A stretch of DNA of 60,443 nt, the filler included, from Rhizaria sp. SCN 62-66 (taxonomy: Eukaryota): the NCBI GenBank assembly GCA_001724265.1. It is 2 parts of 2 records of this genome, joined end to end, with 100 filler letters (N's around TTAATTAATTAA, not from the genome) between each part and the next. Parts side by side here need not be neighbours in the genome. Positions count along the whole stretch, not along the records: positions 1 to 31,033 come from MEDY01000381.1; positions 31,134 to 60,443 come from MEDY01000382.1. One strand, 5' to 3'. Below the pieces are notes generated by a model, which worked only from the letters and a program-made list of their open reading frames with translations, had not been told where the DNA came from and did not search any database. Position numbers and translations under genes: made by a program. How positions within the stretch are numbered: position 1 is the stretch's first letter; every line of letters begins with the position of its first letter. Of the stretch, positions 1-60,443 are shown piece after piece.

Positions 1-863
1 GTGGGCGCGGGGGGGCGCTCTGGGCGGGGGGCAGTCAGCGTTGCGGGGCAGGGGGCACACTGCTGCGGTGCAGAGGTGCCTGGGGGGTGCGGGAGGAGAC
101 GGCGCGGGGGCGGGGCGCGGCGGGGCGAGAAAGGGGGGTTGACGCGGAGGGGAGGGGCCGCAGTCGAGAGACCGTTGGTGGGGGGGGGAGTTGCTGACCA
201 GAGCGGTTGGGACGGGGCGTGTGGTGGAGGCCCGGAGGGGAAGATAAAAGACACGAAGGGAACGTGGGGACGCGGTGGGAAGTTAAAGCTGGGCTGTAGG
301 GAGTAGGATGAGGTGCAGCGGGGGGAACGCAGGAGAAAACAGGGGATGAACGTGAGCGACGAAGGCCGAGAAGGGGAGGGAAACGGGGAGCGCGAAAGGT
401 GGGTAGGACAAAATAATGTTTTTGAAGGACAAATCGCGTCATCAAGAGATGTCTTCGCTGGAAACGTGGAGAAGGTATATAACACCACCAATAATGTTGA
501 ACGAGCCTGCGTGCGTGACGGTCGGGCGCAGTATAACGTGCTTCAAAGAAAAGTTTCCCGGCGAGGGTCGCCGCGCCCTCACAGCTGAAATCAAGTTTGG
601 TGCGGGTCCTATCGGGGTCCATTGATAAATATACTGAATTATCGCGCCTTTTCCAAGTCTTTGCCGGAATTAAGAAAGAAAAGAAGCTCTCAAGACGACC
701 TACAGGTGCAATCCTGGACCATTCTTGTAAGTGGCCACTTATCACCTCCCCCACCGCGCCGTGCCGTCATCAGACGACCAACGAGACCGAGCTGGACCGA
801 AAAAAATTAGATTCGTGGTGGAAACATGTTTTGATTGGATATCGTGCTTTTCGTGTGCGAGTA

Positions 864-1086
864 TGTTACCGTCGACATTCTGCATAAAATTCCAGTCGAC
901 AGCTTTTGCCGGTCGCGATTTAAAGGTGGCGTTTCTTGTGTATACACACTTCGTTTTCCTGTGAACACAGACTCTCTTTTTCTATGNGCCACCTTTATAT
1001 ACCCGCCCCGAAACGACCGTGGGTGGTGTTTGTCCCAGTGTGAGCCTATGAGAGTTGGTATTTTATGCAGAATGTCGGTTGTGACA
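864..1086. mobile_element. Small TIR DNA transposon/MITE with TGT...ACA ends and 5-bp TSD; interior probably collapsed at N987
   Basis: Left end tgttaccgtcgacattctgcataaaattcca vs reverse complement of right end tgtcacaaccgacattctgcataaaatacca (~31-bp imperfect TIR). Identical flanking 5-mer GAGTA at 859-863 and 1087-1091. Inner motif taaaggtggc on both arms. A second copy of the right arm lies at the window end. Confidence 0.8.
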
Positions 1087-1154
1087 GAGTACAAGATTGA
1101 AACAAGTAAAAATGCGTTTACGCGCGTGTGTTGTATATATATAAAGCAGAGTAT

Positions 1155-2589
1155 TTACTTGAAGCTAACGACCTCAACGTCGAAAATGAGCGTCGCGTTA
1201 GACGGGATGGTCGGGGGAGAGCCTGCACAAATGATAACAATCAAACACGGAGCGAGAAAAACAACAGTATATGTGAAAAGATAATTACGTTATAATATAT
1301 AGTCACATTATCTAACTATTATTACACATTTAATAGTGAATTCAACGACACACATGCGTTCAGAGACATTTAGAAGTTGTCATTTCAAGTCACGAATCTG
1401 ACAAGAAAGACGAGTGATTGGACATTGTCGGTCGGACACGTACCAGCAGCGCCGTAGCCGTGAGCGGGCGGGATGATAATGCGGCGGCGGCCGCCCTTGC
1501 GCATGCCGAGCACGCCGAGGTCCATGCCGCGGATGACGTCGCCGGCGCCCACAGTGAAGGAGAGCGGGGATCCGCGGGGCATGTTGGAGTCGAAGACTTT
1601 GCCCGAGGGGAGCATGCCGGTGTAGCGCAGCATCACCTGCGAGCCGGACTTAATCTGCACAAGAATAACGCAGTACACACGTTAAAATAAAAGAAATAAA
1701 ACAAAAACACAGAGCGGAATCGTGAGAAATGCAATCAATAATGAAGCAAACAAAGCACATAAGGGCAACAACAGCTAAAAATAGAATACCATTGATCACA
1801 AAATCACAATATCTCAAAACATGGATATATATCGCGTGATTCGGCGGTCGGGGCATACCTGGGCGCCGGAGCCGATCTCCTCGTCGCGGAACTGCGTGCC
1901 GCCAGGAAGCACCTGCACTGGCGCGCTGGCGGGGACAGACCGCTCGGTCTTCTCGGCGGTCTTCGCGGGGATCGCGGCGGCGGGGGCCTTCTCAGCGGCC
2001 TTGACGGGGGTCGCGGCCTTCGCGGCGGCCTTCTCGGCCTTCTCGACCTTGGCAGGGGAGGCGGCGGGAGCGGCGGCGGCGGCGGCGTCCTTCTTAGAGC
2101 GCTTGACCTCGGGGCGAACGGGGGTCTCCTCGTCGTCATCCTCGTCGTCGTCGTCGCTCGCGGGGGTGCGCACGGCGGCCTTCTTGGACGCCGCGGCCGC
2201 CGCAGGCGCAGCAGCAGCAGCAGTGGCGGCGGCGGTGGAGGAGAGGAGGACGGAGACGCGGCCGGAGGCGGTGGTGAGCTTGCCGGCGGGGAAGGCGGCG
2301 TTGAGAGCCGTGGTGGAGACGGCGCCCGCAACGGCGACGACGCCTGAGAACGCGGGGGAGGAGAAGGAGAGCACGGCAGGGGAGATGTCGGTGTTGGAGA
2401 CGGACACGACGGTGAAGGGCGCAGACAGACTCACGGCCTTGCCCGCGGTGACCTGTATCGCGAGAAGAACAGCAGGCACAAGATAAAGAGCACAAGTTAG
2501 ATATAACACATGCCTAGAGATTTAGAACAGAATTGATTAGTGTTCAGTGATATGCGTACCTCGACGATAGAGCTGATCTTACTCGCCAT
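1155..2589 (-). CDS. FKBP-type peptidyl-prolyl isomerase with N-terminal nucleoplasmin-like, acidic and Lys/Ala-rich segments (FKBP53/Fpr3-Fpr4-like), ~300 aa, 4 exons
   Basis: Exons 2589-2560, 2452-1859, 1654-1444, 1222-1155 with GT-AG introns splice to a full FKBP domain (VMLRYTGMLPSGKVFDSN...GAGDVIRGMDLGVLGMRKGGRRRIIIPPAHGYG...IPSNATLIFDVEVV). Acidic DDDDEDDDEE tract. Stop TAA. The nucleoplasmin-like call rests on architecture only. Confidence 0.85.
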
Positions 2590-3051
2590 GGGGGACTGGA
2601 TAGGGAGCAACGGGTGGGTGCGCCACGGATTAGAAAGAATGTAAGCTCCAAATAAAAGCTGATGAAGAAATCGAATTAAAATGCAGTATGAAGTATGCGC
2701 AAAAAATACGACATGTGCATTGCAAAGCGAACAACGGAAAGATCATCGCACAACAATGGTGTTTTGAATATGCCTGCCGCTTGCCATGTCAGGCGCTGTC
2801 TCCCGGTCTGCAGACCGAAGCGACAGGTGCGTTTGTGGCGCTCGGCCAAGACTCCACGAGTCACATCAGGGAGCACTTGTGATCGTTCGTAAAATTGTGG
2901 TGTCGTTAAATTATATGTTATTTGGCGTTGATTTGATATGTACATTTCAATTTCACTACCCCTGACGAAGTAACCATCTCATGATCTCTCCTCAAAGTCT
3001 CCTTTTCCCCCACAGCCCTGCAAACGACGAAAGAGAGATCCCGTGCCCGCC

Positions 3052-6000
3052 ATGTCCGCCTCCCTGGCCCTCGTGCCATCTGTAGCGACAGTGCCCGGCT
3101 CAACTGCGGCGCTCGCGTCCAGCCTCGACGCCCTGTGCTGCGGCACTCCTGTCCTGCAGTCGACCGCGGCCCTGTCCCGCCGCTGCCAGGACGCTTGCCT
3201 CCGCGGCCACGGCCCCGCGCTCGCGGCCGCCGCGGCGGCGGGGCTCGCGCGCTGCGTCGACACCGTCGCGGCCAACCTCGCCACGCTCGCTGAGGACTTC
3301 CTCTCCGAGTCCGTGGCCACGGAGGCGTTTGCAGCGGGCCACCCGAGCGCCCCGCGCGCGCTGGCCCACGGCCCCCCGCTGCCGCCGCTGACTGTCCCCG
3401 GCGCGGCGCCGCTCTTCCCCCTCCCCTCCGCGGCCTCCGCCTCGACCGGCGCGGCGGCGGCAGTGGCGGCGGCGCCGAAGCTGTGCCCGCGGCGGTCGCT
3501 GGCGTTCCTCGCGCGCGTCGCCGCCGCGCTGGAGGGCCTCGGCGCCGTGACCGCCCGACTCGACGCGGTGCTGCCTCCATCGCTCTCGCTCACCCGCGCG
3601 GAGGCTGACGCGCACGGCCACGGACGCGACCGCGGCTACGAGCAGTCGCACTCGGACTCTAGCAGCTCAAGCTCGAGTGCGAGTGCGGGTGCGGGGGCCC
3701 AATCACCGACTCCGTCACAGTCGCTTGCCGTGGCGATACCAACGGTGATGCCGGAGTCGCGCCTGAGCCCCCCCGCTCCCCCCGCTCCGCTGCTGGCCCC
3801 CACTGCGCTGGCACTGGCGCTGGCAGGGCTGCCCAGCGCGGCCGCCTTTGCGCGGGCCCGGATCGCCACCGCGCTGCTCACAGTCACAGACCCACAGTCG
3901 GCGCACTCGCCATCGTCGTTATCATCATCATTGTCGTCGTCCTCGTCCTCGTTAACGCCTGCCATTGCTGCCAATTCTATCAATGAGGCCACCAGTGCTG
4001 CGGGTGCCGTCCTGATTGCCGTTGAAGCGGCGGCGGTGGCGTTAGTGGCCCCGGAGAGGGACAGGCGGGCCAAGCAAGCGCTCCAGCACGCGCGCGCTGG
4101 TGCGGTAGCGGCTCACGGTCACTCTCATAGTGCCCACGGTCCGTTGGCTATGAATGACGGTGAGAGTAGCATTAACAACCACCACACTGGTTTCGCGTCC
4201 GTTGACGGCGACCTCGCTGCCACCGCCGCAGCGGCCGCGGCGGCCGAGGGCCTGCTGCTGCTCTGTGGCCGCGGCCACTCGCTGGCGACGGCGCACACTG
4301 CCGCCGCGGCGAAGTATTATGCCACGCTGGCCCGCACGCACCTGTGGCCCCTCATCACTCAGAGCTACGACAATAACACCGACCCCAGCAGCAGCAGCAG
4401 CAACAGCAGCTGCAGGGCGAGTGCGAGCGAAACTGCTGATGCCGAGGCTAAGGCGGCGGCGGTGGCTGAGGCTGATGCTGTGGTGCTGGCTGCGGCTGTG
4501 ACGCGGGTGCTTGCAGCAGAGCACAGCCTCAGCCTCCCCATCACTTGCTCTAAAATCATCAACAACAACAACAACAGCAGCAACGGCAAGGCGAACACCA
4601 TGAATCGTACTGCCACTGCCGCTGCCGCGGCGACGGCGACGGCGGCCGGCAGCGGAGCCCTGGTGCCCGCGTCGGTGGCGCCGCTGACGGCGATCGCGGT
4701 GCTGTGCGGGTCCTGGGGCAACCGCTTCGCCCACACCCTTGCCTCGGTGCTGGGGCCGCTGCTGAGGTCAGCTCTGCGCGCCCTCCTCAGTGCCAGTGAA
4801 ACCGAGCCTAATACGAGCAGCGCGGCCTCGCGTGGCACACTAGACGCTCTAAGGGTGCTGGCTCCTCTGTGCGGCCAGCTCGAGGCCCTCGGGGGCGGTC
4901 CCGCAGCCGCCGCGTTTGTGATCCAAGAGCTCTCTGGCGTCATTGCTGAGACGGCAGCCACCGCCAACAACTGTCACACTCGCATCAGCCGCCGCAGCAG
5001 CATCAGCAGCAACAGCAGCCGTAACAACAGCATCAGTGCGGACAACAGCAACAACAGCAACACGGTAGCGCTGCCCAGCTCGTCTGTGGTGCCGCTGGCC
5101 GAGCTGATCGGCGGCGACGTCAGCTGCCCTGCACTTACCGCCACCCTCACCACGCTCAACAGCGACGGGCTCATCGTGGCCAAGACCGGCACCAGCGGCG
5201 CCGTCCGTTGCCGCAGCGGCGCCGGCGGGCTCTCGGCTCCCACCACGGCCACCGCCACCGCCGCCGCTGCGCCTGCGACTCCACTGGCGAACGCTATTGT
5301 GACGCTTGACGAATGCGGCGTGTTCGCTGCCTCTACCGCTATCACCAACAGCCACATCAACGCAAACAACAACAACAACAGCAGCAGCCGCGTCAAGAGC
5401 GACGCCGGCTCTGTCACCGCGAGTGAGTCTGCGATCAGCACAGGCGCCGCCGCCGGCTGGGCGCTGCTGCGGGGCCTCCGCGCGGCGCTGGCCCTGGCGC
5501 GCGGGCCGCTCGCCCCGCTCTCCGCGGCGCGCTCGAGCGCGGACGACGCCGCGGCGGCCGTGCTAGGCATTGCGGCGGACGGCAGCGGCGACCCCGCGCA
5601 CAGCGGGGGCGACGGCACTCACCGTGCGAAGAGCGCGGCCGCGGGTGTCAGCAAGGTTGTGACGGCGTTTGCACCCGCAGCCCAGCGCGCCGCCATCGCC
5701 GCACTCATCGATATCCATGGCCACGGCCACAACAGTCACACCCACGGCCACGGCCACAGCCACGGCCACGGTCACCCTAGCGCGGTTGTGTCAGCGGCCG
5801 TGGCCGTGGCGGAGGCCGAGGCGAGGCGCCGCGCCGTGGCGGCGCTAGCTCTGTGCGCCGATGCGGTGCTGCGTGGCGCATTGCCGTACAGCAGTCTCAG
5901 TCCAACTGCCTGCGATGTCAGCGCAGCGTCGAGTGCAAACAGTGACGACCGTCTAAGGAGTGTGCGCGCGCGTGTGAGTGCGCTGGTGCACCTGGGCAGG

Positions 6001-6775
6001 CTGATTGCTCTTCTGTGTCGCAAGAACAATATCATGAACGCTAATACCGGCGCGAGGGCAAACATGAGTATCAGCACCGCGGGAAAGAACGAGGAGACTG
6101 TCGCTGCGCTTGCAACGGCCTCACTGGCGCTGCTGCGCACTCGCATCCTTGCATCTCGCACGGCTACAATCTACAACACTCAGAAGGGCACGTGCGCAGT
6201 TGCTGCACAGGCTCGCGCGCTTGCTGCAACCGTGGCTCCGAAAAACTCCCCTCGCCGTCGCCGCCACGGCGCCGCCGCGTTTTCACTGCCCGTGGACGCC
6301 AACGCCGTGCCCGCAGTGCTCGCGGCCGCCGGCGTCACCTCCGCTCTCCTCGCGCCCGACACGGACTGCGACAACAGCTCACTTGCTAGTGTCGGTGCCA
6401 ACAGTGCGAGTGTGATTGAGAGTGCGAGCGAGGCGGTGGCGACGGGGCTGGCGCGGGCGGAGCGGGACGCCGCCGCCGACGCCGCGGCCGAGGCCGTCGC
6501 AGGCTCGGAGACCGAGACTGCGCTGCTAATCAGGCTCGCGCTCGCGCTGGCCGCGGGTCCACAGCCACACGAGTCTGCAACTGGCTCATAGTCGCTGGCG
6601 CAGGCCCACGCACTAGAGCTGGCCTTGGAGCTTCTGTGGGTGGCTGTGCTCGCCGGCTGTGGCGTGACCGGCTACGCGGCCACAGCGCTGCGCCTGCTTG
6701 CGGCCACCGTCCATGAGAGCGTGCGGCTCGAAGCAAGAGCAAACGAGGCAGCAGCAACGTCGCTGCAGCAGCAGC

Positions 6776-6810
<35 letters not shown>

Positions 6811-8391
6811 GCTAAGATTAGCAAGGCCCCCGCAGTCAGTCCTGGCGTCGATCTGAGTGTGACCATGTGCGCGCGCGCCGACTGGCCCGACCTCGCCACC
6901 GGCGCCCTGACGCTGCCGCTGAGCGCGGTCGCGGCCCAGAGCCGCGCCCCCGCACCCGCGCGACTGCCGGCCCCCGCTCTCCGCGCGACTGACTCGCATT
7001 CACAGTCGCAGTCACTACAACAACAGCGTGGGATGCGGTCTCCTCCCCCCTCATCCCACGCCAACAGCAGCAGCACGAGTATGAGCGGCTCGAGCGACTC
7101 CGACGCCGCAGTGCTCTGGGTTCCGAGTGAAATGCTCGCCGCGGCCCGCGCCCACTAGGCGCGGCTGACGGCGCAGGACACGGCCGTGGCGGCCGCGCGC
7201 GGCGTGCCCGGCGCGTCGCTCGCGCAGGCGGGCCGGTGCACCGAGTGGGTGTGGGACGCCCGGGCGGCGTGCACGGTCACGGCGCGCTTCCCCTCGGGTA
7301 CGTAAAGTCGAAATAACAAATATGAAATGATTTGTTGTATTTTCATGATATTACGGGTGATTCAGGCGATATTCTAAGTAATTATTTTGTCCACCTTTCT
7401 TCACTCTTTTAATTACTGCATCTTTCTGTGATACATGCGACTTAACTTAATAGGTGAGAAGTCCCTCATCGTGCCTGTGCCGGCCGCCATCGTGCTGGGC
7501 CTGTTTCCGTCGCCCCGCTCGCCCGCGCTCTCGCTGGCGGAGGTGCAGCGCCGCACAGGACTGCCCACTGCACTGGCCCGCGTTGCTCTGGCCTCATTGG
7601 CGACCCCGCTGGACCACAGCAACCCGGCCTCTGCTAGTACGTCGCTCTTGATTTCTCTCTTGATGCACTCAAACGTTTTTATTTGCGAGTGTAGAGATGT
7701 GCTCATGTTGATGCGTTATTGTTTTTGTGTGTTTTTAGTTTTGCTCTGCACCCCCACTTTGCGCGAGGCGAGCTGTCAGCTCGGCGGCGTGCCCGTGCCG
7801 ACGCTCGACTGCTGTTTCGGGCCCAACGCCGCGTTCAGCGCAGCGGAGCCAGTGCTCACAGTCACTTTCGCGAGGGCAGTGCTCGCTCTTGCCCTCCACG
7901 ATTGTGACCGTGACGCTCTCACAAACAGCAACGCTGGTTCTCTCAGGCACGGTCATCATCAGGCGAACACGGACGCTGACGTTGAGCTCAAGAAGCCGGC
8001 TCGGAGCTTTGCTCCTGCCCCTTCCAAGCCGGTGGTCACGAAGAGTCCTCACGGCGCTGGAATTGCCCGCAAAACTGTCATCGACGCCGCAGTCGTCCGC
8101 ATTCTCAAGCGTGTGAAGCGAATTGACTTTGGTTCACTTGGGTCCGCAGTCGTCGCAGCGATTCCGTGGATTCCTGGTGTGCCGAGCGTCTCTGAGTCCG
8201 ATGACGGCGAGCTGGCTGCGGACGTGCCTGCGGCAGCGGGCGCAAGTTTGACTGTGACGAAGGCGGAGCTGCTACGCTCTGTGGAGTGGCTGCAGGGAGA
8301 GGAGTACCTGACAATTCAGAAACAAGATGTGACTTCCAGTGGCGGTGGCAGCGGTAGCAAGTATGATATTGTAGTCACTTACGATGGCTAA
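3052..8391 (+). CDS. Highly divergent cullin-family protein, roughly 1,700 aa, with two in-frame TAG codons (6589, 7156)
   Basis: ORFs 3043-6591, 6625-7158 and 7159-7297 are in one frame separated only by TAG. Intron 7298-7453 joins ...TVTARFPSG|EKSLIVPVPAAIVLGLF. Cullin motifs: LSVTMCARADWP, VPSEM, GRCTEWVWD, and C-terminal neddylation domain RKTVIDAAVVRILKRVK...LLRSVEWLQGEEYL. Probable further intron from ~7637 with unresolved acceptor. 5' end uncertain (possible upstream exon spliced to the acceptor at 3015). Stop TAA. Confidence 0.8.
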
Positions 8392-8950
8392 TGACGAGAG
8401 TGAACAACTTACTGCTCTTGTTTTCTTCATCGCCAATGTTTAGTTATCTAGCTTTAAATAAATTACGCAGTTAACCAATGAAATCAACTTGGATAGTATG
8501 GTTGAAATCCAACTCACACTGCTTTATTTGGTAAGCAAAAGCGATACGCACGTAACAAATAAAGAGAAGCAAAGGCTGCTCAATATCAAGCATCAATGTC
8601 GGACCTTATATTCACGTTGAATCACTCTCGACAAGTCGCCTCCTGCTCAACCATCCGCACAACTTCTATGTTCGTATTTGCTGTGTGTTATCGTATGTGT
8701 AAGGAACCGAGTATGAGTCCAGTACTTTGGGACAATTCAGGGCATGTACACTGTTATTGTAAGACACATGGACAGTACAGCAGTCCAAATACACATGGCC
8801 CCACTACCTCGAAGTCGCAAAACAAAAACACGCGCATTGACGGCAACATGTGCTCTTTTGATCCTCGTCACTCGCTCACTCTTAAGCACCGATTCGTGTA
8901 CAGCAGCAGACTTTGCAGGCCACTTATCGATCACTCACGCAAGCAATCAC

Positions 8951-11339
8951 TCACTCGGACTTCCTGCCCTTCGCAGCCTTGAGTCCAGCATTTCCAGCGG
9001 CACCAACAGCCGTACTCGCACCCGCGTCGGCGGCGGCGCGCGGCCCCCGGCCCCTGCCCTCGCCTTGCTGGCCGCAGAGCCCCGCGGCCCATTCGCGCGT
9101 CCGCTGCCACGCCAAAGCACCGACGAACTTGCACACGTTCCACAGCCCGTGGCAGCTGCTCTTCGCCTTCAGGTCCGCCACGGTCTTGCCCCGTAGCGGG
9201 TCCACGGGCGCCTTGTCCGGCTTGTCCGCGTACAGGTCCAGCGGGCCCCCTGCGGCGAAGCCCGTGGCCGAGCCGCGCTGCGCCGTGACCTTGGCCAGCA
9301 ACTTGCGGTCCGCGGCGGCCGCGGCGGCGCGCACGCGGGCCAGCTCAGCCGCCGCCGTCGCGGCCTGCTTGCCCGCCTTGGCGCGCGCCGCAGCGTCCAC
9401 CCCGCGCTCCGCCGCGCCCTGCAGCAGCGACACGGCGAGCTTGAGGTCCGCCTCGGCCTCCTCGAAGCGCGACAGCGCCGCCAGCGCGACGCCGCGGAGC
9501 GCGCGGGCCTTGCCGTTGCCCGTGTCGCCCAGGTTGTCGATGGCGTCGGAGCACAGCGCGGCCACGGTCGCGTGGGCGCCCATCTTGGCGTTCACGACAG
9601 CCTGCGGTGACGAAACAATCACAACAAAGAAGCAGCATGGGAAAAAAATATGCAAAAATGAGATATTGTGCAATTATAAACCACAGCATTTTGAAAGAAA
9701 AAAATGTAGTGTGCAAAGTACAAGACTTAAATCCGTGTAATTCCAGTAAATATATCGTATTTCATTCAGACTTGTGATTTCTATAGGGCGGCAATCAGGG
9801 TTTGCACGTGAGAGCACGGACCTGGTTGACGAGGAAGAGTGAGGCGAGGCGCTTGTGCTCTGCGGGATGGCGCGCGCGCAAGTCCTGGTTCTCGAGTACG
9901 GTGAGCGCGCGCTGGTACTGGCGCAGTGCGGCCTGGAACTTGCCTTGCTGGAAGAGCGTCTGCCCGACCGCGCGGCGCGACTCGGCCCAAGTGAGCCGGC
10001 CGCGCGGGTCCAGCTCGTGCGCGTTGGGCTCCTTCTCGCAGCGGCCCACGGTCACAGCGAACTCGAGCGGCGCCGCGGGCGGCACCTCCTCGGGCTTCTT
10101 GGTCGCGGGGAAGCCGTAAGAGGGCGAGCAGCGGATCAGGGCCGAGTCCCCGACGTGGAGGGCTGACAACGCAACCTCGAGCCCGCGCGCGGACTGGGCG
10201 TGGCCGAGCATGATGTCCACCTCGTCCGCGCCCGAAGACACGAACTCGGTCGCGGCGTCGGCGGACAAGGGCGGCGGGGCCAGGGTGTCGGCCGAAGTGT
10301 AGGGCGGGTAGTAGCGCGCAGTGAGGGAAAAGCCCACGCGCGACAGAGGCTCGACGCGCTGGCGGGGCTCCGGTGCCGCACCCGCACTCGCGCTCGCAGT
10401 ATTGTTGTCATCACTGCCGTTGTTGTTGTTGTTGTCACTAGTGAGGAGGAGAATGACGTGATTGTCGGGTGTCACCGCAGTCCACAGGGGCCCGCCCGCG
10501 ACGCACTGCGTCGGGTCCTCGGCGCGCGGGGTGACGTACTGCGCGAACGGGGGGTACTTGTCGCTCACGACGCGCTTAGGCGGCTTGACTTTCTTCTCCT
10601 TCTTGGCGCTAGCATCGCCGTCGTTGCCATCGGCGTCAGCGTCAGCGTCGGAGTCGGAAGAGCTGGAGTCGGCGCCCGAAATGGGGGCGGCGCCGCGCAT
10701 CTTGTCCACCACGCCCTTCATCTGCTCGGCCGCGCCCTCCATCAGCGAGCGGATCGTGGCCCGCGCCTCGGCGGCGCGCGCGGCCTTGGCCTTCTCGAAC
10801 TCGGCGCGCCGCAGCAGCCGCGCGGCCTCTTCGTCCGACACGGCAGAGTCTGCGCCCACCGCGGCCACAGGCGCAGGTGCAGTCGCAGAGGCCGGGTCTG
10901 TCGCGTCGTTCGCGGTCGACTCGGAGTTGTTAGCGGCGGCAGCGGTGGCGACGAGGGAGTCGGTGTCCATGTCAAGAATGGCGTCGCTGTAGTCGCCAGC
11001 AGCAGCAGCAGTAGAAGTGGAATCGTCAGTGGTTGCCGCATCAGCATTGGCGGCATCAGCGTCGGAAAGGACGATGAACGGCTTCTCTGTCTCAATCTTG
11101 GAACCGGCCTTATCCTCAGCCTCAGCCTCAGCCTCAGCAGCCTCAGCCTCGGCTCCAACGGGATCAGCAGCAGCGGCAGCAGTAGCGCCGGCGCTGACCA
11201 CGACAGTGGCGGTGCCTGGCGCGTCCGTGTCCACCTCAAGAACGCTCTCGCCAGCGTCGATGTTTGAGTCACAGTCGTCGTAGTCGGCGTCGATGGGGGC
11301 CGGGGACGGCGGCGACGCCGCGCGCGGGGGCGACGACAT
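8951..11339 (-). CDS. FKBP-domain plus TPR-repeat immunophilin-like protein, ~722 aa, 2 exons
   Basis: Degenerate FKBP domain (IMLGHAQSARGLEVALSALHVGDSALIRCSPSYGF...VPPAAPLEFAVTV) followed by TPR helices (RRAVGQTLFQQGKFQAALRQYQRAL...; GKARALRGVALAALSRFEEAEADLKLA). Intron 9821-9602. Acidic N-terminus. Stop TGA. Confidence 0.85.
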
Positions 11340-11841
11340 GCCGAGGGACTGCGGGGGTAGCGGTGCGGAAGCAGTGGCAGGGCGAGTCAAGGGGAGTGAG
11401 ACGAACGGGAAATGAAGAGCGGGGGACGCAGAGCACGTGTGAGGAGTGTCTCGAAGAAAAATCGGCGTGGCGTGCAGAAGCGATAGATCGGCTTTACGAA
11501 GAAAGAAAATTTGGAATAATAGCCAAAAATTAATATAAATGTCGGTCTTTTATGAATTAAGTGCATCTCACGATCGCTTTATAGGCATTTCATACTTTTT
11601 AGTTCCAGGCTCCAGCCCGCTCCAGCAGCACCACAAACGCTTTGCAGCGTCAGCATGCAGCGTCAGCATCAACTCTTTGGGCGCGTCTATCGCCTGCCCG
11701 TCGGGGGCTGTGAACAAAAATTCAACAGTAAAGCACAGGTCACGTCTCAATAAACACTCCAGCATGTTTTTTTAAGTTCTGGCCCCTCATCTCAGTGCGT
11801 TAATCCGCCTTGGTATGACGGCGACATCAACTCGAAGGAGC

Positions 11842-12411
11842 TCAGTTCGCCTCGTCATCGTCGTCGTCGCTCGAGTCGAGGTTGCCGATGTTGTTCTCCT
11901 CCTCATCGCCCTCGTCCGCGCCCTCCTCGACCGCGCGGCGCACCCACTCACGTTCCTCGGCCTCGAGCGCCGCCGCCGCCGCAGCCTCTGTCGCGATCAA
12001 CTCCTCGTCCTCGTTGATATCTTTGGCAGCAGCAGCTGTTGCAGCTGCCTTGGGGGGCGGAGGGGACAGGAAGCGAGGCGACCCGCGCGTGATGAGCAGG
12101 CGCGCGACGCGCCGAGCGACCTTGCCGCGGCGCAGCGCCCCGTCGCGCGGCAGGCGCCCGCGCTGGTCCCTCTGGTCGGCGCGCGCGCCCGCGTCGAGCA
12201 GCGCCTCGGCGAGCCGGGCGCGGCCCTTGTAGGCGGCCAGGTGCAGCGGCAGCGTTGGGTTCCCACCCTCGTCGTCGACCTCGCCCGTCGCAGAGGCGCC
12301 CGTGGAGAGCAGATTGAGCAAGGCCGCGGTCGGCACGGAGCGGAGAATCGCGGAGCGCAGGCGCGACTGCTGCTCGAAGGTCGGCTGGCCAAGCTGTGGT
12401 GGCGGGTCCAT
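11842..12411 (-). CDS. Small ankyrin-repeat protein with acidic C-terminus, ~189 aa
   Basis: PLHLAAYKGRARLAEALLDAGARADQRDQRGRLP ankyrin consensus; ATG at 12411; stop TGA. Confidence 0.75.
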   Translation of the reverse strand: MDPPPQLGQPTFEQQSRLRSAILRSVPTAALLNLLSTGASATGEVDDEGGNPTLPLHLAAYKGRARLAEALLDAGARADQRDQRGRLPRDGALRRGKVARRVARLLITRGSPRFLSPPPPKAAATAAAAKDINEDEELIATEAAAAAALEAEEREWVRRAVEEGADEGDEEENNIGNLDSSDDDDDEAN

Positions 12412-12593
12412 GGGGGGTCCTGTTTGGGTCACAGCGGGCGGAGTGAAAAGTGCCGGAATACAGCGCAGATGTGTTTGTAATGAGAAAATGAAAATTGAAA
12501 TATAGTTTAAGTTGAAAAAACTCTATTGCAGTACAATAACCCGCTCACTGACGGACGTATTCACACTTTCCATATTGGCTCCGGTAGTCAGCC

Positions 12594-15404
12594 ATGTCCT
12601 TCACGACGGTGCAGCTGGCCGTGCCAGGCGACTACGCAGAGCTGTCCGCGCGAGCCCAATACCCCGACGTAGCGCGCCAGCTCAGGACTGCGGGTACAAC
12701 CATGCTCTACGTACCTTCCTCCGCGCTCTCCAGTGCACATGAGTCTATTTTCGAGGACGACATCTACAGTAGCAAGATCGGCGGCACGGCCATCTACCCC
12801 GCGCGCTTCGCAGACGTGCCGCGCCCGCAATGCGCGGCCTGCAACGCGCCGCTGCTGCTGCTCGCGCAGGTGTCCGCGCCCTTTGACGTCTTTACCGCGC
12901 TGCCCGCCGGCAACAAGCCCTCGCTCGCAGTGCTGCCTGCCGCCGCGGCCCGCGCTATGACCGCTGCCATGCAGTCGCAGTCTAGCTCGAGCTCCAGCTC
13001 GCTAACGCCTGCCGCGGTGGCCGCCGCGGGCGCACACAGGCTGACGCGCTGCCTCTACGTCTGGGGCTGCAACAGCGCCGCGTGCAGCGGCGTCGCGGGC
13101 TCCTGGTGTGCGCTCGTCGCGTCGTCGGGCGAATGCGACGGTGACGACCATGGCAGTGACGCCACGGAGCCCATCGCGGCGGCCGAGGTCGAGGCGCTCC
13201 GGGCGGAGGGCGTCGTCGCGGCCACGGCGGCGGACGTGGCGGCCGCGGCGGCGAGCTTTGCCTCTTGCGACAGCGACGTTTCATCCGACGACGATGACGA
13301 TGACGGGGACAACGGCCGTAAGAACAGCGACACTGCGGAGGCCAAGGCTGCCAAGGCGGCTGCAGCGACGGCGGCGGCGACCGCTGCTATTGCTGCCACG
13401 CTGCCCGAAATCACAAGCATCGCCGCCCTGACTGGCCATGGCAACAAGCCCTCGCACAGCAGCAACAACAACAGCAGCAACAGTAAGAGCAAGAGCTCTA
13501 GTGCCGCTGCAACTACTGCAGCGAAAGACATGTTTGCCGTCAACTGGTCTGACGATGACGATGAGGACGGCGCCAGCGGTGGTGCCGCTGTTGCTGCGAC
13601 GACCGCTGCGAAGCCTGCCGGTGGCCTTTTCGGCAGCTTTGGTGGAGCAGCCAACGTAAGCAACAGCAGCGCAAACAGCAGCGGTGGCGGTGGTGGGATG
13701 GCTTCGCTGGCGGCGCTGCTTGACGCGCGCGATGCCAAGGGGGACAAGAAGAGCAAGAAGGACAAGAAGGCGGCCGCCGCTGCTGCTGCACCTGCGACTG
13801 GCGGACTCAGTGGTGTCAATGATGGCGAGCAACTTGTCGCTGCGGCCGCTGCCGTCTACGCCCCCGTCGCGCAAAACACAACTGCAGCGCCGACGACGAA
13901 GACTGCTAAGACGGCGGTGAATGCGTTTGCTGTCGACATGAACTTTGGTGACAGCGACGACGGCGAAGACGCCTCAAACAAGAACGCCAAGCCCGCGCCC
14001 GCCGTGCCTGAGCCGGAGCCTGAGGCTGCTGCAAAGGCTGCGTCCAGCGATAGTCCCGAGGACGATAAGGAGGAAGAGGAGGAGGAGGAGGAGGACGAGG
14101 GCAATGTCACCGGCGTCGGCGCCACCGGCACCAGCACCAGCCCTGAGGCCGAGGCCGAGGCCGCCGCTATTGAGGCCGCCGCCGATGCCGCCGCGGAGGC
14201 TGCCGCGGCCGCCGGTGCACTACACCCGTCATCGAGCTCCCCCGAATCCAGCTCCAGCTCTGACGCCAGTGCAAACGTCACTGGCGCTGCTGTCGCCAAC
14301 GCCGGCGCTAAGAGTGGCGCTGGTGCTGACGCTGAGGCTGATGTCGCTGTCGCCGCCGCTGCCGCCTTCGCCGCCGCCTCAGCCTCCGCCGCCGCCGCCG
14401 CTGCCGCCGCCAGCGCCGCCGCCGCCGCCGCTGCGGGCGCGGGCGATACGGTCGTGCCGGTACTGCGGCCGTTTTTCCTCAACTGGCAGGACGAGCCCGC
14501 GCCCTCCGCGGCAGGCAAGCGGTTGAAGGCTGCCAAAAGCGGCGCCGGCGGCGCGAGCGCGGCCGACGCGCGCGCGAACGCGCTGCTGCAGCAGTTCCTC
14601 ACCCAGCACGGCCCTCTGCCCTCGGGCTCCAGCTCCGGCTCTGGCTCCGGCCCCAGCGTCAGCGCCAGCTCGAGCTCGAAGAAGAGCGCCAGTGCTGCTG
14701 CTGCTGCTGGTGGCGGCGAATGGGCCGGGGAGGCGTACGAGTCCTCCGCCGATAAGCCGCTGCGCCGCTTCATGGCGCGCACGCGGCTGTGCGCGACGCA
14801 GTGCATTCGGTACTGGCCGCTGCGGCCCGCGCAGGCGCTGTCGATGCACGCGCCGCTCCCGCCACCGCTCGCCTCGGCCAGCGGCAGCGGCGGCGGCGCC
14901 GTGGCGGCGCTGAGCGCGGGCGGACTGCTGTCCGCCGTGCTGGACGCGGTGCCCGCCGACCGGCGCTCGCGCGCTGCGAAGCTCGCCGCGGACGCGTACC
15001 GCGGGCTGGCCGGCGCGGCGGGCGCCGAGGAGAGCGACGAGGCGGCCGCCGCGGCTGCCAAGGGCAAGAAGGGCGCTGCTGCTGCTGCTGCCACCGGTCC
15101 TGGCGCTGGCGCTGCTGCGAAGAACAAGGGCAAGGGCAAGGGCGACTCTGCTGGCACTACCGCCGGAAGCGCTGCTGCTGCCGCGACGAGTGTGGCCGAG
15201 GCGGTGGCGGTGCCGTGCTGCGCGCACTGCGGCGGCGCGCTGCGGCTTGAGGCGCAGCTGATGCCTAACACACTCAACGAGCTCGCGCTGCCGCTGGGCG
15301 CGATGGAGTGGGGCGTGGTCGACGTCTACGCGTGCGCCGCCGTCTGCCGCAGGGGGGCCAAGCAGCTCGCGCTCGGCTTCTGCGTTGTGCACCCGGCTGT
15401 GTGA
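12594..15404 (+). CDS. PDCD2L: PDCD2-like/Tsr4 family protein (uS5 chaperone family), 936 aa, inflated by low-complexity insertions
   Basis: N-terminal SKIGG...PQCAACNAPLLLLAQVSAP...RCLYVWGCNSAAC and C-terminal PDCD2_C motifs (GEAYE...FMARTRLCATQCIRY; VPCCAHCGGALRLEAQLMPNTL...MEWGVVDVYAC). No MYND finger seen. Stop TGA. Confidence 0.85.
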   Translation: MSFTTVQLAVPGDYAELSARAQYPDVARQLRTAGTTMLYVPSSALSSAHESIFEDDIYSSKIGGTAIYPARFADVPRPQCAACNAPLLLLAQVSAPFDVFTALPAGNKPSLAVLPAAAARAMTAAMQSQSSSSSSSLTPAAVAAAGAHRLTRCLYVWGCNSAACSGVAGSWCALVASSGECDGDDHGSDATEPIAAAEVEALRAEGVVAATAADVAAAAASFASCDSDVSSDDDDDDGDNGRKNSDTAEAKAAKAAAATAAATAAIAATLPEITSIAALTGHGNKPSHSSNNNSSNSKSKSSSAAATTAAKDMFAVNWSDDDDEDGASGGAAVAATTAAKPAGGLFGSFGGAANVSNSSANSSGGGGGMASLAALLDARDAKGDKKSKKDKKAAAAAAAPATGGLSGVNDGEQLVAAAAAVYAPVAQNTTAAPTTKTAKTAVNAFAVDMNFGDSDDGEDASNKNAKPAPAVPEPEPEAAAKAASSDSPEDDKEEEEEEEEDEGNVTGVGATGTSTSPEAEAEAAAIEAAADAAAEAAAAAGALHPSSSSPESSSSSDASANVTGAAVANAGAKSGAGADAEADVAVAAAAAFAAASASAAAAAAAASAAAAAAAGAGDTVVPVLRPFFLNWQDEPAPSAAGKRLKAAKSGAGGASAADARANALLQQFLTQHGPLPSGSSSGSGSGPSVSASSSSKKSASAAAAAGGGEWAGEAYESSADKPLRRFMARTRLCATQCIRYWPLRPAQALSMHAPLPPPLASASGSGGGAVAALSAGGLLSAVLDAVPADRRSRAAKLAADAYRGLAGAAGAEESDEAAAAAAKGKKGAAAAAATGPGAGAAAKNKGKGKGDSAGTTAGSAAAAATSVAEAVAVPCCAHCGGALRLEAQLMPNTLNELALPLGAMEWGVVDVYACAAVCRRGAKQLALGFCVVHPAV

Positions 15405-18400
15405 GGGAAAACAACTAGGAATCACCCTTTCATATTTCATGTAGAACGTACAGTATCTTGATAAACATTTGGCCAACAATACAACTTCTGTTCAGCTGGT
15501 ATGCAAGGCAAGTGTGGGTGCGGGTGTTATAAATGAAACGCATCGTGCGTGATTTGTGTCCATATGGAAGTAATTAAACTGTATTGTCTGCGTTGATGTA
15601 CGAATAACTTGGACACGCATCGCAGCCAAAGCCAAGGTGTGCGGAAAAATTAGAGACAGAGCAAACCGATTGCACAATGAGGAGAGAACAGAGCAAATGT
15701 GAAACCAAAGTACAAACAAGCACTTGTGATAACCAACACTCATCAGCAGGCAATGCCGTCAACGGCGGAGCAAAGCAAACGCATGCACTCCGTGAACAGA
15801 ATTACCGCTACTGTTGAGATTGTTTACTTGATAATCGTGACAGTTGTTTGTGATGCTATAATTATAAGAATGACAGACAAACGAAGCCGATGGTGAAAAT
15901 GAGAAAACAGCTGTGGTATAACCACGGCACGTCGTGCTGCTGTGTAAAAATACAATTTGTTAGAACACAAAACAAAATTGCGATAACCAACAAAGAAACA
16001 AAATGATACAGAAAACAAAATAATCGACACTGAAACACTGTGTGTAAGAAAACTAAGACGAAGTGAAAATGAAACTGTGAGCACGTAGTTATGAGTAAGA
16101 AGGGCCACAAAGAAAAAGACAAGAGAACAAACGGAGGGGATGCCAAACACGTGACAGCTTGAGTGTTCGTGCTGATTGAGCAAGCAAAGGAGCGTGGAAG
16201 GAAGGGGTGACTAAAAAAGGAGAACGAAGAGTAAGAGAATGGGGGGAATGTGTAGCTGTAACAGTCGCAGACCTAACTCGTGGTCGTTGTCACGACAACT
16301 CAACAGGTGTGTTGTTTTCTGTTACTGTGACTGTTACGTTGTTATTAGTCCAAGAAGAAGTGTGAAGGGAGTAAAAATGATTAATACCATATGAAACGAC
16401 CTGACAGAAGAAATAAAATAGAAGTGAACAAAACGGAATCTACTTGCGAAACAAATTAAGACTTAATAATACAACAGTAATAATGAAACCAGTAATACAA
16501 CAAATGCGCAAGAATGAACGTGACGCAAAACTGAGAAAAAGAAAAAGGATTGTGATGTGTGACGAAGAGAGATGATTGACGAAAACAAAATGGTGAGAAC
16601 TGCGCGTGTAACGCGGCGCGAGGCCACAAGCGAAACCACACATAATGCGAACAAGACTGACTGGCAACAGCGGTCGGAGATCGAGACAGAGTTGCGAAGG
16701 AAAAAAAAAATATAAGAAGAGCGGAACGAAACAGCAATTCGTATGGTCGTATGTCGCAATGTGATAACGGCGGTGGTGATGAAAGGATTTGATTGCTGTG
16801 AATCGAACGAGAAGTGTTATCGAAGTAGAAGCAACTGGGACTTTGAATGACAGGGACACTGATGGACGAGAACTGATTTTGTTATATTACAGCTGCCGTG
16901 AGTGCCTGAGTGCATGTGAACACATGAGCGGACGTAAGAGGTGATAAAAGCGCCTGGACTGCAACAGAGCGGGCGACACCAACCCGAACAGCAACACAGA
17001 TTCGACATAGGCACGGACACGCACGCAAAGAGCGGCGAGAGAACGCACAGTGAGAAGCCGGAAGAGAGGAGTGCTTAAACGCAGCGGTGGCTGTTTTGAA
17101 AGATAAAACGTGTGTGTGTTCTTTTTGGTTATGAGAGAAGAGTTTCCTCCATTAAGACAGAATGAGGTTGTTGCTCAAGCCGAGGCGACTATTGGCCGAA
17201 TAAGTGAACTGAAACTAGGTTAAACTTTGTTTGTGATTTTAATGTTTTGATTGATTGGTGATATTTTTGTGGTGTCAGCCTAAGGCAAAAATGCAAAAGA
17301 GAAGCAGGCAGTAAGTAGTTATTAACGTGTGTAAATACATTTCTGTGTCAACAGCAACGCATGGGCGGCAACAAAACACTCAACATGTGACAAATACAAT
17401 CTGCAATAACAGCAAAACAAAAGCAGCAGCGCCAGTTTGATAGCTGATGTTGTAGTTAGAGTAATGTGTAGCAGCGAACGTGAATGAGCGTAGCATGGGA
17501 GCTTCAATTGCGCTTCTTGTTTTTAAACGAAAACAGAGAGATTAAGAGCTGTAAAAAAGGGGAGGTAGTGTGAAGAAAACGAGCGATCTCGGAAGTTCGC
17601 ATGCTGAGCAGTGTAATCCGGTGGTAGTGGTAAAAGAAGGCGACTGAGAAGGACTGTGTGTGCCTGTGAGGCTGAGACTGTGCGTGATCGGAGTCACGCT
17701 GCAAGTGTGTTTAAAGGTCTTAGAACGCGTATGTGAAGTTATGTGTGTACACTTGACAGCAACACAGCGCCACAAACACTAGAACGCGGCACCAACAAAC
17801 GCAGCAGACGCGGCAGCAGTAGAAGCAGCAGCTCTGTTGAAACACAGAGAGTGCACAGGTCACTCAGATTAATCATGTCACTTGCTTCACCAGACAGCAA
17901 CAAGCTAGTGTAACAACAAACATACAAAATGTCGTGTGAAGTCACAAACAACAACAAAAAAGAATGACAGTGTGCAACGCTAGGACACAACAACCACATC
18001 TTTTCTCTTGAACTGAGTGGGAACACTATACAGTGAGTCGATATACAGTGAGTCGATATTGACGATACATGTGTTATGATGATAACGATGATGAATGTGC
18101 AGAAGAAACAAACGATGGAATAAAGCTAATAACAAATACATGATCAAAAAGAAAATTCATAATTACAACAAATAAATTTACAAGTACGAAGCGAAGTGAC
18201 AAGTCAAATCAAAGTCAAACAACCAAGCCAACATCAGATTGAGGGGTGAATGTGGAGAGGTGTAACGTAATGTAGTTTTAGTATCGTGTAGGACTAACTG
18301 CTCCACTATCGTCTAGTTGAGTTAGGATAAAGAAGGGAACACGTGTCAACTGTCTAACAAATTAGACTTAGCACATGAACAAGGCGCAAAAGACACGACG

Positions 18401-18583
18401 CAAAGTCTCGACGCGAGCGTGACCAATCACGTAATCGCAGAGGGAGAGCTACGACCGCAATGGTTTTGCAGAAGCCGCAAAAGCAACAGACAACAACATC
18501 GTTATATCATACGAGTTATATCATACGCATTTAGCTCTGAGTGATCAGTGTGCAAAGAGACGTGTCGCGCGCGTGTGTCGCCC

Positions 18584-19698
18584 TTAGTCGTGCGCGGCGA
18601 TGCCGCCCGCAGCGCCCGCAGTGTGCGCAGTGGCCGCGGCGGCCACACCCACGGGGTACGAGGCGAGCTTGTTGTTGCAGCCGTTGCTGCTGGCGTTGTT
18701 GCCGTTGTTGTTGAGTCCGCCAAGCACTGACAGCTTCGCGGGCGACCCCGCGCAGCCGTTGCCCGCCGCAGCAGCGGCGCCGGCGGCAACGCTGGCGTTG
18801 GAGCTGGTGCCGGTGTGCGCGAGCGAGTAGGATGAGGTGAGCGGGGAGCCCGTGGCCGAGGCCGAGCACGACGTGCTGCAGGGGCCGGCCACGGTCGAGG
18901 CCGCGAGCGAGTCGGAGCGCGACGCGGCGACCTCGAGCGACAGCCCGCTGCCCCCGTGGCCGACGCCGGGGCCCGCGCCCGAGGCGGCGGAGAGGGAGCC
19001 CGAGCGCGTGCCCAGCGGCGGCAGCGCGCTCGCCGTGGCGGGGGCGCTGTCGGTGGCGCGGACGGGGAAGCCGTTGCCGTTGCCATTGCAGTTGTTGCTG
19101 ACGCTGTTGGACGGCGAAGGCGCTGTCGCGTGCATGGCCGGGCTGGAGCCGGAGCCGCGCGCGCGCGCGCCGTTGTCGAACAGCGCGGTCCCGTTGCCGG
19201 CGCCGCCGGTGATGACGCTGCTGCTGTTAGCGGTGAAGCCGAGCCCACCGAGCCCGAGGCCGAAGCCGGCGCCGACGCCGTCCGCGCCCGCCGAGAGCGC
19301 GAGCGTGCGGGGCGACACGGGGTGGCCGTGGCCGCCGTGGGGGCCGGCGGAGAGGTGCGCGGTGGAGGCGGCCGAGTTGGCCGAAAGCAGGTGGTAGTGG
19401 CTGGTGTCATGGACCGAGGTCGAGGCGGGGGAAGGCACGACTGAGACCGAGTGACCGTGGGCGGCGGCCAGGTCCAGCGCGGCCGCGGAGAAGCCCAGCG
19501 GGGGCAGCGCCTGCTGGTGCTGCTGCTGGTGCTGCTGCTGGTAGAGAGCGCTGCCGAACGAGTGCGAGTGCGTCATGCCGCTCCCGCTCCCGTTGCCGTT
19601 GCTGTTGTTGCTGTTGTTGCTGTTGTTGTTGTTGTTGCTGTTGTTATTGAGACTGTAACTTGCCTACGAGAGCGCAATGGTGTGCTGCTGGCCGGCCA

Positions 19699-19743
<45 letters not shown>

Positions 19744-19946
19744 AGTAGTTGGCTGCAACCACGGTCCCAGAGGCAGGGCCGGCGCTGCCGTTATTGCCAT
19801 TACCGTTGTTGTTGCTGGCGATGTGGCTGTGGCTGCTGATGGAGCTCAGTGCGGCCGCCAGCGCGGGGCTGTCGCCGATGCTGCTGCCGACGCCGCTGCC
19901 GCGGCTGCTGAGCCCGGCAGACTGGCCCTGCTGCTGTTGTTGCTGT

Positions 19947-19978
<32 letters not shown>

Positions 19979-20215
19979 TTGGATTTGCTGCTGCAGCATG
20001 ATCTGCTGCATCTGCTGCTGCATCTGCGCCTGCTGCTGCTGTTGCTGCTGCTGCGCGTGCTGCTGCAGCTGGAGCTGCACGTGCGCGTGCACGAAGGCCT
20101 GCACCGACACGGGATCTACCAGCCCGGCCGCGGCCGCGGCCGCGGCGGCCACGGCAGCCGCCTGCGACAGCGGCAGCTGCCCCTGCTGCTGCTGCTGCTG
20201 CTGCTGCGCTTGGTG

Positions 20216-20249
<34 letters not shown>

Positions 20250-21138
20250 ATGTGCGCCATACCGCCCGCGCTGCCGGCGCCGGCGCCGTTGGCGGCGTTC
20301 ATGAGCGAGAGCGCCTGCAGCGCGGCGGTGATGCTGTCGTCGGAGCTGCCCGCGCCAGCGCCCGAAAAGGACGGCCGCAGCAGGCCTTGCATCTGCATGC
20401 CCGCCGGCGCGCCGCCCGCGCTGCCCGCGCCGACGCCCGCGCTGCCCGCGCCCGCGCTCGCGCCCGCGCTCGCGGCGCCGGGCCCGTTGATGGCTGCGGG
20501 CAGCTTGGGGTTGAACGAGTTGAACACGGGTCCGCCGCCGGGCGCCGTGACGTTGATGGCCTTGAGCTTGCCGGTGCGCGGGTCGGGCACGATCTCGTAG
20601 CACACCAACTCCTCGGCCTCCAGCGTGCGGTAGCCCAGCGACTTGATCTCGGACTGGTGCACGAACACGTCGCCCAGGTTGCGGTCGGAGATGAAGCCGT
20701 AGCCCTTGTCAGCGTCGAACCACTTGCACAGGCCCTGGATGCGGCCCTTTGGCACGCCGCCGCTGCCGCCGCCGCTGCCGCCTGAGCCGGAGCCGCTGCT
20801 GCCAAGGCCGGCGCCGCCGTGCATGGCGTGGGTGGCGCCCGCGGAAAGCATGAGGCCGTGGCCGTGACCGTGGGTGCCGGGGAACTGACCGTGGGCAGCG
20901 GCCGCGCCGTTGCCGTTGCCGCTGGGGCCATGTGCGGACGCGGCGGCGGCAGCGGCGGCGGCAGCGGCGGCGAGGTCCAGGCCGTAGAGGGCGTAGAAGT
21001 CATTGAAGCCAGCAGCATTGTTGTTGTTGCTGCTACCAATATTGCCGTTGCCGTTGGTGCTTGAGCCAGAGCCAGGGTGCGCACCGTTGTTGCCGTTCAT
21101 GGGACTGGGGAGCATCATGCCGCCGGAACCACTGAGTC

Positions 21139-21185
<47 letters not shown>

Positions 21186-21350
21186 AGGAGACCGCGGTTA
21201 GCGTGACTGTTGTTATGATTGCTGTTAATGTTGGCAGTGGACGTGGGGGCAAAACCAGTGACGCTGCTGCTGTTACTGCTGCCGTTGCTGCTGGCGTTGC
21301 TGCCCTTGGGTCGCACGGGCCCCGGGCCGGCGTTGCCATTACCGCCGCCA

Positions 21351-21381
<31 letters not shown>

Positions 21382-21886
21382 GACGACGGTTACCATTGTT
21401 AGCAGCAGCAGCGGCAGCGTTGTTGTTGTTGATCGAGGCAAACTGGCCCTGTCCGTGACCGGAGGCAGTGAAGGGAGCCTGGGAAAAGCCGGACATGTTG
21501 AGCGCGAAGTTGTTGGAGCCCGCGGCAGAGGCGGCGACAGCGGAGGACTGCTGCTGGTGCTGTTGCTGCGGGTGGGGGAAAAAGGAGGTGCCTGTGGTGG
21601 AGGCGAAAGATGACGGGGGCAGCGCGAAACCACCATAGAGGGTGGAGGATGAGCCCTGGAATGGCTGCGCCGCGTGGTCCGGGGCAAACGGGAACGCAGG
21701 ACCCGATGCTGAGGGTGGGAACGGGGCCTGGATGCCTGTGGTGTTTGGGTGAGAGGGCGCGGTGGGCTGGTAGGGCAGAGTGAAGTCTGAGACGTGCGCG
21801 GGGGGAAAAGTGAAAGACGTGGGGTAAAAAGCGTCGGTGGAAGAGTCAGCACTCTCAGAGGCCCGGTGAGAATCACTCGGGATCAT
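18584..21886 (-). CDS. Cold-shock-domain (Y-box/Lin28-type CSD) nucleic-acid-binding protein with long polyQ and N/G/S-rich regions, 1,100 aa if TAG 19664-19666 is sense
   Basis: CSD: GLCKWFDADKGYGFISDRNLGDVFVHQSEIKSLGYRTLEAEELVCYEIV...GKLKAINVTAPGG. ORFs 21886-19664 and 19576-18584 are in the same frame with only one TAG between them and the same codon style. Final stop TAA. Confidence 0.85.
19702..20248 (-). repeat. Clustered CAG/CAA polyglutamine-coding microsatellites in the CSD gene (another tract near 21141-21187)
   Basis: Runs of ctg/ttg on the plus strand, several of 10 or more units. Confidence 0.9.
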
Positions 21887-22689
21887 GTTGAGGCGCGCTA
21901 CGAAGGCAGAAGAGTGGCAAGTATGGGGAGAACGAAAAAATGATGAAGTGGGTAAGGAAATCTTATCTTTCGGGAGGTTCGGCGAGAGAGAATATATGGA
22001 TAGATCGGGCGAAAAACGTGGAATAATTCAGAAGAACGCGTTAATAATTGCATGAAACTGTTTACATTCGCAACACATTTAGCAAAACTAGATAAAAAGC
22101 GCGCAAACGAAAAATCACAAACCAACCGAGCCACGGTGATCATCACTGTAACTTCCATCGCAGTTATCCGAGTGTAGGTAGATAATCTCAGGGTTTGAAA
22201 AACAATTCCGCTCTTTTCTTGAGTAATCAACCTATAACCAACTCAGTATCGCCGCGACAAGCACACGATAAAGCACCAGAGCGTCTTAGACAAAATTCTG
22301 CTCAACCGAGAAGCCCGTCCAACCGAACTGTCGGCAGGCAGGCGGTGCCGAGCTGGAAGCACAGCCAGACCCTGGAGATTTTTCGGAACGAGCCTCGAAC
22401 GATTTGCTGTGGCGGTTAGTTTACTTGTATCAAGGATATATCTTTCAATTTATCGTCAATCAAGGTTTTATCTGGTGCATGGAAGGTTTGTGAGAGTAAA
22501 TGTTTATTTTTATATTTTTAACGCTTGCACTCTTAGTCTTCCTCTAGAACAGCTCACATTGACTCACCCTGACTTCATCTGTACACGCTTGTTCCTTTCC
22601 TACTGCCTGCAACAGCCTCTCAGTCAACCACCCTTCCTTAGAGTGAACACTGCCGTACAGCTGTGGTTTGGTGCTTTTGGTGAGCCACG

Positions 22690-25600
22690 ATGAATGCAGA
22701 AATCGTACGTGCTCTGTCTATAGTGGCTCCCCTGCTTTGTCCTCCCAGTACGAAATCGAGTATCTCAGGACCCTCTTACCGATTCCTGCTTTGATATGCA
22801 AACATCTCACAAACCACTCTCGCGTTTTCTCCCCTGCTGCTCTTGTTCTGGCGGCACTGCTACAGGCGTCGCTATTCTCGCAGCTGCGCGCGTCGCAGCT
22901 CTCGGCCCCGGCGCCGCGGCTGTCGGACCGCGCCTGCCTCTCGGTCCTGCGCCTGCTTGCCGCCGCCCCCGCCGGCTCCCCGTGCCACGTCGCGCTCGTC
23001 CCCACGCTCTCAGGCCGCGCGTTGCTCACGCCGGAACGCCTCGACGCGGACCTGGCCGCCGCGCTCACTGCGTACGGCGGCCGCCTCGAGGTCGCCGCCC
23101 TGCCCGACCTGCTCGACGTCGACGCAGTGCACCTCACCTTGCCCATCTCGCGCCTCTGCGCCGCTTCAAAGCAGCAACAACAGCAAGCGAGCACCAACGC
23201 CAACACGGCGACCGCGGCCGTGGGTACGGCGGCATGTGCCGTGCTCGTCGCGGGCGGCTCACTACTCTTGTCCCGCGCGTACGGAGCCGCCCTGGTCGCC
23301 GAGCTGTGCGACGCGCTCGCCACGTACGCCACGGTGCCACTGCAGGCCTTCGCCGACCGGCGCAAGCTGCCCCTCGCCTACATCACCGCTCTTGTCACTG
23401 AGCAACTTGCCATGGACGCCACTGCAACATCGGCGACTGCTGAGACCTCGGCTGCGACTATAGGTTTCCCTCCGGGCACGGCTCTCGTGTGCGGTGTGCT
23501 CCAGACGCCTGCGCACGCGGCGCTCGAGCGCGCGCGGCTGCGTGGCGCTCTGCGGGCGCTCACGGTCCCGACTCCGCTGGCCACCGTCGCCGCGGCGACT
23601 GAGACCGAGGCTGTGGCCGCCTCAGTGACCGCGACTGCCTCAGCAACGGCGACTGCGGCTGTGACAGAAGCGCTGAGTCAGAGTCTGAATGCAGCTGTGG
23701 CCAACAATGAAAATGTGGCAGTGCCTGAGAGCGTCACAATTGCGTCTCTTGTGAACAGCATAAACTCTACAAGTGTAAGTAGCCCCTCGAATGTAAGTGC
23801 GGCCGCGAACGGCCCCTTAGTGGCTACGCCGGCAGTGTTCGTCGCAGCGCAACGCGCCGCCCTTGCAGCGGCGATGGCAGGCTCAGCGCTCACAACTGCC
23901 GTCAAGACACCAGCGGCCGTTAGGGCCAGGGGCCACACAAACAACAGCGGCAGCAACACTGTCGGCGGGGTGGGCGCTGGCGCTGTGGCGTACGAGACTG
24001 CGGCGGCCCGCTTCGGCCTGCCAGCCGCGCCCGACGCCGCCGCCGCCGCGCTGCTGACGCTGTTTCCGGGCGGTGTGGCCGGCAAGAGCGACTTTTTCAG
24101 TCCTGCACTCGTCGAGCTCCTGACTGCCGCCGTGTCAGAGCTGACTGTGTCCAAGGAAGATACGCCCGGTGTGCCCTTGGGTGGGGGCAACTGGGTTGAT
24201 CTGGTGCCGCTGCTGCCGCCTGCCACCGTTTCCAATGCTGTCGCAGCTGCTGAAAGCGGCGACAGCGACGACGTCGATGCCGTCCTGTTAGCCAAGACGG
24301 CCGCCGCTGCCGTCGCGGCGACGAAGGGGATCGCTAGAGAAGAGCTGATCGTGTTGGCGCCGGCGTTTGTTGTCACACAAGCAGCAATCGCGGCGGCGAC
24401 AGCTGCAGTCATTTGTGGCAACAAGAGTGAACGTGCTGTAAGTGGCAATAGCGCCTTGCTGAACAAACTCGCTACACTTCTTGTGAGTCCCACAGCTGTT
24501 AGGAATGCGAGTGGAAAGAACAAGAGCTCTCCAGCAACTAATGCTGCTGTGCAGTCTAAGAGTGCTGCCTCAGCTAAGCCAAAGTCCTCTGAACGCGCGT
24601 TCTCGTCCAAGAGCGGCGCTGTGGACGCGGGCGCGCTGGCCGCGGCCGCCGCCCACCTCAGCGCACACCTCCTGTCCGTGCCGTTGCTATCCGCCTCGCT
24701 GGCCTCGGTGGACGGGGAGCCCCTCTCGCAGCCAGTCGCGCTGGCGCTGGCCCGCCGCCTGCTCACGGTCACTCTGCCGGCCTCGCTCGCGCCGTTGCTG
24801 CCCGCCGCGGCCGCCGCTGTCGCCGCCGAAGCCGCAGCCGCAGCTGCCGCAACCGCCGCCGCCGCTGCCGCTGGGAGTGCCGGCGGCAGTGGGAGTGCGG
24901 CCGAGGCGCAACTGCAGGCGCGTGTGGGCGCACTGCACGTGGCCGTGCAGGAGACTCTCGAGGCGCTCACGGTCACTGCGCGCGGCGTCGAGGCTCTGAC
25001 AGCGGCTAAGGGCCCGCACGACGGCGACGGCGATGCCGATGCCGACGCCCGTGATACAGAGAATGACAAAGAGAGTGATAAAGATGACGAAAAGAGTGAT
25101 GCGAGCGACGCGTCGCTGCTGCGCAGCGTGCTGGGACGGCACCTGGCCGCGACCACCGGCGCGCTCGCGCTCTCGCTCCTCGCCCGCACGCGCGCCGCCG
25201 TCCTGGGCCTCGTCCTGCCCTCCGACCCCGCGGGCAACAACAGCAACAGCAGCAACAGCAGCAGCAACGCCAGTGCGAGTGCGAATACGAACACAAAGAC
25301 TCTGATGACCGTGTTGCCTCGTGCAGACGTGAACCACGTGCTTGCCGATCAGAAGAGCGCCGCTGCAGAGCTCGCCGCCCTGGCCTCCACGGTCTACGCC
25401 GCCTCCGATACCGCGAACAGCAGCAACAGCAGCAGCAGCAGCACATCGACCGCTGCCGTCCTTGTGGCGAAGGCGGTGGCGGCCGCGGCGGCAGAGGGCG
25501 TGTCTCAGCGGCCGGCCACCGCGGCGCGGGCGGCTGCGATGGTTGCGCGCGTGCGCAAGGGGGCACTGGCGGCCCTCAACGCCTCTCTAGCCAACGTCAA

Positions 25601-25874
25601 GACAAAGCAAGGAGCCAATGCGAGTGCGAATGCCACTGTGCGGGCGCTGGCGGTGACTGCGTGCGTGGCGCGCGCGGGGCTCTTGGTGACGCTGCCAGCG
25701 ACTGCGACCGGGAATGCGGCCGCGGCGGCGGCGGCGGAGGCGATCGTGGCGGCGGCGGTGCGGGCGGCGGCGCGGCGAGGATTGCTGTCCGAGAAGGAAT
25801 CTGACGCTATTCAACGTGGCGACTTGGCTGACATCGTTGCCGCCGCGGCGGCTGACGAGGGTAACCACGAGTGA
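22690..25874 (+). CDS. UFL1: E3 UFM1-protein ligase 1 homolog, ~1,007 aa, 2 exons
   Basis: Exon 22690-22704 (MNAEI), intron 22705-22865 (gtacgt...tacag), then ASLFSQLRASQLSAPAPRLSDRACLSVLRLL...LVPTLSGRALLTPERLDADL...YGGRLEVAALPDLLDVDAVHL, matching the UFL1 N-terminal pattern (RLSERNC...TLDGKEYITP...GGRV...NVD). Stop TGA. Confidence 0.8.
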
Positions 25875-26343
25875 AATTGATCTATACTTCAAACAGATAC
25901 ATAGTTTATTCAAGTTATATTGCCTTGTCAATGTTATTTTCGATCAATTTAAGTGCCACCACAAACATTATATTAGTACCAAGAGCAGTACACTCGTCAC
26001 TATACGATGTGGGAATACAATGTAACGTTTGTACGAACTCCTCAAGCTGCGAAGTCACCACTGGTCAAGTTGTTACCGGATGGTGTAGTGGTTGAAGTTG
26101 AACTCTTCTGGATATAGTCGCGTGTCCGGCACACCTTCGTGATGTTATTATTATTTTGAACGGTAGATAGTTGTGTCACGTTGTTTCCTTTATTTTGTCG
26201 CAAGAGACGCACGTTTTGTGCGCTTAAACCAGTCCTGAATCTCCGCCTGCTCGAATCTCCTCTGCCCCCTCTCACCACGCCCTTCTCCGCCCTCTGCCGC
26301 CGCTCCGCGCCGCTCCCTTGCCCTACCCGCACAGTATCCTCAC

Positions 26344-29300
26344 ATGGCTGACTTGGGATGGGGTGAACTTGACGACTGGGACGAGGTGGGTCACACCAGC
26401 GAGTGGACCAGCATCGTTCAGCCCAGCACAGCTGCGCCCGCTGACACCTAGAAGCCTTCCGCCGCCGCGGCGGCAACCTCATCGTTGTCTTCTGCAACCG
26501 CCCCTGTGGCGCCCATCGTGGTCTCCGCGCCCGTGACCGTTGTCGCGCCGAAGCCCAGCGGCTTGATGGACAGTTCTCTCTTTACACAACAGACCGGCAA
26601 GTCGCAGGCGCGATATGCTACGAGGTGGGTCCTTCTCCTCACATGTAGCTTCTTTTTTTCGAGAAAACGCATTAGCACGCCTGTAAATTCTGTTTAATTA
26701 TATGCTAAAGTTCTGTATCTCACTATTTTTACTCTTATTTTTTCTTCTGTCTTATTTCTGCGTGATATCTTGTCGTCAATTCAACTCCCCTCCTCTGCCT
26801 CGCGCGTGCGCAGCTCCGCGTCCCTGTACGAGGTCGTGCCGCGCTCCGGCGTGACGACCCAGATGGCCCTCGCTGTGCTCCGCGCCGCCGAGCGCCTCTT
26901 CGTCACCCCCTCGGAGGCGGCCTGTCTCCTGCGCGCCTACCACTGGAACCGGACGAAGCTGGAGCAGGACTGGTACGGCAATGCCGAGAAGGTCCGCCGC
27001 GACTCAGGCGTCCCCGAGCCGCTCAACCTCGCCTCCTGGGAGACTGCCTACGCCGTGTTTACGCTCGCGCCCACCGCCAATACCGGCACGGCCGCGGGCG
27101 CGCGCGTCGCCGCCTCCGTCTCTGGCGCTGCCTCTGGCTCCGGCTCCGGTGCGGCCGCCACGGGCGCGCTGTCTGCGCCGCCGTCGCTGGGCGTGGCCAG
27201 CATCGTCATCCCCGACCTCACGGCCACCTCCTCCGCCGCGGCCGCCGCCGTCGCCGCGGCTGCGGTGGGCCCTATCGACGTCGAGTCCCTGCCGCCGGCG
27301 CCGGCCTCAGTGCCCACCCCGCCCTGCGCCGGCGCGCGCGACACGACCTTCTTCTACCACGCGCCGTCGCGTGCGCTCTTCGTGCAGTGCTCGACGGCCT
27401 ACTGCGACCGCGTGCGCGTCGAGAGCGCCGCCGCGCTGGGCTGCGGCCACTGGTTCTGCAGTGACTGCTGGCAAGCCTTCTTGGCCTCGGAGATCGACAC
27501 GCTGGGCCGCAGCGCAGTCTTCACGCGCTGCATGGGCATGGTCTGTACCAACGCCTCTATCAGCCACCGCCACGGGCTCGGCTGCAAGTGCAACGCGCTC
27601 GTCCCGCTCGAGTTCTTCGACCGCTTTGTGCGCCGCCCCACGCAGCTGCTCATGCAGCAGCAGCTCTCCGCCGCCAGCTCCACCAGCGAGGCCGCCGGCG
27701 CCGCAGACGGCAGCGGCAGCGGCAGCGGCGCCGGCGCCGGTGCGGGCGCGGCCGCCGACGGCGCGGGCGCGGCCGCCGGGGCCGGAGGCGCGCCGCTGCT
27801 GCTGCGCGCGGGCTCGTTCAAGCGGCAGCAGTCGCTGGCCAACGCCATCTCCGAGTCGGCCGCCGTGGCCGCCGCCGCCGCGGCAGCCGTGGTGCCGGGC
27901 GGCAAGCTGCTTCCGTCCTCGCTTACGCGCGTACCCTCGACCGAGATGACTGCGGCCGCCACTGCCACGGCGGCGGCGATCAGCAACCGCCACCACTCTG
28001 ACAGCGGTGATGCCGGCGGCGGCGAGGGCGGCGCGGACCGGACGCACGGTCCCGTATCGTCGCTGTTCCCCGCCGCGCACGGGCTTACCTTTGGCGCGGG
28101 CGCGAACGAGACGGGCGCGCGTCTGGTGGAGCGGCTCGAGAGTTGGGTGGTGGACCTGTACGTGGACAAGACTCCCGGCATCACGTGGTGCCCGCGGCCC
28201 GGCTGCGGCCCCGCCAAGGCCGCGGCGGCTGCGGCCGCGCTGATCTCGGGCGCGGACCCCATGGCCGCCGCCGACGCCGCGGCGCCCGGCGCGGACATGG
28301 GCGGCCCCGACTCTGGCGCGTTCGCCATAGTGGACAAGTCGGACGGGCTGCTGGGGATCCTCCCGGTCAAGTGCAAGTGCGCGCATGAGTTCTGCTTCAA
28401 GTGCCTGCAGGGCCCCCACGTGCCCGCGCCGTGCGACATCGTAGCCGCGTGGAACGCGCGCACGAACACCGACACGAGCGACCTGTGGATTCTGGCGCAG
28501 ACTAAAGAGTGCCCCAAGTGCCGCGTGCGCATCGAGAAGAACCGTGCGTGCAACCACATGACGTGCCTCAACTGCCGGCACCAGTTCTGCTGGCTGTGTC
28601 TCGCTAACTGGTCCGAGCACAACTCGTCCACGGGCGGCAGCTTTACCTGTCTGCGCTACCAGCAGGCCGTCTCCAAGGACGGCGTGTCGGCGGCCGAGAA
28701 GGCGCAGATCGAGCTCCAGCAGACGCTGCAGAAGCACTCGTACTACCTGGCGCGCGTGCAGCAGCACCAGCAGGGCGCGGCCTTCGCCGTCAAGCTCAAG
28801 GCGGACCTGGAGGCGCAGCTGCACCGCGTTACTGGCCACGTCGCGACCCGCGTGCTCGCCCAGATCGCGCCCGCCGCCGTGCTGCCCAAGGGCGGCTCCT
28901 CGGCCGCCGCCGCGGCGGGGCTGTCAACCGAGGCCGAGGCCCCTGCGGCGCTGGCGACGCGCTTCCAGTTCGCGCTCGACGCGCTGGACAAGGTGATCAC
29001 GGCGCGCACAGTGCTGCGTTGGTCGTATGTGACGGCGTTCTACCTCAAGACCAACGACACGAAGCGGCTGTTCGAGATGCAGCAGGAGCTGCTGGTCAAC
29101 ACTGTGGAGCAGCTGCAGGAGACGCTCGAGGACGTGCTGACGGACATGGTGGCCGTGTACCGGCAGAAGAAGGCGATCACCGACGCTGTGGCCGGGGTTG
29201 AGTCGATGCGCAAGTTCCTCACGCAGCACATCTCGAGCGGCGACCTGGAGAACTCGCTGCTGTACAAGGAGGATGCAGGCACGTCGACGCAGACCTGGAT

Positions 29301-29412
29301 GTGCCGCTGCGGCGCCGAGAGCAAGGAGGGCGTCAACGTGTGCGTCAAGTGCACGGCCTGCCGCAGGCACGGTGAGCCCGAGTGCAAAATCTGCCAGAAC
29401 ATGCGTCTCTAA
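26344..29412 (+). CDS. Ariadne-family RBR E3 ubiquitin ligase, ~959 aa, 2 exons, in-frame TAG at codon 36
   Basis: Acidic start MADLGWGELDDWDE; intron 26625-26813; UBA-like LLRAYHWNRTKL; RING1 (CGHWFCSDCW); IBR (WCPRPGC...CKCAHEFCFKC...HVPAPC); RING2 (KECPKCRVRIEKNRACNHMTCLNCRHQFCWLC); helical Ariadne domain. Stop TAA. Confidence 0.9.
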
Positions 29413-29920
29413 GACGTCTGCACCGGCGTGGCAGCATAGAGGCGGCGAGCGAGAAGTGACTGCCAGGCACGAGTGTCGTGCGAGTGCTGTCGCTCTTGTT
29501 TGCTCTTTTTTTATCGTGTCGCTCGAGTGTAACTAATGTGAGAGCTGGTGCGTAGTTGATGACGCATCAACGACCTGTGCTGTGGATATCGTTTAGATAG
29601 CTTTTCTTCGTGTCCTGCTGTGATACTGTCAGTAATCATACATTCATCTGTGTCTTCTATTGCGATAATAGTTTGCAACTCCTTTGTATGAACTTGATTG
29701 TGTCTTGTATTCGAGAGGATTTGAAACCACCTCATAAGTGCTCTCGCTCGAGATTCACTTGCAACAAGCGATCGAGCTCCAAATAAAACATTGTGTGCGT
29801 AGTAAAGAATCCGTTATTGATTATGACACACGAGTGTATATATTTAAATGGTAGCTTTCGTATGATATTCTTATTATTTTTCAGCCATATACGTATTTGT
29901 TTCTCTACGCGTATAGACAA

Positions 29921-30526
29921 ATGTCAGCTTCACCTCCACCTCCTCCGCCACCTGGCGACCTCGACGATCTCTTTGCCGCGCCAGCTATCTCTGCGACTCC
30001 CGCTGCCTCTGTCTCAGAGGCTAAACCCGCTTTCATCCAAATTCCGTGGGCACAGCGCTTTCCCGTCCACGCTGCTGCCCAATGCGGCGACAGCGCTGCT
30101 CTCTCTGCACTCCTCCTCAGCACAGACAAAGTCGAAGACTCGCACAGCCACACTGCTGGCGCGGCTACATCACTCGCAGTCGCGTCCGCACGCGACGACG
30201 ACTCGTGGCTGCCGCTGCATTACGCGGCCTGGGAGGGCCACACCGCCTGCGTGCTGCTGCTGCTGCAGGACGCGCCGTCGCTGCTCGCCGCGGGCAACCA
30301 CGTCGGCGCAACTGCACTGCACCTGGCGGCCGGAATGGGGCGTGAGGCTACCGTTGCTGCGCTGCTCGCCGCCGCCACGAGCGCGGTGGACGTGGCTGCG
30401 CGCGACGCAGAGCGGCAGACGCCGGCGATGGTTGCCGCGGCGCTGTGCGAAGACGCGGAGGCGCGCGCGCGCATTGTGAGCGCCATCAACGCAGCGGAGC
30501 AGCGGCTCGTGGGGAACAGCGCATGA
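29921..30526 (+). CDS. Small ankyrin-repeat protein, 201 aa
   Basis: FPVHAAAQCGD, WLPLHYAAWEGHTACVLLLL, ATALHLAAGMGREATVAALL, ARDAERQTP. Stop TGA. Confidence 0.85.
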   Translation: MSASPPPPPPPGDLDDLFAAPAISATPAASVSEAKPAFIQIPWAQRFPVHAAAQCGDSAALSALLLSTDKVEDSHSHTAGAATSLAVASARDDDSWLPLHYAAWEGHTACVLLLLQDAPSLLAAGNHVGATALHLAAGMGREATVAALLAAATSAVDVAARDAERQTPAMVAAALCEDAEARARIVSAINAAEQRLVGNSA

Positions 30527-30936
30527 GCAACGGAGATGTCTCGTATGACTTCGGTGTGTCTCGGCATGTTGCATGGCCGTGGTGTTGTTGGTGTTTGATA
30601 TCACACGAAACGCGGTGAAGTTCCGCTGCACAGTCGCATGGCACTTAAATCTAAGTCAACACTAGAGGGTGTTTCGCTTTTTTGTGTGTATTAGTGAGCG
30701 AACTCTTTTAATTTGTGTTGAATGGTATTATTGTTACATAGATTTTATAGTTTACAAATAGTTTGCATAGTCTTTTGTTTAAAACTTGTGTCGTTATTGC
30801 ATGACGGTGAGTACGCTGCTACAGTGTTACCAGCGTTACGTGTAACTTAGAGTGGCGACGGCAAGTCACGGACTCTCAGTTGTCGAGCGAGTTGGACGCG
30901 CGAGCGCTTGTTAGATTATTGTGCAAGCCGGCGTAC

Positions 30937-31033
30937 TTAGAGCTGCTGGCCAGAGCCCTGGGGAGCAGAGGTGAGCTGGTCCTGGCCCTGCGATTGAGCC
31001 ATCACACCCTGCGACTGGCCCTGAAGCTGGCCC
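30937..31033 (-). CDS. 3' fragment of a gene truncated by the scaffold gap (Q/G-rich tail)
   Basis: GC-rich frame GQLQGQSQGVMAQSQGQDQLTSAPQGSGQQL ending in TAA, followed by lower-GC sequence. Confidence 0.5.
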
Positions 31034-31133
31034 NNNNNNNNNNNNNNNNNNNNNNNNNNNNNNNNNNNNNNNNNNNNTTAATTAATTAANNNNNNNNNNN
31101 NNNNNNNNNNNNNNNNNNNNNNNNNNNNNNNNN
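31034..31133. other. Assembly gap with artificial linker (44 N + TTAATTAATTAA + 44 N)
   Basis: Exactly 100 nt, symmetric, with a 12-mer giving stops in all six frames. Confidence 0.95.
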
Positions 31134-31415
31134 GGCGCGCGCCGGGCCGCGGCGGCCGCCGGGAGCCTCGCGCTGCCCGTGGCGCCCGAGTCCGCGGCCG
31201 CCGCGGCGGGCGGATGGTATGTCAGCGAGCAGGGCCGGATCGTCGCCACTGCCGCCGATGGCAGCGACGCAGCCGCGGCGCCCGTTAAGCGCCACGCCAG
31301 TAGCAGCAACGCCGGTAGTGGCAACGGCGGGAGCGCGCAGAGTGCCGCTGTGGGCGGGGCGGTGGCGGGCGGTGCGAACGCGGGCAAGCGCCGGTCGTCG
31401 GCGGCAGCGGTGTAA
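31134..31415 (+). CDS. 3' fragment of a gene truncated by the scaffold gap
   Basis: Very GC-rich Ala/Gly/Ser-rich frame (...GGWYVSEQGRIVATAADG...KRRSSAAAV) ending in TAA with an abrupt shift to AT-rich sequence. Confidence 0.6.
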   Translation, partial: GARRAAAAAGSLALPVAPESAAAAAGGWYVSEQGRIVATAADGSDAAAAPVKRHASSSNAGSGNGGSAQSAAVGGAVAGGANAGKRRSSAAAV

Positions 31416-32459
31416 GCAAAACACTCTGACTGTCGGCCTCTTTTCCACTTGTCAGATGATCAATTTCTGATTTTATATATTAGCTTTGCTTTTTTTCTTG
31501 GCGATAAGGATCGCACTTCCATAATACACGGTTGTATTTTTCCCGATTTACATTGCGTTCTATTGGTGTCCGTTTTTGGCCGAGTGATGTAAAAACACTG
31601 CACACCTCTCCTCTTAGAGCGCAACGCGTGAGCGGAGGAATATATGTCATTTTTATACGCACACATGCACGCATTATTGTGTCGTCATCCGCATGATAAT
31701 ACTGTATTTCCGGCCTATGACCGGAGATGACTCGGCCAGTCGTGATGTTTTCTGGGATGCTGTGGTCAATACTGTCGGGCCCGATGGAAAACTGATGCAC
31801 GGACGCTCGTCGCGTGCCATCGTGCAGTCGTCTTCTTCTTTCACAAAGGAGGGAGGGGGATGTCGCATCGTCCCTGTTTCCCGATACCAACCTCAAACTC
31901 ATCCTATTTTGAAAACATCGGAGTTTTCAAATGATTGAAATTAACCAACGCATATGTTACTGTAATTAAATCTCCGTTGGACTTCAATTTTTAGATAATC
32001 AGCTGGTTGTAGATCATAGGCCCTCCTTCCTCTCACTCGTCGAGTTCGAAGGTCACTGAGTGCTTCAGAGAGTGAACATTTGTTAAAGATATATGTTTCA
32101 ATGTTATCCTGATATAGTCAGGTGTGTAATACTGGACTACTGTTCTTCTTTTGCGATTGTAAGCTGCTCAGGTAAAGAAAATCTTGATGGGGTCCTCTCC
32201 AGATGGCGTCATATTGTGATTTGAAGAGCCGTATCGTGTGATACCATGATCCATTGAAACAACGAGAGTTAATATGCTTTCGATTAACATCACAAGTAAT
32301 CTCGCTAATCTTTTAAACGCATTTTTCCTCTATTCTACTCTTGTCGCTAACTTTTTGACGCGACGTTCGGGAAATCCTCCAAGCTGGGTCTCCTACGATA
32401 GTGATCGTTATTGTCCCTAGTCTTACTAAGCCCGTAGATCAATCACTGACCCCGTCTCA

Positions 32460-35400
32460 ATGGTTCGCTACTGGCGCATGTCGCCGTGGCCTGTTGTGTT
32501 GTGGTTTGTTCTGATTATCGTCGTGCAGAATGCAGCCGCCTTCCTTGCAACGGCTCCTGAACGTGGACCAGGACCCACGTTCAGCGCTGCACTCGTGCCT
32601 GCCTCCACAGTCTGCTTCCCAGCACTCGGCTACACCTCCGTGACCCTTGCGGTCAACCTCTCTGGGCTCGATGCAACAGATAACGCCGTAGTAACCCTCG
32701 ACTGGTCCTGTCCGTCTCTGTCGCAGCTCAACCTCACCGCCATCTCGCTCGCGTCCCCCTCAACAGGCTGCCTTGTTGACTTGACGACGCCCAATACTGT
32801 CCGCTGCCAGCGCACCGCCACGGCCGCGTTCATTCTCACCGATGTTCGTGTTGTCTTTACAGCATTTATTGGCTTTAAGGATTCCACGAACGTACTGTCT
32901 GAGTGCCTTAAGATCACAGCCAACGGTGATAATGCCCACGCCGCACCTTCGATGGCCGACGCGCTGCTGCTTGCGCCTCCGATAGCTGAGCCAACAAGCA
33001 CTGTACTGCGCGAGAACTCTGCACCTGACAGCTCTAGCACCGCGGACAACATCACTGCTATGCTCGATGTAAGCGCCGTTCTGACCTCGCGCACCGAGGG
33101 CCTCACAGTGCTTGCAGTCATGCTCGCGGCCAACGGGCGTTTGGCCTACGATATGGCTGCGACAAAGGTTTTAGTCACGGAAAGCGGCGATGACGAAGCT
33201 ATAAAGAATACGAAGTGCGTGATCAAGCGCGACTATGAGTCTCGCATTGTTGAACTGCGTTGTTTAGGCCTGCCTGCGGGCCGAATCAATCTCCAGCTAA
33301 CTCCGGTGATTGTTCGGGTGAGTGCGGACGCCGTTAATAGTCGTCGTATTTTTATGCGCTTTGCTATGAACGGCAAATCATTGCCCATGACCATGAAGGG
33401 TAGTTTGGATAATCACAATGAAGACCGCCGCAATGCTTCAGAGACTAACGACAGTCAAGAAGTGGACAGTAACAACAACGCCTTTCAACAAACTGGCTCG
33501 CGCCCTGGACTTATGGCAACACAGGCACTGCCTTCCTCAAACTTAGCTCGTAACTCCAGCCGCGGTTCTCTTCGCGGCCAAAGGATGAGGTCTCTAGTTT
33601 AGCTCGAATGTATGAAGCTCGTTTCTGGGGAGCTCGAGACCCTGACCCCGATTGACAGCAGCAACAGTAGCGTCAGCGGCAACAGCATTGCTCAGCGGAA
33701 CAGTCCGTTTCGCCCACTTGCTCCTATCCTTGATCCATGTCCGGATCCGACTTATTACGACTTCATTGCTGAGTGGTACGTTTCTAACGTGGTTGCATAC
33801 CAGCTAAATGCACGAACTCGTCGCTGCTCGCTTGTTGCCGGTTTTTACGTGACTTCGACAAGGGCAACCACGCGTATTAGGCTCACTTCAAATGCGTGCA
33901 CAACATCACTTGACTTTAGCAGTGCTTCCAGTGCGCTGTCCGTGTTTGCAGTATCAAGCAGCTATATTGAGTTTACTGTTGGGAGTACTGTGGGAGGAAG
34001 CTATTACGATAACGTGATTCAAAACGTGATGATAACTTCTTCAACAGCAGCTCTTGAGTACAGCCTTCCCTATAACTGCGTCACATTTGCAGAAAAAGCT
34101 GGTACAACGGTAGTTTCAAGCGTCGTTCCTGGTTACAATCTCTTGATCGACGCAACGCCAACTCGCACCTCGTTTAATTATGATTTCGATACGACTACCC
34201 ACACTGGTTCAACCACCTTGGCATTAAGTGGCTTTGAAAATCGTTTTGATCGTGTTTGGTCAAGTAATGTTCAACTCCGCGGTATGCGCCTTAGCTCAGT
34301 GCTTCCTGTGGCAGGCGCAACAACAATATCTCTTGCAGGATCGTGTCTAGGTGTGTATACGTTTGGACAGTTGGGCGTCAATGAACGTGTTACGACAAAG
34401 AGTTTCACAATCCCCACGACACAGTTGTTCTCATTTCCAGCAATAACACTATATGTGCGCCCGAACAGTGCACTGCTACCAGTGCCCCTTTCATGTTTTC
34501 AAATCACGTACAGTATTGGCACTGCGTACACTATGTCTGCAGCTGCTTTAACAACGTCTTTGGCCTCCATGCCCCAGAGCGTAATGAACTTTCATGTTAT
34601 CGATGCCACACCATATTCTTCGACTGACCCAACAACGTCATTTAAGTACACGGTGACACGTGAGTTTTCAATTTTGCCACGTGTTGCAACTTCGTCAGGT
34701 GGAACTTTTACAATCTCAGACCCTGATGGCTGCTTGTGTCCAAGTACTGTGTACGCATTTATAACGCCCCCAGTAGAACCGTTCACCGCAAGCATGGTTT
34801 GCTCACCTCAGACTTTTTCGACAACGCAGATTCAATTCACGTGTACCGGCTCTATGGCAATCAAAGTCTGGTCCAGGTTTTTCCTTCAATGCAGTAACGC
34901 ATTCACTGAGTCTCAAATGGACTCATGTTTCGTTGATGCACGGGCAGCTAGCACTAAAATTCTTGTACCATACGTTGATTTAACAAGTGAATCACTTGCG
35001 CGCTTTGATACTGTTCAGACCACGTCGAAATTTAGTATGTTCTTTGGTGCCATAGCGAGTCAGCGCACTCTGGAAAACAACTATATGGTTCCAGCCTCTG
35101 TAATGACCACCCCGACGCTTGTGACAATTACGATCTACATGCATGTGACGGTGCTCCCATCTTCATCTTTTGATCTTGTTGTTGGTGTTAGTGGCGATCT
35201 CGAATGGGCCGCGGACACAACAGCGGTAGCTGGGTCTGGAACTTCGTGCACAGCAACTGGTAATGCAAAATTCAGCTGTTCAGCAATGTCATCACGCGTG
35301 GTTTCTGCAAGCGCTAATGGTGTTGCCACAATCATCGTCAAAAATGTTCGTGAGCCCCGGGGTCTTGTTGATTTTGTAGTCAATCCACTGGCGGCCGTGG

Positions 35401-38400
35401 TCACGGCGACGGTTTCATACGCAGACTCAAATATGCTAAGCATCATCCAGGATGCAACGGAAGTGCGTTTGGCGTATTACGTATATAGTCTGAACTCGCG
35501 GGCTGTTACAAACTACTTTCTAGACTCTGTTGCCATGATCATTTTGCCTTTATCTCGTTCAGCCGGACTCCCATTTATTGACCTCATATCAATAGGACAA
35601 TCATTTGTACCGGGAGCGTCTCTTACAGCTACTTCGTCTCGCGGCTTTCCAGCAGTGACTGCTTCAGTCATAGATGAGTTTACAGTTCGCGTCGAGTCCG
35701 TGGCAGATGTACACTTTGGCTTTTATATTACAGTCACCGGGACTGATATTTTAAACACAACCTCAGATTTGTCCGCTGAAAATCCATCTGGTTTTGGTCC
35801 AGGTTTCTTCCGAATGCTGGTCGGGTCACATTCATTTGCTGCAACTAGTAACACTCAATTTGGACCCTACGCAGAGGCGTACGGCCCGACCAGGTTTTTT
35901 ATCACAACGACATCAGTAGTAGCAAAAAGCATTGCTACAGCCCGCATTCGGTCTTTCGTATTTGCTTTTGATCCAGTTATGGGTGGCAATGGAGGTGCCG
36001 GTGTCACTCTCGTTCTATCCTCAACAGCGTGCAAAGTTGACTTTAGTGAGGTCACACTTCAGTCCGGATTGCTTGCAATTCATTCCGCTTCATTGGATAC
36101 GATTCGATTTAACGTACCTACGGGCTGCACCAAGGAAAGCACCTGCATCGCTGTACTTGCGGGGGTTACGGTCACTGCATCAGCTGGTGCGTTAAACTGG
36201 CCGTTGAGTCTTGCCAAGTCGTGCTTCACGACATCCCTCCATGTCTCGGGAGTTGCTGTTGGGGCGCCTGCTCAAGCTGAGCACGATGTTGATCTCTTTG
36301 TCTCAGGCACGGACCTTCCTATGTACACACTTGTCAGTGATGCAGCGTTACTGCCTGCAACACGCATGAAGTACTTCCCGAACACAGGGTATTCCGCTCG
36401 TTACAGCGGCGCATACGTGTCGGATCCGATTCGGATCTTTGGTGTTAGCTTTGCCGGCCGCACTAACAACGTCTACACTCTCACAAGCTCATGCTCTGCA
36501 CTACAGCTGTTGGACGCAACAGACGCAACGGTGGATGCAATTGATTTTCATATGGATTTTCGGGTCTATGACTTGACTTATGTGGCCGATTTTCGTGTTA
36601 AAATTGATCTAGCCGTGGTGATCTCGTCAGTTGCGTTCTCATGTTTTATGATCCGCATAAAATCGCTAGGAACCACGATCACCTCAATCTTTTCTGGTGA
36701 GAGCGTTCCGTTGGTATTCCTGCCCGCGTTCTCGGTAGGACTTGTTGACACAAAGCTGTCCTCACTCTCGGACGAAAATACTGCTTTGAGCAAATTCGCA
36801 CTGACATATGAGTTAAACATGCTTCTTCCAAAGGCTCTTACAGAGTCCACCAATCTTATCTTTATGGATATTGACTCTTGTTTCTGTCCTAATTCACAAG
36901 ATGCGCAGCTCAAAACCTCAACAGCGGACCCGTACGGACAGGTTCAACCTAACGTGGCGTTAGAATGTACACTCGAAGCGTCTGGCCCAGCTTTTAGCAT
37001 ACGCTGCAGCACATCAATTAGCGCGCACGGATGGTTTTCAGTCAACTTTGTCTGTCCCACGATGTTTAATGCGGAGGATCTTCATAAGTGCGTTCCTAAA
37101 TTTGTGACCAAGTCTGTTACATTTCAATTTGGCAGTGAAACTGTGAGTCCGCCTGAAAGCTTTTTTAACATGGGTCCCGAAGTTATTATGGCTGCACGTT
37201 ACCTAGCTCGCGCATTCCCCACCGGGTTTTCTCTTACAACGGGCGAAACTTCCGCAGTGACTCAAACAATGGAGTTTGTGCTGTACATTGTCACTATTCC
37301 TCAGTACGATTTCACTTTCAACCTTGCATCTAGCTCTGTTTCGCTTCCTGCACCTCCAAAGCCCGTTTCAAACGAGCTAAGCAAGTACTGTGACATTGTT
37401 CCTTCGTCAAACAAGACATTTTGTTCAGTATTGCCCGCCAAAGATGCTGTTAATACGTTCATTCTTGAAAAAATTGTTGGCACGGTTGCCAATAGCTACA
37501 ACCTTTTTAGCTCTGGCGCATTGACAGCATCGATTGTCTCAGCTGGTCCCACAATTCGTGTTACAACAAGCAAAAAACAGTGGTTTGCTATGGGTGCTGA
37601 TTACGTCGGGGACTATTTTGGCTACATGGTCACCGGAGCAAGTCCTGTTGCTCTCTACAAGTCAATTCGCTTTACGCCAACGGTTGGCATTGCAGTGCTT
37701 CACCCTGACTATGTTCCTGCAACTCCGTACACAATCACCTTTGCAGCATCTTGCAATAATGCGATAATTGGCGACAGTTCGGTAACTATTGATGTAGTTG
37801 GTACCGCTCCCAACGTTGGCGCGCGTTCGATTGCAGCGAATAGCATTAGCATTACGACTGGCTGTGATCTTGGATCTTTTGTGGAGTTTAAGGGCACCAA
37901 CGGTGCATACCTTGTGCGCTCAGACTACGCAACGTACTCTGCAACCGGACTTCATGCAACTTGTTTTTCTGCGAAATCTGGCTCCTACAATTTAGGTGTG
38001 TCGCCGACGAGCAAAATCGGCCCATTTCCATCTGCTGGCCCACTTCTGCCGTTGTTCTTTGCAGTTCCAGCTGGAATTACTGTGGAGACACATTACTCGT
38101 TAAACTCAACGTACAACTTCAGGGTGCTGATCACACCGCGTTACGCTTTAACAACAAGCATTAAGGTTGTGATCGAATATGACTACACGACGTGTCCGCT
38201 TGAAAATTTGCCAGTGTCGTTCGATTCTACTGCAGCAACAATTAGTGTCTCCACCTTGCTCGGCACATCACCCTACAGCGGCTGCACAAAACTCTCAACC
38301 GGCTCAAGCAGTAGCGTCGGCGTCACATGCAACGGCAGTTACAACCCAACCCTGCACGGCAACATTTTGCTCACAGTCAACGGACTAACAGTCCTCCGTG

Positions 38401-41400
38401 AAAGCAGTCTCTACGCAAGTCGGTTTGATGGCGCTTGCTTTTCTGTGTCAATGGAGCGCATGACTGCCGGGTTCCCCGACGAGGACACTCATTCAATGAC
38501 AGGCAGTTTGGTGGTGCCATCGCTGTTAAGCGTGCACCAGTCGACTATCTTTGATGACGCAAGTACTCCAACCTCAATGGTTGTGCTGCTTGGCAAGGTT
38601 CACTTTCCTGCTAGCAGCACTCGTGAACTTCTGTTAGACTTCCCTGCGACTCGCTTTGTGCCAACTAACGCGGCATCGGACCTAAAAGTCGCGCTTACAA
38701 ACGCTACTCTCGCGACAATGTCCGCAAATGGTGTGACTGGAAGTGCAATATCGTTGTCTGTGCAACCCTTGGGTGGTGCGCTTTGCAATGTCCAAACATC
38801 GTTTGCGCTCGATGAAGGTTGTGCGGTAGCGCCTCTCGGCACCGTACCAATTGCACCATACTCTCGCACAAACGTGTTGTTTGATTACACGTACGTATGG
38901 GACAAGCGTAGCGCGCAAGATATTAAGCTCGCTGGTGTTGTTCCTGTACGCCGGCTGCCACAAGCTGTGCAGCGTTCTTCAGCGGGCATAGTGAGCTCGT
39001 CTCTCTTAGTAAAGCCCGCCGGTGCCGGTCTTGCGGGAATTATCCTTGAGCTTTCCTACGTTGTGAGTGCAAGTATATCGATTGCGCAAGGCAAACACCT
39101 TATTGAGTTACCAAACACGCTGATTTACACAGCGCCCGTTGCAATTAGTGGCACCGGTTTTATTTCGTTTAACTGCGTCGCCAATATTTGCACCGGCAGC
39201 GCAACGGCAGAGAACACATTCAATATTACGACATCAGTAATTGTTGGATGCACTGCACCATATGCCCTGATGCGCGCAAAAATTTCTATTTTTGATCCTG
39301 TCAAGAGCGCTGGTGACGTTTCTTTGTCTATTGGAGCCTACCCAGCTCCAGAGATGCGTGCGATTGAGGGTTATGAGCCGTTCGACAGGCTTACTGCCTA
39401 TGAAACCATGCAATCACCTTATTCTTATTTGGGCCAACTCTCAGGCCCCATGGCGGCTCCTTTGACTGTTACAGTTGCAGGGAGTGACAATAGTTTTACT
39501 ATTAATTCACAAGTTACGCTTGCGTACACACGCATCTTAATCCAGCCTAGTACGAGCTTGCAGGTTAAGCTTTCACCGTTGTCGCCTTACATGCAGGCCG
39601 GCGGTACCGCCACACTGACATCCGTAGCTGTTGTGGAGACTGACGGCACAAACTGCACAGTCCCTATTAGTGCGGGGGTGGCGTCGTTGGGAGCTTGCGC
39701 AAGCACCACGGCAAATACGATCCTTACGCTGAGGGTGGGCACAACGCATACGCAGCTTCCAGTGCTACCAGTGTGGATTGATGTCCTCATGAATGGTGAA
39801 AAGTTTGTTCGATATACGCTGACAACGCCACAGATGCCACAGCTGCTAAATATTGCGCCAGTAACCGTGCCAAGCATTGACAGCCTTGCTATCAGCATCA
39901 TTGCGGGTCGTGGGTTTGCGCCTACATCTGCAATGGGTGACAGTCTTACGCTCACGTTCGAGCTTGCCAGCACTGACGCTACGCTTGCAGGTTGCGCTAA
40001 CGCCGCTGGCTTTGTTAAATGGCTGAGTACGGGTGCGGCTGGTCCTGCATGTGCGCTACCGCAATGCTCGTTTACTGCGGCGACTGATGCTTCACCGGTA
40101 GAGCGGCTTATCTGCACTGTATCCATGCTGACAACGACATGTCTGTCGACGTCCACACCCAGCTCAGCTTTACCCACTATGGTTACTCTAAACTCATGTG
40201 TTAAATATGATAGTGACCGCGCAAGGTCGCCAGCGCTAATCCTAACAATCAGTGAGCCCGGCGTAAAGCGCGTTTTGTGGCGCGGGCAAACGCAGCTGAC
40301 AAACGTTGCGAGCAAGCTTGCGGTCAACGTCGGCACGTGGACCGCCAGTGGCATTGGTGCGAGCAAGATGTACCACGGTGTTATTCCTGCTTCACAGTGC
40401 AAGCAGACCCTAGTGATGCAGCGCACGGATAAAATGCGTGTGGCGCACTCAAAGCCGATGTCTAGCTTTATGTCCCCAGACGCGATTATTGCCGTCACAC
40501 TTTCTGATATTGCACTCGGTTCAAAACTATTGCAGCCTGTTACTGGTAGTGACAACACGGGCTATTTTGAGTTGTCATTAAGCTACAACTCTGCGCTTGT
40601 GTGCAATGATTTACAAGGTGGCGAGATAACACTGCAGCTACCGGCGCGCGTATCCTCAGGCACCGTTACAGTGCAGCTACTGTCACCCAACGGTGTTAAG
40701 GCAGAGTTTGTCGGCACTGTTGTGAGTAGCTCAGTGCTCTTTGACACTACAATTCCATCTCTGGGATACACACCGTATCGGTCGGTTCAAGACGTTTGTG
40801 TTCCCGCGTTTGAGATTGGATTCAACTACAACTACAGCGCTCACCTCGCTCCAAATATTGTACAATTTGACATCGGCGCAGCGTGCACCTTTTCGCCTTC
40901 TGTGGCTCGCAACTTCCCTGTCATCTCCTCGCCAGGAGTCACTACTGGTCAAGTGGCCGCGGATCCAATTGTCAGTGCCACAGGCCCAAACTTTATTTAT
41001 CTCATCATCACTCCCCCTGCTAGCTCTGTTTTTGAAATAGTGACAATCCATGGCCTTTACTGTGCGTCAAGCAAGCAAGTACGAATGCGTTTAATCGACC
41101 CTGTTACAAATGATGTAGGTGATGACGTTGTTTACACAACACCGGCCTCTATCAATGAGTATCAAGCTGTCACATTTGTGCGCGGTGCCTACGAGCTCGA
41201 AAGTGGCGGTCTTCCTGTGGGCACCCCTGTCGGGCTTCGGGCTGGCCAGCTCCCAGTATCCATGCACCTGCTTATCGCGGTGACACTGCCTGTGCCCATT
41301 ACAAGAGACTCTGTCATCTCTCTTACTGGTGGCGCTGTCACGCAATGCTCTGGTGGTGCAAGCGTGCTGACAGGGCGGCTTACCCTTCTGACCGGCGCTA

Positions 41401-44400
41401 CTGCAACCGCGCTGGCTAACTGTGGCTTCAGTGTTACTTTTAGCGCGCTCACAGACTTGATAGAGCCGTACACTACAATTCATGTCTTTCTCCGGTCCGC
41501 GACTCTTCCGATGCGAATGGATACAAACGCCAACGCGTCTCCGGGGTACTTTACACTTGCATATACGGACCCCCGTGTGATGCCACTTTTTAGCGTCCAA
41601 GTGCTGCCTCTAAAGAGCTCCTATGTGGCGCTTGAGGTTGTTTCATCAACACTTGCACACGACGCGCTGTTTCGTGCGCCGACTCTGAAATTCTCCCTGC
41701 GTGGACAAGGCGTGCGCCCCATCAGCTCAAGCGGCAAACTTAAAACAACACTGCGCATTATGTTTTCTACTCTTACACTTGCAAAAAAAATTACCACCGA
41801 CAATATCAAGCTGTACATCTCTTATGTTGGTACTGCGGGTCTCACTATTGGCACTTCAATCTGTGACAGCACCCTGGCGTCTGAAAAGCTTGATCCTGTC
41901 CTCGGTCTTTCGCATGGTCTTGATTTGCGCTTTAGCACAGCATTAACCGGGTCTGTTGGGTACAAAACATCTGGAAATTTTACGTTCATGTATGAGTTGG
42001 CTTATCTCAACCCGATGCCCGAGCTCTACGGGGAGACTGCGACTTTTGGTGTGACAATTGAACTTCCGACTGACACGGTTCCTAACGTTGCTAAGTTCAC
42101 GCACGTCTTTCCGGCTGCTAAGCCGTTGTTGTCTCACTTTACCGCGAAGATTCTCCCTGTACGTGTGTCTTCAGCAGACGGCGTGTTATTACGAGTGCGC
42201 TTCTTGGGTCAGGCAGGCACGCGTAACTTTGACACTCAAGTCGACCACCATGGCTCTGATGGTGTTGCCAATCTTGGGTGGCGCATGCGCGTCAAGCTCA
42301 ACACTCTTGGATACCTCGTTGTTGTTCTGCCGCCAGAGCTTGCTTACAGCTCCAGCACAACGGCGGTAGCAACACTGACAGAGTTCAGTGATTCAACCTC
42401 GGCTTCTACGTTATCTAGCGTGTGCACGCCCACGGTAACCTCTCTCATCTGCAGTCAAGCAAATGACAAAGCGATTCGCGGGAGCACATGTGTTGACACG
42501 CTCGGTTCAACGTGTCTCCTTTACGAAATCACCCCCAAGTCGGTTGCATCACAGTTTAGCGACATCACATTCTCCGGCCTTGTGCGACAGATGAATGCCG
42601 TCAAGCTAGCCTCCGCTCGTGGTCAGTATGCAACTCTGGCCTTTGCTGACCACGAACTTAGTTTTGTTGACGCTCCGTTACACCTAGGTTTACCAGGGTT
42701 GGAGCGCAACTGGGAGTTTGGCACCGACTTCGAAGTAAAGTCCACGCAAAATCTTGTTACTAAGACCGCTGACTACCCTTCAGTGTGCTCGGTGGTTGAC
42801 CCTGTTGCGCTCGTTGTGTACACCCTCATGAGTCATGGCGGACTCCGTGCTGACAGTATGCAGCATAACCCTGAAAATGGTCTCGAGAACACCCCGTGGG
42901 GTACATGGAGTTCGTCTGCCTCAAGCTCAGCCACACTGCTCCCCATGGAACATGGCTCTGTTATTCAGTGCTCAATTGTGGTTGCCGTAGACGGAAGGCA
43001 CATAGCCGTAAACATCAACAATAATCGTGTTATGCTCATTGAGAGGGGCGGTACCAACGAACTCACAATCACAGGATCTGTGATGCTGCCGGCTGATGAG
43101 GCACCACGGACCGAATACCCTGGTGCAAGCGGAAGGTCGTATACTGCAAAGCTTTTCTTCAGTCAATGGCAAACTGCTGATGCTGCCTCGTTGTACATGG
43201 TTACACTGTCCTCATCTCTGCGGCGAATTTTGGTGGCAGCAGATGGCTCGCTTAGCCTTGGCTCTGTGACCGAATTGGTTTTGACTTCGCGTCCGACCGC
43301 AATTGCTGGTGACTCGACGTCTGAAGCCTTTGCTTTATGTGGTCCAAGTCTTGGTAACAGCAAGATTGTATCATGTGATATTGTTAGCATTGCAACAGGT
43401 GTACCGATTTTCATTGTCGCAAAGACGGTGACGGCAACAAAGCCTATGCTCCCAACCGCTGTAACGTTCTGCCCCCCATCCAACATTAACACCTTTAGCC
43501 CTCTCACAGACCAGTGTCTTTTTGTTGCGGCCACCGAGAGCACAAGCACAACGACAACGCCAAACGCGGCGGCACGTCAATATATTTTCCGGGTCTCTCT
43601 TGACGCAGGCGCGCTGGCAGCAAAGCCAGTGCTCGCAGCAGTACTAGAGTCTCACCCCATTGCAGCCATTGGAGTAACTGGCTACCAATCGCAGCTTATC
43701 ATGTTTACAGTGTCACAGAGCCGCACCTTGTATTTTAGCGTTCTTACTCGTGTCAACAGGGCGGGTCAATATGGACGCCAAAGTGCAGACATCACGCATG
43801 AGTCGATGACTCATATTGGCGATGTAAGTGATATTCAAGTTCACCTTGACGCAACGCGCACAACATTTTTCCACGTCGCGCCTGACTGCAACCTCATGCA
43901 CGTCTCAGCGCTTCCGCGGCTGTATGATGTTGTGAAGGACGAAAACCAGGCGCGAGGTAAGCTTGACTGGGAGCTCAGCTCATCAAGCCAGATCATTGTT
44001 ACGACTGACGGAAACTCAGTTGAAGTCGGACTGCTTGCAAATATGACACACATTGCATTTTACCCGAGGATTGGTGACCAAGATATCCGGACATCAGCGG
44101 TTATGAACCCGTTAACAACGCATGTTGACGCAAGTCTTGGTGGCAACACTGCAGTGTGCGTGATCTTTTTTCCTTCTCAACCTAGTAAAACCTCTGTATC
44201 CGCGGTATTGGAGCTCCAGAACCAACTGCCTCTATCGATTGTGCTACATCGGGCTGCATTGCAGTCTCGTGAATCTGCCACGACGACAAAACTTGCGATA
44301 GCATTTAGCGCCAACCTAGGCAATGTGAACACCAAGAAATTTACAGTCAGCTTTACAGGGCCATTTACTCTGCCTGCGCTTTTTAGTGGCAACGGCACTT

Positions 44401-47400
44401 CTCGTGATAGTGTCAGCTTTTCATTCTCGTGCGCTGTCGCGGGAGCCAAATGCACGTTTATTACAACACAGCCACAATTCAAACGCCATGATGAATATCA
44501 ATTTGAGATTATGATAAAACTAAAGTCATTTTCATTGACCTTTGGCAGCAGCTCCTCTGTTCTTCTTGCAGTTCTTCTCGAGAATCCGACTTGTGGCACA
44601 GACTACTCGTGCCAGGCATTTTTGGAACAGGTTGTCAACGATGTCCTACCGTTGCTCGCGCCAGCAGGACCGCCACGAGCATGTTTGGTCATGCCGACTG
44701 CAAACACGAGCAGTGTCAAAGTTTATGACACAGTCCACTGGCTTCATTCACCGCGCTTAAGTTGTGCCGTATTCGACGATTATACGCACTGCTTCAACGT
44801 CCTCGAGAGCTCGTTGTTCATGGGCAACGCGTTGTTTGATTACAACGGCATTACCGCACGCGTATCACGGTCACTTCACGTAACACCCAACAGCACAGTT
44901 CGTGCTATATCGACTTCACACGACGCAGCTCTGATGTTTATTAGTAACTCGACGTCCAACTTTGTCTCCAGCAATTTGTACATGATAGATGAAACTGATG
45001 CAATGAACGGCATCCCTCCATTTTCAAGTCTTGTATCAAGTATTGTTGGAGATGCTATTACGTCTGGTTACATTCACATCACGTCAACTCTCCTCAATAG
45101 CGCTAACTTGGTGCTCCTCTTTGGGAAGAGTCTCAATCTTCTTGGCATCCGGCGTGTTGAAATCGATGGCCTCCGGGTTCAGACTGTTACAGGACTTGAC
45201 TCACTTGATGGAACTCTTCTTGGCGCGTTCAGCGCCCTTGATCTTTTCAACGAGGGACAAGCGACTGTTTGCGTGACTACCCCGGAGACTGGTCGTCCTC
45301 TTGCTGGTGTTGTTGACTTTGCTGAGTACGCCAGCAGACACATTTTCCCAGCCGATTCTGCTGTCATTATTTTGTTTGCATTCAGGAGCGGATACGTGCG
45401 TCTTTGCGCTGGACCCGGTGTCGACACAGATGTTGCTGCCGCAACAGATCCGCACACCATACTTCAGTGCCAGAACGCTGTGTTAGTGTCTCCGAATTCC
45501 GAAATCACTGCCGTCGTCGCACTGAGCGGCAATGCGGTGGCGTATGTATCAACATCTGGCGGTGATATGTACATCCTTACGCCCGATGCTACAAAGCCTG
45601 ACTTGCTGGGCATTATCAAATCGCCAGTAAGCGCGGGGTGTCACGTGCGCTCGCTCGCGCTGCACCCGGCGCAGACACTGCTGACCTTTGCGTGCAGCGA
45701 CGCCCGCGTCGCTTCCTTTGCTGTGGACCCTGTGACTGGTCAACTAAGTGAACTTTTATTTGTCAGCGGCCCTGGACGTAAGTGGGAAGACTACCAAGTG
45801 ACGGGGATTGAATCCATTGCGTACACCCGCTTCGGTTCGCATTTCCTGTTACTCAGTGCTGACAAAGGAAAAACAACTGTATTAGCGTCTTCCGTTGCAA
45901 CTATTGCTCCCGTAGTCGTTGCAGCAGTGATGCCAGCAACAGCGGGCGTCAAGGGGTCAGTAACATTTACTCTCCAGCCACCTCCCCTTATAACCGCAAG
46001 CGTAATTCTTTTTGCAGTGACGTTTCCACAGTCGACAAAGTTCACCAGCACCAGTGCTGTGACGACAGTTTCGGGGACTAGTTCATGCGCTGGGACAGTG
46101 CTAATTGATGACAACGTTTTGTATTCCAGGATCCTGCCGACCTGCATTGATACGACAAATACTCTCAAGGTGACCATCACCAATATTATGTCTGGCGCTG
46201 CATCTCTGGTCGGCGAGACTGCATTATATGCTGAATTCCGTTTCTCTACAGAGGCGTTATCAGTCCCAGTTTCACTTTCAACGTGGAACGCAGCAGTGCC
46301 TATCTTTTATTCACCACGTATGCCAATTGCGCGGAGAAGTCTTGGTGCATCACTTGTTGACTGTTATACTGGTGCTCTTTTGCCCGAGGTGCTCTCAGCC
46401 CTGGTTGATTACACGATATGCGTTAAATTGCAAACCCTCACATTGCCGACGGTTTCTATCAATCTTAGCATTGGCCGCCTTGTTGACGGTGATGGTCCTG
46501 GGAGTGATCCGGACGACTATTTTGCTCCCTGTCTCTTTACTTCTGTGCGCTCGCGCCACTTGACTGACTTTGTTATTAACGCAGGAGCCACTTTGTCAAG
46601 CCCACTTACCATTCGCTGTACTGAGGCGTCTGCGTCAGCAGGAGATAGCAGGCACACCATTCGTGCACTTTTTACTGACGTCAACACAAAATGGCAGTCA
46701 GGTGTATTTTCCGTTGCGCCGGCGGTTAGTATCGCACTCCGCGTTGCCCAAGGCTCAACTGTGTCAATCGACCCGCCAACCGTGCCAGCCAGCGTTGCGG
46801 TTATGGTACAGTCGATGTGGAATGTGCCACCGATTGAAGAAATCACAATCAAACTTGCCGTAAACAGTAGTGATTGCGTGTTTGCCTCCGGAAATATCAT
46901 TGCGGTATCTCCGGCACAGTTTAACAACCATGTTTCCATAGTTGACCTGACAACAGTAACTTGTGCAACGCCTAACGCTGCCGGTGTCGAGTTTTCCGCC
47001 ACCGTCTTATTCCCACCCACTACTGCAGCGCTTCTGTCAACGAGCTCCGCGGTTCGGCCTGTAATTGGCACGCTGTTTCTACAAGGCAGTTCAAGCAGCG
47101 AACCCTTTGTTTTCTCAACAGACAATGAATACGACGTCACTCTAATTGCCAGTCCGGCGCCTACAAATGGGATCACTGTCGATTTGACTCTGACGCGCTA
47201 TGGCATTCCGCTTCCGCAAATGGCGTGCCACCTCGTCCCCAACAATGTTTCAGCACTCGCAGTAATGTTGTTACAGCCGCAGCCGCTCAAAGTTAAGTGC
47301 TCGCGCCCTGTGGCACATGAGGAGTTTGTTGAGCTCCAGATCTCGTCGCCTGATGCAGCAGAGAACGGCTACAAAGTGCTCAATGGCAACATCATTACTG

Positions 47401-50400
47401 CATACATCGGTGCCACACAGAGCGTGTGGCCCGCCGACGGACTTGTTGCCGCGCTTACTACTGCGCGATTGTCGCTGCTTCCCGCGCGCCCTCTCCCACA
47501 TAAAACAATTGTGCTATACGAAGTGCTCACGGACAACGTGAGGTGCGCTATCTCTATGAACAAGACTTTACTCGACCACATGACGGAGTCACAAACAGCG
47601 TTCAACAATGGTGATTTTGAAAATGGTGTTGACCTTAACAAATACGTTGGTGATACACCGATTGGCGCAACTGCTATTGACGTCTACGCGCTATGTGACA
47701 CGAGTGGTGTAGAGTACAGCCCTGTCCGTGTGCGCTACACTGTCCTTAAGGGTACACCACTTCGCGATTTAGCTATCGGCACCGGTGTTTTTGAACTCAT
47801 CGTGCGCAATCGCATGCGCGTGCGGTCACTTGTACAGCCTCTCGGTGATACACCAATTGACAATGTGGGTTTCAAAACGCTGCCCGCGGCGCTGCGTGTT
47901 GAGTATGCGTTCTCGAAGGCTGTTAACACGTTAATTCACGTTTCCTCTGATACCATTGATGTTTGCGTATTTAGCAGCTATGACGGACAGGAACTTGGTA
48001 GCGAGTTTGACCTTACTATTGCAAATCTTACAGGTGTGGACAACGTGATGTTTGCATGCTCTGAGCCGCGCGCCAACATCACACTAACTGTGACGCATCT
48101 TTCAAACGACAACGTTACAACTATTAAAGATCACGTTGGCCCATTCCACATTTATGGTGAGCTGACCGTAACGCTTCAGGCCGACAATAGCGCTGCTGTT
48201 GCAACAATTGCTGGCCATGGGGCCGTAAACGTAGTTTCAGTTCCGCTGGCAGTACCGCATACGTTGATTATTGCAACCACTCCTGTGACTGCCGGCGCTG
48301 ATCTTATTGCGGAAATCTCACATCAAAGCGGCAAGTGTGTCTTTGCCAGTACATCTAGCTGCGTGACGGATGCCGCAGGCCAATGCAAGTTAATGCTGTC
48401 TTGCGGTGCGCCGGCACAGACGCCACCATCTGTGATAGTACGCGGCTACGGCATCTATGCATTTGTCACGGCTGTTTCTGCTCCGCTGCAAACAAAGGGT
48501 AACCTTATTGTCGAGCAGCTTGACATTGTAAATCCCGGCCGGCCGTACTATTTAGCGGGCGAATACTACCGCGTGCGTGTAGCGTTTGACCCGCAGCCGG
48601 AGGAACCTGTGATTGTTCGCGTGTCGCAAACAACAACAATGGCCAGCTGCATGTTTACTCTGACTGGGGATACGTCACGTATGCAACGCACGATTCAGTG
48701 GCAGCATACAGCTCTGTTTGATGAACTTTTGTTCGGGCTGGTCTGCAGTCGCCCGCACGCAGTCGGCTCGCTCATCGCCCTCGAAACAGTTGCATATATG
48801 CCATATAACCTTGGCCCGACAATCACATATGGTCGCATGTCTCTCGACTTCCGTCTGCCGACGGGAATTGTGGGCCCCCAGTCCATTGACGTGACTGATA
48901 TGGCTGCGCGTCTTCAATTATCAAACGCGCCTGTCGGACAACCGCTTCCTCTTCGCAAGCCGCATTATCTGCGGGCTCCACTGACAAACTTGACAACGTT
49001 CAGGATTCGCCTGCAGCCCGCTGTTGTAGTTCTTACTCTCATCAATCTCAAGATGACGTCTGCACTCTCGGGCTGTCAATTTTCCATTTTCAAGTCAGGA
49101 GGTGGCTCTGAGCAACTGGGTGCGAACGCGCAGGTTTCTGCCGTATTAGGCGAGACCGAGCATGACGTGTTAGTTTCTTGTGAGCTTCCGAAGAGTAGCA
49201 GCTTTTCTATTATTGCAGAAATCTCGTCTGGCAGCCCATACGTCCCGCTAGTGTCGCTTCCAATGCAGCCGCGTGGCACTGTCCTGATGACAACGTCTGG
49301 CGTTCCCGCTGCCTCTGCTTTTACTGGGGAAATTTTCTCACTGCGCCGTTGGGTTATGCGGTTTATGCTCAGCCCGCTGCCAGCGGAGACTGTGACGCTG
49401 ACCTTTGTTGTTGCCTCAGGCCCGAATAAGGATCTAGTGCCAAGTTGCAGGTTTTACGGTGAGACGGATGCAGACATCACAGATGCTGGCCGTGAAAACA
49501 CCCTTGTTTTTACACCCACCATGGTTATGGTTGGCGTAGCGGTGATTTGTGATGTTTCGCTTAAGGACAGTGCCTACATTCAGGTGCACAATAATGAGGA
49601 GCTTTACGACGAGTTTTCATCAGCGCCCTTCCGTGTGCGTGGCGCTGTGTGGACTGAAGATGCCGCGTTACCACAGTTCAGTCAATTCCCCGGCACTGCG
49701 TCCACATACGTTGATGTTGCTGTCGGGGTCTCTCATTTGATTCGCATGCGTGTCGTCCCAACCTGGTCTCAGGCTGTTAACATGACACTGTCCGTTAATG
49801 TCACTAGTTGTGGTGTTGGTCTATACGATGCAGAAAGCTTTGATGGTAGTATTGCACCGCCTGACCATGGCGGTACCGTTGTCATCATTGATGCTGATGC
49901 GATTCCTGTTTTCTCCGACATTAACGTTACAATTCCCGCCAACGCTGATATTGTGTTAGCCGTCTTGCGCTGTAGCACAGTTGCACACTACATCACCGTC
50001 ACCTTGGGTCCGAGTGACCCTGGTAAGGTATTTGCAAGCACGCACATAACAGGAAGCTTCTCTGCAAGTAACCGTTTTGAAGTGCGCAACCTGCCGGCAA
50101 CGCTGCACATGCGTGAGCCCGTGCTAATGGAGCTCGGTGTCCTGCCTTTTGGTGCAATTGCCGGTCTTGGTCAGTCAACTGTAGTGCGAGTGTCCACTAA
50201 CTCAGCTTTTGCGAACTGCTCCGTAGCGCGCGTCGCCGGCTCAAGCACCGCTGTTCCTGCAGAGACGTTATGGTCGTCTGTAAATGAGACAGCCTCGTTC
50301 TTGCTCACAATCAGTGCAGCCAGCGCAGGCTCTTTGTGGGTCCGTTGCTGGCAACACACCGTTAACGGCGCGGGAGTTGCTGTGGAAGGCGCTGTTAAGC

Positions 50401-53400
50401 CACAATTCAAATTTGGGCACTCGAGTGGGGTTGCATTTCTAACCAGGGTGAGTGCGGAGATTGATGTTGTTTTTATTGACTGCGGTGCAATGCCAAAGTT
50501 GACTTATGGTAACACAGTCTATGAAGACAACGGTTTTGGTTCCATGGCGTACTTGGCGCGTGCAACAGCGTCTTGTGAAACAGGGTATGATCTTGCCACA
50601 AGTGCCGGAGTTGTGGTAACATGTGCGACACTACCGTGTCGTTGGACCGCGACATGCCAAGCTGCAGGGTGGAGTGAGTCAGCGCCGCACTGTGCTATTC
50701 ATAACTGCGGCGCGGCGCCTCCGACAGACAACAAAACTGCTTCTGGGCCCACGTACGCGGTTGCTGGCAACAACGGTGGCGCAACTACTTATGGCGCTGT
50801 GGTTACTTATGGATGCGCAGAGGGTTATGAATCTTCTGGTACAACTGCATCAATACGCTGCACACCAACAGGCTGGTCACAGCCAACTGCGCCCACATGT
50901 ACACCCGTAACCTGTCCTGCGCTGGCCATCGGTGCCAACACGTTGCAGCCAGCGTACGGCACGACACCCAATGGCATGCGTCGGTACCTTTCCACAGCAA
51001 CGTATGAGTGCCTGCCGGGTCACACATTAGACTCAGGCAGTCTCACTCTGATGTGCCGTGCAGACCGTACGTGGAGCGGTGCACCGCCAGTGTGCCGTAC
51101 CAATATGTGCCTCCATATTTCACACGACTCCTCAACGCAAAAGCCGATCAGCTTCTCGTTTAACGGTAAGGTTACAACGGCCGACAAGGCAACAGGGTTC
51201 TTTTTTGTGGACACAGTCGCCGAGTATAGCTGTGCTGACGGCTACAGTTGGGTTGACCCAAATGGTTCACGCACGCGAACGTGTGTTTATGACGAAGGCT
51301 GGTTACCCGTGCTTGCACCACGCTGCCTGCCCGTACCATGCCCATCGCTAGAGTCTCTTTTCTACGGCTCAATTAAGCAGGAGCCCGCAGAATTGATGAA
51401 CCTCTATGGTGTTACTGCTACCTACATGTGTGCGTACGGCGCTACAGTGACGCCACCTGGGAACATTATTAGTTGCATGGCAGATGGTAAATGGTCCGCC
51501 TCCCCGCGCACTTGTCAACCTTACCAGTGCACCTCCCCAACTGCATTTGCAAGCGGGCAGGTACAGGAAATTACGACAGGTGTTAACGGCCCTTTTTCCA
51601 ACAACTCAGTGATTGAATATCGCTGCAATACGGGGTTTAACCTTGTGTATCCTGGAGTTGCAATTGATACAAAGTATTACCTACCTATCACAACAGGAGC
51701 AGGTGTTGCGATTGAGGTTGGTCGCCGCGAGTGTACGCCCAACGGCTGGCTCCCGTCTACGCTTCCGCAGTGCGTTATTCATGAGTGCAGTACGTTGGTA
51801 GGCACAAGCAATGTTGCATCAATCACTTATTTCAATAACAACGGTGCAACCCTGCCGCAATACGGTACTGTTGCAACTTATACATGCTCCCCAGGCTATG
51901 AGACGCGCGACAGCAACGACAACGTTGTTGCGAACTCTCGTCTCTGCGGCTCGCGTGATCAGGGGTGGTTGCCGTTTGACCCACCTCGCTGTATGCCCGT
52001 GGATTGCGGTGTAATTACTAAAATCGACATCGAAAACGCTCTTCCAATTGAGTATACTTGGGATTCAGTCACTGTCAAAGGTCCCACGCGTCTCAGCGCT
52101 ACAGTTGACTACAACTGCAAGCCGGGCTTTGCGTTTAGCGATGGCAACAGCACTTTCACTCGCACATGCAGCGCCACACGACAGTGGGTTCCTGTCGAAC
52201 CCACATGCACTGATATTAATGAATGTGATGCTAATTTGTTTGGTGGGAAGTACTTTGTAAACTGCACAGCTTTGCACGGCGTCCAGTCACAGTGCGTCAA
52301 CACGTTTGGTAGCAACATTTGCGTTCCACTTGTAACAACTGCGCCGTTCCAGCCGTACGCAGTTTCTGGCAGTGTATTGTTTAATGCTGCTGACAATGTG
52401 TTCACGCCCGGCAACACTGCTGGAGGCCAGCGCATCATGTTTGCTGTGCGTGCTGGTGCGGGGCTTGTGGAACCGTTCTTCAGCCGTGTACGATACCTTA
52501 ACCCTGACAAAGCTCTTTATGACGACCCCGCGATGTTGCAATATGAGTGTAAAAACGTCGAAGTTGTCGCGGCAAATGCGGCGGCAAGCGTTGCAGCTGG
52601 TTACTCCTACTTTGCAGTTTCGTGTGAGTTGTCACCAGGACAGGGAGAAGGGCTGTTTGTCTCGCTGCAGTACTGTGTTAGCGTATATGGTCGTGGCGAA
52701 CCTGACTGCTCACGATGGAATTGGGACTGGCAGGGCACACGCGGCACAATCGATATGGAACAAATACCAATCAACGAACGCTTGCGAATTACCTACCCAA
52801 TGCCCGCATTTGTGCCACGCTCGCTGCAGAGCGTCACTATGGGCGGCTTGACGCAAATGACTGATGAATATGTCAGTCAGACCTCGCTTGGTGAAGATAT
52901 TCTCATGGCTGTTAACAACTTCTATTTGGACCGCCCTGAGCTTATCACATTACGCTACGGTGAAGCGCTCACAGAGAACGATTTCCCTTACATCTGCGAT
53001 TTTAATCATTTGATGGCAGTGCAATATAGCGGCTATATGCTTGTCACTGCTTGTCGCACACAGGATCGCGTTAACCTTATTGATTTACGTTTCCGGCTTT
53101 GCATTGCAGGTCGCTGCACAGTGTCGACTGACAGGTACTCGTACCCACAGATTCCCGAGATTACGTCCGTGTATGGTTGCGCAGTCGATGATATTCTGAA
53201 CGGGCGCACACAGAACTGCCCGACTGACGGTGCCGACGTCCGGCTCACAGTCGCTGGCACTGGATTCCTTGAGCCGTTGTCACTCATCATTAGTGGCCGT
53301 CAGTGTCTGCATCTTGAGCGGGCGAATAACACATACTTTACATGCTCACTGCCTGTTGGCGCCGGTGAAGCGTTATCTGTAACAGTCAAGGCTGGATCAC

Positions 53401-56400
53401 AGCGCACTGAGTCGCGCAACCGCCTCTCATACGCAAGTCCCACAATCATAGGCATCCGTGGCTGTGAACCCGTGTCTGACGTTTATATTCGTGAGTGTAA
53501 CCGCCTTGGTGGCAACATAATCGAACTGACAGGCCACAACTTTGGAATCACTGCTTCTACAATCATGGTCGGTGGTCAAAATTGCGTCAATGTTACGCAT
53601 GACCCATCACGACCACATGAACGTGTCACCTGCACCACGCCTAGTGGCTCCGCAAGCGAACGCACAGTCACACTACTTCAGCGCTACGGCACAATGTCTC
53701 TTGAAAACATTTTGCTCTCGTACGTGCAGTGTCCTCCAGGTCGGTACGGCGTTGATATAGTGTGCCTTCCGTGTGAGACTGGGTATTTTAATGACATGTG
53801 GTCACAAACATCGTGTCGGCAATGCACACCTGGTCTCTACTCAAACGAGACCGGCGCAACCAGCTGCTTTGTATGTCCTGCCGGTCACCATTCAGAGCTG
53901 GGTGCACACTCTTGCGGTGTATGTCCGCGCGGCACATTTTCCGGTGAGCGCTCTGGCTCGTGTATGCAGTGCCCGTCAGGCACTTTTGCCCAGTACGAGG
54001 GCTCTTCCGTCTGCGAAGCTTGCCCGCTTGGTGCTGAGAGTAACGAAGACTACACATTCTGTCGCTGCACCGTGGGCACATACATGGATGCCGACGGTGA
54101 GTGCGTTAAATGCATGCTTGGCGGCGACTGTACTGCGCCTGGTACAACCATTTACAACATTCATTCATTGCCCGGCTACGCACCAGCAGTTGTCCGGCAC
54201 AAGCGTGACAGCGTTGTACGCATGAGGCTGTACGTGCCCGTGAACAGCGCGACAGAGCAAGCGCGCAAGAGTGCCCGCGCCACGGTTACAAAACTGCTTT
54301 ATGACAACTCAAGCTTACCGTTTGAGCGCATCGTACTTGCTGGACTCGAGTTTTTGACTGAAGGAGAGCTCAAAGCTTCCAAGCTTGCTGCTGGAGAAGA
54401 CGGGAAGAATGGCACTAGCAATCAGTCTGATAAGAAAGACAGTGTGCTGATCTTCAGCGCAAACGCCGTGCTTATTACGACAGATAATGCAACTTATCCG
54501 TTAGTCTTTGGCGCAACGCTACGCGCTGATGCAGCACTTGTTGCTGTTGTAGATGTTAATGTGTACCCAAATGCTTCAGGTGCGTACGCATTTGAAAACT
54601 CAAGTGAAGCGCTCTATCAACGCGTTGTAGAGCAGCTTATTGCAAACTCTGCACTCGTTTTCTCAAGGGGTAGTGAAGCTGTGCTAACTGGCGATGGCAT
54701 AACACGTGACCCAGACTTTGAACGTTTCGCAACGCCATCATTTGAACTTTGCATCAATGGTGCATGTCGCGGTAACGACGTCTGCCTTGAAGGCCATACT
54801 GGCAACTTATGTGCGGTGTGTCTTTCCGGCTATGGTAAGAGCTCGTCGTTTGAGTGCGCGCGCTGCAATACGCCTGCATTGCGTACGTTCCTGCTTGTGC
54901 TCGCTATTCTTGGTGCAATCGCGGTCTGCACTGTCTTGGTATGGAAGCAGATTGTCGACGGTAAACAGTCAATGAACGAGCTGCCTGCGCCCGCAGTGCC
55001 GTTATTGCTAAAGGTTGCCACATCGGGTCTGCAAGTTATGTCCATTGCCGCGCGCTATGACCTCCAGTGGCCCGGTTTCCTCGCAAGCGTATTTGATACC
55101 GCTGATACCGCTGGTGGCGTTGGAACAGCATTCCTTTCGCTTGATTGTTTCCTGGCTGAGGACCCAGCAGTGCAGCCCTTCTGGGTGACCACGATCAGCA
55201 TGATGGTGTTGCCGTTGGCGGGCGTTGTACTGCCGGCAATGGTATTTGTGCCGATGTACTTTAGTGAACGCCGCCATTACCGGAAAGACTTGTTAAAACG
55301 TGCTGCTGAGGAGCGTGCATTGTCGGCCGAGGTTATAATGGAGCTGAAAAACAGTGAGAAGCGCGACCGTGGCGAGCATCTTCAGCAACGTCGTGAGAAG
55401 ATGGCAAATGAAAACACATTGGTTTGGGATCTGATTGACGAGAAGGAAGGTCTTACTGTTGATAATCTTGTCAGTATTCACCCTTTTACTGAACAAACCG
55501 TAAGCCGGAACTCAAACAATCAAATCAATGTAACCTCGAGTGTTGTGCGACGGGGCGATTCTTCAAGTAACAGCATCAGTGTTGATGACAACAGCGGCAA
55601 CGGGCGCCAAAGTGTCGCAACTGCTCCCAAAAAACGTCGCGTGATTCGAAAGCCACGTATGGCCAACTCTGTAGGCGATATCACCAAATCGCCGCTTCCG
55701 CCACCAGTGCGCCCGCCTGTTCATGGTCGCGTGGACAGCAATGTCTCGGAGGAAGACGATGATAAAGGTCTCTGTGAGTTTGGTGTCACTCCAGTCGTAA
55801 TGGACAGCAGAATTGCCCCAAGCAGTCCTAAGCTTTTGGCAAACGCATCTCCGATGCTGCGCTCAAACTCTAGCCTGTCTTTTGGCTCTGTTGTCGGCTC
55901 AACTGGGCTTGGTAGTGAGCCCGCGTCGCCTACTTTTGGTGCTGTTGCAGTTCCCGGTGGTCGCGTGTCTCGTGCTTTGCCAGCATTGGGACCTAGCAGC
56001 TAGCATCAAGCAATGCTTGCGGCCGCAGCCAACTCTCCCTTTTTGCGTCCTAGCCTTCGTGGTCCCGCAGCAGTAGCCGCGCTTGGAAACGGCAGGGAAC
56101 GTGGTAGTGCGAAGTTTGCATCTTCCGGCAGCCCCTCAATGTCGCCATTGTTTGTGTCCTTGCCTGACTCTGTTGTTAAGAATGGTGTCGGACACACGTA
56201 TAGTCCTCGCCTTGGTGCGCAGACGGTTGCGTACGGTGCCCTTGTAAGCCGTGTTGGCTCTTTATCCCGTGTGGCATCCTTCTCGTTGCTGAGTAGCGCG
56301 AAAATTGGAAACAGTCCGTTAATGCAAACAAAGAAACTGCAGCAACAACAGGTGCAACAGGATCATTCACCATCTGCATTAAGGCGCGGATCTTTTTCCG

Positions 56401-58943
56401 TCTTGCAGCATCAAAATTCCACGTCGCTTGGTGTCAATCAAATCAACACAGTGAAGAGCAGCAACAAAGCAACGGACACCCATGAGAATGTATTTGCCGC
56501 CAATGATGAAGTTTCATGGCGCAACGAACGCGCAAAGCGTGCGTCACCGTACCTTGCAGCGATCTCTAATGAAGACCGTACGAGTGAATCTGCCAACGGT
56601 TTTATTGATCAGTTCGCTGACTCGATTGTTGCCAGTGCAGACGCTGTAGCGCCGGCAGAGTATACAGTATCTGAGTTGGAGTTTAAGCGCAATGACTTCA
56701 TTGATGTGGTTGATGAAGAAAACAACGACGGTGATAACAACAACAGCGCTTCAGTTGACAAGCAGCATCCTCAAACGGCATGTATTAACGGCCGCAGAGA
56801 CACTGATATTGTGCATGTTTCATATGACACGTCAGTGACATCAAAGCCAGGCAGGAGCAAAAAGCGTAGCCGCACCTTTAAGGATGACACTACCAGTAGT
56901 AAATCCACAGCTTCGGGCTCCAATAGTGGTTTTGACGGCGACAAAGCCTCACCTATGAGTGCTCAAAACATTTTTGACAGCCGTGAAAACGCTTCCTTTG
57001 ATTTTTCGCACTCGGATTCTGCGGCAGCGTTCGAAGAGTCGGGCGCGCTGTTTGTGGACGAGGATGGTACAGCTGTTGATCTCCGCAATTATGAGTCTCA
57101 CGCTGGGCGCGACTTTAGCCTTATTCAAGACGACTTTGCCCTCGACATGCGTCACCGCCTTAACAATGCTGACGCTGCAGATGGTGCATATGCAGCCGAG
57201 CTTGCCGCCGCTACGCGCACTAAGGCGCAGGAGCTTACTGTGCGCGCAGAATGGATGGCGCTTTTTAACTGTTATCGTACAAGTAAGGGTGAATTTGACG
57301 ACCCGCGTATTTGCGCTGACGCTGAAAGCCGTATCGCCCAAGCTACGTCGAGCTATGAAATTGCTAACGTGTTGCAAGGCGCGGCCGATATGGAGAACGC
57401 ATTTTCAGTCTCATGCGAGCCCGCAGAGACGCTGTACGACGCAGAGGTGCTGCGTGACAGGAACATTCGTCGTGAGCGAGCAATTGAGCGCGCTCGGGCA
57501 CACAAACAACTTATGTGGTATATCTCGACTTATGGTGACGATAAGGGCAAAGAAATGTATGAGATTGCGCGCGAGCAGCGCGCAAAGGCTGTCAAACCCC
57601 GGCTCACGCGTGCAGAGATGCGTAAGCAGCTTTACGCGGCGGAGCATGCTCTGAACAATGTGTCCTCCGAGTTTGCGGGCTACCTCATCACTGCAATCAC
57701 AGTTGTTATGTTCCTAATTCACCCAAACATTACACAGCAATTCTTCATGATGCTTTCTTGCAAGAGTATTGGTGGCGTGGCGGACCCCGGCGCCAGCTTC
57801 ATGCTTGGCGACCTTAGTGAGCCGTGCTATTCTTCACAACATTTGCTGTTTATTCTTGTTTTAGGCGTGCCTATGCTGATATTCTGGGTAATTGGTATCC
57901 CGCTGTTTGCATGGGTCATCCTGTACCGCAACCGCGCGTTGATCCAGACGCCGGCAACGGGTGCGTCCGATATTACACGTGCACAGAAGAAGGTATTCGA
58001 GTCACAGATGGCGTTCTTGTACCGTGGCTATAAACCTACCCGTTATTACTGGTTCTTGGTCGAGATGTTCCGCAAAGCCGCACTTGTTGCCATTGCCGTC
58101 TTCTTCCCAGGTGCGCTGCACACGCAACTCATGATGGCTTCTCTGCTTATCTTCGCATGCATTCTAGCACAGATCTTTGCCAAGCCTTTTGAAAACCGCA
58201 TTCCTGGCGCGGTTGAGTTCTTGTCGCTGGGCACATCGTTTATGATCTTCTTCCTCGCCAACTTCCTCTTCGTTGACACAGTCTCACACACAGCCAAGGT
58301 TGTTGCCACAGTACTTATCTGCGTGCTTGTGATCTTCTTCTTTGTTGTTGTGGTTGCCGCGCTAGTGGTTCTACAGCGCGAAGAAATGCAGCTGGCACCG
58401 CTCCGCCGGCAGCTGCGCGAAGCACACATTCTCGGACATGATATTGCGCAAGTCATGCGCAAGTGGCGCCAAGAACAGCTCCGTGAGCGCAAGCTTTGCC
58501 TAGACAAGAAAACTGTTGCTAACAGCAAGCATCTTCGGTTACCATCCACCACCGCAACTTCCGCAACAGGCATCACTGATAATCGTTGCACCAGCGCACA
58601 GAGTGATACGTCCAAAATCGGCGAACGCCGCAGCCACGATGAAGTTCTTGTGCTGGGCTCTGGCGTAACTCCAAGCTGGTCCCGTACATTTGACCTTGTT
58701 CGCGACGACGCTGCAAGCGACGGTGCAGTCCTGGGTGCGCATCGACGTGAGGTCATGCTGGCTGCAGCGGCTGCAGCGGCAAATGGCACTACTGGCGATG
58801 GTCAGGAGCTTGGAGCAAGCCATGCAAGCACTGCAGCTGAAGATGCAATTGCTGGTGCTGAGGCAAGGCTGTGCGAGCAACAGGCAACTGACGACCCTAC
58901 GGTCATTATAGATCTCACTGCGCCACCTCAATACCTGAACTAA
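32460..58943 (+). CDS. Giant secreted-pathway multipass membrane protein, 8,827 aa if TAG 33600 and 56001 are sense: signal peptide, long beta-rich ectodomain, 8 sushi/CCP, EGF-Ca, IPT/TIG, Cys-rich (GCC2/ephrin-receptor-like) repeats, ~8-9 TM module
   Basis: Three ORFs (32460, 33612, 56013) share one frame, separated only by single TAGs. Hydrophobic N-terminus (WPVVLWFVLIIVVQNAAA). Sushi repeats ~50473-52210; DINEC EGF ~52212; IPT-like PEITSVYGC and PTIIGIRGC; CPPGRY/CPAGHH/CPRGTF repeats; GHTGNLCAVC before TM1; FLYRGYKPTRYYW...RK in the distal TM block. Stop TAA. Confidence 0.85.
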
Positions 58944-60344
58944 AGACTAACACGAAATGAAATGTCCTGTCATGATGACTGATTCAATTGGTCTCCAACT
59001 ATATTTCTGCTCGTTGGGAAATTATAGATAGAGATTAATTTGTCTTTGCTTTTTCTACAGCTGTGTACGTAGGTGTTAACACAGCTGACTTATGCCTGAC
59101 GATGCTTAATACGCAAAGCTATGCTTCGAGGTCGAGGATCCAAGTCTTTCTTGGATGTCTTGGTCCCTCATTTCCGTTCCGTTTGTTTTATAGCCCATTT
59201 CGTCTCCTCTGTCATCACTCTTTGTTGTCTTGAAAAGTTGAGAATTATATGTTTCTTGCTCATACGACTAAGCAAGTTGTTAGTAAGTACGAGCCACAAT
59301 CCCCAATCATTGTGATTTTAGTTTCTGTTTTGTCTTGTTTCTGTATCTGTGACAAATCATGTTGATGTGAACATGCATGTTTCTGTGTTTGCTTTGATTT
59401 GATAAGTTTATCTAACACCGAATGTAACGCTCAGCTTCGTGCACTCGTGTACAAACACAAATCTCGCACCATACCACTCATGCACATCATGTCCTAAACT
59501 GGATCACACGTCCCTGCTCTGATGCAGCGGTATACTTTTTGAACAGGTTTTCTTGTGTATTCCCATATTATTTCTTATTTCATTTGCTATTGCCTAGTTT
59601 ATTGCCTGCTGTAACTTTCGAGTTTGCAAGAGTTTGTTCTCGTTACTCAAATCGCATGGAGCGAATTATAATTGAATTGCTGCATTGGCGCGTTTGTTCA
59701 CATACCTCCTGACCTTGTTCTGTATTGCTATTTTGTTGAATTTTATTTCTTCTCATTCGTTGAATCTCATGTGTCATAAGTTTAACCGGAGGATAGAAAT
59801 GATGGTGCCTCAAATCGACTGTAATTGATATCGATGTAGGTTTAACTGCTCTTTTTCAAGTTGTTACGTGCCCGTACTTATTTTTTCAAACACGTGTCAA
59901 TACGTCACTTCCAGATGTACTTACGCATACTGTTACTTTAGGTACACTTGCTACATTGTGTCCTTTAAATGTGTTTTGGCAGATCGCAAGTCATACGTGA
60001 TGATAACTGACGCTTGTGACTTCAATTTATCAACGCTGTGAGGTATTCAATGCACACTGTCTCTATTAAGCCTCAAAAACATCAAAATGATGTATTTCTC
60101 AGATTGTTTTTTCAAACGTAAGCTTAAGCTTTTATTGTCACTGACCGTCAATTCATCTCTCATGTCCCAAAGTCTTAGATGATCTGTTTTCGACTATTGC
60201 CGTCAGTCAGTTGATTCACACACAATACACGTTTTGTATTTCATCACGATTTGCATGTTTTCCTTCACCAAACTTGTACAAAACTGACCAAGGTCATACA
60301 TTAGCATTGCGGTGAGAAACCATGGCAAATACTTGCAGCTGGTG

Positions 60345-60443
60345 TGTCACAACCGACATTCTGCATAAAACACCAAGTCTCACAGGCTCACACTGGGGCA
60401 AACACCACCCACGGTCGTTTCGGGGCGGGTATATAAAGGTGGC
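60345..60443. mobile_element. One arm of a second copy of the TGT-ended TIR element, cut by the window/contig end
   Basis: 99 bp equal to the reverse complement of 988-1086 with 4 mismatches; begins tgtcacaaccgacattctgcataaaa. Confidence 0.85.

Follow-up and report, generated by a model that had tools for sequence, protein, structure and literature searches.

Genes and in-frame TAG codons in the window

The stretch of DNA analysed here (60,443 nucleotides from assembly GCA_001724265.1, deposited as Rhizaria sp. SCN 62-66; hereafter the window) includes a contig that carries at least eight genes on both strands, one of them 26 kb long (Table 1). GC content averages about 57% over the window and reaches 0.62-0.70 in most genes, with GC3 values of up to 0.9, and the verified introns have GT..AG ends and lengths of 156-220 nt. 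A tRNA scan and an Rfam scan of the window returned no match, and eRF1 is not among its genes.

A first-pass annotation had proposed that UAG is a sense codon in this organism and that UAA and UGA remain stops, on the basis of six in-frame TAG codons in four unrelated genes. A base check found all six where they had been placed. The seven gene models established here comprise 15,465 codons, and a census of in-frame stops yielded six TAGs, distributed over four of the seven genes, and not a single TAA or TGA, as had been claimed. Likewise, no motif that might indicate programmed readthrough is common to the 3' contexts of the six TAGs. If UAG specifies glutamine, it would account for 6 of the 517 putative Gln codons of the window (about 1.2%). 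A seventh TAG, at 29852 in the frame of an ankyrin gene, was rejected as coding, since the DNA around it is AT-rich and the gene probably starts further downstream, at about 29921.

Several of the gene identities are supported by domain matches. The Ariadne/RBR gene matches the Pfam families IBR, IBR_1 and UBA_ARI1. Word-based homologue searches with the Ariadne and UFL1 proteins recovered only the window's own proteins, and look-ups in the Atlas yielded nothing beyond weak hits and generic RBR clusters of eukaryotes. The label ‘cullin’ is less firmly based: the sole family match of this gene is indeed Cullin_Nedd8, but its score of 27.0 bits falls short of the cut-off of 36.9, and a phmmer search against the PDB found no true match, with nothing but poly-Q noise for the upstream piece and no hit for the last exon. 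For the FKBP + TPR gene, a spliced cDNA contig of run X9 joins 9600 to 9821, and the TGA that ends the gene is found after splicing.

Table 1. Gene models, in-frame TAG codons and frames that stay open when TAG is tolerated, in window coordinates.
Feature	Position	Strand	Remarks
‘Cullin-like’ gene	3052..8391	+	exon 3052-7298, intron 7299-7454 (156 nt, GT..AG, frame kept), exon 7455-8391; TAA with TGA directly after
TAG-tolerant frame	2974..7305	+	1,443 codons open, 2 TAGs
TAG no. 1 of ‘cullin-like’ gene	6589..6591	+	inside long Ala-rich ORF; base check
TAG no. 2 of ‘cullin-like’ gene	7156..7158	+	141 nt upstream of 5' splice site
FKBP + TPR gene	8951..11549	-	Pfam; no TAG; intron 9601-9820; TGA end
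PDCD2_C-domain gene (PDCD2-like)	12588..15404	+	Pfam; no in-frame TAG; TGA end
Cold-shock-domain (CSD) gene	18584..21886	-	Pfam CSD, E 2.4e-18; TAA end
TAG-tolerant frame	22027..18584	-	1,147 codons open, 1 TAG
TAG of cold-shock-domain gene	19664..19666	-	CTA on + strand; 293 codons past CSD domain
UFM1-ligase (UFL1) gene	22647..25874	+	Pfam; no TAG; TGA end
Ariadne/RBR E3 ligase gene	26344..29412	+	exon 26344-26622, intron 26623-26811, exon 26812-29412; TAA end
TAG of Ariadne/RBR gene	26449..26451	+	codon 36, exon 1
Giant gene	32460..58943	+	intronless, 8,827 codons, ends in TAA
TAG-tolerant frame	32430..58943	+	8,837 codons open, 2 TAGs
TAG of giant gene	33600..33602	+	codon 381
TAG of giant gene	56001..56003	+	codon 7848; loop between two transmembrane blocks

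Coding signal and transcripts across the TAG codons

The first-pass annotation had stated that each TAG is followed by the same frame in the same codon style. This impression is borne out by a codon-usage log-odds model trained on four TAG-free genes, in which the continuing frame scores best after all six TAGs, although the margin is narrow for the two shortest segments; two non-coding controls scored negative in all six frames. In the GC-rich genes, GC3 past the TAGs stays at 0.78-1.0. After TAG 6589, for example, the continuing frame scores 0.19 versus -0.04 or lower in the others, at a GC3 of 0.78. The 46 codons between TAG 7156 and the splice site have a GC3 of 1.0, and their translation contains no ATG. 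After TAG 19664 the frame runs on for 359 codons with a GC3 of 0.93, and scores 0.40 versus 0.01 or lower elsewhere. For TAG 33600 of the giant gene, the segment that precedes the codon scores 0.10 in frame versus -0.34 or lower in the alternatives. A mini-intron around this TAG was rejected, the sole GT..AG pair available being 13 nt.

Contigs from other studies were compared with one 20-kb stretch of the window, and TAGs 6589, 33600 and 56001 lie outside this stretch. DNA runs X1-X4 contain the contig, and the polyA RNA derives from a study of activated sludge. The first-pass annotation had called for confirmation in RNA, and for TAG 26449 this is at hand: cDNA contig 31 of run X9 matches 26333-26622 with no differences, keeps the TAG unchanged, and then joins 26622 to 26812. 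The 189 nt that are skipped have GT..AG ends, and the TAG lies outside the removed intron. The same TAG is retained by DNA contigs of runs X4 and X2, which come from other studies and years. A polyA-RNA contig of run X6 carries a T>C difference at 7122 that is at least 123 nt from the contig end, which means that the contig covers 7156 as well, and no change at TAG 7156 is among the differences listed. In the cold-shock-domain gene, polyA-RNA contigs cover 18766-19424, and none among the contigs listed spans TAG 19664.

These data bear on the reading that none of the TAGs is translated, whether as true stops in front of chance GC-rich frames, as sites within UTRs or introns, as artefacts of assembly, or as nonsense mutations in genes that are decaying. 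The Ariadne gene offers some room for it, in that an in-frame ATG at 26566, downstream of the TAG, could serve as an alternative start, so that TAG 26449 could be the end of a 35-codon upstream ORF. The coding signal beyond all six TAGs, in a window whose non-coding DNA scores negative, and the recurrence of TAG 26449 outside an intron in the runs of three other studies speak against it.

A giant surface-protein gene and its relative

The largest gene bears most directly on this issue. Its product carries Sushi, TIG, Ephrin_rec_like and DUF7630 domains followed by C-terminal membrane blocks, as in a surface protein. The gene has a GC content of about 50%, and its two TAGs are the sole in-frame stops, without any TAA or TGA. 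Under the standard code it would be read as three pieces of 390, 7,466 and 979 codons, all in one frame, and at this GC content frames as long as the first and the last piece do not stay open by chance. The 380 codons that precede TAG 33600 begin with what appears by eye to be a signal peptide, and the 979 codons downstream of TAG 56001 contain a transmembrane block. The alignment extends to both sides of TAG 56001 in at least 13 uninterrupted homologues (P0006-13, P0031, P0039, P0056, P0069, P0071, P0082 and P0099), whose membrane block is part of the same polypeptide as the segment ahead of the TAG. No homologue of the first 800 amino acids was found among longer proteins, and a phmmer search with the first 900 against all fetched proteins gave no match. 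Pieces with the same boundaries are on record, a 380-aa ORF bounded by TAG 33600 on seven contigs and a 7,463-aa ORF bounded by TAG 56001 on four.

A scan of metagenomes recovered one locus of a relative, L001, and scans of genome contigs and viral contigs yielded nothing further. The L001 contig is orthologous to the giant gene (69% identical over 2,658 aligned columns), and its open frame of 2,726 codons contains three TAGs but no TAA or TGA. Judged from sequence, the signal-peptide-like start and the membrane block that belongs to the same chain in homologues would together settle the sense reading of TAG in the giant gene, and the untranslated reading is largely refuted there.

Chance and the weight of the statistics

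The probabilities that the first-pass annotation had attached to its counts, among them about 0.001 for six TAGs out of six in-frame stops, proved too optimistic. They assumed that the three stops arise in equal thirds, which is not the proper null because, under the GC-rich codon usage of these genes, TAG is the outcome of 40-74% of the single-base changes that create a stop. Multiplied together, these TAG fractions give a probability of about 0.03 for six out of six. When the three TAGs of L001 are included with the six of the window, the probability that random nonsense changes would produce TAG at all nine sites falls to 0.004-0.007. The absence of in-frame TAA is only weakly significant: if TAA stood to CAA as TAG does to CAG, simple arithmetic on the codon counts predicts about 3.4 in-frame TAAs, and the probability of seeing none is about 0.03. 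All of these figures derive from seven genes and one relative contig.

Frames free of TAA and TGA are weak evidence for sense UAG in GC-rich genes, because the antisense frames of such genes share this property. The antisense frame 26781..29510 runs without TAA or TGA for 909 codons and contains eight TAGs, and that of 12545..15421 does so for 958 codons with seven TAGs. Such frames of more than 900 codons, together with the status of TAG as the commonest nonsense change under this codon usage, speak for the view that the TAGs are untranslated. Against these considerations stand the giant gene, with its lower GC content, its homologues that run across TAG 56001 and its recurrent ORF boundaries, and L001, with its further TAGs and no other stop. 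We therefore regard untranslated TAGs as a highly improbable explanation overall.

Gene ends and terminators

Seven gene ends are secure. Four are TAA (‘cullin-like’, CSD, Ariadne and giant genes) and three are TGA (FKBP, PDCD2-like and UFL1 genes), and an uncertain eighth, that of the ankyrin ORF, is also TGA. No gene ends in TAG, be it among the seven secure ends or among eight. The first-pass annotation had counted 12 ends, all TAA or TGA; the absence of TAG stands, but the number that could be verified is seven plus one uncertain case. Translation beyond the four TAAs would add only 0, 42, 12 and 12 further codons, with GC3 falling. The retention of UAA and UGA as stops, which had also been proposed, is thus supported by every gene end examined, by the short read-on past the TAAs and by the absence of both codons from the reading frames.

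With only seven or eight ends sampled, TAG might still terminate a minority of genes, which, together with the low in-frame usage of the codon, leaves some space for a dual-use code of the Condylostoma type, in which UAG is sense within genes and can terminate near transcript ends. The ends observed do not include such a case, and dual use was not found in any of the UAG-only lineages so far described (PMC11687900). A dual role for UAG is therefore considered unlikely.

The amino acid probably specified by UAG

Three TAG sites can be aligned among three species (the window organism, L001 and the source of protein P0005) at 60-69% identity. Two of the L001 TAGs, at 947 and 1859, both fall within conserved Sushi repeats, and each faces Q in the window as well as in P0005. 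For TAG 56001 of the window, the residue opposite is Q in P0005 and V in L001. Glutamine thus accounts for five of the six aligned residues and valine for one; L, Y, E and K are not represented. Opposite the two L001 TAGs the window has CAG and CAA, which differ from TAG by one base and two bases, respectively. Two homologous ORF pieces, P0009 and P0015, end opposite E and D of the window, and these ends may equally be contig ends.

Residues in two other species hence suggest that glutamine, which the first-pass annotation had favoured, is most likely the meaning of UAG, rather than leucine. Assignment to another amino acid, such as Tyr, Glu, Lys or the Leu of the rhizarian exLh, draws on the small number of alignable sites, on the one valine, and on the fact that none of the six TAGs of the window falls in a strongly conserved column. 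It fares poorly against the five glutamines, the two sites within well-conserved repeats, and the CAG and CAA codons found opposite, and we judge its probability to be slight.

UAG makes up 3 of the 83 putative Gln codons in L001, and the two species share none of the five TAG positions found in the region of the giant gene represented in L001. Near-cognate readthrough of UAG often inserts glutamine. It is conceivable, then, that the standard code applies and that UAG is a leaky terminator, which a near-cognate tRNA-Gln reads through at some sites to give full-length protein at reduced yield; stop codon readthrough mediated by such a tRNA has been described (PMC13192750). The rarity of the codon in frame, at 6 in 15,465 codons, and its different positions in different species would suit this mechanism. 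However, a leaky stop at codon 381 of 8,827 would waste most translation of the giant gene, and TAGs are found in four of seven genes of the window and three times in 2,726 codons of L001. In addition, no gene ends in TAG though the GC3 of these genes would favour it, and the six 3' contexts differ. Leaky termination is accordingly an improbable account of these TAGs.

Interpretation and significance

The explanation we prefer, with a probability of roughly three in four, is that the window represents nuclear DNA of an uncultured GC-rich eukaryote from bioreactor and wastewater metagenomes in which UAG is a sense codon, most likely for glutamine, and UAA and UGA terminate translation, and that at least one relative, L001, uses the same code. 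The proposal that UAG is sense gains support from TAGs within coding sequence, a TAG in spliced RNA, alignment with glutamine and the lack of TAG gene ends.

According to this sense-codon model, normal elongation would insert an amino acid at UAG in both the window organism and the L001 species, and the codon would serve as a rare synonym of CAG and CAA. Changes from CAG or CAA to TAG would be tolerated and would be turning over, as is suggested by the differing TAG positions of the two species and the rarity of the codon. By analogy with UAG-only codes elsewhere, decoding is predicted to depend on a dedicated tRNA-Gln whose CUA anticodon pairs with UAG but not UAA, and eRF1 is predicted to have lost efficient recognition of UAG. 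Tolerated readthrough and a dual-use codon would likewise be compatible with so low a usage of UAG.

At least three species, represented by the window, L001 and P0005, from reactor, wastewater and other metagenomes, belong to the clade concerned. Whether they record an independent origin of a code with UAG as Gln and the stops UAA and UGA, in its early phase or still little used, within an unsampled GC-rich clade that is neither ciliate nor fornicate, is a proposition for and against which we hold the odds to be even. If correct, it would present a case of stop codon capture in a genome pressed towards GC instead of AT, and, with UAG at 1-4% of Gln codons, a natural system for examining the spread of a stop codon soon after its release. 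Separation of UAG from UAA is rare in nuclei, and each new origin tests the idea of a mechanistic coupling between the two codons. There is also a practical consequence. Gene callers that apply the standard or bacterial code split the genes of this organism, as seen in a public protein collection where the giant gene appears as pieces of 380 and 7,463 amino acids, and eukaryotic bins from wastewater therefore need NCBI translation table 15 for correct annotation.

Comparison with known nuclear codes

The code proposed here matches NCBI translation table 15 (TAG = Q; TAA and TGA stops), which yields an unbroken translation of all seven gene models. This table provides a formal description and is silent on lineage or mechanism. 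Nuclear codes that separate UAG from UAA are known from Iotanema, a rhizarian, Scotinosphaera and a few ciliate lineages (PMC11687900). The variant itself is therefore already known from Iotanema and several ciliates, and the window probably adds a new lineage to it. We found no report in the literature, supplementary files being outside the scope of the search, of a GC-rich non-ciliate eukaryote from wastewater with UAG as Gln.

A nuclear code with UAG as Gln and with the terminators UAA and UGA was described for the fornicate Iotanema spirale (Panek et al. 2017, PMC5304391). It is similar in that UAG occupies Gln positions and, in that description as in the window, UAG gene ends are absent and both other stops are retained. 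A change in the GTS motif of eRF1 has been noted for I. spirale (PMC9161772). The two differ in UAG density, with 204 in 126 genes reported for I. spirale versus 6 in 7 genes (15,465 codons) here, and in the main terminator, which is UAA in I. spirale, whereas TGA ends about half of the genes of the window. The GC content of the window and its verified introns are further points of difference.

Among ciliates, UAG alone is reassigned to Gln in the phyllopharyngeans Hartmannula sinica and Trochilia petrani and in Protocruzia tuzeti (McGowan et al. 2024, PMC11687900), with UAA still a stop, as is the case here. In phyllopharyngeans with reassigned UAG, the codon is found in 78-91% of genes, UAA provides 87-98% of gene ends, UGA is the rarest stop, and GC content is 27-54% (PMC11687900). 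The window departs from this pattern in that TGA ends three or four of its seven or eight genes and TAG represents about 1% of Gln codons. It differs in genome character as well, given the GC content of most of its genes and a contig that holds at least eight of them on both strands.

The rhizarian exLh and the TARA phyllopharyngean MAGs read only UAG as Leu. They resemble the present case in the uncoupling of UAG from UAA, presumably through a tRNA whose anticodon is CUA, and differ in the amino acid, since leucine is found at none of the six aligned residues here and glutamine at five. Codes in which both UAR codons specify Gln (NCBI table 6), as in many ciliates, Hexamita, Ulvophyceae and the aphelid Amoeboaphelidium (PMC11687900), likewise reassign a stop to glutamine, but here TAA ends four of the seven or eight genes and never appears in frame in 15,465 codons of the window and 2,726 of L001. 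The combination of a GC-rich genome, frequent use of TGA as a terminator and rare UAG codons at species-specific positions is unusual, and the reassignment has more the look of a recent or little-used change than of the saturated cases of ciliates.

Genes of the window and their in-frame TAG codons

The window is a eukaryotic contig of 60,443 bases in which most genes have a GC content of 0.62-0.70; DNA between the genes, in UTRs and in introns is AT-rich. Metagenome sequencing runs of 2015-2025 from bioreactors, wastewater and activated sludge contain near-identical DNA. A scan of the whole window returned no tRNA or Rfam match. Most genes carry Pfam domains, but the 'cullin' of the first-pass annotation is retained only as cullin-like, since its Cullin_Nedd8 match is sub-threshold (27.0 bits versus a cut-off of 36.9); a comparison of this gene with solved structures gave no match.

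Genes of the window, with in-frame TAG codons, gene ends and codon-usage scores after the TAGs of the GC-rich genes
Gene	Position	Identification	In-frame TAG	Gene end	Continuing frame	Next best frame
Cullin-like		Cullin_Nedd8, sub-threshold	6589	TAA	0.19	-0.04
Cullin-like			7156 (short segment)		0.29	0.19
PDCD2-like		PDCD2_C domain (Pfam)		TGA		
CSD		Cold-shock domain (Pfam)	19664-19666 (-)	TAA	0.40	0.01
Ariadne		Ariadne/RBR E3 ligase (Pfam)	26449 (short segment)	TAA	0.18	0.16
UFL1		UFM1 ligase (Pfam)		TGA		
FKBP		FKBP+TPR (Pfam)		TGA (after splicing)		
Ankyrin ORF		Ankyrin (Pfam)		TGA (uncertain)		
Giant gene	32460-58943	Sushi, TIG, Ephrin_rec_like and DUF7630 domains (Pfam)	33600	TAA		
Giant gene			56001			

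Several features of the window are recorded here for completeness. There are 89 N, namely a single N at 987 and two 44-base gaps (31034-31077 and 31090-31133) downstream of the ankyrin ORF and ahead of the giant gene, so the sequence is scaffolded between these two. In the proteins of 2974-7298 and 18584-22027, low-complexity inserts reach great length; they comprise poly-Ala, poly-Gln, runs of Asn and His-Gly repeats, and they swamped word-based homologue searches. The AT-rich region between the PDCD2-like and CSD genes (15500-18580, GC about 0.44) is where most SNPs and indels separating the window from DNA run X2 fall; one 3.4-kb contig differs by 29 letters and has 24 gap positions. Contigs of runs X6 (polyA RNA) and X9 (cDNA) also cover parts of it, and therefore it probably holds long UTRs.

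In-frame stops, gene ends and chance

Sense UAG, probably read as Gln with UAA and UGA kept as stops, had been proposed from six in-frame TAG codons, and all six are present where they were reported. When TAG is read through, frames of 8,837, 1,443 and 1,147 codons are open. Seven gene models (15,465 codons) contain six TAGs, no TAA and no TGA in frame, as had been claimed. None of the seven secure ends and one less secure end uses TAG, which agrees with the proposal, although the twelve ends that it counted could not be reproduced. The cullin-like gene is closed by a tandem stop at 8389-8394, where TGA directly follows TAA.

The null of equal thirds used in that proposal is too generous, because, given the codon usage here, TAG is the outcome in 40-74% of the single-base changes that create a stop. 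The probability of six TAGs in six, taken as the product of the per-gene TAG fractions of such changes, is about 0.03; when three in-frame stops of L001, an orthologous metagenome contig of a related species, are included, that of nine in nine is 0.004-0.007. Neither TAA nor TGA occurs over more than 900 codons in two antisense frames either: 26781-29510 (-) of Ariadne (909 codons, 8 TAGs) and 12545-15421 (-) of the PDCD2-like gene (958 codons, 7 TAGs). In the GC-rich genes, a TAA- and TGA-free frame with TAGs is therefore not in itself evidence of coding. Given these frames and the modest chance probabilities, the case for sense UAG rests on other evidence.

That no TAA occurs in frame is of only modest significance. 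Were TAA to stand to CAA as TAG does to CAG, the window and L001 together should contain about 3.4 in-frame TAAs, and the probability of none is about 0.03. Reading on past the four TAA ends leads to the next TGA after 0, 42, 12 and 12 codons, and GC3 drops to 0.25-0.58.

Coding signal after the TAGs

A codon-usage model trained on four TAG-free genes and scored in six frames ranks the continuing frame first after every TAG, and two non-coding controls score negative in all six frames. GC3 downstream of the TAGs in GC-rich genes is 0.78, 1.0 and 0.93. In the cullin-like gene, a 156-nt GT..AG intron joins both exons in frame, and no ATG lies in the stretch from TAG 7156 to the splice site.

RNA and independent DNA at the TAG sites

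Contigs of four runs with near-identical sequence were compared with the window over 7000-26999 (20 kb), a range that leaves TAGs 6589, 33600 and 56001 outside. TAG 26449 is retained in a spliced cDNA, X9 contig 31 (depth 20), which matches 26333-26622 without difference and then continues at 26812, omitting a 189-nt segment bounded by GT and AG. DNA contigs of X4 (no differences) and X2 (one difference, at 26148) keep both this TAG and the intron. On the evidence of 26449 alone, the Ariadne TAG could instead end a 35-codon upstream ORF, and an in-frame ATG does follow it at 26566.

The FKBP intron is likewise spliced, as a 220-nt skip on the minus strand in X9 contig 26. An X6 contig with T>C at 7122, a position at least 123 nt from the contig end, spans 7156 and has no change there among the differences listed. 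The region 18766-19424, which lies downstream of the TAG in the CSD gene, is represented in X6 contigs; among the contigs listed for the four runs, none spans 19664. Two of the three verified introns, 7299-7454 and 26623-26811, are multiples of three with the same frame on either side. Retention of either would truncate the protein, because each has TAA or TGA in frame.

A giant gene with two in-frame TAGs

The giant gene runs for 26.5 kb without an intron. Its GC is 0.50 and its GC3 0.49, compared with 0.62-0.70 and 0.74-0.93 in its neighbours, and at this composition its open frame cannot be due to chance. Read with the standard code, the gene breaks into stretches of 390, 7,466 and 979 codons that share a frame and are parted only by the two TAGs; the first of the three opens with what by eye resembles a signal peptide. 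A mini-intron around TAG 33600 was rejected, as the sole GT..AG pair is 13 nt apart versus 156, 189 and 220 nt in verified introns.

Collinear orthologues were found by a full HMMER search that used 1,200 residues of the giant protein as query. In BLASTP with the whole protein, at least 13 uninterrupted homologues align on both sides of TAG 56001 (to residues about 7,610-7,745 before it and about 8,180-8,795 after it), with identity of up to 59% in the C-terminal membrane block; thus, one conserved polypeptide spans this TAG. In public assemblies, the exact ORF pieces bounded by the giant-gene TAGs are recorded on 7 and 4 contigs, which speaks against an error confined to the assembly of this contig as the source of the TAGs. 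The family, of 7,000-8,000 residues and known almost only from metagenomes, combines Sushi, TIG, Ephrin_rec_like and DUF7630 domains with two membrane blocks parted by a long disordered loop.

Relatives and the identity of the amino acid

L001 is a whole contig of 8,179 nt from a metagenome scan. Its frame spans the entire contig with 2,726 codons that include three TAGs and no TAA or TGA, and in 2,658 aligned columns its product shares 69% identity with the giant protein of the window. P0005, a homologue from a third species, is 68% identical to the window protein and 60% to L001. Two L001 TAGs, at 947 and 1859, lie in conserved Sushi repeats where the window has Q (codons CAG and CAA, respectively) and P0005 also has Q. 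Window TAG 56001 lies in a gappy loop, opposite Q in P0005 and V in L001; L001 TAG 5780 is within an insertion and so is uninformative. Five of the six aligned residues are therefore Q and none is L, which supports Gln, also over Leu; Gln makes up about 2.8% of the protein. None of five TAG positions in the region that both cover is common to the window and L001.

A number of more distant orthologues, homologous from their first residue, are ORF pieces that begin with M in mid-protein and sit within far longer contigs: P0007 (3,500 aa on 80 kb), P0012 (2,219 aa on 30 kb), P0013 (1,960 aa on 14 kb) and P0114 (420 aa on 17 kb). P0005 and P0155 are likewise mid-protein pieces on contigs several times the ORF size, and both end at the same residue. 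Such pieces on much longer contigs hint that these further relatives may also have in-frame stops.

Decoding of UAG

UAG occurs within coding sequence, with one site kept in mature RNA; its sites align to Gln, and it is avoided at gene ends. Leaky readthrough, or dual use of the codon, may be considered because UAG is rare (6/517 putative Gln codons in the window, 3/83 in L001). However, a TAG occurs already at codon 381 of the 8,827-codon giant gene, TAGs are found in four of seven genes and no gene ends with one, all of which favours regular decoding. Such decoding would involve a putative tRNA-Gln with anticodon CUA, which should pair with UAG and not with UAA, and an eRF1 with weakened UAG recognition. 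Passages of PMC5304391 make the same tRNA argument for Iotanema and the rhizarian, as do passages of PMC11687900 for ciliates. The observation behind the first-pass annotation is real, and its reading of UAG as Gln with UAA and UGA as stops is supported by these sequences, a small sample.

Comparison with known codes

The assignment corresponds to NCBI table 15, and this kind of code is already known. UAG encodes Gln with UAA still a stop in Iotanema spirale (described in part of PMC5304391) and in the ciliates Hartmannula sinica, Trochilia petrani and Protocruzia tuzeti; the sections of PMC11687900 on these codes also describe UAG as Leu in a rhizarian and TARA ciliate MAGs and as Ser in Scotinosphaera. 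We found no report in the literature, supplementary files aside, of a GC-rich, non-ciliate wastewater eukaryote with this code. The organism of the window does not resemble the phyllopharyngean cases. As described in those sections, these end 87-98% of their genes with UAA, use UGA least among the stops, carry UAG in 78-91% of genes and have a GC of 27-54%. In the window, by contrast, about half of the genes have TGA as their stop, UAG is infrequent and coding sequence is rich in GC. What is new is probably the lineage, a clade with at least two species whose DNA shows in-frame TAGs. The setting is unusual, too: the genome is rich in GC, TGA stops are frequent, and UAG is used little and at unconserved positions.
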